Virus record (IMG/VR): IMGVR_UViG_3300049489_001336
Coordinates: 32,001 to 96,000 of that record
Strand: one strand, 5' to 3'
Source: a virus
Length of the DNA stretch: 64,000 nucleotides
Positions 1-64,000 of this stretch are shown one piece after another. The position numbers and the translations under genes were made by a program. The notes under the pieces are model-generated. The model was not told where the DNA came from. It saw only the letters and a list, made by a program, of their open reading frames with translations, and searched no databases. Numbering within the stretch: the stretch's first letter is position 1; every line of letters starts with the position of its first letter.

Positions 1-82
1 TGATACATTTCATGGGCTTGGAAAACTGGTACTTTCTATGACCCACAACGCAACGATGTTAGATCCCAATGCGGTCGCCTAA
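1..82 (+). CDS. 3' end of an upstream gene (partial)
   Basis: Open frame ...DTFHGLGKLVLSMTHNATMLDPNAVA* ends at TAA 80-82 and overlaps the next ORF start. Confidence 0.4.
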   Translation, partial: DTFHGLGKLVLSMTHNATMLDPNAVA

Positions 83-800
83 TCCACGGCATCGATTCGA
101 GGCGCTCAGCCTTAAACGCGCTGCCCCGGAAACAGAACACGAACGCTCCTTGTTCGTGCTGCTTCATGGGGCAGCCGCGTTAAACACGCTTTGTCCGTTA
201 CGGCCATGGTCGAAGGACGCTGTAATCGACCCCAGCGTTGAATACCCTTACTTAGTTTTTAGGACAGGCTCTATTCGCGCTGTGCTTGAGTCTTTTTTAC
301 TCGCTTCTTCTAACGACGCAGAAGTTGCAGATTCTGTGTCTATGCCTCCTGAAGAGGTAGATATTTATCGTAATTTATTTTTTGATACGACCGTATTTAG
401 AACTGAATTAGAGATTATAGTCTTCATGCAGTCTATTCCTGAAGACGATCCTTACAAGAACTTCTACCGAATTGCTTACCATCAGGGGTTGGGAGCCCTT
501 CGCTGGCATTTCTGTCGTAACAAAGGCCAGATACCCGCTGAAGACGTGGTGCGAACTATCATGACGGATGCCTACTTCCGTTCTTTAGAGCACCGCGGGC
601 AAGTTATTACGGGTAAATTGGCCAAAGAGGCTGCCAAATACGCTAAACTCTCTCTGGAGTGTGCGCGTGCCATTCTACAAAAGAATGACCTCCCTGAGGG
701 AAGCACCGAGGATCTCCGGATTAAGTTCGAGGAAGCCCGCCAGAATCGAACAATCGCAGATCTACAGCGTGAAGTAGGTCCTGAGAAGGTGGTGCACTGA
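69..800 (+). CDS. hypothetical protein, head morphogenesis cluster
   Basis: 243 aa ORF; stop overlaps the next start (TGATG). Confidence 0.7.
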   Translation: MRSPNPRHRFEALSLKRAAPETEHERSLFVLLHGAAALNTLCPLRPWSKDAVIDPSVEYPYLVFRTGSIRAVLESFLLASSNDAEVADSVSMPPEEVDIYRNLFFDTTVFRTELEIIVFMQSIPEDDPYKNFYRIAYHQGLGALRWHFCRNKGQIPAEDVVRTIMTDAYFRSLEHRGQVITGKLAKEAAKYAKLSLECARAILQKNDLPEGSTEDLRIKFEEARQNRTIADLQREVGPEKVVH

Positions 801-1582
801 TGGCTTACGTCACTGAAAATGACTACAAGAAGATGGCGGAGGCTATCGCGGACGATCTCGTTAATAACGGGATTTCGCTCAATGATAGCGTTTCCAAGCT
901 GGCTTCTTCGATGGACATGAACCACGAGCAAATTCGTCGCCTTTGCGAAACGACGAACAACGTGACGTTCAATAAAATGTTCCAATCAAAAGATAAAACA
1001 GCGTCTGATCGAATGATTGAATTCGATGTAGCAGATGCTGATAAAGTTCTTGGCAGCCTTATTAAGCGCGCGTCTTGGATTACTGTAGAAAGCCAAGACG
1101 TCGTATCGCTGTCAGAATACAGGTCTTTACGTGAGGACGTAGCTCCTATTCCTCTTGAAAAGACCGCCAGTACCTTTGAGTTGCGCCCCGAGGCTCGCGC
1201 GAATAAAGAGGTTGACCAGCGTACGCTGCGTAAAACACTCGACCATCTGCGGCATGAAAAAATTGCCACAGAGCTTTTACATACAGATGCTGTCAGTGAA
1301 CTGCGTAGCCAATTTCGGCGCTTGTATCGTGACATGTCTTTCGAGACGTTCGAAAAGAACGCGGTTGCGCTTTACGGCGAAAAAGCGGCGCCTGTTCTCA
1401 ACACGCTTCGCTCTCACATGCGACTTCCTGAAGTTACGTACAACTGTGCGTTGCTACAGAAAACGGCAGGTTATGTGGACGACAGCGCTATCGAATTTAA
1501 GCTTTTAGCTGAGGCGCTTTCTTCGGCAGAAAAGCTAAGAAACATCAACGCAGGCATCGCCAAGCTGGAGACTCTCGTATGA
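800..1582 (+). CDS. putative internal head/scaffold-associated protein with repeated K-x-A motifs
   Basis: 260 aa; DKTAS, KRAS, EKTAS, EKIA, QKTAG; translationally coupled to both neighbours. Confidence 0.65.
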   Translation: MAYVTENDYKKMAEAIADDLVNNGISLNDSVSKLASSMDMNHEQIRRLCETTNNVTFNKMFQSKDKTASDRMIEFDVADADKVLGSLIKRASWITVESQDVVSLSEYRSLREDVAPIPLEKTASTFELRPEARANKEVDQRTLRKTLDHLRHEKIATELLHTDAVSELRSQFRRLYRDMSFETFEKNAVALYGEKAAPVLNTLRSHMRLPEVTYNCALLQKTAGYVDDSAIEFKLLAEALSSAEKLRNINAGIAKLETLV

Positions 1583-2175
1583 GTTTCGAAGATACCGTTA
1601 AAAAAATTGCGGCTTCACCTCTTATGCGAGAGCTTTTTGGTGAAGTGCCGTCTTATCTTTACAAAGAAGCAACAGGACAAGGACCAGCCCCTGGTCTTTT
1701 AGGGCGTATCTTTGGTGGCGCAAAAGACTCCACCACAGGGATGCAAGACGTTTATCGCAATATTGCAGGTAATGTCGGTGCAGGCGCACTGATGGCTGGC
1801 GGCGGTTATCTCGCGGGCAAGGCCGTAGATCGTGTAGGCGAACCGGACGAACAAATTCGCGCTAAGCAGCAGTCCCTCGGGCGGCTCATGGCGGAGCAAG
1901 ATTTCCGTAACACGAGCTTACAAAAGCTCAACCCGTTGCATGAGCAAGTTTTCACGGAATTGGGGGCAGACCCAATCATCGCTAAAGCCGATCCCCAATT
2001 GATTCAATCTGCCTACAGCACCATGAAGCGTATCGCGCCTCATTTAAGTGCGGACCCCAACGCAGCACGTAGTTTCTTACGTGAACATGCGATTTACGGT
2101 ACAGGGCCCAGTTACGCGTCTTTGAAAACTCTCGCAGACGCTGAGCAAGCAGTGTCGCGCGCTGGCGGAGGCTGA
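1579..2175 (+). CDS. putative internal head protein with Gly-rich hydrophobic segment
   Basis: 198 aa; N-terminal KKIAAS; GNVGAGALMAGGGYLAG glycine zipper. Confidence 0.6.
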   Translation: MSFEDTVKKIAASPLMRELFGEVPSYLYKEATGQGPAPGLLGRIFGGAKDSTTGMQDVYRNIAGNVGAGALMAGGGYLAGKAVDRVGEPDEQIRAKQQSLGRLMAEQDFRNTSLQKLNPLHEQVFTELGADPIIAKADPQLIQSAYSTMKRIAPHLSADPNAARSFLREHAIYGTGPSYASLKTLADAEQAVSRAGGG

Positions 2176-2177
2176 GC

Positions 2178-2936
2178 ATGGACTTCGATAAGTTGATGGA
2201 GAAAGTCAGTTCCGCTGAGTTACACATGAGTCCTGCACTGCAGGATGTAATGGCGCGTGTTCGCACGGTGGGTCTGCATAAGGCAGCTGCTGCCGTGAAC
2301 GGCATGCCTGAGATCACTGTAAAGACAGCGGCTCAACGCTTAGGTGCGCGCCTAGTTGAGCGCCATCGGCGTTATGAAAAAATCGCGTCAGGGCTTCAGT
2401 CTTTGGTCTTTATCGAAAAGACGGCAGTGTTGCCGTTTATGGGCTTGGGAGCAGTGGGTGCGCACCGCGCTAATCCAGAAGACCCCGCTTACATGGAGGG
2501 CGCAATGCTTGGTGCTCCAGGAGCCCTTTTGGGCGCTATACCTGCTACGCTAGCCGGGCACGCCATTGATAAATTGACAAAAACAGAAGGCGCAACACTC
2601 CCCGCAGGGGTACTAGGCGCGCTGTACGGCTCTTATAAACTTCCCGAAGTTTTGCTAAGGCCTAAGCAGAATAAAGAAGCGAGCGTACTGCCTCGCCCCA
2701 CAGCAGCTGTACCCAATCCTTCGCGTGTTGAAGGCCTTAAGCGCCTGTTAAAAGAGATGCAGGAAACCCCTCCCCAAATGCCGCAAGCGATGGGTGGCGC
2801 TATTGGCAGTGGTGGATCTTCCGGCATGTTTTCGGCATTTGATAATGCTGCCGAAGGCGTGAATCCCAAGGCAACACTGCGGGGTTCCATGCTGCCGCAT
2901 GAACTTCCTGCGATTCGCGCACTTCCTGGCCGCTGA
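2178..2936 (+). CDS. putative internal head protein (K-x-A motifs, glycine zippers)
   Basis: 252 aa; EKVSS, HKAAA, EKTAV, KEASV; GAMLGAPGALLGA. Confidence 0.6.
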   Translation: MDFDKLMEKVSSAELHMSPALQDVMARVRTVGLHKAAAAVNGMPEITVKTAAQRLGARLVERHRRYEKIASGLQSLVFIEKTAVLPFMGLGAVGAHRANPEDPAYMEGAMLGAPGALLGAIPATLAGHAIDKLTKTEGATLPAGVLGALYGSYKLPEVLLRPKQNKEASVLPRPTAAVPNPSRVEGLKRLLKEMQETPPQMPQAMGGAIGSGGSSGMFSAFDNAAEGVNPKATLRGSMLPHELPAIRALPGR

Positions 2937-2942
2937 GGATTT

Positions 2943-4802
2943 ATGAGCTATTCGAAAATCATTACGCTTGATGAGCACTTCGCTACGGGTGAACCGACCG
3001 TCCAGTTGGTTTCTACGTGGGGGCGTAATGGTAAGCTTTTGCGTGAAGCAACGTCGCTTCACAAGATCGCTAGTACGAATAGCCCCGCGCTTGATTACAT
3101 CCGTAATGTGGCACCTGAACCCGGCAAGAGCATCGTGCTTGTCGTTGGTTTAGGTGACCACGAAACGTATGGCCCGAATCGCAATGGTGACGGATTTCCT
3201 TCTCAACCAATGCGCGGGAAAATTGCAGCGGATGAAGTGCTAACAAAGCACTATCAAACGTACGATAACGCGCACGTATTTGAGCATCACGTAAATAACG
3301 ATCCCAGTAAAGCCATCGGTAAAGTTAAAAAGGCTTTCTGGAATCCTGCAATGCGGCGCGTTGAGCTCATCGAGGATTTCGATCACGAAAAGGCGCCGCA
3401 TCTTTTAGAGAAAATCGCAAGCGGTGAGTATCCAGCTAAGAGCATGGGGGCGCGCATCAAATACGATGTATGTTCCAATTGCGCCAATAAAGCCCGCACA
3501 CGCTCGGAATACTGTGACCATCTAAAATTCGCAATGAGTCGTATTGACCCCGAAACCGGGATTCAAAATGCTGCGCTTAACCCCAGTCCTCATTTTTTCG
3601 ATAGTTCTTGGGTTATTCGGCCTGCAGATCGTACTGGCTACATGCTTAAAAAGGTAGCTAAAGAGCACCCCTACGAGATTCGCTTGGGTGGCTTTGAATT
3701 CGGTGAAATCGTCAATGATTTATCTCAGAAAGCAGCTGAGATCGGTAAAGCTGCGGATATTGAGAAAATCATTCAAGGTGAACCCGCCGCGAGTGTGTCT
3801 AATTTAGACCCCGCCGACGCACGTCTTGTCGAGCGTTATATGCAGGAGTGCGCTTGTTCTGACGAGCCGAAAGACAATTCCGGCGTCGTCAATATCATGA
3901 TTTCTTACAAGCCCAATGAGGCGATGGACACTGCCGAAGCTGCAGGCCTTCCATTAGGTTTGAAAGAAATCATGCAAATGTTCTTGGGCAAATTGGATCC
4001 TGAACAAGGTCCAAGTTGTGCTTCACCTGAATTACTGAAGTCTGCGAATGACCATTTAGGTCTTATTTTCTCGGTATTTAATGCGTACCCGCGCTTTTAT
4101 TCAGACTTAATCAAAGAGGCGAATTTAGATCAACCTTTCGCGGTAAATGAAGACTTACTGCAAAAAATCGCGATTTGGGATAGTCCGACAGGAGACTACG
4201 TAAAGCGCACGGTGTTGCCGTCTAGCCTATATAGCGGGCGCCCCAAAACGGACGTACTTACGTGGACTGACCCTAATTCGGGCGTTCAGTACAAAACTAA
4301 CTACAATCACGTTCAACAAACCCAAGACGCGCTCATCCGTAAAGGTCTTAAAGACAAAGCAACCGTCAGTGGTGCTTTGTTAGGGACAGGCGCTTTACTA
4401 GGTGGCGCCGCTTACGGTCTTCGTCGTACGCGTGTACCGACGAACTTGCGCCGCGGAATGGGGCTTGTCGGTGCAGGTCTTGGTTTAGTTGGCGGCAAAA
4501 AGTTGATCGACCCTACACCTATTGCCGGACCAAAAATCGTAACTGATCAAGGCGAAACTATTTCTGGTTGGACGCCGATGGTTCAAAACAAAGCCGCCGG
4601 CTACAACCCCGACTTCGCTTACGTCGTAAAGCGCGCGTCAGAGAAACCCTCCAAGATGGATTCTCAGTACATTAAGGGATTCATATCTGGATTGAAGCAG
4701 GCTGAAATCCATGATGCTATGAGCCCCTTTATTGGACCGAACTTAGACTTCGACAAAGTTGCGCAAGCCCTTGGTACGTCGATATTAAAGCGTTCCGAGT
4801 AA
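2943..4802 (+). CDS. putative prohead (capsid maturation) protease with Zn-binding insert and C-terminal cargo-like region
   Basis: HVFEHHVN...GKV...VELI...KSMGARIKYDVCSNC...YCDH pattern resembles His/Ser prohead proteases; lies upstream of the scaffold and capsid genes; many K-x-A sites. Confidence 0.55.
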   Translation: MSYSKIITLDEHFATGEPTVQLVSTWGRNGKLLREATSLHKIASTNSPALDYIRNVAPEPGKSIVLVVGLGDHETYGPNRNGDGFPSQPMRGKIAADEVLTKHYQTYDNAHVFEHHVNNDPSKAIGKVKKAFWNPAMRRVELIEDFDHEKAPHLLEKIASGEYPAKSMGARIKYDVCSNCANKARTRSEYCDHLKFAMSRIDPETGIQNAALNPSPHFFDSSWVIRPADRTGYMLKKVAKEHPYEIRLGGFEFGEIVNDLSQKAAEIGKAADIEKIIQGEPAASVSNLDPADARLVERYMQECACSDEPKDNSGVVNIMISYKPNEAMDTAEAAGLPLGLKEIMQMFLGKLDPEQGPSCASPELLKSANDHLGLIFSVFNAYPRFYSDLIKEANLDQPFAVNEDLLQKIAIWDSPTGDYVKRTVLPSSLYSGRPKTDVLTWTDPNSGVQYKTNYNHVQQTQDALIRKGLKDKATVSGALLGTGALLGGAAYGLRRTRVPTNLRRGMGLVGAGLGLVGGKKLIDPTPIAGPKIVTDQGETISGWTPMVQNKAAGYNPDFAYVVKRASEKPSKMDSQYIKGFISGLKQAEIHDAMSPFIGPNLDFDKVAQALGTSILKRSE

Positions 4803-4805
4803 AGC

Positions 4806-4834
4806 TTGTACAAACAAAGACTACGCCCTAAGAT
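4806..4834 (+). promoter_or_regulatory. sigma70-like promoter for the scaffold/capsid operon
   Basis: TTGTAC-17 nt-TAAGAT in the intergenic gap before 4862. Confidence 0.5.
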
Positions 4835-4861
4835 TAACCACGAAACCCTTGAGAGGGACAC

Positions 4862-5413
4862 ATGGCTGAAGAGAGCGCATTTACCCGTATTTTGAACAGC
4901 CTCAACGCTGCTGATACCGGGGTATCCGAAAAAACCGCGTCTGCTAACACAACGCCAAACGCGGCCACACGTCTTGTGGAAACCGTGCGTTCTGTCGCAG
5001 CCTCCACAAATAAGACAGCTTCCGCTAAGGCAGCTCCCGTGACGCCCGCTGCTTCGTTGGAGCAGATGGCCAAGCAGGCGCAAGCTGCTGAGCAGGAGCA
5101 GTTGGTCAAAGAGGCCCATCTCATGGGCGCCGCGATGGCTGACGGTTTTATGGAGCGCTTTGCACAGTATGACGTTGCGCTTTCTGGCGTAAAGACAGCA
5201 TCGCCGGCTGTACTTCCAGAAGCTCAGATTCAGAAAATTGCGGAAGCCGCTTACAGCCGCGCCGTCCAGGACATGGAAAAACACGCTGAAGCGGAGTTCG
5301 AGCGGGGTTATCAAGACCAGCTCCAAGAGATTCACAAGATCGCGGCTGACATGCATTTCATTGGTCAGACCGCCGCCAGCACGCTCATTAACGAGGCGCG
5401 TAAGGCCCAATGA
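4862..5413 (+). CDS. putative scaffold/inner core protein
   Basis: 183 aa, Ala-rich and helical; KTAS x3, KIA x2; RBS GAGGGA. Confidence 0.6.
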   Translation: MAEESAFTRILNSLNAADTGVSEKTASANTTPNAATRLVETVRSVAASTNKTASAKAAPVTPAASLEQMAKQAQAAEQEQLVKEAHLMGAAMADGFMERFAQYDVALSGVKTASPAVLPEAQIQKIAEAAYSRAVQDMEKHAEAEFERGYQDQLQEIHKIAADMHFIGQTAASTLINEARKAQ

Positions 5414-6039
5414 GCCGCTACGTAAACATCAGCGAGCTTGCAGACCAGGTACTTGCGTCAGTAGCTACTGAAGCGAGTACAAAGGTAGCGTCTGCACCTG
5501 CTCCAGCTAAGGCTTCGGTTCCGGTAGCGCGTGACATCAAAAAGCTTGCTGATGATTTACGTGCAATGCCCGAACAAGATGAAGTAGGCGACGAAGACCT
5601 CCAAGCGGTTCTCAATGACCCTGAGGTTTTAGAGCTTCTTCAAGCATTAGAAAATGACCCTGAGCTCCTCCAGGCTCTTCTCAGCGAAGAGGACTTTGGG
5701 GAAGCTGAGCCTGGCATGGAAGAAATGCAAGGCATGGAGGGCATGCAAGGCATGGAGGGGCTCGATCCTTCCGCCGACCCCCTTTCTGCGCAACAAGGTC
5801 CTTCGGAAAAATCCGAAGGTAAGCGCGAAAAAGACAAAGGTGAATCTGATTCACCCGAAGGTAAGGATAAACCTGCGCCTTTTGGTCAAAAATCAGGGTC
5901 TCTCAGCGCAGACCTCCGTAAAATCGCCGCGTATTTACGCCAACAAGAAACACAAGCCAAGCGAGTACGCTTGGTAAAGGCAGCGGCAATGTTAAATGCC
6001 GCGACTGGCCTTCAGCACCTCATTGGGGGTTCAAAGTGA
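5410..6039 (+). CDS. putative acidic scaffold-like protein
   Basis: 209 aa; acidic low-complexity middle with MQGMEG repeats; KVAS, KIAA, KAAA. Confidence 0.6.
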   Translation: MSRYVNISELADQVLASVATEASTKVASAPAPAKASVPVARDIKKLADDLRAMPEQDEVGDEDLQAVLNDPEVLELLQALENDPELLQALLSEEDFGEAEPGMEEMQGMEGMQGMEGLDPSADPLSAQQGPSEKSEGKREKDKGESDSPEGKDKPAPFGQKSGSLSADLRKIAAYLRQQETQAKRVRLVKAAAMLNAATGLQHLIGGSK

Positions 6040-6395
6040 GCAAGGTAAGTAGAACAAAGCTTGCTGGTGTGCTCGAAGCCGTCGCTGATTATATCGACGA
6101 AAACGAGAGCCAAAAGCTGGCTTCTGAAAAAGTTGCGCGTGAAGAGCGCATTCAAAAGCTCGCCAAGAGCTACGAAACCTCCACGGGTGAAACCTTGGCG
6201 CCTGCTTTTAAAGAAAAGCTGGCGAACCTTGATCCCGAAACCCTTGATCATTTACTCAAGGTTGCCAAAAATAACGATGAGTCTCCGGTCTCCTTAGGCG
6301 GGCCGGCGGATACAAGCGATACCCCGGCTCCCCGCACAGTCAAGGAAGCCGCGGCTCAAGCAGAAAACCGATTCCTTGACTGGCTCATTAGCTGA
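6036..6395 (+). CDS. putative scaffold-like protein
   Basis: 119 aa, GTG start overlapping the previous stop; KLAS, KVAK, KEAA; just upstream of the capsid genes. Confidence 0.6.
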   Translation: MSKVSRTKLAGVLEAVADYIDENESQKLASEKVAREERIQKLAKSYETSTGETLAPAFKEKLANLDPETLDHLLKVAKNNDESPVSLGGPADTSDTPAPRTVKEAAAQAENRFLDWLIS

Positions 6396-6420
6396 AAACA
6401 GGCTCAGGAGATAAGTTCCA

Positions 6421-6888
6421 ATGGCAAGTCTCAATGACAAGTTCGACGTACTCCGCGGCTGGGAACCTGGTGGCGACGCTGGTGTTGACCAATCGCTCCC
6501 TCCGGTGAAGGTCAGTAACGTTCCCGTTACCCTTTTGCCAGGGTATATCGTTGCTCTTAATTCCAGCGGCGAAGTTAACGTCGCTACGACTGCTGCTGAC
6601 GTCACCCTGGGTACGGCACAGCCCCAGCGTGTGTATGTCGTAGTGGAAGGCAATGGCGCCGACTATTCGACCGTATTTACGGAGAAGGTCGTGTGCCTTC
6701 GCGGCAAGCTCACCGTGAAGACTGACAAGCTTGGTGCTTCGCAGTCGTTCCCGGTTAACGGCAAGGTGTCGTTCAGCGCGGGTCTCTTGGTTGACGCCGG
6801 CGCTACAGCGACCACGCAAGTCATTGGTACGGTACTCGCGAACAACGTGTCCGCGAACGGTACCATCACAGTCGAACTCGACCTGTGA
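6421..6888 (+). CDS. capsid decoration/cement protein
   Basis: 155 aa beta-rich protein directly upstream of the MCP; strongly biased (high-expression) codon usage. Confidence 0.6.
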   Translation: MASLNDKFDVLRGWEPGGDAGVDQSLPPVKVSNVPVTLLPGYIVALNSSGEVNVATTAADVTLGTAQPQRVYVVVEGNGADYSTVFTEKVVCLRGKLTVKTDKLGASQSFPVNGKVSFSAGLLVDAGATATTQVIGTVLANNVSANGTITVELDL

Positions 6889-6934
6889 TCGAACCCTAGT
6901 AATTACCCTGTAAAAAGGACACGGAGTTAAAATA

Positions 6935-7870
6935 ATGTCTTCGACCGCGTACCGCACCGAGACCGAAAAGGTTTCCGCTCAGTTCATTAACTCGAACTTT
7001 GTTCGTAAGCTTGAGCAGGGTCGAGTAAAGGAAGCTACGGAAGAGGGCTCTGCCTTTATCCGCACGAAAATGCGCCAGGAGGCGTTTGTTCGTGAGGTGC
7101 TTCCTCCGATCATGCTCGCGGACGACGAAATCGACCGCGACGAGAATACGGACCAGCCCAAGAAGATCGTCGAGAAGGAGCCTGACTCCGAGGCGACGTT
7201 CGTACCTTTCCATGGTACAGGTCCGCGCACCATTTTCCGTGGTCCCCGCTACGCGGTGTACTTCGGAAAGACCGAGTCTCAGCGCTTCCGTAAGTCGAAG
7301 TTTGAGCTGATGACCTATCAGAACGACATCCGCAAAATCCTTTCGGATAACTCCGTGAAGGACATGGCGGACCAGGAAGACCTGAAGTTCATCACCACGA
7401 TCAACACCATCCTCGCGGGTGCTGCTCCGCAGGTGAAGACGAACGCTGGCTTTACCTCGGCGGCCTTCAAGAAGGGCTTCCAGAACCTGGTCTCGCGTCG
7501 CCTGCCTATCGGCAAGGTGCTTATGACGAAGACCTGCTACTACGAGGCCCTCGACCTGCCGGCGACCTCGGTTGGTGACGACATTGCGTCGGGTCACTAC
7601 CGTGACGGTATCGAGAAGGAAGAGCGCCTTTGGGGCATTCCGGTCGTGACCACGATCAAGAATGACATCCTCACGGCCCAGGGCGGCGCCACCCACTCGG
7701 TGTATTTCTTCGCTCCGGAGAATTACCTGGGTAACTTCTTCCTTCTCCAGGATGCTACGTTGTTCATCAAGCAGGAAGCGGATATGATCTTCTTCCACAG
7801 CTACGCAGCGCCTGGCATCGGTATCGGTAACACCGCCGCGATGGCCCGCGTAGATATCACTATCGCGTGA
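6935..7870 (+). CDS. major capsid protein (HK97-like fold inferred)
   Basis: 311 aa, strongest codon bias in the window, position after protease/scaffold/decoration genes; C-terminal FFHSYAAPGIGIGN pattern typical of HK97-fold MCP ends. Confidence 0.75.
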   Translation: MSSTAYRTETEKVSAQFINSNFVRKLEQGRVKEATEEGSAFIRTKMRQEAFVREVLPPIMLADDEIDRDENTDQPKKIVEKEPDSEATFVPFHGTGPRTIFRGPRYAVYFGKTESQRFRKSKFELMTYQNDIRKILSDNSVKDMADQEDLKFITTINTILAGAAPQVKTNAGFTSAAFKKGFQNLVSRRLPIGKVLMTKTCYYEALDLPATSVGDDIASGHYRDGIEKEERLWGIPVVTTIKNDILTAQGGATHSVYFFAPENYLGNFFLLQDATLFIKQEADMIFFHSYAAPGIGIGNTAAMARVDITIA

Positions 7871-7875
7871 GGCTC

Positions 7876-8337
7876 ATGAAACTGCATTGGCTACAACTTA
7901 ATCGTTCTGGAGTAGTGCTTGAGATTTCGCATCTCAAGGATTACGGCGGTCAACCTCTGGTGTTTCGGCCCCCGAGCTTGACTCGACGTTGTGTAACAGA
8001 TGAGGTTTTTAATAACCCGCTTGTTGCCGACTACAGAACGCAAAGGCTACTCATTGAAGTAGACAGTAGCGGTGCAGTTTCGCCTCCGCCTGCGGCTCCT
8101 ACCCCACCTAAAGCGGTAGAGCCGCCGGCAGAGCTATCGGTTGTGCAAACGACGACGGTGCCGCCCACGGTTACCGAACCTGCTTCTACGGAACCAGTTT
8201 CTGAGCCTGCTGTTGAGGAACCTAAGGCCAATGCAGCAGAGCCTACGTCTTCTGAGCCTACTCCGGACTCCTCCGTGTCCAACGATGAGGCTGCTCCCAA
8301 AAGTGGGTTCGAGCTCAAGCGTCGCAACAAGCGCTAA
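7876..8337 (+). CDS. hypothetical protein with Pro/Glu-rich linker
   Basis: ATG at 7876 preferred over GTG 7867; folded N-terminus, PEST-like tail, basic C-terminus. Confidence 0.55.
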   Translation: MKLHWLQLNRSGVVLEISHLKDYGGQPLVFRPPSLTRRCVTDEVFNNPLVADYRTQRLLIEVDSSGAVSPPPAAPTPPKAVEPPAELSVVQTTTVPPTVTEPASTEPVSEPAVEEPKANAAEPTSSEPTPDSSVSNDEAAPKSGFELKRRNKR

Positions 8338-8360
8338 CACAACCTCTAGTTCTTGAGAGG

Positions 8361-8396
8361 AGCGCGCACATCTTAGATGTGACGCGCTTTTTCTTT
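8361..8396 (+). terminator. Rho-independent terminator after the capsid operon
   Basis: AGCGCGCACATC-TTA-GATGTGACGCGCT stem followed by TTTTCTTT. Confidence 0.7.
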
Positions 8397-8960
8397 ATGG
8401 GCACACAAACAATCAAATGGTTTCCAGCAACGTCTCCCAACGTTATCGCTTATGAAGTATTAAAAAGCGATACAGGTATCGACGGTCCCTACACGTTGCT
8501 GACACAGGTATTGCACCAAATTCCTGGCGTAAATTGGGACAACACAGGTAGTTATTTCTTCTTTAATGATGAAGAAATAAGTTACCGCTACTACCGCTTA
8601 CGCGTTTTAGACCGCTACGGCAACGTAGCTGAAGACGAAGCGCCAACGCCGTTCAAAGCAGGAAATGACCCTGTCATTGCCCCTACGCTTTACGTAGTAG
8701 CGCTGACCGAAAATACGGGGGGCGCCAACGCACTTCAGTACATCACGAACGGAGGTACTCCTGTTGCAGGGGCTGCGATTCGCGTGTACCGAAAAATAGA
8801 TTACGACACAAATAACCTTAGCCGCGTAGTGGGCACGTCAGTCACCACTGCCACCGGCGGTTGGGCGGTTCCTGTATTTGTTGAGCCTGGAGACACTTAC
8901 ACGATCGTTTATCATAAGGTAAACGAGTACGGACCTGATAAAACCGAAGTCACGGTGTGA
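8397..8960 (+). CDS. virion structural protein (FN3/Ig-like plus carboxypeptidase-regulatory-like beta domains)
   Basis: beta-rich; W...Y.V.KS...YRYYRLRV (FN3-like) and GAAIRVY...TTATGGW patterns; ATG 8397. Confidence 0.5.
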   Translation: MGTQTIKWFPATSPNVIAYEVLKSDTGIDGPYTLLTQVLHQIPGVNWDNTGSYFFFNDEEISYRYYRLRVLDRYGNVAEDEAPTPFKAGNDPVIAPTLYVVALTENTGGANALQYITNGGTPVAGAAIRVYRKIDYDTNNLSRVVGTSVTTATGGWAVPVFVEPGDTYTIVYHKVNEYGPDKTEVTV

Positions 8961-8966
8961 GGTTCC

Positions 8967-9446
8967 ATGCCTATCGTAGCGACTCCTACCACTCCTGTTA
9001 TTTTGACCGTTGATCAAATTCGACGGTTTATGCGGGACTATCCAAATCAAAACATTTTACTGGATGCAGTCGAGTACTCTCAGGACGACGTAAATCAGGG
9101 CGTTGAAATGGTTACCTCGCGTTATAACGCGATTACGCCCCAAACTAATCTGATAGCGTCCTCCTGGCCTTCTCACCTTCAATACATTCTTCTACTCGGT
9201 GTCGCGGCGTATTTGCTTAAAAGCAACGCAATTCTTCAATTAAGAAATCAAGCCACTTACCAAGACGGCGACGTCGCTCCCATCGGTATCGATGACAAGT
9301 ACGCGCAGCATTTACAGCTTGCGCAAGTGCTTGATGCAGAGTGGCTCGACATGGTTACAAAAATCAAAATTCAAAATAACCTTGAAGAAGGTTATGGCAG
9401 CCTGAGTTCAGGCTACGTTAACGTCAGTCGTTACCACCACCGGTGA
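8967..9446 (+). CDS. putative head-tail adaptor (head completion) protein
   Basis: 159 aa helical protein (LTVDQIRRFMRD...LLLGVAAYLL) at the typical position after the MCP. Confidence 0.5.
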   Translation: MPIVATPTTPVILTVDQIRRFMRDYPNQNILLDAVEYSQDDVNQGVEMVTSRYNAITPQTNLIASSWPSHLQYILLLGVAAYLLKSNAILQLRNQATYQDGDVAPIGIDDKYAQHLQLAQVLDAEWLDMVTKIKIQNNLEEGYGSLSSGYVNVSRYHHR

Positions 9447-9450
9447 ACCC

Positions 9451-10074
9451 ATGTACTACGAATACGGACAGCGCGCAGCCTTACAAAAGCTTGGCATGGG
9501 TGCCGCACCTATCCCTTACGCAGGTGCGTCTACACCGACTAACGACATGTTCTCCGCAAACAAACGGCAGGACATTTGGAGCGAAGTGGACAGCACGCCT
9601 ATCGCAATGAGTGGCGAAGAGTCTGCACAAGGAATGCCGAGTGCTCCAAAAAGCGCGAGCTACACAGGCGTAGTCGCTCAGGGCAGTGGCGACGGATTTC
9701 GCGGAGATCCTGAACGTAAAAACAAGTTTGAAGATGGGGTGCGGCGAGCGTTTCAAAGCAACGCCGATATCGATAACAGCACCACCTCTGAACCCGGATT
9801 TGCGTCTCCTAAATTAGCCAATAGCTTTTTCAACATCGGCAAAGGCCTACGTCCGAGCAGCTTAGGTCCGCGCAGTACTTCTTCATTAATGGGTAAGACG
9901 TCACCCAGCATGCCAAAACCTGGCGGCAATTTAAATGCGTCTTTGAACCCCATGAAGTCCCCGGTGATTAAACCCCCGACACCCATGCAGCCTAATTTAG
10001 CGCGGGGAGCTCACATGTCCCTTATGGGATCAAGCGTCAACTCTCCAATGCATCGGTTTACGAGTCCTTTATGA
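9451..10074 (+). CDS. putative internal virion protein with N-terminal targeting-like motif
   Basis: N-terminus YEYGQRAALQKLG; internal KSAS and KLAN; largely disordered. Confidence 0.55.
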   Translation: MYYEYGQRAALQKLGMGAAPIPYAGASTPTNDMFSANKRQDIWSEVDSTPIAMSGEESAQGMPSAPKSASYTGVVAQGSGDGFRGDPERKNKFEDGVRRAFQSNADIDNSTTSEPGFASPKLANSFFNIGKGLRPSSLGPRSTSSLMGKTSPSMPKPGGNLNASLNPMKSPVIKPPTPMQPNLARGAHMSLMGSSVNSPMHRFTSPL

Positions 10075-11453
10075 GCTTCGCTTATTACTGTAAGTACGCG
10101 ATGAGCACGCAATTTCAAACCATGGTTAGTGCCACTGGTGAGGATGGGCGCGTGCATTCTCGCACTACAGATAATCCTCGTAATCAGGTATCCAGCGCTT
10201 TTGAACAACAAGCGCTACAAATGGCGAATGAGCCTAGTGAGTCCAATCAATTTTCTGTGGGATCAGATCAAAGTAAAACTGCCATTGATTTAGAGACACT
10301 GAAACAACACAGTAAAACACCTGTGCGCGTAGACTCTCGTGCAGATTTTACAGGTGGCGGTTTTTACCATCCTAAAGAGGATTTTATAGGGATCAGCGAA
10401 GGCGTCGACCCTAACATTTTGGCACATGAAATAGGCCACACTAAATTCCAAAACAGTCTCCTAGGAAAAATTACACAGAGTGCCCCCGCACGTCTGATGC
10501 ATAACTTATCCCCTCTTGGGATGTTAGCTTTGGGTGGTAAACTGCAGGGTGATTTCAAAAAGCGTTTATTAAAATCGATGGGACTAAGCTTTGGAATGAG
10601 TGCCCCTACCCTGATTTCCGAAGGCGGGGCCGACTATCACGGCTATCAGACCTTAAAAGAATTAGGCGCGGACGACGCTCGATTAAAAGAATTTAGAAAT
10701 AAAATGATACTACCGGCTGCATCGTATTTAGCAGCCCCTATTGCAAATACTGCATTTGGCATGCATCTTAGTCGCCCCACGAAACCTGCGAATACTAAGA
10801 CGGCAGGCCGTGCCCTGGCACGCACCCTGAAATTCCGTGATCTCGACGTTTCAATCGAGACCGATAAAGGCAGCTACCGCCGTTGGTATGACCCGCATAC
10901 CAAGCAAGAAGGCAAAACACTAATGCAGTACCCGTACGGGTATATCCGCCGTACGCAAGGCATGGACGGCGATCACATCGATTGTTTTGTTGGACCCAAC
11001 GAAAAGTCTGACAAGATATTTGTTATTTTAACGAATAAAGCACCTAATTTTGACAGAATCGATGAAGAAAAGTGCATGTTAGGTTTTGACTCGGCCGAAC
11101 AAGCCAAGAAGGTATTCTTGGACCATTATTCGGACCGCAAATTCTTTAATTCCATGAAGATCATGTCTTACAACGACTTCAAGGACAAAGCGTTAGCAAC
11201 GCTTAATGGCGGTGTAAAGAAACTCAGCGCTGCGCAAGACGCGTCTTCGCTAGCTGGATTTGACAGTCAAAATTCAGACTTTTTAGAGACACCTAGGGGC
11301 CGGGCTTTTATTGCATGGAACGGGTTTCAACCGGGTACTTTTATGAGTCCGTCAACGCGTGTTGACCGGATGTTCCGTGCGCATGACAATGCGCCTTCTA
11401 CGGATGCTGTAGAAGGTAACACCAACGCACATCCTGCAGAGCCGAGTCTCTAA
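10071..11453 (+). CDS. multidomain protein: zincin-like metallopeptidase plus InPase-like (polyvalent-protein inorganic pyrophosphatase) domain
   Basis: ILAHEIGH with downstream E; IETDKG...MQYPYGYIRRTQGMDGDHIDCFVGP...DEEKCMLGF...AKKVFLDHY. Confidence 0.6.
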   Translation: MSFAYYCKYAMSTQFQTMVSATGEDGRVHSRTTDNPRNQVSSAFEQQALQMANEPSESNQFSVGSDQSKTAIDLETLKQHSKTPVRVDSRADFTGGGFYHPKEDFIGISEGVDPNILAHEIGHTKFQNSLLGKITQSAPARLMHNLSPLGMLALGGKLQGDFKKRLLKSMGLSFGMSAPTLISEGGADYHGYQTLKELGADDARLKEFRNKMILPAASYLAAPIANTAFGMHLSRPTKPANTKTAGRALARTLKFRDLDVSIETDKGSYRRWYDPHTKQEGKTLMQYPYGYIRRTQGMDGDHIDCFVGPNEKSDKIFVILTNKAPNFDRIDEEKCMLGFDSAEQAKKVFLDHYSDRKFFNSMKIMSYNDFKDKALATLNGGVKKLSAAQDASSLAGFDSQNSDFLETPRGRAFIAWNGFQPGTFMSPSTRVDRMFRAHDNAPSTDAVEGNTNAHPAEPSL

Positions 11454-12283
11454 TGCAAATCACCCTTACAAAAACGACGCCAATCTACAGGTCTCCTGCA
11501 GACATGGGCGTATTTTTGCAGTGGGTAGTTACCAACGCACCCTCTGCGGATTTATCATTTAAGGTAGAACGTGCAGGAAGTCCTGAAGGCCCTTTTGAGC
11601 TTGTCTTAGACAAAGTAAAAGGATTCCATTTCATGGATTCTTTCAGACATACACCAACACCTGGCGTTGGTGAGACCAGAGAGAATCTCAACTTTTTATC
11701 CTTGACGCGCGAAGTTTATTACCGCGTAACTGCCTACGCGGGTTCTGATGAAGCTTCAGTAGTAGATGAAGTCGGTAATAAATTACCGAAACGCCAAGCT
11801 TTATTATTGCGTAAAATACAAAGAGACTTGGGTCTTTCGTTTAAGTTCAACGGTACCGACCTTGCAGTGGTAAAGAGAAAACACTGGGGTATTCGCTGTA
11901 CCAAATGTTTTGATAAACTCACGAAAAAAGTAACGAATAGTAAGTGCCCTGTTTGTTACGGGACAGGTATTGTAGACGGTTACTGGAACCCTGTGCGTAT
12001 CAAAGCTCGGCTTGGTGCGCCTAGCTCTGATACACAAACAACCCCACAAGGTAAATCCGACATAACACAATTACGGGTTACATGTTTGCCGTATCCGAAT
12101 ATTGAGCCTGACGATATCCTTGTCGATATCGCGCTTAACCAGCGGTTCATCGTAAAGAATCAGGCACAGACTGAGATAAAGCGAGAAACGGCGCACCAAA
12201 TACTCGTTATATCCGAGTTAAGCCGTGACTCTATCGAATATCAAATACCCGTCAACAAAGACCACAGTCCGGTGATTTACTAA
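11453..12283 (+). CDS. putative neck/head-closure protein with Zn finger
   Basis: 276 aa; CTKC...CPVCYGTG; C-terminal PNIEPDDILVD..LNQRFIV head-closure-like strands. Confidence 0.5.
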   Translation: MQITLTKTTPIYRSPADMGVFLQWVVTNAPSADLSFKVERAGSPEGPFELVLDKVKGFHFMDSFRHTPTPGVGETRENLNFLSLTREVYYRVTAYAGSDEASVVDEVGNKLPKRQALLLRKIQRDLGLSFKFNGTDLAVVKRKHWGIRCTKCFDKLTKKVTNSKCPVCYGTGIVDGYWNPVRIKARLGAPSSDTQTTPQGKSDITQLRVTCLPYPNIEPDDILVDIALNQRFIVKNQAQTEIKRETAHQILVISELSRDSIEYQIPVNKDHSPVIY

Positions 12284-12960
12284 TGGCTGGTCATGAAACC
12301 CGTGCAGTGCGCCCTAAAGGGGAACAAGACAAGCTGCGTATTGCAGCGGGGTCTCCGTTGGCTATTCAGGGTCTGTTTTTAGAAATTATTCGAGAACGAT
12401 TTAACGCAAATGCGAGATTGGACTGGGTGTGGGACGCAGACCCGACACTTACTAAGATTTTAATTGAGACCAGTTACAACGAACACACAGAAGCGCGTGA
12501 CGTATCTCCGGCAGTCTATGTAACCCGACTACAGTCCGCGCCGGTTAAAATGGCGGTAGGTGATCGTGCAGGTGTGCACCTTCCAGATCACAAGGAAGGT
12601 TTTAAAGCCCTCATGGACATCGCCATGGTGGTTGAGTGCATGAGCAACGACGAAGGTGAGAGCGCGATTGTCGGGGATATCGTGCAGTTCATGCTTCTCG
12701 CATCTCAAGACATTATTCAACGTGAATTCGGATTCCACGATTTTACACACCCAATACTTGGCCAAACACAGCCCGTTGAACGCGGGCAACTAAAATGGTC
12801 AACTCCGATCAACTTCAATGTTCAGTTTTGGCTTCACTGGAGCAGTGTGCCGATAGCGCCACTGCTACAACAGTTAGTGCAGAAAATCACCACAAAAGGC
12901 AGTGACCTATTCAAAGAGAGTGTACTAAACTCTATGCGTAGGGGCTCTTCCTCGGAGTAA
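12283..12960 (+). CDS. putative tail completion/terminator-like protein (paralog 1)
   Basis: 225 aa; position between neck and sheath genes; paralogous to 12962. Confidence 0.45.
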   Translation: MAGHETRAVRPKGEQDKLRIAAGSPLAIQGLFLEIIRERFNANARLDWVWDADPTLTKILIETSYNEHTEARDVSPAVYVTRLQSAPVKMAVGDRAGVHLPDHKEGFKALMDIAMVVECMSNDEGESAIVGDIVQFMLLASQDIIQREFGFHDFTHPILGQTQPVERGQLKWSTPINFNVQFWLHWSSVPIAPLLQQLVQKITTKGSDLFKESVLNSMRRGSSSE

Positions 12961-12961
12961 C

Positions 12962-14026
12962 GTGCCTAAGCCAAAAAACACCTTGGTTCGTCCGAAGCAA
13001 TTCGTGCAGGACCCTTTGAAAATCGCGGCGGGCTCCCCGCTAGCGATACAAGGTGTTTTTCTGGAAATTTTGCGTGAAAGATTCCGTGAGGATTCGGGTC
13101 TTGGTATTGTTTGGCGTCCCGATATTACACAAACAGACCTCCTCATTGAGACGGGCTTCAACGAAGAGCTCGAAAGCCGTAATAAGGTTCCTGCAATTTA
13201 CGTAAATAGATTGCAAACAGTTCCCGGCAAAATGATTGTCGGTGATCGCGTTGGCGTCCATTTACCGGACCATAAAGAAGCATTTGGCGCATTAAATACC
13301 GTCGTTATTTCTATTGAATGTGTATCCAATGACGAGGGCGAAAGCGCCATTTTAGGCGATATCGTCCAATATATGCTGTTGGCTTCTCAAGACATTATCC
13401 AAAGTGAGTTTGGATTCAATGATATGTCGCATCCGTCGTTAGGGCAGACAGCGCCTTACGAACGGGATCAAACAAAATGGGCAACGACAATCGATTTCCA
13501 GGTACAATTCTGGATTCGGTGGAGTCAGGTACCCATCGCTCCTTTGTTGCAGCAAATTGCACAACGCATCTCGCACAAAGGTGTGGACGCGGGCGGACAT
13601 TTTGTAGACATAGCTATCAATTCTTTAAAGCGTGGCGAGGTACTAGACCCAAGTACGATTACTCCGGGCACGGAACCCCCGCCTAGTCGTGTAAGTATCG
13701 TTGGACCGCAAGGGCCTCAGGGCCCGCAAGGAATTCCTGGCCCTGCAGGGCCCCCCGGTCAAACGGTCTATTTAAAAACAGAAACTACGACACTTACAGG
13801 CACAATAAACGGTGTCAACAGTACGTTTGTAAGCCCCGTCCCATTTATCCATAATTTACAAATCAAAGAACGAGTTTATCTAAACGGCATACGGCTGCGA
13901 GAAGGCGCAGGCAATGATTATACAGTCGCGCAAAGTGTCCCCTTGGGGGGTTACGACACTATCGTATTCGCAGTCGCCCCACGGCCTGGGGATTTAGTCG
14001 AACTCGAATACTATGAGGATACGTAA
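12962..14026 (+). CDS. putative tail completion-like protein (paralog 2) with collagen repeat and C-terminal beta domain
   Basis: Shares IAAGSPLAIQG, HLPDHKE, SNDEGESAI, PIAPLLQQ with 12283; GPQGPQGPQGIPGPAGPPG. Confidence 0.5.
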   Translation: MPKPKNTLVRPKQFVQDPLKIAAGSPLAIQGVFLEILRERFREDSGLGIVWRPDITQTDLLIETGFNEELESRNKVPAIYVNRLQTVPGKMIVGDRVGVHLPDHKEAFGALNTVVISIECVSNDEGESAILGDIVQYMLLASQDIIQSEFGFNDMSHPSLGQTAPYERDQTKWATTIDFQVQFWIRWSQVPIAPLLQQIAQRISHKGVDAGGHFVDIAINSLKRGEVLDPSTITPGTEPPPSRVSIVGPQGPQGPQGIPGPAGPPGQTVYLKTETTTLTGTINGVNSTFVSPVPFIHNLQIKERVYLNGIRLREGAGNDYTVAQSVPLGGYDTIVFAVAPRPGDLVELEYYEDT

Positions 14027-14077
14027 GTAATTGTATTCCTAACATATATTACGCCACTGTAATTGTTAAACTGAGAC

Positions 14078-14110
14078 AGGGCTCCTATCATTCAACTGAC
14101 AAGGAGCCCT
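14078..14110 (+). promoter_or_regulatory. RBS-sequestering hairpin upstream of 14115
   Basis: Perfect 9-bp inverted repeat AGGGCTCCT/AGGAGCCCT; the 3' arm contains the AGGAG Shine-Dalgarno. Confidence 0.55.
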
Positions 14111-14114
14111 CGCG

Positions 14115-15668
14115 ATGGCTAGAACTTTAATTCGTCAAGAGACTCAGATCCGCAACAGCGAGAATTACACCGACAACCTCGCGGCGGGCAGTACCCTCGA
14201 ATCCGGCGCCGTTAGCATCGAAGACGACCTTAACGGGTTGCGCTCGCAGATTGCGCGCATCCTTAATGACGCCGGGGGCAATAATTGGTATGATGATATT
14301 TCTACGGTAAATGGCAAAAAGCGCAGCCTTTTTGACCTTAATACCGACCTCAATGATATTGAGGAAAAGAAGGTTCTTGGGCGCGCGCAGATCTTAACTG
14401 ACGTTACGGTTACAGCTGCGCAAAACTGGGAAATCCTCTCTGTATCCGGGTCTGAAGCACCTACCCTCGTAGCCGCCGTGGCTACCACCCAAAACGGTGC
14501 AGTAGTCGCGCAATCGGCGCTTCAAGACGCTGCCTTCAACGTACACGAATTGATCGAAATCGCGGGTGCTAACGCAATTAGCCCTAAGAACCTAGTTGTC
14601 GTTCGTGACGCGACTACAGGTCAACCCATCCAATCGTCGGGTCGAGATGTATTCGGCCTTCTTCAGTACGAAGCTACCGGTGTTGACGGCGCGGCCTTTA
14701 ACGATACCGCTGAGGGTAATCGCGTAAAAATCAGCTTCGTACGTATGAATGCAGGCCTTGATGACCTTGAAGCGTGCCCCGTCGGCGATATTGCGGGTAA
14801 AACGATTAATTACAATTACGTCCTGCGTACAAACCTCGATGCGATTACCGAGGAGGCGTTCCTCAGTAACCTCATCTTTACAGATCTCACCGCTGCCGTT
14901 GACGTCACGCTCGACAACGCTATCGACAACCAAGGGTCCACGCCCGCGACGTCGACTACGAACATCCGCATCCAGTTAACGGATGGCACGTCTTGGCAAT
15001 TTGAAGACCCAAGCGGCGCTACGGACATTGTTCGTATTGAAGCCAGCGGAGGTGGGGATAGCTTCCAATTCAACGGCACAACCTTTGACATCAACAATTC
15101 GTCGGATGCCGATTTCCTCAACGGCGCCATCTTTGATTCTGGCGGCACGCCTGTTCGCGTTGGCGTCACTGCAGGTTATATCGACACCGCTTCTGCAGAC
15201 CTGGGTATTCGCGCTGGCGGCGAATTGTACCTTGATGACAGTAATCAAACAGGGTCTACATGGTCTCAGACAGCAGGTATTAAGCTCTCTGAAACCACTG
15301 CTGAATGGGATCAATTCGAGACCAAATTCGGCGAAGTGTCGTTGCTTCAAGCCATTTATACGGCAGCGACAACAGGTGCACGCGGTACCAAGGTTTACGC
15401 GAACGTAACAGCCAACGTCGCAGAAGACGTAGATGTCGGCGGCGTTGCAGGCGGCGCCAACCTGGATGCACAGCTTCCAGACATGAGCACAGGCACATTC
15501 ACCGCTGACTACGACGTATACGTGAACGGTGAGTTGCAGCGCCCTGGCGCCAACGCAGGCGCGAACAACGACTACTACCCCGGCACCAGCCTCGCGAATG
15601 GTCAATTAAAGTTTGAGTACAAGCTCCGGATTGGTGACGTGGTTTGCGTCGTACCGTATAGTGCCTGA
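14115..15668 (+). CDS. virion structural protein (fibre/collar-like)
   Basis: 517 aa acidic, beta-rich, biased codons; C-terminal VYVNGELQR...NDYY...GDVV domain. Confidence 0.55.
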   Translation: MARTLIRQETQIRNSENYTDNLAAGSTLESGAVSIEDDLNGLRSQIARILNDAGGNNWYDDISTVNGKKRSLFDLNTDLNDIEEKKVLGRAQILTDVTVTAAQNWEILSVSGSEAPTLVAAVATTQNGAVVAQSALQDAAFNVHELIEIAGANAISPKNLVVVRDATTGQPIQSSGRDVFGLLQYEATGVDGAAFNDTAEGNRVKISFVRMNAGLDDLEACPVGDIAGKTINYNYVLRTNLDAITEEAFLSNLIFTDLTAAVDVTLDNAIDNQGSTPATSTTNIRIQLTDGTSWQFEDPSGATDIVRIEASGGGDSFQFNGTTFDINNSSDADFLNGAIFDSGGTPVRVGVTAGYIDTASADLGIRAGGELYLDDSNQTGSTWSQTAGIKLSETTAEWDQFETKFGEVSLLQAIYTAATTGARGTKVYANVTANVAEDVDVGGVAGGANLDAQLPDMSTGTFTADYDVYVNGELQRPGANAGANNDYYPGTSLANGQLKFEYKLRIGDVVCVVPYSA

Positions 15669-15680
15669 TAGAGGTGACTA

Positions 15681-16262
15681 ATGACGGTAGAGAAATCAGT
15701 TCTTCGCGCGCAGTTGTTTGAAGAAGTGGGTTCAAGTATTAGAAGTACATTAGATGCGTATCAGCGGGAACTGAAAGAGCACGAGGGGGCCCTCAACGGA
15801 CTTCATAACGCCGTTCAAAGCGTTGAGGGCCTCCTCGCACACATTTCAAAAGATATCGATGAAAATAAGCTCGATATCGAGGTTGCAAAAATTGTAAAAC
15901 TTTGGATGCAGCGTGCCGTTACTGTTGTCGGCAATTTAAAACAAGCCTCCGCAAACCGTATTCTCATTTCTAAAGGTAAAATCGAAGCTGTTGAAAAACA
16001 GCTCGATACCATTAAAAAGGCCTTTGATGTAGAAAAAGGCCGTCTTCGCCTTTATACGCAACAGCCGGACAGTCCCGTAGTTACAGCCGATAATGTCGTT
16101 GACATAACTTCTGCGGAACGTGAAGCGCCTCGTTCGCTTAAAGAGCGGCGCATACAGGAAGAGATCTCGCAAAAGGACGTGCCTGCGGTGCCTACCGCGC
16201 CACCAGCCAACGCTCCTATTCAACTTAAACGCCGTGGACGTAAACCCAAAAACGCGAGTTAA
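15681..16262 (+). CDS. coiled-coil hypothetical protein
   Basis: 193 aa, heptad-rich N-terminal two thirds, basic C-terminus. Confidence 0.55.
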   Translation: MTVEKSVLRAQLFEEVGSSIRSTLDAYQRELKEHEGALNGLHNAVQSVEGLLAHISKDIDENKLDIEVAKIVKLWMQRAVTVVGNLKQASANRILISKGKIEAVEKQLDTIKKAFDVEKGRLRLYTQQPDSPVVTADNVVDITSAEREAPRSLKERRIQEEISQKDVPAVPTAPPANAPIQLKRRGRKPKNAS

Positions 16263-16265
16263 CGC

Positions 16266-17138
16266 ATGCGCGCCTTGGTTATTAGCGGAGGGGGCTCTCG
16301 GGGCCAATATCACGTAGGTGCCTTAAAATATCTGTATTTAGATAAAGGCTACCAACATCAAATCCTCTGCGGTAACAGCGTAGGCGCCCTCATCGCAGCG
16401 TTTATTGCACAATACCCGTACGGAAAAGAAGCAGATGCTATTAACACCCTAGCCAATCTGTTTCTACACATCCGTACGGAAAACGTTAAAAAGCCGTGGC
16501 GCCCTTTTGGCCTTTTCACAGGATTTAGGTCCAAGAAAAGTTTGTGGAATAGTCATCCACTTCAAGAGCTTATTTCGACGCATATAGACGTTCATAAAAT
16601 ACAAAGCACAGGCCGGGCGGTGCGCGTAGGCATGACCCGTATTTCTCCTAGAGATAGGAGTAATTACGAAGTCGCCACAGAAAACCACCCTGAGCTTATC
16701 CAAGCTATTCAAGCGTCTGCGGCGCTTGTACCTTTTTTTGAACCCGTACGAGTTGATCAAGACTGGGCCATTGACGGGGGCGTACAGCAAATAACGCCTA
16801 TTCGCTCCGCGATAGACGCAGGGGCTACCGTCATTGACGTCTTAATGTGTTATCCGCCCATGCTCAAGTTTCCGGCTACCCGTGAGATGTCTGTACTGAA
16901 TCTAGGTTTCTTTACCTTTGATCTTCTCTTGCACAATCTCGCTTGGACCGATGTGCGGCGCACACAGTTTATTAACCGCATGGTCACCGACTACAATATC
17001 GCGGATAAACGCCGCGTAGAGCTCAACCTTATTTATCCCAGCAAGGATCTGGGCGTAAACGCGCTTGAGTTCAATTACGTGGACGCCTTACGCCTACAAA
17101 ACCAAGGGTACGTAGACGCGCGAGAAACTCACAGATAA
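16266..17138 (+). CDS. patatin-like phospholipase
   Basis: GGGSRG oxyanion loop, GNSVG nucleophile elbow (GxSxG), IDGG catalytic Asp motif. Confidence 0.9.
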   Translation: MRALVISGGGSRGQYHVGALKYLYLDKGYQHQILCGNSVGALIAAFIAQYPYGKEADAINTLANLFLHIRTENVKKPWRPFGLFTGFRSKKSLWNSHPLQELISTHIDVHKIQSTGRAVRVGMTRISPRDRSNYEVATENHPELIQAIQASAALVPFFEPVRVDQDWAIDGGVQQITPIRSAIDAGATVIDVLMCYPPMLKFPATREMSVLNLGFFTFDLLLHNLAWTDVRRTQFINRMVTDYNIADKRRVELNLIYPSKDLGVNALEFNYVDALRLQNQGYVDARETHR

Positions 17139-17153
17139 TAAAAGCGCCGTTCC

Positions 17154-17182
17154 TTGTAGCGAAAGAACTCGCTACCTATAAT
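17154..17182 (+). promoter_or_regulatory. sigma70-like promoter of the tail sheath operon with embedded palindrome
   Basis: TTGTAG-17 nt-TATAAT; GTAGCGA(17156-62)/TCGCTAC(17169-75) inverted repeat. Confidence 0.6.
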
Positions 17183-17228
17183 CTGACACAAATACGCTGC
17201 TTTATTGAAGGCAAGCCGGAGCAAAACG

Positions 17229-19958
17229 ATGGTACGACCGATTGTTCTACTTTTCCAGGAGTTTGCGACCACGACGGCGACTCCTTCTACGCCTGACCTC
17301 AATTGTTTGATTGTCGGGCCGGCGTACCAAATTAAAGACTACCCGGATGACAAGGAAAGCATCCAGGTCTCTGATTATGGCGACTTAAACCTCGACAACC
17401 CGTACACGCCCCCGGTGGCGAATACAGCTGCTATCACGTTAGCGGCGCCTCCGGACATCGAGGCAGGTAGTTGGGTTGTTCCGTCGTCCATCAAGGTTTA
17501 CTTCGACGAAGCGCGCGTAATTTTGGCGTCGGGTACAAACGGCGTAACGGTAACGTCTTCGCCTAATGAAAACACCCTGACTTCGTCAGGTGCGACTTTC
17601 GTTACGGCAGGTGTTCAAGCGGGCGATACGCTTATCGTCGACAACCCCGCAGGTCCCGCGACGCCCAACCTCGTATTAACTGTGTTGAGCGTCGACAGTG
17701 AAACTGTCCTGCGGGTATCTTCAAATTTCTCCGCAGCTGACACCGGTCTCAACTACCGCGTTGAGCGCAAGCTATCTAATCAGTTGGTTGATAGTTCTTT
17801 CGTTGTAGCGCCCACGTACACGCAGTCTAATCAAATAGAAATTCTGGGCGGCGTGACACTTACTGTGGGCGCTACTCCGCGCACAGTTTCGTATGCGAAG
17901 GTCTATGTCGAATATCGAGCCTTCCGTACAGACCTCCAAACCCTGGACTCTGTAAACAGCACCTCGGATATTGAAACTAAGGTTGGACGCATTGACAGTC
18001 GCAATCCGCTTGCGGGTGCATTGTTTGTCGCAAAGCAGAACTCGGGCCAGGCCCCTGTTCAGTTTTATGGCATCGCGTCTAATGACCTCGAAGGCTATGT
18101 AAAAGCCAAAGAGGCGGTCTCAAACGATGAAAGCATTTATGCCATCGTCGTTTGTACGACCGACCTTGCGGTCGTGGCTGCGTTCAATGCAGACAACGTG
18201 ACTCTTGCAGATCCTACTGAGGCTCTAGATAGCGGTGTCCCCCAGAAATTCCGCGTTGTTATTGGTGCGGGTGAGTTGACAACCACGACCGATATCGTGG
18301 ATGAAAACACCGACGCGACAACAGAAGCCTTGACCGGCGCGATTCCGCCGGGAGTCAAGACGATCAACATCGCGTCGTTGGACGCTCTGGGCGACAATTT
18401 AAAGCCTGGAGATAAATTGGTGCTGTCAGCCAGTGAAAACGTTGCGACGTTGGACGGTACTTACACCATCGCGCATATCAACAGCGCAACACAGTTGGAG
18501 CTCGATGAAGCTCTTCCAGCTACGGTGAGCAGCGCCGAAGGCATTAACTACACGGTTACGCGTCCGTCCACAGGGGCTACGATTGTTTCGCTAGTTGACA
18601 ATCGCGCATACCTTACGACGGAAGCTGTTACCTACAAATCCCGTGTCGCAGGCGTAACCCCTGGCGCTCGTACCATTGCTAAGGTACAAAATGGTACCAC
18701 TGCAAACGGCATTTACAGCATCGTAGAAGTCGCAGGGGTATCAACTGTCATTAACGGTGATTTCTCTTCTAACAATATCTCCGCACAGGAGATAGTGGAT
18801 GCGATCAATACAGGGTCTGGCGTTACTTTAACGTTCACAGGTTCTGTAAATCTAGTGGCGTCCACAAGCGCGGGTACAACAGTACAAACGGCGGCTGCCG
18901 CTGCGGCGCTTTCCACGGGTACTGCAGGTGTAGACGACCTGACATCAACTGCGGCACTCAACGCCGCGTTTATCCGCCTTTTCGATTCGAACGCTACGTT
19001 CATTACTGACGGAGTGCTCGCAGGGGATATCATTGAAATTCCCGCGAATCCAAATGGCGTATTCGGTGCAAGCACCAAGCGGTTTGTGGTGGATCAAGTT
19101 GTCAGCGAGCAACGGCTACAGATCGAAAACATCGCGTCGGGGGCCTATCAAAACAACACCTCGACCGTTGAAAACGAGCTGCCCCACACGGACAACCGCC
19201 TTGGAACAGGTACTACTGTTTCTCAAGGATCTATCCGCTACCGCGTTATCCGCGAATTAAGCAAAGATCAACAAGTCGCTGAATTGGTGTCTCAAGCACA
19301 GAGCATCAATTCACGGCGTGCGATTTTGGCTTGGCCAGATCTCGTAACAGTGTCGGGTCTTGTTGATGGGTCTAAGCCTGCCAACGCGGACGGCACCGCT
19401 GCCGCAGCTGACCCGCAGCCGGGTTGGTATCTGTCTGCGGCTATCGGCGGTATGACCGCGGGCTTGCCCAGCCATCAGGGCTTTAGCCGATTGGGTATTG
19501 CTGGCGTCAGTCGCGTTGAACACTCCAGCGAATACTTCACCGCTCGACAGCTTTCGGACTTGTCGGATGGTGGCTGGTACGTGTTCCAGCAGAACACGCC
19601 GTCGTCACTGCCGTATAGCATTCACCAACTCACGACAGACCCCAGCACGCTGGAGTCCGGTGAGTACTCCATTGTTAAAAACTTTGACTTCGTGTCGTTG
19701 TTCTTCCTTGGAGTGCTTGAGCCCTTCCTTGGTGTTTGGAACGTCAATAACGACACCCTTGGCTTTATGCGCCAAGCTATGAGCACCGGCATTGAGCAGC
19801 TTAAACTGCGCCGCGTCGCTAAGATCGGTGCGCCTTTGAATGGCGCTACGATTACTTCGTTGGAAGTATCCCCTGCCTCCGCAGACCGTGTAGAGATTTA
19901 CGTCGAGGTTGATTTGCCCAAGCCCTTGAACGTAATTGGTCTCCACCTTGTTGCGTGA
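17229..19958 (+). CDS. contractile tail sheath protein
   Basis: ~909 aa from ATG 17229; conserved sheath C-terminus (SAAIGGMTAGLPSHQG...LSDGGWYVF...IHQLTTD...SIVKNFDFVS...VEVDLPKPLNVIGLHL). Confidence 0.85.
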   Translation: MVRPIVLLFQEFATTTATPSTPDLNCLIVGPAYQIKDYPDDKESIQVSDYGDLNLDNPYTPPVANTAAITLAAPPDIEAGSWVVPSSIKVYFDEARVILASGTNGVTVTSSPNENTLTSSGATFVTAGVQAGDTLIVDNPAGPATPNLVLTVLSVDSETVLRVSSNFSAADTGLNYRVERKLSNQLVDSSFVVAPTYTQSNQIEILGGVTLTVGATPRTVSYAKVYVEYRAFRTDLQTLDSVNSTSDIETKVGRIDSRNPLAGALFVAKQNSGQAPVQFYGIASNDLEGYVKAKEAVSNDESIYAIVVCTTDLAVVAAFNADNVTLADPTEALDSGVPQKFRVVIGAGELTTTTDIVDENTDATTEALTGAIPPGVKTINIASLDALGDNLKPGDKLVLSASENVATLDGTYTIAHINSATQLELDEALPATVSSAEGINYTVTRPSTGATIVSLVDNRAYLTTEAVTYKSRVAGVTPGARTIAKVQNGTTANGIYSIVEVAGVSTVINGDFSSNNISAQEIVDAINTGSGVTLTFTGSVNLVASTSAGTTVQTAAAAAALSTGTAGVDDLTSTAALNAAFIRLFDSNATFITDGVLAGDIIEIPANPNGVFGASTKRFVVDQVVSEQRLQIENIASGAYQNNTSTVENELPHTDNRLGTGTTVSQGSIRYRVIRELSKDQQVAELVSQAQSINSRRAILAWPDLVTVSGLVDGSKPANADGTAAAADPQPGWYLSAAIGGMTAGLPSHQGFSRLGIAGVSRVEHSSEYFTARQLSDLSDGGWYVFQQNTPSSLPYSIHQLTTDPSTLESGEYSIVKNFDFVSLFFLGVLEPFLGVWNVNNDTLGFMRQAMSTGIEQLKLRRVAKIGAPLNGATITSLEVSPASADRVEIYVEVDLPKPLNVIGLHLVA

Positions 19959-20902
19959 TAGGGTCAGTTGTGGCCTTTACTCCTGACGAACAAATCCCCC
20001 CAGATTTTGTCGCTTCTTTCGAAAAGGCGGCATTCTGGGGTGCTTTAAGCGGCCTTGCGCAAAAGGCTATGCCTTTTCTGCGTAAATACGGACCAGGAGT
20101 AGGAAGCGCAGCAGCGCGCGCGGGTGCTCGTGGTGCTCAGCGTTTTACGCCTGAATTCCTACGTCCGACCGTAAACGCGCTTAAAATGGTCGGCGGTAAA
20201 TACGGTCCTAACGCAGTGGGCCAGGCGTTTGCGCCTTATGGCAAACAACTTGAGCGAGGCATTGTAAACGCGTCAGGTAGCTTGTTTGGACAAAATGCTA
20301 AGCCGCTTACGCACCGACTCATTCGAGGATTACCTCAAGAGATGGTGCGGCAGAGCGCAGGCGGCGCTATCGCAGGCGGCCTTCTTGAAGGTGGCTTAGG
20401 TGCTGCCTTTGCGGAAGACGGTGAGGGTTTATCCGCTTTCGCGAAGGGGTTAGGTAGTGGCGCGCTGTCTGGTGCTGCGTTTGGTGCGGTGTCTGGTGGA
20501 ATCGGCAAAGGCATTACAAATGCCCGTTCTGAAGCTACGCGGCGCATGGCATTGAACCAGGGTGTCGCACCTAAAAACCTAAATAAGGTTCTAAAAGAAC
20601 AAAACGAGCGTGGCTTCTTTGGAAGTATCAAAGACGTTTATACAGGCAAAGGTTCTTTAGGGCGCGCAGGGGCAGGTCTAGGGGCTACGGGAGCTCTTGC
20701 TCAGTTTGGCGGTGAGTGGTTTTTGCCTAGCATGATTCTACCTGGCGGAGATACAGAACCACCAACACCGCCACCGCCTCAGCCTTATCAAGCACCGCCA
20801 TCCCTACAACAAGCACAACAACCACAACCTAAGCTTGGGGCTTATGGTCTGAGGCCTATCGATTTTACAAGGCTTCCAGGCTATTATACTAAGCGAAATT
20901 AA
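19955..20902 (+). CDS. Gly/Ala-rich putative internal virion protein
   Basis: 315 aa; FEKAAFW; several glycine-zipper segments; Pro/Gln tail. Confidence 0.55.
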   Translation: MIGSVVAFTPDEQIPPDFVASFEKAAFWGALSGLAQKAMPFLRKYGPGVGSAAARAGARGAQRFTPEFLRPTVNALKMVGGKYGPNAVGQAFAPYGKQLERGIVNASGSLFGQNAKPLTHRLIRGLPQEMVRQSAGGAIAGGLLEGGLGAAFAEDGEGLSAFAKGLGSGALSGAAFGAVSGGIGKGITNARSEATRRMALNQGVAPKNLNKVLKEQNERGFFGSIKDVYTGKGSLGRAGAGLGATGALAQFGGEWFLPSMILPGGDTEPPTPPPPQPYQAPPSLQQAQQPQPKLGAYGLRPIDFTRLPGYYTKRN

Positions 20903-20932
20903 GTTTGAGCTACTCAACTTTAGGAGTCAGCG

Positions 20933-21676
20933 ATGTCGCTCGGTATTACCCGCAATTTGACGACTTGGCGTTTCCAAGATCAGTACGTAGAACGAGTCAT
21001 GGATAACGCTGCGTATACGTCGGCTCATCCCGACGATACGCTCGTCCTGGCGGGACCCGCGCGTTCGCACCAGGCTTCCCCTTCGGCCACGGACACTATC
21101 GGGTCGTTGTTGGCTATCGGCATGATGCAGAATTTGTCGATTAACCAAGTTAAATCTACGACACCTGTTATGGCCATCGGTTCTGGCCGTTCGTTCTTCG
21201 TGAGCGGCAAAGCGCAAGGCAGTGGATCTATCGCTCGTCTTTTTGTGAATGGGCGCAATTTACTTCGCGTTCTGTATCACAATGCGCGTACGCAAAATCT
21301 CGCAGTAAATGAGCTAGACGATCCTGCTGCGCTGTCGGGCACGAGTAAATTTTACATCAATTTAGACTCTGAGTTGTACCTAATTCCTTTTGGGTTAGGG
21401 ACTATTTTCAGAACTAAATCACGCGATTTTATCGGCGGCATGTACGCAGAACTTACGATGATTCAGTCGTATAACATCAGTGTACAAGCAGGTTCTAACA
21501 TGATTGCCGAGCAAGTCGGCTTCATGTTTGATCGCTTGATGCCCTTTTCAGACCCGACCAACATGACCGGTGTACCCCGCGCCACCTTAGACGAGGTAGT
21601 TGGGTTCCTCGACAAGACAGATGAGGAAGTTGCTAACGAGTCCTTAGGCTCCGCAACTGTGGCTGCAGTGGTCTAA
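20933..21676 (+). CDS. tail tube protein
   Basis: 247 aa; AIGMMQNLSINQ...MAIGSGRSFFVSGK...GSIARL...YNISVQAG..MIAEQV tube-like pattern downstream of the sheath; RBS AGGAG. Confidence 0.7.
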   Translation: MSLGITRNLTTWRFQDQYVERVMDNAAYTSAHPDDTLVLAGPARSHQASPSATDTIGSLLAIGMMQNLSINQVKSTTPVMAIGSGRSFFVSGKAQGSGSIARLFVNGRNLLRVLYHNARTQNLAVNELDDPAALSGTSKFYINLDSELYLIPFGLGTIFRTKSRDFIGGMYAELTMIQSYNISVQAGSNMIAEQVGFMFDRLMPFSDPTNMTGVPRATLDEVVGFLDKTDEEVANESLGSATVAAVV

Positions 21677-22086
21677 TGCGTTTGTCTGCACGTACTGCAG
21701 GAGCCTATGCCGCAGCGGCTCGACTTGGGCTTATCAAGTTGAGCGCTGCGGGCTCTTCTGCGCTTGTGCATGTACCTCGAAGTGCACCTTCATTTACGCC
21801 CGCGCGACTACTCGGGGGCGCAGCGGTAGGCGCTCTTACAGGGGGCTATTTAGCTCCAGAGGACCGTACAGGAACAGGCACCCTGTATGGCGCAGCGCTT
21901 GGCGCTTTGGGCGCGGGCACAGGCCACGCACTCAGTCCATTACTGCAAGACGCCCGCAGTATTCGTAAAAGCAACGCAATTCCTGCGATGGGCACCGCGT
22001 TAGGAACTCTCTCAGGAATCGGGGCTACGCAGGCCTTGATTAATAAAGATGTAGCGGATACTTCAGAGAACCCATACCGCTACTAG
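21676..22086 (+). CDS. small Gly-rich putative internal virion protein with targeting-like motif
   Basis: GAYAAAARLGLIKLS then ALVHVP; three glycine-zipper segments; similar to 43200. Confidence 0.55.
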   Translation: MRLSARTAGAYAAAARLGLIKLSAAGSSALVHVPRSAPSFTPARLLGGAAVGALTGGYLAPEDRTGTGTLYGAALGALGAGTGHALSPLLQDARSIRKSNAIPAMGTALGTLSGIGATQALINKDVADTSENPYRY

Positions 22087-22300
22087 TCGAAATCCTCTAA
22101 AGGGCTTTGCTTGTAAATTAGTTATTCACCAATTCACAAGCTTCTATCAAGCACTCTTTTGCAAGAGTTCTCTCATTGCGCTCCAGCCGAGCGCGTGAAT
22201 ATTAATCGCAGCATTGAGATCTCTGTGCATGCGTAAGCCACAGAAAGAGCAAATATGCTCTCGCATGTCTAAAGTCTTTTTAGTTACTTTTTGACATTGC
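22085..22300 (-). ncRNA. putative TnpB omega-RNA (scaffold overlapping the tnpB 3' end; boundaries approximate)
   Basis: Expected position from TnpB biology; ...AAAGCCCTTTAGAGGATTTCGAC resembles a shortened IS200/IS605 right end. Confidence 0.35.
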
Positions 22301-23253
22301 GAACAACGTTGCGTTGTGCCTTTTGGGTCCACTGCAATGGCGTATTTCCCAGCTTCTTCCGCTTTGGAAATTAAACATTGCGTGAATTTGCCCCAAGCGG
22401 CGTCATAGATCGATTTCGAGAAACGGCTTTGAGCCATTCCTTTGATATTCAGTTTCTCGTAAGCGACAAAGTCGTATTTAGTGACTAGCGCCTTTGCTAG
22501 CTTACGGACAAAGTCTAGCCGTTGATTTCTGATTTTTTCGTGTGCTTTAACGACCAAAAGCTTTGCCCGCTTGCGAGAATTGGACCCTTTCTTTTTCCGA
22601 CTGAGCGCTTGCTGTCGTTTGGCAAGGACGTCTTCAGACTTATGGTAGAATCGAGGATTCTCGATTACGTCAGCGTTAGAAAGAGTCGCAAAGTCTGTTA
22701 GACCAACATCAATGCCAATAGAATTCTTGATTTGGCTGACTTTGGTAGGAGCTTCTCCAAGGTCACATACGATAGAGACAGCCCAGCCTTTGGATGTTCG
22801 CATGACTTGTGCGTGCTTCGGGATGCCTTGGAGCGGCCGATACTTTTTGAATTTTACAGAGCCTAGTTTAGGAACAATAATAGTATTACCAGAGATCCTT
22901 GGCACAGAAAATTCAAATGAATCGTAGCGATCAAGGCTGCGAAACCGCGGGTAACCTGGCGTTTGTCCTGCTTTGATTCTTCTAAAGAACGCTTTAAAAG
23001 ACCTATCTAATCTAATCAAAGTCTGTTGTAGAACAACAGCAGATACCTTACGGAAGTCTTCGTTATCGTGCCTAAGTTGGGTGAGCTCTTTGTGTTGATC
23101 GTAAACGTTAATAGCCTTTTTTTGTTTACGATAAGCGTCTCTACGTTGCTCCAACCCTGCGTTGTATAATTGCTGACACGCTTTCAATATAAACATTAGC
23201 TCAATTTCTTGAGCTTGAGTTGGTTGTAGAGGGTATCGGAAAGCGCGTATCAC
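22147..23253 (-). mobile_element. tnpB: IS200/IS605-family TnpB RNA-guided endonuclease (solo, no tnpA in window)
   Basis: N-terminal RAFRYPLQPT, RuvC triad GIDVG / YEKL / HRDLNAAINI, CSQC...CSFC Zn finger. Confidence 0.92.
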
Positions 23254-23311
23254 TTGACTGGTTTGGTAACATAAGTTGATTTTACAGGCAAGGCCCGTCT
23301 AAAGTAACGGC

Positions 23312-24832
23312 ATGTCGCGAACACATGCCACGCCCTCTGATATGAACGCTCCAAACCGTGGCAATAGACACGGTGGTGTGGGCGATCGTTTTCGTAGAGG
23401 CGAATTTGCTACCGTTATTTCTTATCAGGCTGATACGTATACCGCAAACGTGCGTACTGAGAACGGACGTCCTTTAACGGGCGTTCCGCGGTTACGAACT
23501 TCGCCAGGCGATGTCACTGCGTTAGAGCCTGGAACTGAAGTGCTTATTACGCATGAATACGGCGAACCCCTTATTTTAGGAATTGTGTCCATTCCCGGTA
23601 AAACGGTGAGTGCAGCTCGATTTTCTGCGACGGATGTACAAGGATTTGGTGGCCAAGGGCTAAATAAAAGCCAGACCCTTACCGAGGGTAATTACAGACA
23701 ACCCGCAGAGCCTGACGACATTGCCCCTGGTGATTGGGCTCACGTAGGCTCTGATGGAAACTTGGTCGCCGTATTAGGTGGCGGTGTTAACGTCCTAAAA
23801 TCGAGTGCTTTGGCGCAAATAAGAACGCACCTCATCAATGACCTCGTCGAAGTAATCTCCAGGAACTATCGCCATGTCTCTGATATGGGAGAGTTCACGA
23901 TTCAAAACAATGATGGCCGCATTAATATGCGATTTCGAGGCGGCACCGATCAACGCTCCGAAGCAGGTCCTGACGAAGAAAATTGGACTGTGAAATTCGA
24001 TTTAGGCTCCGAAGGAGATATGCTCAATTTAGAGCTGTGCACACCTCTTGGGCAGACGTTATTTAAATTTCACGTAAATGCCGATGGACAGTGCGAAATC
24101 TACGGGATTAACGGAGTCTCCATTAATTCGGGATCTCAAAGCGGAACTCCCAGCGTTGAACAGAGTACAGGGAGTAAACGCAGAGAAATTGGCGGCGACC
24201 AAACCGTAGTCATCCAAGGAGACAAACGTACTACCGTAGGTGGTAACGAAAGTACCGAAACGTCTGCCGATCATACCGTTAGCGCAGGCAACGATTTGCG
24301 CAACCAAGCATTACGTGACCTAGCCCTTGGCTGCGGACGTAATATGTACGTGCAAGCAACTGGCGATGGTCTTAACGACGCGCTCACGTTTGATATTGAA
24401 CACGGCAGTTGGGTCGTTGATATCGGAGGGCCTACGTCGTTGAACCCATTAAGCGGTTTTTCAATGAAAACCTTTTCTGGAGATATGACTTTTGAGTCTA
24501 CGTTAGGGGGTAATTTCAAGGTTACTACCTTGTTAGGTAACCTTGAAACCTCTACGCTCAAAACTATTATAAATACCAATTTTATGCCTGATTCGGTCAT
24601 CCTAGGCGGGAATGTACTGGCAAGTCATATCGTCAAATATGAACAATTAGAGCAGCATCTTCGTCTTCTTTATCAGCTACTAGATACACATATTCACATC
24701 GAATCAGGAACAAGTGTAGCTGCAGGTATCCCTGTGACAGGAACAAGTGGGCCGCCCGTCCTTCCCATCAGTCCTATCCTTAGTCCCACGCTGCTTACCT
24801 TTAAGAGTTTAACTACAGGGGTGTCACTTTGA
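23312..24832 (+). CDS. baseplate central spike (gp5/gpV/VgrG-like)
   Basis: N-terminal OB-like ATVISYQADTYTANVR, beta-helix repeats (IGGDQTVVIQGDKRTTVGGNE), C-terminal THIH metal-tip motif. Confidence 0.65.
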   Translation: MSRTHATPSDMNAPNRGNRHGGVGDRFRRGEFATVISYQADTYTANVRTENGRPLTGVPRLRTSPGDVTALEPGTEVLITHEYGEPLILGIVSIPGKTVSAARFSATDVQGFGGQGLNKSQTLTEGNYRQPAEPDDIAPGDWAHVGSDGNLVAVLGGGVNVLKSSALAQIRTHLINDLVEVISRNYRHVSDMGEFTIQNNDGRINMRFRGGTDQRSEAGPDEENWTVKFDLGSEGDMLNLELCTPLGQTLFKFHVNADGQCEIYGINGVSINSGSQSGTPSVEQSTGSKRREIGGDQTVVIQGDKRTTVGGNESTETSADHTVSAGNDLRNQALRDLALGCGRNMYVQATGDGLNDALTFDIEHGSWVVDIGGPTSLNPLSGFSMKTFSGDMTFESTLGGNFKVTTLLGNLETSTLKTIINTNFMPDSVILGGNVLASHIVKYEQLEQHLRLLYQLLDTHIHIESGTSVAAGIPVTGTSGPPVLPISPILSPTLLTFKSLTTGVSL

Positions 24833-25295
24833 ACGTGTCTTCGTTAACAGTGATAACACCTTTGCAGCCCTCAACGGCACAGCGATAGCAAAGCGTCACA
24901 GTATCACGTTCCTCGGTATTGAGTGTGTCCTGTTCTATGCTGTTACCCTGGGAGGTAATCTCTACATTTTGAATTTGCGCCACTAGGGCTAGTCGCTCTT
25001 TTACAAAAAACTGTGCGTTCTTGCATTCGGGACAAATAATAGGTTTTCTACGACCGTTTACTGCGCGTTCCCACAAAACGGCTTTATCTACGTACGCGGT
25101 GGCTTCAGCTTCACGCAATGGAAAATGGTGCTGGCATACTTCACAGCGCATTAATTGCTGAGACGCAAATGTAGAAGGGCTTTCAAGATCTAAAAAAGAA
25201 AATTGTTGAGAATAAGGAACACCTGTTTCCATATAAATAAAACAACCGACGATGCGCACAGCTTGCTCATGACATTTCGGGCAACGTATAGACAT
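24813..25295 (-). CDS. double zinc-ribbon protein
   Basis: Start MSIRCPKC at 25295; CPKC, CEVC, CPEC, CAVEGC. Confidence 0.6.
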   Translation of the reverse strand: MSIRCPKCHEQAVRIVGCFIYMETGVPYSQQFSFLDLESPSTFASQQLMRCEVCQHHFPLREAEATAYVDKAVLWERAVNGRRKPIICPECKNAQFFVKERLALVAQIQNVEITSQGNSIEQDTLNTEERDTVTLCYRCAVEGCKGVITVNEDTFKVTPL

Positions 25296-25344
25296 TGTCC
25301 TTACGTACATGATCTTTTGACAAAAAGCAACGTCAGGTGTTTCT

Positions 25345-25725
25345 TCATTTGAAGCAATATTGCTTCTTATATGTTTTTGCAGTCCACAGACGGATCGCTG
25401 TGACTTTCTCAAAGGGCAATTCCTCGACCGTGAAAGGATCCACTTTCGGAGGTGAAAATACGCCCTTTTCAGGGGTATAACGCGGACGCAACGGAGCCAA
25501 CAGCACAACAGAACCGCGAACCCCAACAAGGTATCCGCGTTTCTCTCGATCTCCCAAGGAGAGATATACAAACGCAGGAGCGACGCGCTGAAGCTCCTTG
25601 TAAAGCGCTTCGCGCACTGCATTTGCGTATGCATGTTGCGCATCTACTTCTTTCACGCCTTGGTGTACAACTAGGCCCGTTACGGTAACCAGCGACGCTG
25701 CTGCAGCCACGCCGAGCCACAGCAT
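25345..25725 (-). CDS. membrane-anchored hypothetical protein
   Basis: N-terminal hydrophobic helix followed by a small beta domain. Confidence 0.5.
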   Translation of the reverse strand: MLWLGVAAAASLVTVTGLVVHQGVKEVDAQHAYANAVREALYKELQRVAPAFVYLSLGDREKRGYLVGVRGSVVLLAPLRPRYTPEKGVFSPPKVDPFTVEELPFEKVTAIRLWTAKTYKKQYCFK

Positions 25726-26109
25726 TTACGCGTCTTCCTGGTCGTTGTGTGCTTGCCTTCGTGCTAGCTCAGGCAAGAACACGTGTTGGATGATGTACTG
25801 GCCGTGGTGCCAGTCTTTAGCAACGCCGTTGTCGATCAGGTGGGCGTATACACCTAATTCGCCGGCGTCCCTGTATAAGCGCTCCAGCTCCTCGAAATCG
25901 AGGGCTATGGCATTCACAGCCGGGTCGGGTTTTGCAGTTTCTGCCGCGTTGACAACGGCCTCTACGACCGTCTTAGCAGCCTTGGCTGCGTCGTCTGCCG
26001 TTGTGTGGGGTCGCGTTAAATCCAATACAATGCGCGCGCACCCATAAATAGCTAACCCTAGAAGAACGGGGTTGGTAGCAGTAGCCCCTATCAACAATAA
26101 AGGGAACAT
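25726..26109 (-). CDS. membrane-anchored hypothetical protein
   Basis: 127 aa, RBS GGAGG, hydrophobic N-terminus. Confidence 0.55.
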   Translation of the reverse strand: MFPLLLIGATATNPVLLGLAIYGCARIVLDLTRPHTTADDAAKAAKTVVEAVVNAAETAKPDPAVNAIALDFEELERLYRDAGELGVYAHLIDNGVAKDWHHGQYIIQHVFLPELARRQAHNDQEDA

Positions 26110-26173
26110 GAAAACCTCCTAAAAAAGGACGCACACGGCGCCCTTCTATGACGTTAGACGAGCAGCGCGCCGC

Positions 26174-26347
26174 TCAGCTTTTCGCCGGAGCAGGCTGGGC
26201 CTTCACAGCGTTGTAGACGCGGTTTCCGATGTGGTAGACGCCCACTGCGGCCACCGTGCCGCCGGCGATAACCGCCCACTGCGGCAGCGTCATCGCTGCG
26301 CCCGCTGTCACCAGAACCGGAGCCATTGCTTTGAAAAGATTACCCAT
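26174..26347 (-). CDS. small membrane protein
   Basis: MGNLFKAM start at 26347 with AAGGAG RBS; 57 aa hydrophobic; followed by a terminator-like hairpin near 26120-26145. Confidence 0.55.
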   Translation of the reverse strand: MGNLFKAMAPVLVTAGAAMTLPQWAVIAGGTVAAVGVYHIGNRVYNAVKAQPAPAKS

Positions 26348-26610
26348 GGAAGTTCTCCTTGTTAGAGAGTTCAAAAAGTGAGAGGCATTTCTCACTACTA
26401 TATTATACCAAATAATCATTGGTTTTTATGACACCCGCTAAGTACAATACGGGATGCCCAAGGCTAAGTGGAACAGACCGCCTGTACTTGATTTGCTCCT
26501 AAAAATGAGGCTTCTAATCGAGCGTAAACGTAAAGAAGACATTGAACAAAAACTGAGCAGTGCGCACCGATTACTCAATTTACAGATTAAGACTTTGAAG
26601 AGGTCCTCTA

Positions 26611-28371
26611 ATGGCTAAATGGCATAAATACGACGCAGGGCGCGCAGTACCCGAACCCCTGCGCCAGGCCGCGAGTACCGTAAAAGAAATAAATGATACG
26701 CTTGAGACTGTTTTTGGAACAATAAAAGAAGCGCTGGAAATTGCGCGGCTACTGGCGTCAAACCTAGCAAACAATCCTGTAGAAGCGGCGTTACGAGAAG
26801 CCCTTGAACAGATTCAGCAATACATAGACGATTTGATCGGGGGGACCACTGCCCACGCCATCATGATCCCCATCCAAAAACAGCATTACGGGATCGGGGA
26901 ACCTATCCCCGCAGACGCCACAGATCGTCTATCCCTTACGCCATCTTTCGATCAATTGGCTCAAGACGGAAGTTACTCTCAACGGGTAATTAAGGATATC
27001 ACCCCAGAGACTATTTCTTTTATCAACACCTCCGTCACATCATTAGGAGGTAACCGTGGATATTGGCGCGCTCTCGTGCTCTCTCTTTACGATGAAGGTG
27101 ACTTTGCAAGGCCCGACTTTCCCAACAACTTTGCTGTTACGGGTGCTTGTGTAATTTTTGGCTCTAAACAGTTAGCGGATTTGTATAAAATCATCGCGCT
27201 TCTTACCAAATGGATTCGTCTTGGCTTTAGAGCCGATATGGGAGCGCGCAGTCAGCCTATTCCCAGCACGCTTAAGGCTACGACAATACCCATTCCAACG
27301 GAAGGGCGCATAGGTGTCCAACTTGATTGGACCCCCATCCCACCCGTAATAACCAAAGCACTATTTAGCTCCGAACGGATGTTCGTTCGTGAGATTTTCA
27401 TAGTCAGATCGACAGACCCTCTGTTACGCGAACGTTTTGGTTGGGGTCAAGTTTTCACAGAAGAACCCGAAGCCAGCGGCCTGCCCGTTAGCGCTGACGG
27501 ACGCACCCGCGTAATCGCGCGACTTCCCAATGATGGATTAATCGCACGTTACGTAGATAAAGATACAAGTCTAAAAGTTGACACGTCGTACTACTACGCA
27601 CTAGCGCTGCGTTACGGCATCGGCTCCGACATTAAAACGCTGCTCATCCAACCTATGACGGAGTTTTCCAACGTAGTTTGGGTTCACTACATGGCGCGTC
27701 CAAACACGACACGTTTGAGCGAGCCACCTGACTGGTTTGCTACACCTTCGTTAATTCAGTTATTTCCCATCATCCAAAGCTTTGTAAATATCATAAAACT
27801 CTACGTAAACGGCGCAATAAACCGCACTCTATCTAACAACGGAATTGTTGCGCTCATCACGCAAACAATAAACCAAATTGAATCCCTTATAGCACAAGCC
27901 GCTGAAGTTAAAAAAGACCTCGATGCTTTAGAACAAATTTTACGTTCATTGTCAGGCTTAGATGGGCTAGGTATTTACGCAACGACGTTCGACGTAACCA
28001 CAGGGGGCATGCAAGCGTGGGTGGGTAAGCTTGCTCAACAGTTTTCTGATAGCACGGATACGTCGCGACCTCCGTTTGACCGTGGGGATGAATTCACTGC
28101 GGGATTTGTTATTGTGGCGGGGGCTCCTAGGCTTCCCGATCTCGCTAAAATTAGAGCGTTACTTAAACTTCTGTTCGGCGATGGCAGTGACGAAGAAACT
28201 ATCAAACTGCGAACTGCTTTAGACGTATTTACAGACCCTGAAGGTCCTTCGAAATTTACCTTCGATAATCAAATGCAAGCAACGCGTGTCTCTGATGATG
28301 CCGCCGGAGAAGGTAAACCCGTAGTTTTCGATGAAACCATGACGCCAGCGGAGCGCGACGCAAACTGTTAA
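26611..28371 (+). CDS. hypothetical virion/baseplate-associated protein
   Basis: 586 aa; helical N- and C-regions flanking an FN3-like centre (LDWTP...SYYYAL). Confidence 0.5.
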   Translation: MAKWHKYDAGRAVPEPLRQAASTVKEINDTLETVFGTIKEALEIARLLASNLANNPVEAALREALEQIQQYIDDLIGGTTAHAIMIPIQKQHYGIGEPIPADATDRLSLTPSFDQLAQDGSYSQRVIKDITPETISFINTSVTSLGGNRGYWRALVLSLYDEGDFARPDFPNNFAVTGACVIFGSKQLADLYKIIALLTKWIRLGFRADMGARSQPIPSTLKATTIPIPTEGRIGVQLDWTPIPPVITKALFSSERMFVREIFIVRSTDPLLRERFGWGQVFTEEPEASGLPVSADGRTRVIARLPNDGLIARYVDKDTSLKVDTSYYYALALRYGIGSDIKTLLIQPMTEFSNVVWVHYMARPNTTRLSEPPDWFATPSLIQLFPIIQSFVNIIKLYVNGAINRTLSNNGIVALITQTINQIESLIAQAAEVKKDLDALEQILRSLSGLDGLGIYATTFDVTTGGMQAWVGKLAQQFSDSTDTSRPPFDRGDEFTAGFVIVAGAPRLPDLAKIRALLKLLFGDGSDEETIKLRTALDVFTDPEGPSKFTFDNQMQATRVSDDAAGEGKPVVFDETMTPAERDANC

Positions 28372-28412
28372 CAGAAAACAAAATGAACTAAAATACGACT
28401 CAAGGAGAACCA

Positions 28413-28802
28413 ATGGCTACTCTCACGGTTTCGGCAACACTTACGTACGGTGACACAACCCCTGATGGCGCTGTGCCCTCTCGTGAGCCGTTGACTTTCT
28501 CTCTTTCTTACACAGAGAGCTCTTGTAAGACGGTCCAAATTCCGGCCAACACTACCGACTTTTCTATTGAGCTCGATACAGTAAGCGCGCCGAAATTCCT
28601 TTTCGCCAAAGCGCTTGACACCGATGTCACCGTAAAATTATCCGATGGGGTAGTCGTAACACCAACGCCTACGTCTTTGGCCGCTGCGAGTGGTTGGATC
28701 ATGCTGGCGAACCCCAATGGTCAAGCCATTAAAGAGTTGCTTGTAACTACGCCAGTATCTCCCGCTTCAGGCGCGCGCGTCAAAGTGTTAGCCTTCGAGT
28801 GA
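28413..28802 (+). CDS. small beta-rich structural protein
   Basis: 129 aa, RBS AAGGAG, Thr/Val-rich. Confidence 0.55.
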   Translation: MATLTVSATLTYGDTTPDGAVPSREPLTFSLSYTESSCKTVQIPANTTDFSIELDTVSAPKFLFAKALDTDVTVKLSDGVVVTPTPTSLAAASGWIMLANPNGQAIKELLVTTPVSPASGARVKVLAFE

Positions 28803-29098
28803 TGGAGAACATCCTACCAGTACTGCTGCAGCAGGGCTCGCTCGGTATCGTTGCGAGCATATTTATTTACTTATACTTAAATGAACGTAACAAAAATCAA
28901 GAGCTGCAGAACAAAATAAGTACTACGTACGAACATCATTACCGTAAGCTAGATGAAGTCCGCCAAGCCCAAATCGAGCGTGAGCAAGAAGTAGCGCAAA
29001 CGCTCGAAGCCTACGGTAAAGGGGTAGTTGAAGCCGTTCGGCACACTACGGCGGTCGCTGACGAGTTGCGGAGGCTGCACCATGAGCAACGACCATAA
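28799..29098 (+). CDS. BhlA/UviB-like holin candidate
   Basis: LLQQGSLGIVASIFIYLYL single TM followed by a coiled coil, resembling the BhlA N-terminus. Confidence 0.45.
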   Translation: MMENILPVLLQQGSLGIVASIFIYLYLNERNKNQELQNKISTTYEHHYRKLDEVRQAQIEREQEVAQTLEAYGKGVVEAVRHTTAVADELRRLHHEQRP

Positions 29099-29399
29099 CG
29101 ACCAAGCAGGACGTTCTTCGTCCTCTCTTGAGCTCACCAATAAAAAGCTTGCAGCTACGCAAGTGCGTATGATCAACAAAGAACTCACAGAGCTCAAGAA
29201 GCGTACGTCCACTGCAGAAGAAAAGCCACAGTGTGCCCCGATGGAATCGGACAAAACGGGGCAATTTGTATTGCTGCCTCTCAAAGCCTGTAAGAATGAA
29301 AAAATTGAAGAAGCGTACAAAGAGGCAAAAGAAGTGAGTGACAGTTCTCCGCCTGCTCAAGAATCTAAAAAAAGAAAAAAATGGTATTTGTTTAGCTGA
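29082..29399 (+). CDS. hypothetical protein
   Basis: ATG 29082 with GGAGG RBS, overlapping the holin-like stop; coiled coil and basic C-terminus. Confidence 0.45.
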   Translation: MSNDHNDQAGRSSSSLELTNKKLAATQVRMINKELTELKKRTSTAEEKPQCAPMESDKTGQFVLLPLKACKNEKIEEAYKEAKEVSDSSPPAQESKKRKKWYLFS

Positions 29400-29691
29400 T
29401 TGTCCCTGTGCCCGTTCCTGTGCCTCCTAACGTCTTGTTCGCGGTAGGCGCTAGGGTTGCTGTAAAAGGCGTAACGGGGTCTCGCTGAAGCCCTGCATCC
29501 GACGTAGTGACTGTCGTTGTAGTTGTGACATTTACTGCGACTTCGGCATTCGCTTTGAAATAAGTAACCACAGCCTCAGCTAGAGCATCTGTAAATTTAC
29601 GCAAATCAGGGCGTGCCGCTTTTCCGGGCTTAAACGTCTCCTTTAATTGCTCGTAAATCGCATCAGATAAGCCCTCAGTAGATAAAGCCAT
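29392..29691 (-). CDS. small protein resembling spike-adjacent baseplate proteins
   Basis: MAL...ALAEAVVTYFKANAEV...GTGTGTGTIS pattern. Confidence 0.4.
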   Translation of the reverse strand: MALSTEGLSDAIYEQLKETFKPGKAARPDLRKFTDALAEAVVTYFKANAEVAVNVTTTTTVTTSDAGLQRDPVTPFTATLAPTANKTLGGTGTGTGTIS

Positions 29692-29700
29692 GGTTGCTAC

Positions 29701-29970
29701 TCACTTACTTTTGGGATTATACATCGATACTTGCGAATCTTTTTTCTCAGCCGGCCGATTATGCGTGTGCACATACCCTGCTTTAAGACGCTTAGAGCCA
29801 GGGTAGTCCACGACTATGGTAGTCGGGAAAGACCACGTACTAGGTAACTTTTTAAAGGCATCCGAAGCGCCACATGCAGGACATTGCTCGGGCTTGCCTT
29901 CCACACCCTCTACGTAATCGTCAAACGTATGCGCACATGCGGCACATTCAAAATCGTAGTGTTTGAGCAT
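29701..29970 (-). CDS. FmdB-like zinc ribbon protein
   Basis: YDFECAACAHTF...CPACGA. Confidence 0.7.
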   Translation of the reverse strand: MLKHYDFECAACAHTFDDYVEGVEGKPEQCPACGASDAFKKLPSTWSFPTTIVVDYPGSKRLKAGYVHTHNRPAEKKDSQVSMYNPKSK

Positions 29971-29981
29971 CGCTAACACCT

Positions 29982-30008
29982 AAAAAAGAAGCCCTCCATA
30001 GAGGGCTC
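29982..30008 (-). terminator. Rho-independent terminator
   Basis: GCCCTC-TATG-GAGGGC stem then TTCTTTTTT on the minus strand. Confidence 0.6.
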
Positions 30009-30014
30009 GTTATT

Positions 30015-30443
30015 TCACTTGTTACGTCGCATTGACACGTCAGGGCCGTCGTTATCGTCCATCGGCGACTCATCGTCAAACCGATCCTCGCGAGAATCAA
30101 AATCTCTTTGACGTTCTTCGCGAACAGCGAGGTACTTGTCTCCAATTTCCCGCAACAACTCCGCAGCGTCGCTGACGTTGTAAATGTTGAGGTACGGGTT
30201 TACCTCAATGATTTGACCATTTTCATCAAATTTCACGGTGCCCAATTTGAATGAGTACTTCGGCACCTGCAACGGAAGTTCATTGACTTCACAAACCACA
30301 TTTCCACGAACTTTCTTTTCGACGGGACGCCATGCCGGCGGCTTACGCGCCTGCATCGGAAACCGAGGCTTTCCAGAGAATTTATTAGGTCCACGTTTAG
30401 GGTACATTATAGGGCGCTCCACGATTATTTTACGTTGTAACAT
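30015..30443 (-). CDS. hypothetical protein
   Basis: Start MLQRKII at 30443 (the longer ORF overlaps tRNA-Lys); acidic C-terminus. Confidence 0.55.
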   Translation of the reverse strand: MLQRKIIVERPIMYPKRGPNKFSGKPRFPMQARKPPAWRPVEKKVRGNVVCEVNELPLQVPKYSFKLGTVKFDENGQIIEVNPYLNIYNVSDAAELLREIGDKYLAVREERQRDFDSREDRFDDESPMDDNDGPDVSMRRNK

Positions 30444-30466
30444 GTTGAATAAACTTTTAAGTTGCC

Positions 30467-30541
30467 TGGTGGGTTCGACGGGAATTGAACCCGTAATGCT
30501 CCGGTTAAAAGCCGGGTGCCTTACCATTAGGCCACGAACCC
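30467..30541 (-). tRNA. trnK: tRNA-Lys(UUU)
   Basis: GGGTTCG/CGAACCC acceptor, CT-TTT-AA loop, GGTTCAATTCC T-arm, encoded CCA. Confidence 0.9.
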
Positions 30542-30551
30542 CAAGGATTCC

Positions 30552-30953
30552 ATGCAGCACGAAACCCTCAAAAAACCTGCGTGTACAGAGTATGTACTAC
30601 GACATCTCTATTACATTGAAGACGCGTTAATACGCAATCAATTTCTAGAAGCACTTAACTATACAGGAGATGCACTCGCTAAGGTGCAAAACGAAATTGA
30701 TTGGTGCTATCGCACCGATGTAACGTTGCCTTTCATCTTAGAGTACCTGTTATTGCTGTCAGACACTCTACAGAAACTACAACATCTTATGCCATCGTAC
30801 AGGAAAGAGCAAGTGCCTTTGCTGATCAATGTGATACGAGACACGCGTCATTTAGTAGAGAAAGTGACTGCAAATCAGGCGCAATACGAAGAGCCTGACA
30901 GGTATATCGATGTACTAGAAAGCGAGCACCGCGCTACCATATATCAAAAGTAG
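30552..30953 (+). CDS. hypothetical helical protein
   Basis: 133 aa ORF filling the gap between tRNA-Lys and the glycosylase. Confidence 0.45.
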   Translation: MQHETLKKPACTEYVLRHLYYIEDALIRNQFLEALNYTGDALAKVQNEIDWCYRTDVTLPFILEYLLLLSDTLQKLQHLMPSYRKEQVPLLINVIRDTRHLVEKVTANQAQYEEPDRYIDVLESEHRATIYQK

Positions 30954-31413
30954 CCGCTATTAAACAGGCAATCGGGGTATGTTTAGGCCACACGTAATTG
31001 TACTGCGGAAATGCGTGTAAATCCAACCCTAATGGACCCGTATTAAATAAGGGCCCGTAGTGTTTAGGATCTTTGTACAAAAGGGAACAGCGATGCGAGT
31101 AATGGAACATTTCGTCGCCTAACCAACTAGGAACGCTATCTTCCGTTAAAGCACGTGCTCTTAAGTCAGAATCTAAAGACATATTGTGCTTATAACCACG
31201 ACGAATCCATTCAGCACAAATCGCATCGTAATAAATAACAAGTCCATAGGCACACCCTCGCCACATAGTGACTGCAGGATGCTTTGACCAGGAGCTCTTT
31301 GTATACATCGCACGAAGAATTTGTTTACACTCGACGCGTTGTTTACCTAGGCGTTGTCTATCTAAGAGCTTTGCGGTTTCTTCGTAACTAGCGACAGGTA
31401 AAAAAGTTTGCAT
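30934..31413 (-). CDS. pyrimidine-dimer DNA glycosylase family protein (MSMEG_6728-like)
   Basis: MQTFLP...LDRQRLGKQRVECKQIL...HPAVTMWRG...HRCSLLYKDPKHY. Confidence 0.85.
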   Translation of the reverse strand: MQTFLPVASYEETAKLLDRQRLGKQRVECKQILRAMYTKSSWSKHPAVTMWRGCAYGLVIYYDAICAEWIRRGYKHNMSLDSDLRARALTEDSVPSWLGDEMFHYSHRCSLLYKDPKHYGPLFNTGPLGLDLHAFPQYNYVWPKHTPIACLIAATFDIW

Positions 31414-31454
31414 GCGGTGGGCTAGGCAGGACTCGAACCTGCAACGTTCCGGTT

Positions 31455-32155
31455 CCCATTACGTACTGTTTCCAGTACTAGGTCGACTATCTCATCATCC
31501 TATTTACTAGGATGCAGGGCGCTAAATCCGGTAATTAAGAGGACTCAACCTCTCCGGTAGTCTGTGCACCTTTCCAAGGTGTACCTTGGACTTGGCTCAG
31601 GGTTCTCATAACAAATCGTACTTGCGTGCCCATCTACGTACCGCATTACACGTGACGCCATACTTACGCCCGATAGCAGCCCACGATAATGTTGCTATAT
31701 CCTGCTCTAGCGTTTGCTTAGAAGGTAACGGTACTTTCCGTTTCCCTCCTTTGATTGCATGACAAGCTTTAGAGCAAAAAGTAGTCTGCTTAGGTTTTAA
31801 TACCGCGTCACACACAGCACAGTACGTATTTCGACTTGCGTTAGAATTCCCTGAATTCACCCTGTTCACACCTAGATTTTGCAATCCAGGGGCACCATTC
31901 CTAAGCCAGTTGTGCAACTTTGTGTGTTGCGTCTTCTCAAGAACGAGCAAATTCTTGTGACTGTTATCTGCACGATCACCGTTCAAATGATGAACATCTT
32001 CATTTGAGCGTAAGGGTCTTTCCATGAACGTTTCCGCTACAAGGATATGTTCATAGATCCACCCGTCCCAGTTATCAGAGCGCATCGCTGATGCGTGCTC
32101 CCCAACAAACACGACGCGGTACCCGTTCAGATAACGTACTTGCTTAGGCATATTG
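31455..32155 (-). mobile_element. group I intron (701 nt) inserted 3' of the CAU anticodon
   Basis: 5' splice site after U, terminal G; P3 AGGGTG/CGCCCT, P4 TCAGGG/CCCTGA, P7 GACTA/TAGTC. Confidence 0.85.
31606..32151 (-). CDS. intron-encoded HNH homing endonuclease
   Basis: YEHILVAE...DVHHLNGDRADNSHKNL...HTKLH; C-terminal CxxC..CxxxC and HTH-like WAAIGRKYGVTCNAVRRW. Confidence 0.85.
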   Translation of the reverse strand: MPKQVRYLNGYRVVFVGEHASAMRSDNWDGWIYEHILVAETFMERPLRSNEDVHHLNGDRADNSHKNLLVLEKTQHTKLHNWLRNGAPGLQNLGVNRVNSGNSNASRNTYCAVCDAVLKPKQTTFCSKACHAIKGGKRKVPLPSKQTLEQDIATLSWAAIGRKYGVTCNAVRRWARKYDLL

Positions 32156-32234
32156 ATGAGCCGGGGGCTCTGACCTTTGAGCTACTAGCCCTAAAACACA
32201 CTACGTTAAGCTAACTTCTTATACCTCAAAGCGT

Positions 32235-32444
32235 TCAAAAATCGTTGTGTTGCATTACACAATCGTGTGCGTTATTCATGTGCCCATCCTCCACATTTAA
32301 CTGAATGACTTTAATTACAAAAGTATTGCCGTCAAGGTCTTCAAGCGGAAGTTGAACATAGTCATTGCTACCTGTCAAGGACACGTCGCGTACTTTACCT
32401 TTCAAAGCGTCCTCTAAAACCCGAGCAAGGTCTTTTGCATTCAT
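32235..32444 (-). CDS. hypothetical protein
   Basis: 69 aa ORF, GAGG RBS. Confidence 0.45.
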   Translation of the reverse strand: MNAKDLARVLEDALKGKVRDVSLTGSNDYVQLPLEDLDGNTFVIKVIQLNVEDGHMNNAHDCVMQHNDF

Positions 32445-32450
32445 AAATCC

Positions 32451-32975
32451 TCAAAACCGAGCGTAATACGCGTGGCGTTTGGCGTACTCTACATACCAAG
32501 GTTCTAGCCCTAAAAGCAACGCGTGATTAAGCATCATTAAACGTCCTGAACGGCCATTGCCGTCTTCAAAGGGATGAATATGTTCAAACTCCACGTGGCG
32601 ATTCCACACCCACGCGATACGTTCCTCTTCTGTGCGTTCTTTTTGTGCTTCAAACGTGTCCCGTACACGGTCCCACCAGTCGCGCAACAAAAGGGGCACT
32701 TCCCGATAATCAGGACAAACGCGTCCTCCTACAGCTACGTTTATTTTACGTAGCTTACCGGCTTTATTCTTGAAGCCTTTCAATCTGCGCATTAGTAATG
32801 CGTGCACCACAAGAGGGTGTACAAACAAATTTTCTTTGGACCTAGAGACAACGTACTGCGCTGCTTCTAGGTGGTCATCGTAGTGAGGGTCCCCCGGCAA
32901 ATTGACGTGCCCTGGTTGAGGGTCAATCAAATTGTGTTCGTGCACAAAGGAATGAAGAAACTCTGCGGTAACCAT
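32451..32975 (-). CDS. Fic domain protein (AMPylase)
   Basis: Canonical HPFEDGNGRSGR motif. Confidence 0.9.
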   Translation of the reverse strand: MVTAEFLHSFVHEHNLIDPQPGHVNLPGDPHYDDHLEAAQYVVSRSKENLFVHPLVVHALLMRRLKGFKNKAGKLRKINVAVGGRVCPDYREVPLLLRDWWDRVRDTFEAQKERTEEERIAWVWNRHVEFEHIHPFEDGNGRSGRLMMLNHALLLGLEPWYVEYAKRHAYYARF

Positions 32976-33077
32976 TAGTTTAATATAGCGGACACACCTG
33001 CGCGTGCACCTACGGCATGCAATAAGCGTTTATTCTCTTGTTTTAATACGTAATTCTCTCGTCGTAGATACATATTT

Positions 33078-33980
33078 TCATGTACCAACAACGCTATTAA
33101 GTCCCAATCGTACTGGGAAAATCGCGCTTTTACCTGTAAAAAAGTCTTGAGGCCAGAGACCTGACTTAAGCGCTGCATTACGCGTTCGTACATACCTGTT
33201 TTCCCAATTGCCGAAAGTGTTAGTACCTAATTCATTTAACAGGACTTTTGCAAAGTCCCCTTTTTTGGCTTTTGAAATGGCCGTCAACAACTCCGTTTTA
33301 GCAGGAGCAGGACCGTTGACAGAATAACAGTGATATACGCACAAAGCGAGATCTTCTTCGAGGCTGAGATCAGAAGAGTCAGCTAATAGTGTTAATGGAT
33401 TACGTCCCTTATAGAACTGGCTCTCTACATCTTTATGCGTCGAAATAAGCCAACGTATCGCAAAGTCTTTTTGCGCTTCAAACGTAGCGGAGTCCGCGAA
33501 CAAAAGATGATGCAACCAAGCCCAGCGTTTTGCGGTTTCCCACTGCGCACCTGTTTTAGGTACTCTACCCGCTGGGGGTGTAAATACATCTAAAATGTCT
33601 TTACCGGAAATGAGATCGCCTGTTTTAATATTTCGTAGTTTGCCATCCTTACCGACGAACCAATTATGCTTACGGTAAGCGGTCCAAAGCTCATACAAAT
33701 GCGGAGACTTAGTCTCCGCATACTCTAATGCTTGCAAAAGCGAGAAAAGAGACCCTTGAGTAAGCGAGCGAGGATACACCGCGATATTGTGTAAGGGCCC
33801 GGCGGACATGCCTGCGCCATCATAGCTTTGCACTGCCCCATAGAACGGCGCTTCCATAAGAGCCGTTAAATAGTAGGCACGGTCCATGTGCTTTTTAGTC
33901 GTAGGCGGAGCAACAGCTACCGTACCGTTAATCTTACAACCAGCAAATTGTTGGTAGCGGATCCAGATAACAGTAGTCAT
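33078..33980 (-). CDS. hypothetical protein, possible lysozyme-like cell-wall hydrolase
   Basis: E-APFYGAVQSYDGAGMSAG resembles the Glu..N/Q-x-YD..S-x-G pattern of lysozyme-like families. Confidence 0.35.
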   Translation of the reverse strand: MTTVIWIRYQQFAGCKINGTVAVAPPTTKKHMDRAYYLTALMEAPFYGAVQSYDGAGMSAGPLHNIAVYPRSLTQGSLFSLLQALEYAETKSPHLYELWTAYRKHNWFVGKDGKLRNIKTGDLISGKDILDVFTPPAGRVPKTGAQWETAKRWAWLHHLLFADSATFEAQKDFAIRWLISTHKDVESQFYKGRNPLTLLADSSDLSLEEDLALCVYHCYSVNGPAPAKTELLTAISKAKKGDFAKVLLNELGTNTFGNWENRYVRTRNAALKSGLWPQDFFTGKSAIFPVRLGLNSVVGT

Positions 33981-34225
33981 GGCTCGTCTTCTCGATATTT
34001 TTTTAGTTGTTCAATTTGACGCCGGAGAATTCCTACAGAAGTCTCCAGGTCTTTTGTGTACCCTGCTCCTTCATCATAGAGCTGACCGAGCCAATATAAC
34101 AAAACGCCACGAACAGCGTCGCGCCACTGCTCACGGGTCTCGCTTTGCTCAATGGTCTTTTCTATGTCAACACGCACAGCTTCAAAATGGTTTAAAACCA
34201 CGCGTGTTTTACGGTCTACGGGCAC
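33977..34225 (-). CDS. hypothetical protein
   Basis: 82 aa, overlaps the next start (ATGA). Confidence 0.5.
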   Translation of the reverse strand: MPVDRKTRVVLNHFEAVRVDIEKTIEQSETREQWRDAVRGVLLYWLGQLYDEGAGYTKDLETSVGILRRQIEQLKKYREDEP

Positions 34226-34535
34226 ATATCAAAAATAGATCGAACACCTAAAAAGAACAACGATCACATTGGGCTAACACACAACGTAGACGGTTGTTCT
34301 ATTACTTACTTTAGGTATTAAATTAAGCGACGGATACTGCCCTTGTTGTGCATCAACAACTTGAACCCGATGTGTAGCGCGGTACTTCTGCCACTTAGCC
34401 AAATAAAAATGCTTTTTACCGGGTAATGTAACAATCAAATTAACGTCTTTGTTTTCATACCTCCCCTTAAGGTATGCCGTAAGGGTTTCTGGTGCAGCGT
34501 CCTTTTCATAAATGAAAATATTATCTATCTGCACT

Positions 34536-34609
34536 TGGTTCGGGAGCAGGGACTTGAACCCCGATAACAACATCCAAAGTGTTGTGTCCTACCGTTAGAC
34601 GACTCCCGA
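34536..34609 (-). tRNA. trnQ: tRNA-Gln(UUG)
   Basis: TCGGGAG/CTCCCGA acceptor, CAACA-CTTTGGA-TGTTG arm, encoded CCA. Confidence 0.88.
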
Positions 34610-34665
34610 ATGAAATTATTCTATACAGCTAAACGAATTAAGCACAAGCTCAATTCCAAACCTAC

Positions 34666-35397
34666 TCAGGTTTCCGTGCCCGTAAGGGCCTGCAACGCTT
34701 CTTCGAGCGCTATGAAACGTTCTTTCATGAGCACAGCCCAGCTACTTACAACGAGCCGCACGGTGGCCTTATCAAGGCCCGTAGACTCGGTAAGGACGTT
34801 GAGCACGTCCATGGCGTACCTTTTGTTGTACTCAGGAACGTACATGCCATGGAAGCGCGTCGCAATTTCCTGGATTTTGGTCACAGGTATTTTGCTGCGC
34901 TTTCGCAGCGCACGGTCAATCACTTTGTCTGTGCCGTCTACAGGTTGCGCGTCTCCCAAGACGTACTCTCGCCATAGGTGTAGAACGGTCCCCGCGTACT
35001 TGGATCTTGGGGTAGGCGCCGTGTGCCCCGCTTCCCATGCCGTGTATTGCGTGGGGTGTACACCTATGCGTTTCGCCAACGTACCTCGTTTGAGGCCCAT
35101 CGCTGTTCGCAATCGAAGAAACTCGGCAGGGCTCAAAGGCCATTCAGGCATATCCCTTATGTCGGTGAGCTCTAACTGCGTCGGTTGCGCAGAAGCTTCT
35201 TCAGGGACTTCAGCCTTCTCTACATATTTTTTCCACAAAATACCTAGTTTTCGGTGGTACTTTTCACTGGGCTTATTATTGCCTTCCAACCAGTGCGTAA
35301 CACCGCGCCCAGAAATGCCCACTCTACGCGCCAATTCGGCGCGGGTAAATCCAGCGGCATTGATGAGTTGTTGGACACTCTCAGAATTCCATTCCAC
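34666..35397 (-). CDS. XRE-family transcription regulator with two HTH domains
   Basis: FTRAELARRVGISGRGVTHWLEGNNKP and LKRGTLAKRIGVHPTQYTAWEAGHTAP. Confidence 0.8.
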   Translation of the reverse strand: MEWNSESVQQLINAAGFTRAELARRVGISGRGVTHWLEGNNKPSEKYHRKLGILWKKYVEKAEVPEEASAQPTQLELTDIRDMPEWPLSPAEFLRLRTAMGLKRGTLAKRIGVHPTQYTAWEAGHTAPTPRSKYAGTVLHLWREYVLGDAQPVDGTDKVIDRALRKRSKIPVTKIQEIATRFHGMYVPEYNKRYAMDVLNVLTESTGLDKATVRLVVSSWAVLMKERFIALEEALQALTGTET

Positions 35398-35449
35398 AAT
35401 TTCTCTCCTTGTTATCCATGGTCTTTTACCAGGATCGGAGAGAATACTT

Positions 35450-35737
35450 TGGTAGGGACGGTCGGACTCGAACCGACAAGGTTTTTACACCGAAGGATTT
35501 TCTTACCACTACGACTTTCGTCGCCTTATGCTGTTTGTGGTCTGGACTATACCTTCACCGTACTCAAAAAGAGGTTAGGTGGCAGCCGTCTAGTCTCTAC
35601 ACGTTCCCTGTTCCAGGGCTTCGCTCGGTATTGCCATTTTACAGGTTTCACCGACTTTGACTGCATTCACGTCAAAGGTTTCCCTTTGAGTGCTCAATAT
35701 TTAAAGTCCTCTGCGTTTACCATTTCGCCACGCCCCC
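35450..35737 (-). tRNA. trnL: intron-split tRNA-Leu(UAA) (exons 35737-35704 and 35501-35450)
   Basis: GGGGGCG...GAGGACTT | AAAATCCTT...GGTTCGAGTCC...CGTCCCTACCA; long variable arm. Confidence 0.9.
35502..35703 (-). mobile_element. ORF-less group I intron (202 nt) inside the UAA anticodon
   Basis: Starts TAAATATTGAGC, ends in G; P3 GCAGTC/GGCTGC, P4 TCGGT/ACCGA, P7 GACTA/TAGTC. Confidence 0.9.
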
Positions 35738-35738
35738 A

Positions 35739-35813
35739 TGGTAGTACCTGCAGGGATTGAACCTGCGACTTACCCCTTGTAAGGGGGTCACTCTGCCACT
35801 GAGTTAAGGTACT
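35739..35813 (-). tRNA. trnV: tRNA-Val(UAC)
   Basis: AGTACCT/AGGTACT acceptor, ACCCC-CTTACAA-GGGGT arm, encoded CCA. Confidence 0.9.
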
Positions 35814-35817
35814 TTAG

Positions 35818-35891
35818 TCAGGGTAGCTGGACTTGAACCAACAACCCCCGCGACCCAAACGCGGTGCGCTACCAGCTTGCGCTATACCCTG
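35818..35891 (-). tRNA. trnP: tRNA-Pro(UGG)
   Basis: CAGGGTA/TACCCTG acceptor, CCGCG-TTTGGGT-CGCGG arm; CCA not encoded. Confidence 0.9.
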
Positions 35892-35892
35892 T

Positions 35893-36090
35893 TTAGAAGT
35901 AATCCCACAAGATCCCTTTCGGATATCTTACAGTAATTAATTCATAGTTCTGATGTATTAACTGAAGGCGTGCGCGTTGTCTAGCTTTTTTCCAACGGAT
36001 TCGTTGATCCCATCTTCGAAAACCCCTCGCGCATAACCCTCGTTCTATTTTATGCGTTTTACGCGACTTACGACGGTAATTCGTATGCAC
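35893..36090 (-). CDS. small basic hypothetical protein
   Basis: 65 aa Arg/Lys-rich ORF between tRNA genes. Confidence 0.45.
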   Translation of the reverse strand: MHTNYRRKSRKTHKIERGLCARGFRRWDQRIRWKKARQRARLQLIHQNYELITVRYPKGILWDYF

Positions 36091-36180
36091 ATAACCCTGC
36101 TAAGACGCCAAGTGAGCGTCATAGCGGGGCTTCGTGTTTATTCTCTAAATAAAACATGAATATACTCTTTCTTTTACCAG

Positions 36181-36265
36181 CGGAAGTAAAGGGATTCGAA
36201 CCCCTGGTGAATTGCTCCACGCCGGCTTTCAAAACCGGTGCCTTAAACCGCTCGGCCATACTTCC
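36181..36265 (-). tRNA. trnS: tRNA-Ser(UGA)
   Basis: GGAAGTA/TACTTCC acceptor, CCGGT-TTTGAAA-GCCGG arm, long variable arm. Confidence 0.9.
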
Positions 36266-36275
36266 AAAGAGCCTC

Positions 36276-37772
36276 CTACTCGTTTTGAGTAGATGACAGG
36301 GCCGCAGTGCCTACGCCTAAGCCTGTCCCAAGACCCGCAGCACCCAACAATGCTTTATCTTGGTGCATACGCCCTGTAACACTTTCCTGTAACTTCCTAC
36401 TTATCAAAGGATTATTAAATGTTCCTGGTGTAGGATTAGATTCTATCAAACGAAAAGTGCCGTCAGGAAGTTCCGCGACATCAAATGCTTGATGAAGCGG
36501 GGCGTTATCGTAGTGCGATGTTAAAGGCTTATTCACTTTGCTAACAAAGTCTTCTAAAGCTTGGCGTCTATCCCCCGTAACGGGCATATGCGCAAAACCG
36601 CCTTCGCCTATTCCAAGGCTCGAAGACATCCTGTTCCACGCATCACGTATTTTGCCTTCAGGCAAACGGCGATGTGTCGATGCAAAGGGGACGCCTTGAA
36701 CCGTATGTACACGATACTCATTTTTGATGGGTATCTTTTGTTGAAGAATAAACCTGTTCGGGTTCTTCGCAATATCCTGCCAACGAGAATCCTTTAAGTC
36801 CGTTTTATTACTGACGAATGATGCGACATCGCCAAGGGACTCATCAACGGGTTTTATGAGCCACCCTTCCGGTAAATTTTTCGCTAAATGATTTTGAAGA
36901 GCATTCACATCTCCGTTAAATGCTTTCAAAACGTCCTGCATCTTTTCAGTCTCGGGAATTACGGCAGTGCCATCGTCTAAGTGTTCACGCACCTGTTTGA
37001 ACACGTCACCGAACGTGGCTTTATCCGCCATTGCTCCCGTTAAGCCTGAGTTCGCCGCATTTAGATCCACTTTACCTTGCACGGGGATCTGCGAAAAAGG
37101 AGATCCGTGGTGTAATACGGTGCTGTCTCTACGTAAGACTTCACGGTTTTTAGCAGCGGCAGCGACATCATCTGAAATGTCGTCAGCGCCGTATAAAACG
37201 CGACGTACAGCTCTCCCCAACGCCGAACCCGTAGGTCGATGCGTGGCTACTTCAAACGGGAGATCCTTCGCTTTTTCTTGGAGCTTCTGTAACGCAGGAG
37301 AGTCACTCGGTTTGAATCGACGTAAATATTTATACGCGGGATACATCGCGGCAGCGCCTAACCCTAAGCCTGTCAAAGTATCCTGCGTATCCCAATCATT
37401 TGCGAGCTTTACGCCTAACACATGGCATGCTGCTTTTTTACCTTGGGTATAGGGAACAGACTCTCCCACTGTATCAATAAACGTGGTAGAGGCTGCAGCA
37501 GGGCTCGGGGGACGGCTGAGAGTTTGCGGCCCTACGTTTAGAGACGACGAGGGCGGCGCTCCAGCGCCTAGCTGTTTGGTTACTGGCTGAGCAGCCAGGC
37601 GTGGTGTATTTTGCGAAACGCCGTATGATGCACCAGGTTTGCGCCGTAGATACTTACCTAGGCCGTAAGCGCCGAGACCCAGCGCCCCTACGCCAAGAAC
37701 AGACCCCCATCCCAGTCCTTGCTCTTTTTGGGATTGCTGCGGGTATTGTTGATTTTGATATGGGTTATTCAT
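36276..37772 (-). CDS. RimK-like ATP-grasp ligase with hydrophobic ends and internal targeting-like motif
   Basis: MADKATF, VIPET, WLIKP, ILQQKIP..EYRVHTV, AFDV...LIESN; QGKKAACHVLGVKLA. Confidence 0.7.
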   Translation of the reverse strand: MNNPYQNQQYPQQSQKEQGLGWGSVLGVGALGLGAYGLGKYLRRKPGASYGVSQNTPRLAAQPVTKQLGAGAPPSSSLNVGPQTLSRPPSPAAASTTFIDTVGESVPYTQGKKAACHVLGVKLANDWDTQDTLTGLGLGAAAMYPAYKYLRRFKPSDSPALQKLQEKAKDLPFEVATHRPTGSALGRAVRRVLYGADDISDDVAAAAKNREVLRRDSTVLHHGSPFSQIPVQGKVDLNAANSGLTGAMADKATFGDVFKQVREHLDDGTAVIPETEKMQDVLKAFNGDVNALQNHLAKNLPEGWLIKPVDESLGDVASFVSNKTDLKDSRWQDIAKNPNRFILQQKIPIKNEYRVHTVQGVPFASTHRRLPEGKIRDAWNRMSSSLGIGEGGFAHMPVTGDRRQALEDFVSKVNKPLTSHYDNAPLHQAFDVAELPDGTFRLIESNPTPGTFNNPLISRKLQESVTGRMHQDKALLGAAGLGTGLGVGTAALSSTQNE

Positions 37773-37778
37773 AAAACC

Positions 37779-38432
37779 TCACATGAACCCGCGCATCTCT
37801 TTGTAGAGTTGATCTATTTTAGCTTGGTTAGCCGCAAATTCTGCTTTTTGCTTATGCCCCATTGCAGCATGCTCACCAACCCCTGCAACATCATCAAAAA
37901 AATGCCCTACATGTTTTGGGTTATTGACAAACTTAAAAGCTTCTTCTGCAACAGCAGGGTCCATACCTACACGACGTGCGTTATCCGGGTGTAGGTATGC
38001 TTGCATCTTCTTCAAATTAGGTGCGTTTTTACGCGCATTGTTTAGCGCTTCCTGGACTTGTGGACTCAAGTTAGTGAAGTCCGTTTTAACAGGGCGGCTA
38101 CGCCCTCTCAAAAAATCGATTTCTTGTCGACGCAAATCATTTAAATAACGTTTAGCACCAAAGCCCAGCGCACCCGTGCCTAGTCCGTATACCCCCGCGA
38201 AGACTTTCTGTGCGGTAGGGTGGTCTTCAAGTAACGGGTCATTATAGACGCCCACGCCTGCAATTGCTCCAGGAACAACACCATGGGCAATTTCACTCGC
38301 GACGGGAGCTGCCTTTTCCTTGACAAACTTGGCCGCTTGTTCTTTGAAATTAGGAACAGGCGCTGCCGTTTTTGCAAAACCAAGGACAGCGAAAGCACGC
38401 CCTGCCCCGGCCATATAAATCTGATCTGCCAT
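37779..38432 (-). CDS. putative internal virion protein with J-domain-like HPD segment
   Basis: GAGRAFAVLGFAKTAA N-terminus; NLKKMQAYLHPD...AEEAFKFVN. Confidence 0.55.
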   Translation of the reverse strand: MADQIYMAGAGRAFAVLGFAKTAAPVPNFKEQAAKFVKEKAAPVASEIAHGVVPGAIAGVGVYNDPLLEDHPTAQKVFAGVYGLGTGALGFGAKRYLNDLRRQEIDFLRGRSRPVKTDFTNLSPQVQEALNNARKNAPNLKKMQAYLHPDNARRVGMDPAVAEEAFKFVNNPKHVGHFFDDVAGVGEHAAMGHKQKAEFAANQAKIDQLYKEMRGFM

Positions 38433-38456
38433 GGCCTAAGTATAGGCTAAAATTAG

Positions 38457-38529
38457 AGCCCCCTGTCGGATTCGAACCGACGACCGCCAGTTTACAAAAC
38501 TGGTGCTCTACCGACTGAGCTAAAGAGGC
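38457..38529 (-). tRNA. trnT: tRNA-Thr(UGU)
   Basis: GCCTCTT/AGGGGGC acceptor, CCAGT-TTTGTAA-ACTGG arm. Confidence 0.9.
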
Positions 38530-38563
38530 GAATAGGCTAAGCCTACTCAAAGCCCCTTTCCCG

Positions 38564-39259
38564 TCAATCTATTTCTAGAGTGAACGGAGCAGGTGGCAAA
38601 TAACGCTCTACTTGGTCTGGGCGTAGAGCTTCTACGACAGCTGATTTACGGACAAAGTTTTGCCGGCCAGGTCCTACACCGTCAGTTTCAAAGCACTCGC
38701 CTGTGCGAATATTCTTCGCACTACGAACAGGAACTACTTCCTTAGGCGAGCGGATAATCTCCGCGCCTTCTTTAATAGCCCAACCCGGTGAACTGCTAGA
38801 GTCCGTCCATACCTCCTGATAACGAATTCCTACAGGAACCACTACGTACGGATCGGAGTCCGTACAGCCCGTAGTCCCGTGATATTCACTGGTGCTCCTT
38901 GACAACTGGTTTGGGTCCAATTCTCCTGTCAAAGGATCCAATAAAGCATACTCAAACCCCAAACTGTCTTTGAATATCCTCTCCTTCACTCCGTGAATTG
39001 GCGCCAGTTCGCCATTGGCATCGCGCCATTTTGGACCGCGTGCGTCCCCAGGATCTCCCTTCGGACCTTGCGGGCCTTGGATTCCTTGAGGGCCTTGGGG
39101 CCCAGGTTCACCTTGAGGTCCCTGAGGTCCCTGAACTCCTGCTACGCCGTCATTCCCGGTAGCGGCTAGCGTGGGTTCTGCTGCTTTGTTTTGCAGCCCC
39201 AGGTCATCGCCGCCGCACGCCACCACAAGCAATAGGCAGCACAAAAATAGACTTTTCAT
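38564..39259 (-). CDS. collagen-repeat lipoprotein
   Basis: Signal peptide with lipobox VVA-C(GGDD); about 11 Gly-X-Y triplets. Confidence 0.7.
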   Translation of the reverse strand: MKSLFLCCLLLVVACGGDDLGLQNKAAEPTLAATGNDGVAGVQGPQGPQGEPGPQGPQGIQGPQGPKGDPGDARGPKWRDANGELAPIHGVKERIFKDSLGFEYALLDPLTGELDPNQLSRSTSEYHGTTGCTDSDPYVVVPVGIRYQEVWTDSSSSPGWAIKEGAEIIRSPKEVVPVRSAKNIRTGECFETDGVGPGRQNFVRKSAVVEALRPDQVERYLPPAPFTLEID

Positions 39260-39311
39260 AATCCCCACCTTCCTTGACACTTGTGCCACAAAAAGGGGCG
39301 TTTTTATGAAG

Positions 39312-39710
39312 TTAAGGACTGAGTAGTCTCAGTACTTTTTTACGAAAATAACCAGGCGCGTTCTCCTCTTTTTCGAGGATTTTATTTACCTCGGTGAGCG
39401 TTAAGTTTTGTACTTTGTAGAGATCTGCAAAAGGCTGCGGATCCATTACTTTCCAAAACCTGCGACGCGCCGCCCGCGCCTGTGTCAGCGGTGCATTAGC
39501 CATTGTCAACAGAAAGCGGTCTTCAGGAGACAACTTCTGCTTTGCAGCATCAATAGCTATCTCCAACGCTGTTAATTGAGGCTGAATCGCTTCAACCTCT
39601 TCTGCGAAATACTTTGTGATCGGCGCATCGGGCGCGATCTTGTGTAAGAACCACATAATGACAGACCACAGGCCCATCGAGGTTCTATGAACCTTAAGCA
39701 TGGTAGACAT
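39312..39710 (-). CDS. hypothetical protein
   Basis: 132 aa ORF with GGGAG RBS and upstream GGTACAAGA motif. Confidence 0.55.
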   Translation of the reverse strand: MSTMLKVHRTSMGLWSVIMWFLHKIAPDAPITKYFAEEVEAIQPQLTALEIAIDAAKQKLSPEDRFLLTMANAPLTQARAARRRFWKVMDPQPFADLYKVQNLTLTEVNKILEKEENAPGYFRKKVLRLLSP

Positions 39711-39759
39711 GACGCCATCTCCCTTCGACGTCTTGTACCATTATTATGAAGGTAATTAG

Positions 39760-39830
39760 CGCTCTCGGCGGGAATCGAACCCGCATTGCTGATGTGAAAA
39801 ACCAGTGTCCTAACCGCTAGACGACGAGAG
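39760..39830 (-). tRNA. trnE: tRNA-Glu(UUC)-like, anticodon loop one base short
   Basis: GCTCTCG/CGAGAGC acceptor, GTCTAGCGGTTAGGAC D-arm, CTGGT-TTTCAC-ATCAG arm (6-nt loop). Confidence 0.75.
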
Positions 39831-40088
39831 CTTTTTACGACCTTCTGCAGTGATAAAGTATCTTAGTGCAGTCGTTTCGTCGATTTCCCAACGGAGGTAT
39901 CCCCGCTTGATGAGACCGTGCATCGAACGTTCGGTGTAGTCTACACGCGTATCTCCTATGCGAAGACGGATCTGCGCAAGCAGTAGCCCCGTCTCTCTAT
40001 GCAGCTCCGCCAAGATACGTAACTGAGCTTCTCCAAGACTTTTTGAGGCACGTTTTTTAACAGGAGACCCTGTAACCGCCAAACGCAT
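39810..40088 (-). CDS. small winged-helix-like protein
   Basis: AQLRILAEL...MHGLIKRGYL....YFITAEG wHTH-like pattern; 3' end overlaps the tRNA-Glu 5' end. Confidence 0.45.
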   Translation of the reverse strand: MRLAVTGSPVKKRASKSLGEAQLRILAELHRETGLLLAQIRLRIGDTRVDYTERSMHGLIKRGYLRWEIDETTALRYFITAEGRKKLSSSSG

Positions 40089-40155
40089 ACGTTAATGCAA
40101 ACCTATACCTGTTTAGTACGTAGATACAACCAAGAAGTGTACTAAAATAACTGCG

Positions 40156-41604
40156 ATGCCTTCGAAACTTTCAGCGTTGATAACGCCTTTACAGCCTCAT
40201 CAGCAACGCGTTTTAGAACGTATACAGGACCCGAACCAGCCGGGGCTTGTCGTTGCCCATGGCTTAGGTTCTGGAAAAACGTTGTCTTCGATCGCGGCGG
40301 CCGACGCGTTACAAATGCCCACACACGTAGTAGTGCCGGCAGCGCTTAAAGCAAATTACTTAAAAGAACTACAGAAACATCGTGTTAATCAAGAAGAGGA
40401 TTTCAACATACACTCTTTACAGCGAACTTCGCGTGTCCCTGACGTACCTAATTTAACCGATAGTGCCCTCATAGTTGATGAAGCCCACAGACTTAGGGAT
40501 CCTAGCACTAGAGGCAATCAACTATTTAAACACTTGCGCGCTAAGAAGCGCCTACTTTTAACTGCAAGCCCTGTTTATAACCACCCTGCCGATTTATCGT
40601 CATTGGTCAACCTCGCTGCAGGCAGTAAACAACTTCCTGAAGATCGAAAAGACTTCGAAGCCGCCTACACAGGCATGGAAAAGATAAGCCCCGGTTTCTG
40701 GGCTCGTTTACGCGGCGTAAAACCGGGTGAACGTCAAGTCCTAAGAAACAAGGCTCATCTACAAAAAATACTTAATAAATGGGTTGATTACCACGAAAAT
40801 ACAAGTACCGAAGATTTCCCCTCTACTAAAGAGGAAATCGTAAATGTTCCAATGTCTGAAAAACAACAGGAAATCTACGATGGCCTGTTAAACAAAGCTC
40901 CTTTTTGGATTCAATACAAAATCAAGAATAACTTGCCTCCTACGAAGCAAGAAAAGCAGTTAATCAACTCATTTTTAACGACACAGCGGCAGGTCGCAGG
41001 CAGTCCCCACACATTCGTCCAAGGGATGTCCGTGGACGAAGCGGTGAACCACACGCCTAAGATTCAAGAAGCTTTGAAACGTCTCAAAGCACAAATGCAG
41101 GCAAATCCTGACCACAAAGCAGTTGTGTATTCTAATTATTTAGATTCAGGGCTTGAGCCCTATCGGCATCTTCTTGAAAAGGAAAAAATCCCCTATGGGA
41201 TGTTCACGGGGAAGATGAAGAAAAAAGAAAGAGATCAATTAATACTTGATTACAACGCCAACAAAATTAAGGCGTTGTTGTTGAGTTCTGCAGGCGGGGA
41301 AGGTCTGGACTTAAAAGGTACCCGTCAAATCCAAGTCTTAGATCCGCACTTCAACGAAGAAAAGATTCGGCAAATCATTGGGCGAGGCGTTCGTTATAAG
41401 AGCCACACTCATTTGCCTGAAGACCAACGCAACGTGCTCATTGAGCGTTATTTGTCCAAAAATAGACCGACATTTTGGAACAAACTGACAGGTGGGAACA
41501 AAGACACTACCGCTGAAGAATACTTGGATCAATTGTCCAAGGAAAAGCTGCGGTTAAATGATCAAGTTATTGAACTACTCAAACAACGTAATAGTACAAC
41601 ATAG
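40156..41604 (+). CDS. SF2 (SNF2-related, poxvirus D6/D11-like) helicase/ATPase
   Basis: HGLGSGKT, LIVDEAH, LTASP, GGEGLDL, QIIGRGVRYKSH. Confidence 0.88.
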   Translation: MPSKLSALITPLQPHQQRVLERIQDPNQPGLVVAHGLGSGKTLSSIAAADALQMPTHVVVPAALKANYLKELQKHRVNQEEDFNIHSLQRTSRVPDVPNLTDSALIVDEAHRLRDPSTRGNQLFKHLRAKKRLLLTASPVYNHPADLSSLVNLAAGSKQLPEDRKDFEAAYTGMEKISPGFWARLRGVKPGERQVLRNKAHLQKILNKWVDYHENTSTEDFPSTKEEIVNVPMSEKQQEIYDGLLNKAPFWIQYKIKNNLPPTKQEKQLINSFLTTQRQVAGSPHTFVQGMSVDEAVNHTPKIQEALKRLKAQMQANPDHKAVVYSNYLDSGLEPYRHLLEKEKIPYGMFTGKMKKKERDQLILDYNANKIKALLLSSAGGEGLDLKGTRQIQVLDPHFNEEKIRQIIGRGVRYKSHTHLPEDQRNVLIERYLSKNRPTFWNKLTGGNKDTTAEEYLDQLSKEKLRLNDQVIELLKQRNSTT

Positions 41605-41614
41605 CGTTTAAAAC

Positions 41615-41689
41615 CTCCGACGCCAGGACTCGAACCTGGAACCCCCAATTTAACAGATTGGTGCTGACTACCAATTGAGCTACGTCGGA
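41615..41689 (-). tRNA. trnN: tRNA-Asn(GUU)
   Basis: TCCGACG/CGTCGGA acceptor, CCAAT-CTGTTAA-ATTGG arm. Confidence 0.9.
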
Positions 41690-41720
41690 ATGATTCTTAA
41701 TCGTACAGGACGCCAAGCAA

Positions 41721-43181
41721 ATGTCAATACCCCACCACAATGGAAGATTGCGCGCACTGTTAGCCTTAGGCTTCAAGCTAGCTGAATACGCCCCCGGCAT
41801 CCCCGATAAGTCACGGGTCGTCCCGTTGCCCGACATCCGTAAGCCGACGACGTGGAAGCTCAGTATCCAAGAACATAATGCAGACCGCGCAGGAAAGCAT
41901 CTTGACTTGCGTCTTGTCGACCCCCGTACGGGCCATGCACATTCTTGGGCAATTCCGCGCGCGGAACTCCCCGCGCCAGGGAAAGCGGTTCTCGCAATAC
42001 AGCAGCCAACGCACACAGCGGATTACGCGCTTAATTTTGGAAAAAACAAAGTCGACGTAATTCCTGAAGGGTATGGCAAAGGCAGCGTACGCAGCCATAC
42101 GCTTGCAGACGCTGATGTGTTTCACAGTACGCCCGCGCCAAAAGGTACGCGTGTACGCTTTAACGTATACAAATCAAAAGGCCCCGAAGAGTACGCAATT
42201 GTTCGCATGGGGAACGGCTCTGATTTGCTCGTCAATAAAACTTTGACTAGGGAGCGCGTACCCCAGTTGTTATTGGGCGAGAAACCCAAAACAAAAGAAG
42301 TAGACGTTACTAAAGTTAATCCGACGTCCAAAGATGAAGTTTGGATGCCGAAGTACGATGGGGCGCATACTTTAGTTTTGTTGAGTGATGAAAACAAAAT
42401 TCCAAGGCTTTTTTCTTATCGCATTCCTAAGAAACATACGGCAGGGCTTATAGAGCACACGCACAAAGCCCCTGACTTATTGGTACGTCGTGTACCTAAA
42501 GACCTGAAAAATACGGTGCTACGTGCTGAGACGATAGGCATTACATCTGAGGGGAAAGCGATTCCTGCGTCAGACGTGGCGGGATTACTCAACGCGACTG
42601 TAACGAACTCCCGAGAACGCCAGAAAGAGCTTAACGCAAAGCTTGTCCCTGTACTCTTTGATATCGAAAGTATCAAGGGTAAAAGCGTCCAGCATTTACC
42701 TTTTGAAGAACGCTACAAGTTACTCAAAGGCATTGGAGAGCGTTTACAACTTCCGGTCACGGACACCGCTTTTGATACCGCAACCAAAGAAAAACTTCTC
42801 AAACACATACGAGAAGGAAAGCATCCTCACACCTCTGAGGGTGTCATGATACAGTCTCTATCGACGAACAGTCCTGCGCAGAAGGCCAAGTTTAGACCAG
42901 ATCACGACGTGTACGTGCGTGAGATTTTCGAAGCTGTAGATGCACGTGGCAAAGGTTTAGGCCGTGCCGGCGGTTTTGAGTATTCATGGACGCCCCGAGG
43001 ACCTATCGTAGGCCGTGTAGGAACAGGCTTTGACCACGCCTTAGCCCGCGACATGTTTATTAGCTCTAATAAATATACGGGGCGGGTCGCCAAGGTGGAC
43101 GCCGAACGAAAAAACCCAAGTGGGTCTTTATCTAAACCAAGTTTTATCGCTTGGCATGTGGATAAAGGAAAACAACTATAA
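41721..43181 (+). CDS. LigD-type 3'-phosphoesterase fused to an ATP-dependent DNA ligase
   Basis: PE: IQEHNA..GKHLDLRL, HSWAIP, PTH..DY, GYG.G; ligase: PKYDG, LFDI, EGVMI, KAKFRP, OB domain VGRVGTGF. Confidence 0.85.
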   Translation: MSIPHHNGRLRALLALGFKLAEYAPGIPDKSRVVPLPDIRKPTTWKLSIQEHNADRAGKHLDLRLVDPRTGHAHSWAIPRAELPAPGKAVLAIQQPTHTADYALNFGKNKVDVIPEGYGKGSVRSHTLADADVFHSTPAPKGTRVRFNVYKSKGPEEYAIVRMGNGSDLLVNKTLTRERVPQLLLGEKPKTKEVDVTKVNPTSKDEVWMPKYDGAHTLVLLSDENKIPRLFSYRIPKKHTAGLIEHTHKAPDLLVRRVPKDLKNTVLRAETIGITSEGKAIPASDVAGLLNATVTNSRERQKELNAKLVPVLFDIESIKGKSVQHLPFEERYKLLKGIGERLQLPVTDTAFDTATKEKLLKHIREGKHPHTSEGVMIQSLSTNSPAQKAKFRPDHDVYVREIFEAVDARGKGLGRAGGFEYSWTPRGPIVGRVGTGFDHALARDMFISSNKYTGRVAKVDAERKNPSGSLSKPSFIAWHVDKGKQL

Positions 43182-43199
43182 TCAAGCGAGGAGTCACAG

Positions 43200-43637
43200 A
43201 TGCATTACGAAAATGGTCGCGCAATTGCTTTGATGTCTTTGGGTATTAAAAAAGCAAATGCGCTTGTGCATGTTCCAGGAATGGGGCGTACTCTCCGGCC
43301 CGGCTTATCTAACGAGGCAAAAGCACGATTGCTTACCGGAATTACCGGCACTGCCGGAGGTGCCGTAGGCGGCGCTCTTGTAGACGATGAGGACCCGCTG
43401 CGCGGAGCTTTGTGGGGCGGAGGCGTCAACGCTGCAGGAGGCCTGGTAGGCGCTCTCGCTTCGCGGCACCTAAAAAAGAACGAGCCAGCTGTCCATCGAA
43501 TGTTAGAACCAATGTACGAGAATATGTTGAAGCGCCCAGGAACCGCTGCAGGAGTAAGTGCAGGTTCTGGAATGCTGAGCGGTGCTATAACTTCTGGTAT
43601 TGCGAGCAGGTTCCGCGGTACTCCTGAACAAGGCTGA
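43200..43637 (+). CDS. small Gly-rich putative internal virion protein with targeting-like motif
   Basis: HYENGRAIALMSLGIKKANALVHVP; glycine zippers; RBS GAGGAG. Confidence 0.6.
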   Translation: MHYENGRAIALMSLGIKKANALVHVPGMGRTLRPGLSNEAKARLLTGITGTAGGAVGGALVDDEDPLRGALWGGGVNAAGGLVGALASRHLKKNEPAVHRMLEPMYENMLKRPGTAAGVSAGSGMLSGAITSGIASRFRGTPEQG

Positions 43638-43651
43638 ACCTATCCTTTCGT

Positions 43652-44116
43652 ATGCCCAGAACCCCTGACCGTACCCCTGGAGAATCCCTCGAAGAAGGGA
43701 CCGTCTACGACAACCGTCCGCCTGGTGAAGAACCCACCAGTGCGGGCGGTGTTCGGTACGTAGACGGGTCTTTTTCTTTTCGGGATAGTCTTGGTTTATT
43801 TAATCCGCGGTCAGGCGGTAGCGGTATTACGGAACCGCAACACAAAGCTCTTGACACTCTTGTTCACGATTTAGCTGAAGATAATTACACGGAGCTCACG
43901 TACACAGGGCAAGACCTTACGTCCGTGATTGTTTGGGAAACTGCCGCTAAATTGAAAAAAATACGCGAAGCCACCCTGTCTTATACAGGAGATGACTTAA
44001 CGCAGGTTATTGAAAAGCAGTACGACGCCGCAGGCACAACGGTTGTTGAAGAAATCACGTCCACGCTCGCTTACTCTAGCGGGGACCTAATAAGTGTGAC
44101 GGAGGACTTCACGTGA
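43652..44116 (+). CDS. structural protein with three L-x-Y-x-G-x-DL beta-hairpin repeats
   Basis: LTYTGQDLTSV, LSYTGDDLTQV, LAYSSGDLISV. Confidence 0.55.
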   Translation: MPRTPDRTPGESLEEGTVYDNRPPGEEPTSAGGVRYVDGSFSFRDSLGLFNPRSGGSGITEPQHKALDTLVHDLAEDNYTELTYTGQDLTSVIVWETAAKLKKIREATLSYTGDDLTQVIEKQYDAAGTTVVEEITSTLAYSSGDLISVTEDFT

Positions 44117-45969
44117 GTGTATTTAAAGCGGTCTTCGTCGCAGGTGGCAGAATTGCGCTCAAAGCAGGCAGCGCTCTTATCGGACGCGTTCACTTGCGTA
44201 ACCCTGGGGACACAGCGAACATGGGCGACGCGACTACGCCCGTACGCACAGACCCCACAGGGACAACTGCACAGCCTGTCACTGACAACGGGGGGTCCCT
44301 TACTGTAGATGGCACGGTCACTGCCAACGTGGGCACGACCAACGGTCTTGCACTCGATGCTACGCTTACGGGAGGCACTCAAAAAGCGATGGTTCGTGGG
44401 GGTGCAAAAGGCGCAACCACGGCTGCTGACGTCACTAGCACTGCTGAAGGCGCAGATCACCAGGCTGTGGACGTTCAGGTTTATCATGGCGGTTCTGCGA
44501 TTAATCCGACGGCTATTCGTGCGTTAACTGCTTCAGATGTTGTCACGAGTAACCAAGGCACTGCGGCGGCATTGTCTGGTTATTGGCCCGTGCGCGTTAC
44601 GGACGGCACCAATACGATGCCCACAGGCGACGTCGTTGGCAGGGCCCTTTTCGAAAAAATAACAGATGGAACCAACACTGCAGCCGTCAAAGCCGCCAGT
44701 ACTGCAGCAGTAGCTACAGACCCTGCACTTGTTGTTGCAGTGAGCCCCAACAACATAATTTCCACCGCAGCGGTTGACCCGTTAGGGGTACCTGTGTGGG
44801 GTACCGCGTTCGATGAAACGCGTGTTGCAGCCCCTTGGACGCTGGCAGACTTAATTAATAAATATGAAATCGATCCTCGTAACTACGCGTCACAAACAGC
44901 TACCGCAGGTACCGTTACCCATGTAGCTGCGCAAAGCGCAGTTCGTCTAACCGTCACAGGCACCAGCGGCTCTAGTGCAAAACTTAGAACAAATACGTTC
45001 TACCGCTACCAAGCAGGTAAAGGGCTGCGTTGGCGAACTACGCTTTACCACGCAGATACAGGACAAACTAACCAGACCCGGCGTTGGGGATTTTTCGACG
45101 ATAATGACGGTTTGTTCTTCCGACTCAGCGGCACAACCCTAAGCGTTGTTCAACGAAGTTCTGTTTCAGGTTCTGTTGTAGACACTGTCGTTAACCAGTC
45201 CGCTTGGAATTACGACCCCATGAACGGAACGGGGCCCAGCGGCATCACTTTGGATATTACCAAAGGCAATATCTACGAAGGTGTCTTTCAGTGGCTTGGG
45301 GTGGGCAGTGCCCACTTCTTTATCAATGGTCGGCTAGTTCATACGTTCCAAAATGCGAATACAATCGCCGCGCCTTATATGCGTACGGCACAGTTGCCTA
45401 TGTCTTGGGAGGTTGTCAATACAGGGACTTCGACTGCATCCAGCCTGACGTACGTCTGTGCGTCGGTTTTCGTTGAAGGAGGCGACCTTCCTCAAGCTAC
45501 TTCGTTTGCCGCGTACAACACAGCCGACATCAGTGTTACAACCACGGAACGTCCTGTGCTCTCCATCCGTCCTAAAGCTACATACAACGCGATTACGAAT
45601 AGAATGTTGGTTCTTCCATTTCTGATGTCGATATCCACCGAAGGAAGTCGCGCAGGCTTCCGTATTGCGATGAATTCTACCTTGACGGGCGCATCTTGGA
45701 CCTCTGTAGATGCTAATTCAGGGGTTGAATATGACTTGTCTGCGACGTCTGGTACCGGTGGACAAACACTCTTCCGTGGTTTTATGCCTAACTCTAACGA
45801 CAGCGCTACCTTGTCTTTAACAGAATTCTTTTCAGACAAAGCACACGGTCGCGCTTTGCGTTTAGACGCCTTTGCAACTACACAAGATGTTTTGACTATC
45901 TACGCCATCAATGAAGCCGCAGGTACGACGTTAATGCGCGCGTCGTTGGCTTGGGATGAGGTGCGGTAA
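44113..45969 (+). CDS. virion appendage/fibre-like protein with lectin-like domain
   Basis: 618 aa Thr/Ala-rich N-stalk; YRYQAGKG...RWGFFDDNDGLFF...WNYDP..GTGPSG...FQWLGVG domain. Confidence 0.6.
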   Translation: MSVFKAVFVAGGRIALKAGSALIGRVHLRNPGDTANMGDATTPVRTDPTGTTAQPVTDNGGSLTVDGTVTANVGTTNGLALDATLTGGTQKAMVRGGAKGATTAADVTSTAEGADHQAVDVQVYHGGSAINPTAIRALTASDVVTSNQGTAAALSGYWPVRVTDGTNTMPTGDVVGRALFEKITDGTNTAAVKAASTAAVATDPALVVAVSPNNIISTAAVDPLGVPVWGTAFDETRVAAPWTLADLINKYEIDPRNYASQTATAGTVTHVAAQSAVRLTVTGTSGSSAKLRTNTFYRYQAGKGLRWRTTLYHADTGQTNQTRRWGFFDDNDGLFFRLSGTTLSVVQRSSVSGSVVDTVVNQSAWNYDPMNGTGPSGITLDITKGNIYEGVFQWLGVGSAHFFINGRLVHTFQNANTIAAPYMRTAQLPMSWEVVNTGTSTASSLTYVCASVFVEGGDLPQATSFAAYNTADISVTTTERPVLSIRPKATYNAITNRMLVLPFLMSISTEGSRAGFRIAMNSTLTGASWTSVDANSGVEYDLSATSGTGGQTLFRGFMPNSNDSATLSLTEFFSDKAHGRALRLDAFATTQDVLTIYAINEAAGTTLMRASLAWDEVR

Positions 45970-47114
45970 TGGGCACACTTAGTACACTTTTAGATAATAT
46001 AACGCTTAATGCAAGTGGGTCCGCCAATTATCGGGCAGGACCCGAACAAGAAGTCGTTTTATTTTGGAATATCACAGGGCCCGTTACAGGAACCAGCCCT
46101 ACGCTGGTGTTTACGTTACAAGAAGTCGATCCAGGAGACGAAACAACTGCAAACGGGCAGTCTTCTACGAGTGCTCCTATTACAGCAGCAGGGACAGGGC
46201 AACTTGTTCTAAGCTTAATCACGAGCCCCATCATAAAAGTATCCTGGACCGTTGGAGGCTCTTCTCCATCGTTTGGGGCAACGCGCGTTACGTGTGTATC
46301 CAAAACAGTAGGTAATAAAGGGCCAATCGTAGCCGATGGCGCCGATACCACGTTGGGGGCGACCACCGACGCGGACACGGCTCTTACCGTGGTCGGCCGC
46401 CTTAAAAAAATTGTCGCGCTTTTGGCGGGAGGTTTACCTGCTGCCTTAGTAGGCGGGAGGCTGGATGTAAATACAGGCTCCTGGCTAGGTTCCACCGCGC
46501 CATCGGTAGGTCAAAAAACCTCCGCAAGCAGTCTACCGGTTGTTATCGCAAATGACCAGACCGTGCCCGTGTCTAGCGGTGCAACTGAAGAAGCTACGTT
46601 TACCGTAACTGCCTTAGCGGTTGTTTTAGGGAATAACAAGTCGTTACTAAGTCTCTACAACCCAACAGCAAGTACCAAGATTTTGAAACTGCGTGAATAC
46701 TACGTACGAAATGCACAAACAACAGCTGTCACAGGCGTTGCCGCACAGTTACACATTTATCGGTTTGCGAGCGGCAGTGCCCCTACTGGGGGGACCGCGC
46801 TAACTCCGTACGTACACGATACCGCCGACACGCTCGGAGTGGGGATTGACGCTCGTACAGGTGGCACCATCGCAGGAGAGGTGGCGGCGGTGGCCGACGT
46901 GATGCGCATCAGCTCCGATGAGTGGGGGCCTGGTACCTTAGACCAAGAAGGCGCGCAGCAAACCATCAGTAACTACTTGCCCGCGCGAGTAAAGAGAGAC
47001 GCGCAACAAAAACCCATTGCAGTGCTTCGTCCAGGGCAGGGTGTCCATTTGAAATGCGCGACCAATACGACGGCAGGTAGTTTTGATTTAATCTTCGTAT
47101 TTACACAGGTGTGA
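45969..47114 (+). CDS. virion appendage/fibre-like protein
   Basis: 381 aa beta-rich, Thr/Gly/Ala-rich, coupled to both neighbours. Confidence 0.55.
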   Translation: MGTLSTLLDNITLNASGSANYRAGPEQEVVLFWNITGPVTGTSPTLVFTLQEVDPGDETTANGQSSTSAPITAAGTGQLVLSLITSPIIKVSWTVGGSSPSFGATRVTCVSKTVGNKGPIVADGADTTLGATTDADTALTVVGRLKKIVALLAGGLPAALVGGRLDVNTGSWLGSTAPSVGQKTSASSLPVVIANDQTVPVSSGATEEATFTVTALAVVLGNNKSLLSLYNPTASTKILKLREYYVRNAQTTAVTGVAAQLHIYRFASGSAPTGGTALTPYVHDTADTLGVGIDARTGGTIAGEVAAVADVMRISSDEWGPGTLDQEGAQQTISNYLPARVKRDAQQKPIAVLRPGQGVHLKCATNTTAGSFDLIFVFTQV

Positions 47115-47118
47115 TTTT

Positions 47119-48063
47119 ATGGCGCGACTTGACCGTAGACTTCGGGTTTCCTGGGAAACGTTAAAAACGTTAGCTAACCAAAAGCGCGTTGGCTACCACA
47201 GTTATGAAACTGAAAATGCCATCGAAGTCTATTTGATCGAGGACGGGGAGCCGTCTTTTTGGGCCTGCGTCTACAAAAGTACCGACCCCTCGTATGACGT
47301 GGACACTTACAACGATTGGATTGACAACTACGCTCTTACAGCAAACGGCCCGTCTCGTCCTCGTGACTATGATGGACGTGACGTATTTCTTCCCGTCACG
47401 TTGGGTGCGGGCCAGTGGCATTATTGGCACGGTGAGGGAGATGACGTTGAGGAGGAAACTATAGGGGGCGGCGCTGCGTTTGCCGTATCCCGCTCGACCG
47501 CAGGGGAGAGTACTGTTGTTTGGCGTTACCGTGACCCCGTATGGATTGCAGGCGGTTCTTTCAAGTACGAGGGAGCACAACTCGGGGATTGGGTGCGGTT
47601 TGAGATCTATGCCCCTGCAACACCTATTACGCCCAGTGCAGGAGGCAATACAGGTAATTGCAACCTGCACGAGTCTGGGGTGCTCATTCCTGCGGCAGGG
47701 GATGGCGCGTACAACGTAGACTTAGAAAATACGTACCCAGTACCTACCTCTGACTTCGCGCCTTACTCTGGGTTTTGGAATTACGCATTACCAGCGGACA
47801 TGAAAGGAAAAGGAGTAACCACGGCGGGCACACCAGGAGGGTCCAAGTATCACTTAATCCCTGCACGGGTAAATTTGGATTTGTTCGTCAACAAGGAGAG
47901 GTTGTTGGGTAGCGGATTAAGCACCTATGAGCCTCAAAACATTCGCGTGAGTCTTTGTCTCCCTGGTTGGGAATTTGAGTGCACCATCCATAACGAGACA
48001 GGAGACCATACATTAGAAGCGATTTGGCGTGTTTTAGTGAGCCGTTATTGGACGACTGTTTAA
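47119..48063 (+). CDS. hypothetical structural protein
   Basis: 314 aa, aromatic- and Gly-rich, last gene of the + strand cluster. Confidence 0.55.
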   Translation: MARLDRRLRVSWETLKTLANQKRVGYHSYETENAIEVYLIEDGEPSFWACVYKSTDPSYDVDTYNDWIDNYALTANGPSRPRDYDGRDVFLPVTLGAGQWHYWHGEGDDVEEETIGGGAAFAVSRSTAGESTVVWRYRDPVWIAGGSFKYEGAQLGDWVRFEIYAPATPITPSAGGNTGNCNLHESGVLIPAAGDGAYNVDLENTYPVPTSDFAPYSGFWNYALPADMKGKGVTTAGTPGGSKYHLIPARVNLDLFVNKERLLGSGLSTYEPQNIRVSLCLPGWEFECTIHNETGDHTLEAIWRVLVSRYWTTV

Positions 48064-48068
48064 TAGCT

Positions 48069-48101
48069 AAAAAATAGAACGGGCAAAATCCCGTTCTATT
48101 T
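48069..48101. terminator. bidirectional Rho-independent terminator
   Basis: AAATAGAACGGG-CAAAAT-CCCGTTCTATTT between convergent genes. Confidence 0.75.
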
Positions 48102-48778
48102 CAGGCCACAGCCCGATAGAGATCGTCCCCGGACCTGTACTGCACAGGCGCCGTATGGACTATTCGGTGTGAAGGCTTAGCCCAAACATTAGCGCGAGCA
48201 TACGTGTCGTCTTCGTCGGATTCCAACGACACTTTCTGCGCTAACAAAACGTCATAGATGGGGAGATTTCCGGGAGGAAGGACACACCATTCTTCGATGA
48301 TATTTCCTTGCATGTCCAACCTGAAAATGTTGTGCATGCGTCCTCGACGGATCTCAAAAATATTTCCTTTGTTGGAGACAACGCGAAACTTATTTTGCGT
48401 CTCCAACATGGTGCGTTGTTCTTCGGTAAGGCACATGTACAACAGCGCTTTGGCGCGTTCTTCGACAATTTGCGAAATGGCCCGCTGTGCTTCATTGGGA
48501 ACAACGATGGGAGACGCGGGTGAATACATAGGGCGTCGCGTAGGATAGTTTTCGTAACGAAATACGTCCAAACCGGTTACTGTGTATGTACTTAAAGAGG
48601 GAAACCACGCTGTAGACACAGCGTTCCCGTATGTGGTGGAACTTGTGGATGCGCTGTACGCCGTCGTGTCTACCCACCCGCTGTTACCCATACAATGGGC
48701 CTGGTACGCGTGATACACCCGATACATTTCATTGGAATTAAACGCGATTGTAGACGTGATTTCCGTGTCAACAATCAC
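48101..48778 (-). CDS. hypothetical protein, Cys-containing partner of the GG-terminated protein
   Basis: GTG start overlapping the TGA of 48775 (GTGA); C-terminal domain RAKALL...MHNIF...EWCVLPPGNLPIYDVLLAQKVSLE. Confidence 0.6.
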   Translation of the reverse strand: MIVDTEITSTIAFNSNEMYRVYHAYQAHCMGNSGWVDTTAYSASTSSTTYGNAVSTAWFPSLSTYTVTGLDVFRYENYPTRRPMYSPASPIVVPNEAQRAISQIVEERAKALLYMCLTEEQRTMLETQNKFRVVSNKGNIFEIRRGRMHNIFRLDMQGNIIEEWCVLPPGNLPIYDVLLAQKVSLESDEDDTYARANVWAKPSHRIVHTAPVQYRSGDDLYRAVA

Positions 48779-49047
48779 CCGCCCTGCAACGGGGGCCGCA
48801 TCAGGATTTTCTCGGCGTTCGGGTCGAACTCCCGGATCTGCTCCCCTGTGCTCCCGTCGCTGTTTAGCCTGAAGGCTACGTAGCCTTTCTTTTTCAAGAC
48901 GTCGAAGCTCGCCTTTGCTGCTTCGACTTCCACCGCATTGTTTTTGTCCCAATGCACCTTGGAGTCCCCCGACAGGTCCATTCCGAACATGATCCCCGTG
49001 GACGACTCTGTGCGTTCGTTTGGTTGCACCACATGCTGCAGCTGCAT
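48775..49047 (-). CDS. small protein ending in LQGG; ubiquitin-like (beta-grasp) candidate
   Basis: 90 aa, RBS GGAAGAGAG, apparent beta-beta-alpha-beta-beta-beta order, C-terminal diglycine. Confidence 0.6.
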   Translation of the reverse strand: MQLQHVVQPNERTESSTGIMFGMDLSGDSKVHWDKNNAVEVEAAKASFDVLKKKGYVAFRLNSDGSTGEQIREFDPNAEKILMRPPLQGG

Positions 49048-49124
49048 TTGCCATCTCTCTTCCTAAAAGAAAAAAGACACGTAAAATACGCGTCTTTATC
49101 TTATGCCACAAAATATGGATTATC

Positions 49125-49523
49125 TCAGATTTGAGCGCCATGCTCGCGCAAAATACCGACGAGATCTGGCGGTTTCCATCCTTCGGGTTTTAGAATTTTG
49201 CCGTCGGCTCTAAACGTGGCTACCCCGTTCGGGAATTTAGCCATATTGGAACGTTGTACTTCATTGAAGATAGCCGCCAACGGAATACCATACGTATGGG
49301 CGGTCTCTGCAATAATGTACGCCATATCGGCTAGCGCATCCGAGATTTTCACAATATCGGAATCGCTTTCAGCTGAAAGGTACTCTTCGTATTCCTCACG
49401 CAAAAGGCGAAGCCGTAATCTGCGCACTTCCATGTCTTCCGGAAAACCGGGAGTCGTCGCAGGCTTTCTGCCTGCCGCTGTCATGAATTCAAAGACAGCG
49501 TCCATTACCTTTTCCAAAGCCAC
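49125..49523 (-). CDS. MazG-like/PRA-PH family nucleoside triphosphate pyrophosphohydrolase
   Basis: RLRLLREEYEEY...ISDALADMAY...FNEVQRSNMAK...DGKILKPEGWKPPD. Confidence 0.85.
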   Translation of the reverse strand: MALEKVMDAVFEFMTAAGRKPATTPGFPEDMEVRRLRLRLLREEYEEYLSAESDSDIVKISDALADMAYIIAETAHTYGIPLAAIFNEVQRSNMAKFPNGVATFRADGKILKPEGWKPPDLVGILREHGAQI

Positions 49524-49526
49524 TCC

Positions 49527-49880
49527 TTACGCGTGAAACACCGCCCCATGATACGCAGCGTACATGCGATACTGCGGTATTTGCTTCACGTCGTCCATGT
49601 CTAGAAAACCGATGTCAAGCATCCGCGTAATCGCAGTGTCTACACAATGCCAACACGGATGATAATAGGCGACTTGCTGCAAAAGCCATTTAAAATTGCC
49701 CTGCGCGTTAAGTTGCATACTCTGCAGTTGTGCGCACATTTCTTGTTTACGTCCGTCAGGAAGCGGTTGATCTGCCTCAACCACAAGAGATTCAAAAACC
49801 GTTAAAACGGCATTTAACGTATCTTCGTCCTTAAAGAAGGTCCGATTTTTAATCAATACGGCGAGCTCTTTGAGATCCAA
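49527..49880 (-). CDS. hypothetical protein
   Basis: 117 aa, TTG start with GAGGTGG RBS. Confidence 0.5.
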   Translation of the reverse strand: MDLKELAVLIKNRTFFKDEDTLNAVLTVFESLVVEADQPLPDGRKQEMCAQLQSMQLNAQGNFKWLLQQVAYYHPCWHCVDTAITRMLDIGFLDMDDVKQIPQYRMYAAYHGAVFHA

Positions 49881-49898
49881 CGTACCACCTCTATGTTC

Positions 49899-50432
49899 TT
49901 ATACCGCGCTCTTTTCCCATACTTGAAAAGAGTATGCAAAAGCCTCGCCCTGAAGCTGTTCTGATTCTTGAGTCTTTTTAAAGCCAGAAAGAAGCGGGAA
50001 TCGCACATCACAAGGAATCTCAGCGTGTACTTGTGTCAAATAAACTTTGCGACACTCAGGAAGCCAAAGCGCTTCTTGATACACTTGACTTCCACCAATG
50101 ACAAAAACGCGCTCTATATACGCCAGAGCTTTGCAATAAGCCAAGGCCGCGTCCAGGCTCGGTAGCACGAAAGCATACGGCCAAACGCCGTAATCTTCAT
50201 TTCGCGACAAAATGAAATTGACGCGATCTGGCAAAGGTCGAAACTTTTGAGGGATAGACTCCCAAGTCTTCCGACCCATGATCACCGCGTTCTTTTTATT
50301 CGGATCTTCCGTCCAAGACGTAAGTACTTTGAAGTGCTTCATGTCTCCAGGAAGTTGCCAAGGCAACTTGCCGTCTTTACCAATTCCTCTTTGGGAATCC
50401 ATCGCAACCACAAGGTCAAACGGAATAGACAT
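49899..50432 (-). CDS. folA: dihydrofolate reductase
   Basis: VVAMDSQRGIGKDGKLPW.LPGDMKHF, VIMGRKTWES, RPLPDR.N, FVIGGSQVY. Confidence 0.95.
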   Translation of the reverse strand: MSIPFDLVVAMDSQRGIGKDGKLPWQLPGDMKHFKVLTSWTEDPNKKNAVIMGRKTWESIPQKFRPLPDRVNFILSRNEDYGVWPYAFVLPSLDAALAYCKALAYIERVFVIGGSQVYQEALWLPECRKVYLTQVHAEIPCDVRFPLLSGFKKTQESEQLQGEAFAYSFQVWEKSAV

Positions 50433-50450
50433 GAAGCACCTCTTTGTAAG

Positions 50451-50960
50451 TCAGTACAGGTCCCCAGGCTTAGGCGGGAAAAAAGATTTCCACTTGGTCT
50501 CTTGATGGTCGATGACCAACGCGTCATGTTCATCCAAACGGTAAACGCCCACACCGGCTGCTGCCGCGTGCGCATACAATCGATTCAAATGCTCTTCAGC
50601 ACGGTAAGGTTCGTCGTAAATGATGCACTTTAAGCCTGCGTTACAGATTAGTTTAAAACATTGCCAACAAGGCAGTGCCGTACAATAAAGAATAGCGCCT
50701 TCGACACGGACACCGTTTTTGGCTGCTTGGGCGATAGCATTACATTCCGCATGCACTGCGCGAATACAATGCCCCTCTTCCATCAAATGCCCCTCATCGT
50801 CACAGTGAGGCGTCCCAAGCACCGAGCCGTTGTATCCAGTAGCAATAATATGCCGGTCCTTGGATACGATCACCGCCCCTACGTGTTTACGATTGCACGT
50901 AGCGCGCGACGAGACCTGGTACGCCACATCCATAAAATAACGAAACCAATTTTTACGCAT
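50451..50960 (-). CDS. dCMP deaminase (ComEB-like)
   Basis: RATC..KHVGAVIV...ATGYNG, HAECNAI, PCWQC; ATG 50960. Confidence 0.92.
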   Translation of the reverse strand: MRKNWFRYFMDVAYQVSSRATCNRKHVGAVIVSKDRHIIATGYNGSVLGTPHCDDEGHLMEEGHCIRAVHAECNAIAQAAKNGVRVEGAILYCTALPCWQCFKLICNAGLKCIIYDEPYRAEEHLNRLYAHAAAAGVGVYRLDEHDALVIDHQETKWKSFFPPKPGDLY

Positions 50961-51119
50961 TTGATTACCCGTAAAAGCTAAAAAAGGCCCCACCAGCACC
51001 AATGCCAGTGGGGCCCCTATACGACAGCAGCACTCTAACTCTAGGCGAGAGTGCTAGGTCCTGGCAAGTCTCGGTTACGGTAATCAAAGACAGCAAAACA
51101 TTCCACTTCAAAGTGGAAT
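50961..51119 (-). ncRNA. structured intergenic element (cis-regulatory leader or small RNA; strand uncertain)
   Basis: Long-range stem TTGATTACC-GTAA/TTACGGGTAATCAA enclosing a GCACTCT/AGAGTGC hairpin and a terminator-like GGCCCCAC/GTGGGGCC + U-run; separate ATTCCACTT/AAGTGGAAT hairpin. Confidence 0.45.
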
Positions 51120-51131
51120 AGCTTGCATTAT

Positions 51132-51797
51132 TTATTCAACGGGAGGCGTCGCGCCTTCGGGCTCAGCGAGACCCAAAACCTGCTCTTCCTTAAGAAGGAG
51201 TCCTGTGGTTTTAGATGAACCCTTCCACTCCCCATGCCCCAGCTCAGCAACGGCCACCACGTAGTGCAGCGTGTTTGCCCGCACTTCTGCAACAACGCCT
51301 ACCCCTTTCTTAAAGCGACTTTTAGAGCCTTCCGGAACTTGATAATCAAGCATCACACGATCGCCCTGCGCATACTTGGGCTGAAGCCCATACGTCTTCA
51401 CCCAAGCCTGCTCCGCGAGCTCAACCCCGTAATGCCGGTGATGCTCTGCCGAGTCCAAATCACTGACGATAGATGCGTCGATTTCCCAACCCTTACGGTC
51501 TAGCGCCTTCGCCAACGCGTATCCGTCCCAACTGTATTCCTCATCAAGGATATCGATCAAATCGAAGTATTCGCCGTAATCATCCGATTCTTTGGCGTCT
51601 TCATGCGCTTCTTCGATTTGTTCGTCTGAAAGCCCTTGATTCTTTAATTCATGTATCGTGGGAGGTATTTTAAACCCCATAGTTTTACACAACTTACGCG
51701 CGACACCTTGCAACACTTCAGGGTCGTGCGCATCCGGGCGTGGCGGCGTTTTTCCAGGTGCCGTGGCAACATCAGGGATTACAAGTTGTTCTGGCAT
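51132..51797 (-). CDS. hypothetical protein (SH3-like C-terminus)
   Basis: 221 aa acidic; PKYAQGDRV...GVVAEV...YVVAV. Confidence 0.55.
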
Positions 51798-52354
51798 GGT
51801 AAACCTCGGACTTCACGGTGTATACGTGTAAATAAAATACCCTGTTCGATTGCGTCATCGAGCGCAACGTGCGTGTGTGGAGCACTTCCAAAATATCGTT
51901 TTGGGTAATTACGTTTCACTGACTGTGTGAATTTAGGTATTTTTAAGTGAGCCATTGCATACGTTTTGATATCTAACGAAGACCACCCAAAGGGATTCTC
52001 TTTTGCGTATGCCCACAGATACCAGAATACAAATAAAGAATCGAATGCTGCAGGGTAACCCACGAAAACAGGGCGATGCGGCAACGCTTTAAGCCACGTT
52101 ACGTAACGTACCATCGCATTTGTAGGATCTTCGGGATTAACCCGCGTGGCATTGTACGCAGCTTTATTTTTAAACCAGAATTCAGCCGTATCAGGGTCTA
52201 TTTGGGAATTGGGCAGCAATTCCAAATTTACTTGAAACGTAGAAATCGGAATTTCCGAATTCCCATCAAAAGCAGCAGACCCGAGAGACAACATAGAGTT
52301 GACCCCTGGGCACGGGCCATTGGTCTCTACGTCGGTGCTTACGTACGTTTCCAT
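51779..52354 (-). CDS. DEDDh 3'-5' exonuclease (Rv2179c-like)
   Basis: [33 protein letters not shown]. Confidence 0.85.
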
Positions 52355-52385
52355 CGAAGCAACTCCTAGACAAATCTTTGTCTAT

Positions 52386-52631
52386 TCAAAAATAAGGAAG
52401 TACACGTTTGGCCAACGCTTTCGTCACTCTAGGATCAAGCGTTTCTCCGTAGCGTAAAGCGTCGTGCATCGTGACCAACAATTGAATGTCATTTCGCGCA
52501 CTGTGGATCGCTTTTTTCAGCAATGTATCCAGCGTTGCGCGCAGCTCTTCTTCAAGAGGTGTTTCTTTAATTAAATTACGTACTGCGTTCAACGCATCAA
52601 GCGTTGTATCTTTGGGGTACGTATTACTCAT
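52386..52631 (-). CDS. hypothetical protein
   Basis: 81 aa helical ORF, coupled to 52628. Confidence 0.5.
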   Translation of the reverse strand: MSNTYPKDTTLDALNAVRNLIKETPLEEELRATLDTLLKKAIHSARNDIQLLVTMHDALRYGETLDPRVTKALAKRVLPYF

Positions 52632-53038
52632 CGCGGAGTTGTTTTTGAGCGTAAGTGTATACGCATACTTCGTGGTGTTTCGACGTTACTAAACTTTTCC
52701 CACTGTTCGCACTTATCACAGTACCCCCACCACTGCGTTTTTCTTGCGGCATTGCGCGCGTCCCACCAAACGCCTTGCATATAAAGGCTGTAACTATCTC
52801 CGAATAAGCGTAGGTACGTATCAGGAAAACAAGTTGTTACATATATTTTGTAATGGAAGTTTCGTAAAATATCGACCAGCGCTTTGGTAAAATGCGCTTG
52901 ACCGTATTTACGGTTCTCCCATTGTAGAAGAGGTTCCATATCGAGGGTAATTACCCGATCGTCTTTTTTGCTTAAACGTACAAAACTAATGGGATCTTCG
53001 ATGATCCCGCTAAATCGAGGAATTGCTTCGCTAGACAT
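52628..53038 (-). CDS. hypothetical protein
   Basis: 136 aa, CDKC near the C-terminus. Confidence 0.5.
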   Translation of the reverse strand: MSSEAIPRFSGIIEDPISFVRLSKKDDRVITLDMEPLLQWENRKYGQAHFTKALVDILRNFHYKIYVTTCFPDTYLRLFGDSYSLYMQGVWWDARNAARKTQWWGYCDKCEQWEKFSNVETPRSMRIHLRSKTTPR

Positions 53039-53042
53039 AAAG

Positions 53043-53066
53043 AAAAACCCCGTACAAGACGGGGTT
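53043..53066 (-). terminator. Rho-independent terminator after the TROVE gene
   Basis: AACCCCGT-CTTGT-ACGGGGTT followed by a T-run on the minus strand. Confidence 0.7.
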
Positions 53067-53069
53067 CCT

Positions 53070-54812
53070 TTAGGCTTCTACGTTTTCAACCACTTCCGTG
53101 GGCGTTTCCGTGACCGCATTCTCAGGCATGACCAAGGGCAAAGCCTTGATCGTCTCCACCCAAGCCTTGGCGTCTTGTCCCTTCACGAAGTTTTCGATAA
53201 CGCCCCATACTGAATCATTGAAACCTCCAATGTTCAAGATGTCAGGGTCATCTGCAGCTTGCGTTGTCGTGTTCGGGGTTACGTCCAAACACACCAACTT
53301 GCAGTTGGCATTACGTGTTTGAATTTTGCGGAACAACTGCTCCATCTCTGTCGGACCTGTTTTGTTGGTCGTCAAGTAGTTGTAACGATTGTGCGCCAGA
53401 GTTGCCCACGATTCGTTGTCCGAAAAGAAAATGATCGTTTCAGCGTCTTCCTTTTTGTCAAGAATATGCTGAAGCCCAAGCTGCAAGCTTGTGCCACCGC
53501 CGCCACACGCTGCCAATTTCTTGGCGTTGGTCATCACCGAATCGAGTGGGTTGAGTTGCAAGCGTGTGTGCAGCGACGTATCGACAGGAATGACGCGGGC
53601 CCCAGGGGTGGTCCGCAGCACGCATGCCGCAAACAACGCGGCCACGTCGATACAACGCATTTTTGTGGTCGCAGACCCCCGTCCCCCTGTCACAGGCGAG
53701 CTCATGGAACCTGACACGTCCGGAAAAACCCAAACGTTGTCGCCGAAAGAAGGCGTATTTTTGGTAGCAATCTCAAGCGCGGCTTGTAGCGCCATTTTGA
53801 TGTCTACCGGGATTTCCGAATTATCTTCGGTCGCCAAATAGGCCATCAAGAGCTGATACGGAAAAACCCGCGCGCGCTGAATTTCTTCAGCGTTCGCAAG
53901 CTTCTCTGCAATCTTCTTTACGACAGCTTTGTCTTTCAGCACGCCATGGCGCTGAAACGTATTGAGGTTCATGCGCGTGAATTGCCATCCGCCATTGAGC
54001 GCGATCGTCGTCCAATCCGCCGTGGACAGAGGCAACGCCGTCAACATCTGGAAAGGAACCTGCGGTACTGTGAGGTTCTCCCCTGCCTTGTACTTTTCGT
54101 AGTCTTGGATGAGCTGCGGGAGTTCATCTTTCTTATAGAACTTCCGTCGCTCTTTCTGCTTCTCGTCGGCCTTGGCTTCCTCAGGGTAGCCTAACAGGTA
54201 TTTGAACGCGGAATCCCGTTGTTTGTCTTCGCCCGCTTTCACGTGGGCAAGACGGATGATGTCCGCCAGAGACGGCGACTCACCGACCGACGCACGGAAC
54301 AGCGCTGCGCCATTTCGCTTGTCGAACCACTGGTGAATAAGCCGTCGCGGCACGGTCCCCAGTGATTTACGCCCCGTCGTGCCCGAGCGAACAATCTGCA
54401 CGAAATTCCGCAGCATCTTATCATTGTCAATGGCGAGCGGAAATGCGCACTCCAACCATTTCTTGGCTTCATCGCGCGCTTCACCTTCCAACGTCTTACA
54501 ACGCGCCGCAAGCAGCGCGCAGAGAAGCGCAGGCATGTCTTTCATATGTCCCGACTTACGGGCATAAACAGCGCACTTCGCGATGTACTCACTAGTACAT
54601 TGCTCCGCGAACTCTTTGACCTTTTGTAGCTGGTCTTCAGGTGAAACGTAATAGGTCTGAGACAAGCACCCTGTTGCTGCAAGTTGCGCAAGGGCGTGTT
54701 CAGGGGTGAAAGCATAAGCTTTACCCCCTGCATTATTAATGGTATTGACAGTGCGCGCAGGCTTAGGTTGTTTTCCAGCCGTAGCAGAAGAAAAAAGCTG
54801 TTTATTAGCCAT
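53070..54812 (-). CDS. rsr: Ro60/TROVE-domain RNA-binding protein with vWA domain
   Basis: NNAGGKAY...LAQLAATG..TYY, KDMPALL, RMNLNTFQRHG, FPYQLL.AY, vWA MIDAS DVSGSM, GGGTS, FSDNESW. Confidence 0.92.
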   Translation of the reverse strand: MANKQLFSSATAGKQPKPARTVNTINNAGGKAYAFTPEHALAQLAATGCLSQTYYVSPEDQLQKVKEFAEQCTSEYIAKCAVYARKSGHMKDMPALLCALLAARCKTLEGEARDEAKKWLECAFPLAIDNDKMLRNFVQIVRSGTTGRKSLGTVPRRLIHQWFDKRNGAALFRASVGESPSLADIIRLAHVKAGEDKQRDSAFKYLLGYPEEAKADEKQKERRKFYKKDELPQLIQDYEKYKAGENLTVPQVPFQMLTALPLSTADWTTIALNGGWQFTRMNLNTFQRHGVLKDKAVVKKIAEKLANAEEIQRARVFPYQLLMAYLATEDNSEIPVDIKMALQAALEIATKNTPSFGDNVWVFPDVSGSMSSPVTGGRGSATTKMRCIDVAALFAACVLRTTPGARVIPVDTSLHTRLQLNPLDSVMTNAKKLAACGGGGTSLQLGLQHILDKKEDAETIIFFSDNESWATLAHNRYNYLTTNKTGPTEMEQLFRKIQTRNANCKLVCLDVTPNTTTQAADDPDILNIGGFNDSVWGVIENFVKGQDAKAWVETIKALPLVMPENAVTETPTEVVENVEA

Positions 54813-54815
54813 GGT

Positions 54816-54903
54816 GACACACTTTCTAACAGGCAAGATCCTGCTAAATAAAAAATCCGTGAATAACGAATAGCGTCTACTACCACGAGGCAGTAGACGT
54901 GTC
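54816..54903 (-). promoter_or_regulatory. structured 5' leader of the TROVE gene
   Basis: Closing GACAC/GTGTC stem around a 10-bp hairpin GTCTACTGCC/GGTAGTAGAC and an AGCAGG/CCTGTT hairpin, ending 3 nt before the ATG. Confidence 0.45.
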
Positions 54904-54913
54904 GCTTCTTTTA

Positions 54914-55099
54914 TTAAATTTTGTTGGGCCTAATTTCAGTAATGTCTGCAACAGCCGCCTCAATGTCCCTATCCTTTTGTTCACGCCAAAGATGTTGCGC
55001 TAGATTCAACAATGCGACAGCATCGTCAAATGGCAAACGCCCGTCGTTGATTTCCTCCCGACACCGTACAAGAAAGGCGTCAATGTGTTGACGTTTCAT
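54914..55099 (-). CDS. hypothetical protein
   Basis: 61 aa, GAGAGG RBS. Confidence 0.5.
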   Translation of the reverse strand: MKRQHIDAFLVRCREEINDGRLPFDDAVALLNLAQHLWREQKDRDIEAAVADITEIRPNKI

Positions 55100-55161
55100 G
55101 CCCTCTCGCTTCGAGAGGACACTATTCCTCTCTACTTTCTTGTACCGTTTTTAGCGCGCAT

Positions 55162-55350
55162 TTATGGGGATATAACCACGTATCCAACCGTATTACCGTT
55201 AAGGTCCAGAATCTTCTTTTGGTGCGGTCGAGGCTGCTCCAATAAGTTCTCCATGTCGTTTGCAAGACGCTTAAAAATGCGCGCTACCTCTGGAGAAGGG
55301 TCGCTATCAAACGCATCGTTTTCTGTAGTGATTGTAACCGTGATTTTCAT
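55162..55350 (-). CDS. hypothetical protein
   Basis: 62 aa; ITITTENDAF...EVARI...DLNGNTVG, a pattern common in small phage proteins. Confidence 0.55.
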   Translation of the reverse strand: MKITVTITTENDAFDSDPSPEVARIFKRLANDMENLLEQPRPHQKKILDLNGNTVGYVVISP

Positions 55351-55709
55351 TTCATCACCAAAAACCAGAGGATGGTACCCACGACACCTCCAAACAGCGC
55401 GCCGTACAAAAATGAATTCATATGTAAACTCTTCTGAGGTACATCAATAAGAATCACGCGCGGATTGGTCGGCGTGTCGTCACTTTCTAAGGCATTACGA
55501 AAATCGTGGAACGATTTATCAAATCCCGCGACCGTGCTTTCGATAGACGCGCGGATTTTTTCAGTATTAAGCCATGTTTCAAGTGGCACATTGGCTGGCC
55601 GTTTGGTTACATCGGTGCCTTTGCACTGATGAAACTTCACAAGAACGTGCGGGATAAAAGCGCCGCAACGTTCACATGCTACGCATTCTTCAGGAGTAAA
55701 TCCGGGCAT
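55347..55709 (-). CDS. hypothetical protein with Zn-finger N-terminus and C-terminal TM
   Basis: CERC..H..FH.C; hydrophobic C-terminus. Confidence 0.5.
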   Translation of the reverse strand: MPGFTPEECVACERCGAFIPHVLVKFHQCKGTDVTKRPANVPLETWLNTEKIRASIESTVAGFDKSFHDFRNALESDDTPTNPRVILIDVPQKSLHMNSFLYGALFGGVVGTILWFLVMK

Positions 55710-55752
55710 GGGGGTAGCGTACTAAAACCAAGAACAAAATCTATCATAGAGT

Positions 55753-56109
55753 TCAAGGTGCCGTTTTTTGAAAGCGAGGGGCTTCACGTTTACAACCCTC
55801 ACACGTCACGTGCTCCAAGTCCTCCAGATACGCCCAGCGATGTTCAGGCGGCCACACCCACGGTGCACCCGCGCCACACAGGGCAACTCCGTTGAACAAA
55901 ACATGGACAACTAAATCAGTGTGTAACACCGCTTTTCTCAATTGCTCTAATTCCTGGTGCAACCTCTCGATTGCGTCACAAGCGTCCCATACGTCCTTCG
56001 CTACCACTTCTCGTATTTGGGCTTGCCAGCGTAAATACGGAGAACATTGTTTACGTAAACGGCGTACACACGCTAGGTCATGTGTACGCTGTTCATCTGC
56101 GTTAGACAT
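55753..56109 (-). CDS. hypothetical protein
   Basis: 118 aa; H..LCG...CEGC metal-binding-like residues. Confidence 0.45.
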   Translation of the reverse strand: MSNADEQRTHDLACVRRLRKQCSPYLRWQAQIREVVAKDVWDACDAIERLHQELEQLRKAVLHTDLVVHVLFNGVALCGAGAPWVWPPEHRWAYLEDLEHVTCEGCKREAPRFQKTAP

Positions 56110-56323
56110 CTTTCACCAAAGAATCTACTGTGATCTCCGTACGAGACTGCAAATAGGCCCTCATGGTGTACCCTGTTTGTTGATCCTGAATGCGAATCAC
56201 ATCCGGAGTGTACCCCGTCATCCTACGCATCTCGGTAGCGTACTCCACCGCCGCAGCGCTAGCGTCCACCGCGTGGATCTCATGTTTAAACTTACCCTGG
56301 ATACTACAAGTAAAGACGCGCAT
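56102..56323 (-). CDS. hypothetical protein
   Basis: 73 aa, GGAG RBS. Confidence 0.45.
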   Translation of the reverse strand: MRVFTCSIQGKFKHEIHAVDASAAAVEYATEMRRMTGYTPDVIRIQDQQTGYTMRAYLQSRTEITVDSLVKDV

Positions 56324-56356
56324 AACTCCTCCAAGCCTTTACTTGGTATGATAGGC

Positions 56357-56587
56357 TTAACCCTTCAGTGAAATTTCAATAAGTGTCGTTAGGTAGTATG
56401 CAATAACAAGGTAAATAACCAGGCGCGAAAAAGAGTTATGCAAAATGCGTTTATGCAAGTAAGTGGCGTGAAAAATACGCAGTAATCCGTAAAGGCTTGC
56501 TAACAATGCGCCACTTGCGTTGTTCTGCATAAAGCACAACGCGGCGATCAACACCGACCACCATGCAGCCACGACGTCGTGTGTCAT
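56357..56587 (-). CDS. small multi-TM membrane protein
   Basis: 76 aa with 2-3 hydrophobic segments. Confidence 0.45.
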   Translation of the reverse strand: MTHDVVAAWWSVLIAALCFMQNNASGALLASLYGLLRIFHATYLHKRILHNSFSRLVIYLVIAYYLTTLIEISLKG

Positions 56588-56588
56588 T

Positions 56589-57074
56589 TTAATTATTAAT
56601 TTCTTGAAACATCCAACCCTGGGCGGCCTTAATCGCTTCTTCGGTGCCCATGAGTTGGCGCTTCTTATCGTCCACGACGAGAATCAACAAAGCACGCTGT
56701 GCCATCCGGCTAAGTACGCCCTGCCCACGTTGAAAATCCCCGCGCGCAACCATGACCGGAATTCCGGTGGCTTCTGTGAATTCCTGTCCTGCAGGATGAA
56801 ACATCACCCCGCATTTATCAGGGCGGTCTTCTTCCCAAAAAACTTTGCGGGAATCTTTATGTTCCCAGGTGGCTTCATCGATCCACAAACAAACAAATTC
56901 CTGACAGCTAGCAGGCCGGTCAGCGTAGATTCCACATGAAGTCCCTGTACAGTGCGTACAAGTCACGTTCATGGGCTTATCTAATTCTGTGACCCCCATC
57001 AACGTACAGCACGCGGTGCACTCCCCGCACGCACGCTTCAAAGAGGTAAGTCTTCTTTTATCTTTCTTAGCCAT
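56589..57074 (-). CDS. YkgJ-like CxxCxxCC metal-binding protein
   Basis: CGECTACC...CTHC...CGIYADRPASCQEFVCLW. Confidence 0.8.
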   Translation of the reverse strand: MAKKDKRRLTSLKRACGECTACCTLMGVTELDKPMNVTCTHCTGTSCGIYADRPASCQEFVCLWIDEATWEHKDSRKVFWEEDRPDKCGVMFHPAGQEFTEATGIPVMVARGDFQRGQGVLSRMAQRALLILVVDDKKRQLMGTEEAIKAAQGWMFQEINN

Positions 57075-57370
57075 ATACGAACTCGACTTGGCATACAGTC
57101 TTCAGAAGCAGAATGCTCTGCAAACTTGTGCAATCGCTTCAACTGAACAGGTTGTACTTTAAATTGTGACTTCATCAATTGGGCGTAAGACATATCCTTG
57201 TTCGCAGCCGCCACGATAAGTGGCAACGCTTGCACTGCGTGATTCAAGGACACATCCGAATAGCGCATTTCACGCATCCAAGCTTCATAGCCTTCACACA
57301 AAGGATACGGAGCAGGAGCCACATCAACTCGCGTCCCTTTCACTTTCATATAAATGTACGGCACACTCAT
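57038..57370 (-). CDS. hypothetical protein
   Basis: 110 aa in a tightly packed minus-strand run. Confidence 0.45.
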   Translation of the reverse strand: MSVPYIYMKVKGTRVDVAPAPYPLCEGYEAWMREMRYSDVSLNHAVQALPLIVAAANKDMSYAQLMKSQFKVQPVQLKRLHKFAEHSASEDCMPSRVRIWLRKIKEDLPL

Positions 57371-57782
57371 TTATCAAGACCCTTCAACCAAGGTAGGAGA
57401 AGATAGAACCAAAAAACGACCCCAAGCGCCATACCAAGTAAGCTTGCTACGATAAGCAGAGCATCCACAGAGACCCGCGGCGGTTCCTCTGCGCGAATTT
57501 CAACCGGAAGTCTTTTCTGAGGACGCCGAATCCGTCTTCGTTTGATAAATTTCATCCTGCGTTTCCTCGGCGGATTCTTCTGCATAGAATAGTTTGTACA
57601 GTGCCTCTTTTAAGTCCGTGCGCAACACAAGAAGGTGCTGCGCCATGTACGTATTTCTTTGCGCATAGCGATCCGCCCACGCGTTGAGCACCGAAAACAT
57701 CCGATGGAGCGGTAGCACCGGTTGGCGATAATAATGGCTAAGCGCCCTAAGAAGCTCTTCAGCTTCTTCGTCGTTTTCGATT

Positions 57783-57980
57783 TCAATCCTGAGTGGCATC
57801 CGTGGCCTCGTCTTTGACTTCTTTGATATCCACAACGGTAATCCAATCGCGCTTACCTGCTACGCGTTCAAAAAACAAAGAACGCGCTGCCTCAGGGTCG
57901 TCCGGTTTGGCTACCACGAGTTGCGTGTGAGGGCCGTTGTCTAAAACCATGTATTCAACAACGTACGCAGAGGTAGCCAT
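57783..57980 (-). CDS. hypothetical protein
   Basis: 65 aa, coupled to 57980. Confidence 0.45.
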   Translation of the reverse strand: MATSAYVVEYMVLDNGPHTQLVVAKPDDPEAARSLFFERVAGKRDWITVVDIKEVKDEATDATQD

Positions 57981-58300
57981 CAGCTCTCCAAATCAATATG
58001 CGCCATACACTTGCAGCACATGTTGTGTTTGTCAGAGCACGCAAAACAAATTTTTGGAGCTGCCCCATTGGGATGCTGCACTTCAACATCGCAGATACGG
58101 CACGTATACTTGACAAAGCCATGTGTTACGAGTCCGCCGCGACGAAGATAAAAACAAACCGTGCATAAACGCGATGCGTGTCGCTGTGTTTTATCTTTGT
58201 CTGCTTTTAGCTCTGTAAGTTGTTTTTCTCTTTCTTCGATGGCCTTTTTTGCATAATACGTATTTATGCGTGCTGTCTCCTCAAGGTCGTCCAGAGCCAC
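57980..58300 (-). CDS. multi-CxxC zinc-finger protein
   Basis: CTVC, CRIC, CFAC, CCKC; GGAGG RBS. Confidence 0.6.
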   Translation of the reverse strand: MALDDLEETARINTYYAKKAIEEREKQLTELKADKDKTQRHASRLCTVCFYLRRGGLVTHGFVKYTCRICDVEVQHPNGAAPKICFACSDKHNMCCKCMAHIDLES

Positions 58301-58328
58301 TAGCCCCTCCTTTATTCTTTTACCGTAA

Positions 58329-58739
58329 TTAGATGTCTTCCAACAGCTTTTTACGAACGTCTTCTTTCACCACTAATTGTTCTATCTTTGCAGCGGCGCG
58401 TTCCCAATCGCCTTTCCACATGAAGCGGCAAGACGTGAACATGGGATACCCGTTTACGCCTCGGGGACCCGCTTGATCCCAATACTCCCAAACAGTGCCT
58501 ATTTCAAGAGCTACTTCCTTTGGGACGCCTGAGAGAGCTCCCATAGCCAACGGAAGGAAGACCATAGGAACCACACTCGGTTGTTTAATTTGTTGAATGA
58601 TGAATATTTTTCCATCGATATAATCCAAAACAAATTGCTTTAGCGCGTCGTTTGACATTCGCGGAAGTTCAAACGCGGGCTTGGGCACGTCAGGCCCTTC
58701 ATTCTTTGTCTCGGGAAATGTTTCTTTTTCGTCTATCAC
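58329..58739 (-). CDS. hypothetical protein
   Basis: 136 aa; EYWDQAGPRGVNGYPMFTSC. Confidence 0.55.
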   Translation of the reverse strand: MIDEKETFPETKNEGPDVPKPAFELPRMSNDALKQFVLDYIDGKIFIIQQIKQPSVVPMVFLPLAMGALSGVPKEVALEIGTVWEYWDQAGPRGVNGYPMFTSCRFMWKGDWERAAAKIEQLVVKEDVRKKLLEDI

Positions 58740-58829
58740 GACGCACCAACCTTTGGTCCATCCAAAGCCACCCTAAAAGGAACGCTACGACCATTCCTGG
58801 GACAAGCAGCAAATAGAGTAAGTAAAGCA

Positions 58830-59069
58830 TCAGTCGATGTCGTCGTACCCATCGAACTTAAATTTCTCTTTCTCTAACATGGCATTGGCAAAGGACTCGC
58901 ACAGACGTGCAAATCCTTGGGGATCCATGAGATGCATGTTATCCGGGTGAAGGGAATTTTGATAAGCGATGGCATAACGACGCCACGCTTCACGTTCTTC
59001 TTTGGTGTACCGCACCGTAGAAGGTGGTTGTGGAACAGGACTACGCCGTGTCATAGAGAACCCCACCAT
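58830..59069 (-). CDS. hypothetical protein
   Basis: 79 aa ORF. Confidence 0.4.
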   Translation of the reverse strand: MVGFSMTRRSPVPQPPSTVRYTKEEREAWRRYAIAYQNSLHPDNMHLMDPQGFARLCESFANAMLEKEKFKFDGYDDID

Positions 59070-59620
59070 TGGTCAGGAAAATGGGTATGCACTAATTGCA
59101 GCAATGGGTTATACGTCTTATGCCTATTTAAAGCGTGCTGAAGAGGCTCAGCACGCAGGTCAATAGCCTCCAGCAACCCTACGTGGTCGTAGCGAAGCAT
59201 TAATTTACAGATGATGGCAACGCTTTCGAGGTCATCTCTACGTTCACACAATTCACTCGAAAGCACTGCAACGTATAAGTCCTTTGACTCCAACGTTTGC
59301 AGCGTTGCAAGGCCGTCGAGTACTTCATCGATCTCGCTAGAAAAAGCGTCCACGATGTGCTGCTTCCACGTTTCAGGAAGTGTCTTGGCCCAGCGACTAA
59401 CTTTTTCTAGGGCTGCGTCTTCTTTCAGCAGGAAGGGCAACCACCGATACAAAAGGCCCATGCCTGTTATGGCCATGTACATTTCAGGGTTACTGAAGCG
59501 ACTCTCAATAACGGCCTGAAACCAGGCAGGCAACACAGCATTACCTACGATTTGCCGCAACGGGGGCATTAAGAACGCCGTCTTTTTTGTGTTACCTCCT
59601 GGAAACGGTATGACACTCAT
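59051..59620 (-). CDS. hypothetical protein
   Basis: 189 aa helical, GGAGGG RBS. Confidence 0.55.
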   Translation of the reverse strand: MSVIPFPGGNTKKTAFLMPPLRQIVGNAVLPAWFQAVIESRFSNPEMYMAITGMGLLYRWLPFLLKEDAALEKVSRWAKTLPETWKQHIVDAFSSEIDEVLDGLATLQTLESKDLYVAVLSSELCERRDDLESVAIICKLMLRYDHVGLLEAIDLRAEPLQHALNRHKTYNPLLQLVHTHFPDQWWGSL

Positions 59621-59689
59621 AAAAATCCCTCCCTTGAACTTTTACCGTGGTAATCGCTATTTTTTGTTTGTTAGTATCGGTATGTAGAA

Positions 59690-60610
59690 ATGAACATGAT
59701 AAATCTACTTTTACTCGATGACGATAAAGCGTCGTTTACGCTCGTAAAACACATGTTGTCGCAGTCGCACCTACGATATGAGTTGAACTGGGTGCGCACA
59801 ATACCAGAGGCAATGAACTACCTATCCAACGGTAAGGTGTCATTAATTGTTATCGATCAAGGTAATTCAGGTTTTGAATTATTGAGTAATCCTGTTTTTA
59901 AAGGGTTCAAAGTACCTGTGATTTTTATGACGGGTCAAGGCGACGAATACCAGGCCGTGCAAGCCATTAAGACGGGCGCCTATGATTATCTAATCAAGGG
60001 ACGTTTTGACGGCTCTCGGCTTACATACGCCATTGAAGAAGCCTTACGAGAACACGAATACAAACTTAAGATCGAAGCGCATCAAATCGAATTAATTAAA
60101 CTTGCTACGACCGACGACCTTACAGGACTTTTGAACCGAAGACACTTCACCACGCGCCTTAAAGACGAAGTAGCACGTTACACGCGGTATCGCACGCCTT
60201 TCTCTGTGGCCATTTTAGATGTAGACCACTTCAAGAGTATCAACGATACCTATGGGCATGCGGCAGGTGATACTGTATTGCGTGAGTTGGGAATTCTTAT
60301 ACGAAACACGCTTCGTTCCACAGATACAGCGTGTCGATATGGTGGTGAGGAGTTCTTAATTGCATTTCCGAGCACTACATTGGCGGGCACCGAGGCACTA
60401 AGTGAACGTTTGCGCCTGACAATTGCCAACCATGTTTTCTGGTACGAAAAAATGCACATCCCTGTGACGGTAAGCATTGGCGTGGCGGAGTCTTATCCGG
60501 AGATCAACAACGCAGAAATGCTGCTTAAATTGGCGGATAAAGCGCTTTACGCAGCTAAAAAAGACGGCAGGAACTGTGTCATTTCTTATCACTATGGTGC
60601 GGGGCTTTGA
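59690..60610 (+). CDS. response-regulator diguanylate cyclase (REC-GGDEF, WspR/PleD-like)
   Basis: REC: LLLDDD, VID, MTG, LIKG; linker ATTDDLTGLLNRR; DVDHFKSINDTYGHAAGD; RSTD I-site; RYGGEEF; ADKALYAAKKDGRN. Confidence 0.95.
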   Translation: MNMINLLLLDDDKASFTLVKHMLSQSHLRYELNWVRTIPEAMNYLSNGKVSLIVIDQGNSGFELLSNPVFKGFKVPVIFMTGQGDEYQAVQAIKTGAYDYLIKGRFDGSRLTYAIEEALREHEYKLKIEAHQIELIKLATTDDLTGLLNRRHFTTRLKDEVARYTRYRTPFSVAILDVDHFKSINDTYGHAAGDTVLRELGILIRNTLRSTDTACRYGGEEFLIAFPSTTLAGTEALSERLRLTIANHVFWYEKMHIPVTVSIGVAESYPEINNAEMLLKLADKALYAAKKDGRNCVISYHYGAGL

Positions 60611-60627
60611 CCACCTATTATTAGGGC

Positions 60628-60987
60628 ATGGTCAATTATAAGTACCGCGCCACGGTCTCCCGCATCGTAGATGGCGACACGCTATTTCTCCATGTACAGC
60701 TCGGCTTTCGCCTCACGGCCGAAGTTGAATTCCGTATGAACGGACTCAATACGCCTGAGGTTGTAGGAAGCAATAAAACGGCGGGGCTCGCGGCCAAAGC
60801 AGAGCTGACGCGCCTATTAGGGTTAGGCGAAATTTATGTACAATCGACCAAGAGCGATAAGTACGGACGGTGGCTTGCTACGGTGTTTGTTAAGCAGGCC
60901 AACGGGAATGAACTCAACGTCAATGAACATTTGTTAAACAACGGGTTTGCATTGCCCTATGATGGCAAGGGCGCCAAACCGGAGTAA
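60628..60987 (+). CDS. thermonuclease (SNase-like) family protein
   Basis: RIVDGDT, FRMNGLNTPE, DKYGRWLATV, LLNNGFALPYDG. Confidence 0.85.
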   Translation: MVNYKYRATVSRIVDGDTLFLHVQLGFRLTAEVEFRMNGLNTPEVVGSNKTAGLAAKAELTRLLGLGEIYVQSTKSDKYGRWLATVFVKQANGNELNVNEHLLNNGFALPYDGKGAKPE

Positions 60988-60992
60988 TAACT

Positions 60993-61532
60993 ATGCGACG
61001 CTTATTTTATCTTTGTGCACTCTTGAATCTTCTTACGTGTTGTAAGCCCGAAGACCCGCGTGAAGACGCACCTCTGTTGAAGAGGTGGGACCGTAAGCAA
61101 CCCCTTGGGCTCTACCTATCCAAGAATTTAGCCCCATGCCAAGTGGCAGGAATGCACGCCGCAGAAGCCTACTGGGAGGCTTTGACCGGTGAAAATCTGA
61201 TTCTCTACACGGCCACCGTAGAGCCTACGGATGTTTCGATGTCTTCCGCAACACGCCAGGCCTACGTCATTGCGGTGACTCAAGCCCCGATGTACAGGCC
61301 CGATGCGCTAGACCAAGCAGAACTGTTTTCCATGCAGCACAGCGAACAATTTCTACATAGCGTGGAGATCCGTGTCCAAGGCTGCTCTGTTTGGGCGTTC
61401 ACGCATGAGCTAGGGCATGCGTTGGGCCTTGGGCATGCTGTGGGCAGTACCGCGCTAATGCAGCCTACGCATGCTCCTGACGCTTGGGACGTGAGTGTTA
61501 AAGAAATTCGCTTGGTGAAGTATCAGCTTTAG
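60993..61532 (+). CDS. matrixin-like (metzincin) metallopeptidase, probable lipoprotein
   Basis: HELGHALGLGH and ALMQP Met-turn; N-terminal signal with Cys. Confidence 0.8.
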   Translation: MRRLFYLCALLNLLTCCKPEDPREDAPLLKRWDRKQPLGLYLSKNLAPCQVAGMHAAEAYWEALTGENLILYTATVEPTDVSMSSATRQAYVIAVTQAPMYRPDALDQAELFSMQHSEQFLHSVEIRVQGCSVWAFTHELGHALGLGHAVGSTALMQPTHAPDAWDVSVKEIRLVKYQL

Positions 61533-61536
61533 AGCT

Positions 61537-61562
61537 AAAAAAAGCCGCATGACAAGCCGGCT
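61537..61562 (-). terminator. terminator-like hairpin
   Basis: AGCCG...CGGCT stem followed by a T-run on the minus strand, between convergent genes. Confidence 0.5.
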
Positions 61563-61780
61563 CAGTCTATGCACTGAAAACAATAGACACTGAAAAAGTG
61601 CCAACCCGGTTCAAGCAGGGTGCCGCACTTTGCACACTGCTGACTGCCGTGTCGATAAACTTCTAATTTATCGTCGAGCTCTTTGAGATCTTTTCGTAGA
61701 CGTTCGCGCTTTTCTAACAACGATCGGTACATCGGTAAAAATCGCGACATTGAACCTCTGGAGTTACAAGGCGTCCTCAC
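61562..61780 (-). CDS. small coiled-coil plus zinc-ribbon protein
   Basis: CAKC...CFQC. Confidence 0.45.
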   Translation of the reverse strand: MRTPCNSRGSMSRFLPMYRSLLEKRERLRKDLKELDDKLEVYRHGSQQCAKCGTLLEPGWHFFSVYCFQCID

Positions 61781-61933
61781 AAAGCTGTGCTGTTTTTTCG
61801 TGTGCGTACAAAAGCCACGCGGGTTCTTCCCAAGGCATCCCCATCAAGGGATGAACCACTGCGTTATGCACGAATTTCCAAAACAAGAAACGGACACTCT
61901 TCGACATAGGCCCCCCTATGTAGCTGTATGCGC

Positions 61934-62284
61934 TTAGTCAAAATCAAAGGCGCTTGGACAGCTTTTTCCTACGCACACGTCTTCGTATGTTGCTTGGAGA
62001 TTTTGCAGATATTTGCACGCTTTACGGTCAATACCAGCGATTTTGAAGGCGCTTTCCCAAGAGGATGCAACACGTACCACAGTTACATTTCCTGTAATGC
62101 GAACACGGTTTCCATTGCGTTCCTCCCAGGATACCTCAACGCAAGACTCACAGGGAGAAACCCATACGTTGTATAATTCCCAACAACGAAAAGGCGTACC
62201 GCTCCAATCACGTTCTACGACAACCCAATTATTTTCAATGGTACACGCCGTACAGAGTATAAGTAACAGCACCCATTTTAACAT
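61934..62284 (-). CDS. putative lipoprotein
   Basis: MLKWVLLLILCTA-C signal/lipobox. Confidence 0.5.
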   Translation of the reverse strand: MLKWVLLLILCTACTIENNWVVVERDWSGTPFRCWELYNVWVSPCESCVEVSWEERNGNRVRITGNVTVVRVASSWESAFKIAGIDRKACKYLQNLQATYEDVCVGKSCPSAFDFD

Positions 62285-62298
62285 GGTTGTAGAATAGC

Positions 62299-62880
62299 TC
62301 ATGCGCCTCCCTGAGCACTCCAATAATCAACGGCACGTCGATGATGAATACTAAATTGGTGCTGTAGCTGTTTCATAACAGGACAATCGCCACTGAAAAG
62401 TACGGCTTCGTCTACGACTTTCCGTGCGGCTTCGGCGTACGCCAAAATCGACTGCGTGCCCCAGCGCGGAGGGTACGCCACGAGGTCATGCACATTGGCC
62501 GTTTTATCGGCAATTTTTACCGCGCGTACGCGATTTGCCGTGTGAGAGTCTTGCATAACCAGAAGCTGGTGATTTGTTTTATACGGCTCTACGCGCGCAT
62601 TGCGAGGCAGCGTCAACAGCAAGACATCTTCTGCGATTTCTTCCCCGAAATCTCTCAAGAGATGTTCTTCAGGATACGCCGTGTCCTCGATGATATCGTG
62701 AAGAAAACCAAGAATAAATATTTCAGAGCCATAGGCGTGCGATGCGCCTACGCTATTTAAGAACTCGTTTACCTGCATGAGGTGCATTACGTATGGCACC
62801 GCAGGGCCGGTTCGCGTCGAACGCACCTGTCCTTGGTGGTACTGCCGAGCAAGGGCCATCGCCTTGATCACCAAATCCAT
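62299..62880 (-). CDS. HD-domain protein, SpoT/Mesh1-like small alarmone hydrolase
   Basis: ARQYHQGQVR...PYVMHL..V, LHDIIEDT, VKIADKTAN; AAGGAG RBS before ATG 62880. Confidence 0.85.
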   Translation of the reverse strand: MDLVIKAMALARQYHQGQVRSTRTGPAVPYVMHLMQVNEFLNSVGASHAYGSEIFILGFLHDIIEDTAYPEEHLLRDFGEEIAEDVLLLTLPRNARVEPYKTNHQLLVMQDSHTANRVRAVKIADKTANVHDLVAYPPRWGTQSILAYAEAARKVVDEAVLFSGDCPVMKQLQHQFSIHHRRAVDYWSAQGGA

Positions 62881-62891
62881 GTTTTCTCCTT

Positions 62892-63092
62892 TTAAGATCG
62901 CCCGTATTGCCAGCCTTTGGGTGGACTTCGCATTACCATAGACTTTGTTTCTGTGCACCATTCACAACGGTAAGGACAGCGTACTACTGCAGAGTTTTGC
63001 CCGGCTGCTTCACGCGAGTTGGTGCTTGTTGCATATAAATAACCGTTACAATCTTGGCAATAGACAGCGCATTCATCGATTTCGAGGTGCAT
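62892..63092 (-). CDS. small Cys-rich protein
   Basis: CQDC...C...CEWC. Confidence 0.4.
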   Translation of the reverse strand: MHLEIDECAVYCQDCNGYLYATSTNSREAAGQNSAVVRCPYRCEWCTETKSMVMRSPPKGWQYGRS

Positions 63093-63381
63093 CAGCGATC
63101 ACCTTCAACGCTGCTTCCAGCGCTTTACCTGCGTGGGAATGATGGAAAATCAACGCCACAACGTGGGACACCTTAAGGCCGTCTTCGTATGTATATGTCG
63201 AGGTGACAGACGCTGTTCTATTCACGGGGCTCACCACGAACCTAACACCTTTTAAACTAGGGTATGCACGCTGCGCCAATTCGTCTAAATCTTTGGCTTT
63301 ATCTTTTTTAGCGTCTTTTTTTGTGACTACTTTGGCGCGTTTTTGGGGTGCATTACGCTTTGACACACGTGGCATGTCCAA
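63073..63381 (-). CDS. hypothetical protein
   Basis: 102 aa, basic N-terminus. Confidence 0.5.
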   Translation of the reverse strand: MDMPRVSKRNAPQKRAKVVTKKDAKKDKAKDLDELAQRAYPSLKGVRFVVSPVNRTASVTSTYTYEDGLKVSHVVALIFHHSHAGKALEAALKVIADAPRNR

Positions 63382-63620
63382 GGACCTTTTCCTAAGCCAA
63401 ACGTACGAAAACGACAGTGCTTACAGAAAAGCTCTACGGCTCTGCTGTTCGCAGGTTCTTGCTTTGTGACATAGCGAGAACCTTTCAGACTATCGTAGCT
63501 CCTTGTCATACACCCCTCAGCTAAAAAACGAAAGCGACGCACCTGACATGCCAGACTGTAGTCTGGGCTAGTCGGAATCGCCGCTTTCAAACAAAGCAAC
63601 GCTTTGTCATGTTCTTATAC

Positions 63621-63953
63621 CTAAATTCGTTTGTTTTTTATTGAACCACTGGCTTTGGGCTTTTTAGAGCTCAAGTGCTTTACAACAAAGCCTACATTGC
63701 GCAGCTCTCGTTGATATTCTTCGAAGAGGTCTTCGAACACTTCTTCGAAGTTTGCAACGCACGTATTGTGTTTTATCAACACTGCCGCAGTTCCGAGTGC
63801 TTGCAGCTCGCGTTTGAGCCCGTTTAAATCATAGCAGTAAACCGCGTTACGTTTGATATGCAAAACCACTTGGCCTTTTGACCACTGGGCTTTGTCTAAA
63901 ACTGCGTCCATGGCATCGAACGCAGTATCGCCTTGTTCGTCGATAAGGTCCAT
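63621..63953 (-). CDS. hypothetical protein
   Basis: 110 aa, GAGG RBS. Confidence 0.5.
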   Translation of the reverse strand: MDLIDEQGDTAFDAMDAVLDKAQWSKGQVVLHIKRNAVYCYDLNGLKRELQALGTAAVLIKHNTCVANFEEVFEDLFEEYQRELRNVGFVVKHLSSKKPKASGSIKNKRI

Positions 63954-64000
63954 GTGCCCTCACTAAAAATTAGCGTACCCGTACAGCAACATGGCGACGG

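Follow-up and report, generated by a model that had tools for sequence, protein, structure and literature searches.

Results

Tagged genes and their neighbors

The window analyzed here, a stretch of 64,000 nucleotides, belongs to a phage genome of 189,879 bp (G000) and contains six genes whose products share the motif [Y]-x-x-G-[RKQ]-x-x-A-[LF]-x-K-L-G-[FLMIV], called the tag below; genes are named by the letter w and their start in the window. The first, w9451 (9451-10074; tag at 9454..9498, plus strand, residues 2-16, YYEYGQRAALQKLGM), lies within the block of virion structural genes and encodes a 207-aa protein whose remainder is Ser/Pro-rich and probably disordered. It adjoins the gene of an InPase-domain protein (10071..11453, plus strand), the domain being of a type known from minor head and DarB-like proteins, and the two genes form an insertion between two conserved structural genes, the orthologs of gp233 and gp234 of Salmonella phage Arash (OQ632216.1), the nearest cultured relative. 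Positional orthologs of w9451 (in G003-5, in G011, and in G001, a complete relative 50% identical to this genome) are 60-67% identical in the tag versus 17-29% in the rest of the protein, so the tag is better conserved than the remainder of a fast-evolving cargo protein.

The last gene of the structural block, w21676 (21676-22086; tag at 21688..21732, plus strand, residues 5-19), encodes a 136-aa Gly-zipper protein, and its positional ortholog in G001 (L046) is tagged and has a Gly zipper too. Its paralog w43200 (43200-43637; tag at 43203..43247, plus strand, residues 2-16) encodes a 145-aa protein with the same ALVHVP sequence and Gly zipper; the Atlas model of this protein resembles small helical membrane proteins, and an Atlas search with it returned unnamed viral clusters only. 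On the minus strand, w37779 (37779-38432; tag at 38376..38420, residues 5-19) encodes a 217-aa Gly-zipper protein and is first in a two-gene tagged operon, preceded by a TATACT-N6-ATG arrangement. It has a paralog, 36% identical, at genome position 112740. The J-like domain that the earlier note saw in this protein has to be dropped, as neither PF00226 nor any other Pfam family matches it even at E<=1.

Two tagged genes encode putative enzymes. The product of w36276 (36276-37772, minus strand) has 498 residues, three Gly-zipper segments, and a weak match to the ATP-grasp family R2K_3 below the Pfam gathering score. Its tag is internal (37410..37454, residues 107-121); the ortholog in G011 (L096) has the tag at its N-terminus (residue 1), which indicates that the copy studied here gained a 105-aa N-terminal extension. 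A GTG codon stands 9 codons ahead of the invariant Gly, without a Shine-Dalgarno sequence. The other, w41721 (41721-43181; tag at 41730..41774, plus strand, residues 4-18), encodes a LigD-type 3'-phosphoesterase joined to an ATP-dependent ligase (PF13298, 26.0 vs gathering score 31.1; PF01068, 25.1 vs 26.2; both E about 1e-5). The DNA ligase and ATP-grasp cargo proposed earlier therefore do have Pfam matches, but these fall below the gathering scores. Tagged orthologs of the ligase gene occur in G012 and in G002, where the product (P0003) scores 39.4 with PF13298, above gathering score. The phosphoesterase is thus found tagged both in fusion with the ligase and with a second tagged domain. That second domain of P0003 (LYHGTS...GL, PARP/Tpt1-like) was compared with the Arash virion protein gp96; the BLAST E-value of 3.5 makes it a lead only. 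Downstream of w41721 and w43200, on the same strand, lies a homolog of cyanophage and HMO-2011 virion structural proteins.

Four more tagged genes lie outside the window, at genome positions 24538-24738, 25143-25385, 112740-113171 (the paralog of w37779), and 113197-114051, all found with the tag HMM. Proteins of 61-63 aa consist of a 45-aa module, PFKS, plus the tag and nothing more; neither this module nor the small tagged proteins have a Pfam match. A 62-aa protein at genome position 28515 containing "RAALKLGL" was treated as a chance occurrence, its counterpart in G001 being untagged. Two small tagged proteins are encoded between the split RNA polymerase genes and are translationally coupled to them. 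The same gap holds tagged genes in G001, G011, G012 (including the tagged ligase gene), and G013 as well as in this genome, the tags of G012 and G013 being divergent ones, and in G001 six tagged genes form one operon. A TATAAT-N6-8-ATG geometry occurs at 4/5 tagged transcription units of this genome (p about 1.5e-4, the unit count being rough). It was not seen at the tagged operon of G001, and for that reason co-regulation is not relied on here.

The SNF2 helicase gene (40156..41604, plus strand) is untagged in this genome, with orthologs in G001 (61% identical) and Arash (gp217, 37%; abundant in the virion). The G001 ortholog is tagged; the helicase of this genome starts 18 aa later, without the tag. 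Together with an ATP-grasp tag that may stand at residue 1 or residue 107, this presence in one ortholog and absence from the other shows the tag to be portable.

Among the head genes, the prohead protease (2943..4802, plus strand) matches PHROG 18299, "head maturation protease", at E=2e-9. Its N-terminal domain has a predicted assemblin/T4 gp21-like fold, a weak match: the AF2 model has a pLDDT of 53 (core 70-86), and although the top 30 Foldseek matches are herpesvirus proteases and T4 gp21, the best E-value is only 5e-3. In its C-terminal part the protease has a Gly zipper (GALLGGAAYGLRR) like those of the tagged proteins. The major capsid protein (6935..7870, plus strand) is 79% identical to its G001 counterpart and 41% to Arash gp226. 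Neither it nor the scaffold candidates (4862-6395) contain a tag-like segment.

The tag is conserved at the protein level

The earlier note had described a shared spaced motif, G-x3-A-x3-L-G-x(1-2)-K-x-[AS], and all six sites were found where it placed them. As a regular expression this motif matches 6 proteins in the whole 58,607-aa proteome; over 300 shuffles of the same proteome the mean was 0.047 and the highest count 1. An HMM of the tag (16-18 columns), run on the six frames of the entire genome, finds exactly 10 ORFs where about 0.05 would be expected, with the next match already at E=0.73 and none in reversed decoys. G001 also has 10 copies by HMM (0 in decoys). In all, 35 non-redundant copies were gathered, 10 from this genome and 25 from relatives, giving the consensus xYxxGxxxALxKLGx with four near-invariant positions. 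A frequent Tyr or His at -3 had been remarked upon, and Tyr indeed occupies that position in 30/35 copies. The tag begins 2-5 residues past the Met (Met-to-Gly distance 5-9) in about 30/35 copies and is internal, behind another module, in 4/35. At the codon level only positions 1-2 of the G, A, L, and G codons are invariant and third positions vary freely; the conservation is at the level of the protein, and it is there that the tag is selected.

That the tag is a short, portable, N-terminal helix (as predicted by AlphaFold) on different folds scattered over the genome is supported. The description of the six carriers as unrelated proteins holds for their different folds and their scatter, but w21676 and w43200 are paralogs, and w37779 has its own paralog elsewhere in the genome.

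A predicted helix that is probably retained

AlphaFold predicts the tag to be helical over residues 2-15, ending at the invariant second Gly. On this model, the tag would be a 15-residue portable module made of one alpha-helix (Y2 to L13) followed by the invariant Gly14 and a hydrophobic residue. The conserved residues are confined to one 160-degree arc, a predicted helix face formed by Y2, G5, A9, L10, K12, and L13 and carrying the small residues G5 and A9. Small residues such as these are typical of tight helix-helix packing. An amphipathic helix had been proposed; a helix is predicted, but classical amphipathicity is not borne out, the hydrophobic moment being 0.23 vs 0.26 in shuffles. Readings of the motif as a type IV prepilin, signal peptidase, lipoprotein, or PG_binding_1 sequence were rejected on the sequence itself, which lacks a hydrophobic stretch and a Cys and has the wrong spacing. 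The best PDB match of the tag profile, the small capsomere-interacting protein VP26 of HSV (RGQAAALTDLGLAHAN), has an E-value of 0.18, which is chance level.

The K-x-[AS] sequence that the earlier note took for a protease site follows 6/10 copies in this genome, 3/25 in relatives, and hence 9/35 overall. Missing from three quarters of the tags, and with no other fixed motif downstream in the alignment of 35 copies, the proposed site is not supported. Internal tags, and proteins made of a module and a tag only, are easier to reconcile with a docking element that stays in place than with a leader that is discarded, and the tag is probably not removed.

Gly zippers on the cargo

Gly zippers are enriched among the tagged proteins (Fisher p=1.6e-4 in this genome, 9e-5 in G001), the composition test placing zippers in 4/10 and 4/9 tagged proteins. 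With the Gly-zipper Pfam families (PF13488, PF05433, PF13441), one G001 protein passes (PF13488, 29.0 vs a cutoff of 25), while the remaining matches among tagged proteins reach 16-24 bits, under the cutoff. Gly-zipper or 2TM-like segments follow 10-40 residues past the tag in at least 6/10 tagged proteins of this genome and 5/10 of G001. The untagged Gly-zipper proteins called in this genome, the head protease among them, are all either in the co-directional RNA polymerase/structural block or large and gp4-like, a term used here for likeness to gp4, a virion protein of Arash, in size and in the Gly zipper, without a BLAST tie. Cargo besides the Gly-zipper proteins, judging from sequence, would include the phosphoesterase-ligase, the ATP-grasp protein, and an HExxH protein.

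Distribution among relatives

A megablast search of the region against cultured phages gave no match. Arash has the same gene order as this genome (capsid protein 41%, helicase 37%, RNA polymerase 36% identical) but differs from the present clade in that it contains no copy of the tag; a de novo search of Arash for another shared N-terminal motif found Bro-N/KilA-type paralogs only. The tag was likewise not found in L001 and L002, relatives through the virion protein at 44113-45969, or in G006-G008, relatives through the helicase; G008 shares just 20 proteins with this genome, which makes it useless for a presence/absence comparison. A profile search of 1.84 billion proteins returned this clade and unrelated repeat proteins only (among them TALE-like repeats and eukaryotic low-complexity sequence), the tag being too short to trace further in this way. 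The tag thus appears, from the sequences searched, to be confined to a narrow clade of uncultured Arash-like freshwater myophages of 180-200 kb, at about ten proteins per genome.

Discussion

A proposed virion address or docking helix

A module that is real, selected at the protein level, predicted to be helical, portable, and linked both to Gly-zipper cargo and to the RNA polymerase/structural block calls for an explanation. The best reading, which we hold tentatively though it is quite plausible, is that the tag is a virion-address or docking helix. The small-residue face of the helix would pack onto one common partner while the particle assembles, and through this docking accessory proteins, in a set that can change, would be taken up by the virion. 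They would accompany the RNA polymerase and helicase packaged there and reach the host together with the DNA. The set so recruited would comprise membrane-active Gly-zipper proteins, the phosphoesterase-ligase, the ATP-grasp protein, the HExxH protein, and the small acidic proteins whose genes lie between those of the RNA polymerase, with the SNF2 helicase added in one relative.

This reading is preferred because of what Arash particles contain. By mass spectrometry, Arash virions yield 128 unique peptides of RNA polymerase beta, 40 of beta', and 38 of helicase gp217, the ortholog of the tagged helicase (PMC10585845), and all six Arash Gly-zipper proteins are in the virion list (6/6, p about 0.01). 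The list is lax, covering 116/252 proteins (PMC10585845), and the proteome used for comparison is that of Arash only, a relative without the tag. These pointers to the virion, like the position of tagged genes inside the RNA polymerase/structural block, are circumstantial. Arash packages its helicase and polymerase untagged, so the tag is not needed for those proteins. That the tagged proteins are packaged, that the tag is the cause, and that there is a single partner we infer; the ligase, ATP-grasp, and HExxH enzymes would make sense intracellularly too, and the target of the tag may be the capsid interior, the packaged RNA polymerase, the tail, or an intracellular complex. In a bolder form, speculative but conceivable, the tag would stay on the protein as a position-tolerant handle. 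By it a swappable set of cargo, enzymes as well as Gly-zipper proteins that insert into membranes, would be attached to the RNA polymerase/helicase complex in the particle (or to a single receptor inside the capsid) and be co-injected. The tag may have originated as the ancestral N-terminal helix of the helicase (A-x3-LLKEA in distant relatives).

Other explanations

The tag may instead act within the infected cell, docking onto a hub such as the two-chain RNA polymerase that the phage itself encodes. Helicase, membrane anchors, and enzymes of nucleic-acid repair would thereby be assembled in a factory for transcription and repair, with packaging, if any, a side effect. The translational coupling of two small tagged genes to the polymerase genes, the hot spot for tagged genes between those genes in five genomes (including the tagged ligase in G012), and the Arash helicase, encoded directly after beta' and as abundant as beta', all suit such a hub, as internal tags and "module + tag only" proteins suit a retained interaction element. 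We nevertheless regard it as unlikely, since Gly-zipper proteins make up most of the cargo and have no evident connection with transcription, two tagged genes lie among tail and structural genes, and the helicase is untagged both here and in Arash.

Less likely again is a juxtamembrane helix, forming the head of phage membrane proteins on the cytoplasmic or periplasmic side, which would organize a membrane complex (serving DNA entry, exclusion, the timing of lysis, or the anchoring of replication) and tether soluble enzymes through tag-tag or tag-zipper packing, G-x3-A against G-x3-G. The zipper or 2TM-like segments that so often follow the tag, the membrane-protein likeness of the w43200 model, and the invariant G5 and A9 are what such a helix would predict. 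Against it, the hydrophobic moment is not raised, and zippers are absent from the ligase, the helicase, w9451, and the two small acidic proteins; moreover, the zippered proteins of Arash are all in virions and the head protease is itself zippered, so zippers need not mark residents of the cell membrane.

A cleavable capsid-targeting leader of the T4 type, directing proteins into the prohead core and cut at K-x-A/S by an assemblin-type head protease, is improbable. Herpesvirus assemblins do cleave between Ala and Ser, the head protease here has a predicted fold of that kind, and most tags are N-terminal, with K-x-[AS] following the majority of those in this genome. In relatives that sequence is scarce and no other fixed site replaces it, internal tags exist, some proteins would be left with almost nothing once cleaved, the tag has no sequence likeness to the T4 signal, and the fold match of the protease is weak. 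The least probable alternative, a remnant without shared function that is merely the best-conserved part of one expanded paralogous family, would account for the two paralog pairs and the tag-linker-zipper plan of many members, but not for a tag on unrelated folds (SNF2 helicase, LigD phosphoesterase-ligase, ATP-grasp-like, HExxH, disordered), for orthologs that differ in its presence, or for four near-invariant positions in 35 copies with randomized third codon positions.

Known systems compared

With the virion address as the preferred reading, the closest parallel is the capsid targeting sequence (CTS) of T4, in the account available through PMC5694885 an N-terminal peptide on the internal proteins IPI-III and Alt (Mullaney and Black 1996). 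Like the tag, it is a short, portable N-terminal peptide on otherwise unrelated, fast-evolving proteins, with enzymes among its cargo, and T4 is likewise a myovirus with an assemblin/gp21-fold head protease (here predicted from a weak match). The tag differs in that its consensus shares nothing with MKTYQEFIAE, it lacks a conserved protease site, and it is preserved, and perhaps functional, in internal positions and on tag-only proteins; its cargo is mostly Gly-zipper proteins, and packaging by it is a hypothesis.

The giant phages phiKZ and SPN3US (PMC5694885, PMC10052503) and N4-like phages (PMC13434306) have a virion RNA polymerase and sets of ejection proteins, resembling the picture proposed here, in which many accessory proteins would enter the cell with the polymerase. 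The conserved N-termini of the diverged SPN3US paralogs gp53 and gp54 have been read as CTS-like (PMC5694885, PMC10052503). In these phages the propeptides are long (about 100 aa or more) and cleavage is at A/S/G-x-E, whereas the present tag is a 15-aa helix on non-paralogous proteins. The RNA polymerase differs as well: that of the present phage has two chains plus sigma, like the Arash enzyme and unlike the phiKZ type.

Encapsulin cargo-loading and microcompartment encapsulation peptides pair a short terminal helix with a flexible linker and dock diverse cargo to the inner face of a shell, which in encapsulins has the HK97 fold, as do phage capsids. Their motifs are different, those of encapsulins are usually C-terminal, and the shell partner is known there. 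In the phage P1 Dar proteins and the payloads of extracellular contractile injection systems, an N-terminal region loads enzymes (including helicase-type enzymes) into a particle for delivery; these regions are longer than the tag, do not share a 15-aa motif, and show no detected homology to it.

Implications

If the tag addresses the particle, it offers a sequence-only read-out of the proteins injected by an uncultured phage group. It would be a second, unrelated example of the principle of the T4 CTS, in a lineage with a packaged multisubunit RNA polymerase, and would tie Gly-zipper proteins to the ejected protein complement of myophages. It would also be of use for filling a large capsid with foreign proteins, as a handle that is very short and apparently tolerant of position; should the co-injection form of the reading be true, the ejected proteome would be not only readable from sequence but reprogrammable by 15 added residues. 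Even with an intracellular partner, a docking helix of 15 residues common to membrane proteins and to enzymes as different as a helicase, a ligase, and an ATP-grasp enzyme would amount to a new phage protein-interaction hub.

Occurrence of the tag in the genome and its relatives

The window spans bases 32001-96000 of one viral contig of 189,879 bp. Translation bears out the earlier note's exact placement of a shared N-terminal-type motif (the tag, consensus xYxxGxxxALxKLGx) in six genes of the window, those at 9451, 21676, 36276, 37779, 41721 and 43200. The motif is commoner than chance: the expression G-x3-A-x3-L-G-x(1-2)-K-x-[AS], run on all 247 ORF calls of the whole phage genome (58,607 aa), matches 6 proteins, against a mean of 0.047 and a maximum of 1 in shuffled proteomes. 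An HMM from the 16-residue block, run on all six frames of the genome, matches ten open frames and no more, with a clear gap to the next match (E=0.73), and a second HMM, built from 35 copies, gives 10 matches of at least 12 bits and 0 in reversed sequences. The four tagged genes outside the window encode small proteins of 66 aa (genome 24538) and 80 aa (genome 25143), a 143-aa glycine-zipper protein (genome 112740), and a 284-aa protein with a HELGH motif (genome 113197). For the invariant G, A, L, and G, only codon positions 1-2 are fixed; third positions are scrambled, so it is the peptide, rather than any RNA or DNA element, that is under selection.

Relatives were found by an exact-pattern scan of IMG/VR with the strict motif back-translated, which yields a small number of contigs whose copies are genuinely N-terminal, and then with the tag profile. 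The profile finds 9-10 copies in G001 (a complete relative of 179,934 bp with terminal repeats; 77 of the 247 proteins match it at about 50% identity, with strong synteny), five in contig G011, three in each of G002-G005, and weaker, divergent copies in G012 and G013. A tag search of Salmonella phage Arash (the nearest cultured relative), G008, and other more distant contigs returns zero copies.

Anatomy of the tag

The 35 non-redundant copies align with an ungapped core. Gly5 and Gly14 are invariant, followed by Ala9 (34/35), Leu13 (32/35), Tyr2 (30/35), and Leu10 and Lys12 (24/35 each); position 15 is F, L, M, I, or V in 34/35, and downstream of the cap the sequence varies. In about 30 of the 35, the initiator Met precedes Gly5 by 5-9 residues. 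AlphaFold2, applied to the 66-aa family (10 sequences), predicts a helix over residues 2-15 ending at a Leu-Gly cap, then a linker and a second helix (pLDDT ~65-80). Of the amphipathic helix first proposed, the helix itself is predicted, but it is not classically amphipathic, the hydrophobic moment being 0.23 vs 0.26 in shuffles. The conserved residues nevertheless all fall inside one 160-degree arc. Small-xxx-small motifs are known for tight helix packing, and by analogy the Gly/Ala-centred face may fit closely against a groove or a second helix.

No counterpart of the motif was found in Pfam, PDB, or the literature. The best PDB match of the profile, herpes simplex VP26 (a small capsomere-interacting protein; 6cgr_G residues 55-70, RGQAAALTDLGLAHAN), is at chance level (E=0.18) and was rejected; VP26 binds the capsid of a virus in the HK97 lineage.

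Four copies are internal, two of them behind a second portable module of about 45 aa, MPFKSEAQRRLFHVKA..GEI...V.EWE.ATKNK..LP.HVKK (L060:5068-5421 in G001, L098:1363-1683 in G011, and proteins P0005 and P0020-P0031). This module stands ahead of the tag in some relatives, makes up with the tag the whole of certain 61-63-aa database proteins, and is also found with a basic tail replacing the tag. Pfam does not match it, no source names it, and the genome under study lacks it.

Cargo and its exchange

Tagged proteins include a LigD-type phosphoesterase with an ATP-dependent ligase (Pfam E ~1e-5, just under cutoffs, with the G002 orthologue above), a SNF2 helicase in G001 (PHROG 62, E=7e-49), an ATP-grasp R2K_3-like protein (E=9e-4, under cutoff), the HELGH protein (named from its motif alone), a Ser/Pro-rich disordered protein, and two small acidic proteins. 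A J-domain earlier claimed among the cargo finds no Pfam support. Many tagged proteins have glycine-zipper segments: by a simple composition test, 4/10 tagged vs 5/237 untagged proteins here (p=1.6e-4) and 4/9 vs 6/274 in G001 (p=9e-5).

Comparisons of orthologues show the tag moving independently of its cargo. The tagged G001 helicase begins MSESYTQGRGDALLTLGIVKYA; its 61% identical counterpart here begins 18 residues later, with neither tag nor upstream remnant. In the ATP-grasp-like protein, the tag occupies residue 1 in G011 but residue 107 here, where a duplicated Gly-zipper extension precedes it. Tagged LigD-type phosphoesterases occur here and in G002 and G012, and in G002 a different domain replaces the ligase, bringing a second tag at the junction. 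The resulting single ORF (P0003, L035:949-2268) encodes tag, phosphoesterase, second tag, and a domain with LYHGTSTARAAKILEEGL, a PARP/Tpt1-like H-G-T signature. A similar local motif, VHHGTSHEAAASIKRSGL, occurs in the Arash virion protein gp96, but the BLAST match is only at E=3.5. Six tagged genes of G001, the helicase among them, form one tightly packed operon.

Two distant helicase orthologues (L062:9956-11428 and L064:9935-11425) begin with a helix, A-[FL]-[LR]-x-A-A-R-L-L-K-E-A-[KR], that can be aligned position by position to the G001 helicase tag, except that both glycines are absent. The tag may descend from such a helix.

Virion and RNA polymerase context

The link between tag and virion is circumstantial. 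Cultured relatives of the capsid protein are only Arash (41% identity) and three Vibrio phages. Gene order is shared with Arash, running from RNAP beta through several small genes to RNAP beta', then helicase, structural genes, and capsid protein. In the Arash particle proteome, beta (gp206) is the most detected protein with 128 unique peptides, followed by beta' (gp216, 40), helicase (gp217, 38), and sigma (gp10, 24), with gp210 and gp213, small products of genes in the interval between beta and beta', likewise on the list (PMC10585845). Orthology (37% identity, E=1e-95) links gp217 to the helicase that carries the tag in G001. Arash is untagged yet packages helicase and polymerase, so the tag is not required for those proteins. 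All six Arash proteins that the composition test scores as Gly-zipper (gp4, gp97, gp191, gp213, gp224, gp238) are in the particle list, against a background of 116/252 (p ~0.01), a list that covers 46% of all genes and surely includes carry-over. Untagged Gly-zipper proteins here include the head protease (C-terminal GALLGGAAYGLRR), head and tail module proteins, and a 1164-aa protein that is like gp4 in size and Gly zipper only, with no BLAST tie. The modelled protease (AF2, pLDDT 53; best Foldseek E 5e-3) weakly resembles an assemblin/gp21-fold enzyme.

At the front of a 34-kb co-directional block that takes in the head and tail genes stand the polymerase genes, and two tagged genes show translational coupling to these polymerase genes. 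Tagged 9451 and 21676 sit among structural genes, and the interval separating the split polymerase genes contains tagged genes here and in G001, G011, G013, and G012 (in G012 also the tagged phosphoesterase-ligase). Downstream of the tagged ligase and 43200, on the same strand, lies a homologue of cyanophage and HMO-2011 virion structural proteins. Scaffold candidates contain no tag-like stretch, and no binding partner was found.

Neighbouring elements

A complete TnpB (window 22147-23253, minus strand; OrfB_IS605 E=3e-27, Cas12f-like TNB domain, HTH_OrfB) is inserted in the structural block directly after tagged 21676, on the opposite strand. A patatin-like phospholipase among the tail and structural genes (window 16266-17138, plus strand; PF01734, E=6e-30), kept in G001, may be a virion-borne lipase. 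Between the tagged operon and the helicase lies a 241-aa protein (window 38564-39289, minus strand) with collagen G-x-y repeats (PF01391, E=6.5e-7) and an N-terminus resembling that of a lipoprotein (LLVVAC).

Three tagged transcription units and the start of the polymerase operon (window 38433-38460; genome 112712-112739, 114052-114080, and 20117-20144) have a -10-like hexamer, TATAAT or TATACT, 6-8 nt ahead of the ATG and lack a Shine-Dalgarno sequence. The arrangement looks like that of leaderless transcripts; its geometry is kept at the G001 polymerase operon and is absent at the G001 tagged operon. Past the window end, a run of small minus-strand genes (genome 103400-112700, window 71400-80700) has upstream of each gene both a GC hairpin with T-run terminator and a promoter-like block, TTCATAAATCTCCCTNTTTCCCTGGTATAGG, that hardly varies. 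The related (TTAC)GGTAAAAGAA lies 20-30 nt upstream of several other genes (e.g. window 58328).

Interpretation

Our tentative preference, held at somewhat short of even odds, is that the tag is a docking helix bringing accessory proteins into the particle. It is rather unlikely that it serves instead to dock on an intracellular hub, the polymerase or some other. Organisation of a membrane complex of the Gly-zipper proteins seems doubtful. The cleavable T4-style leader of the earlier note is improbable: its protease site K-x-[AS] follows only 9/35 copies, six of these in this genome, and is not conserved, some copies lie internally, and there are tag-only proteins. A functionless family remnant is less likely still. 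The readings overlap, as polymerase docking, for example, would also lead to packaging.

The tag shares its principle with the T4 CTS and with the conserved N-termini of SPN3US/phiKZ ejection proteins (PMC5694885), but differs in having no sequence likeness to them and no conserved cleavage site, and in tolerating internal positions. It belongs to neither family. In form it also recalls the cargo peptides of encapsulins and microcompartments. What is new is this helix, its Gly-zipper cargo, and its connection with a virion RNA polymerase operon. If the tag is a docking helix, its conserved small-residue face would bind one common partner; accessory proteins, in a set that can change, would thereby be drawn into the particle and enter the host together with the packaged polymerase and helicase.
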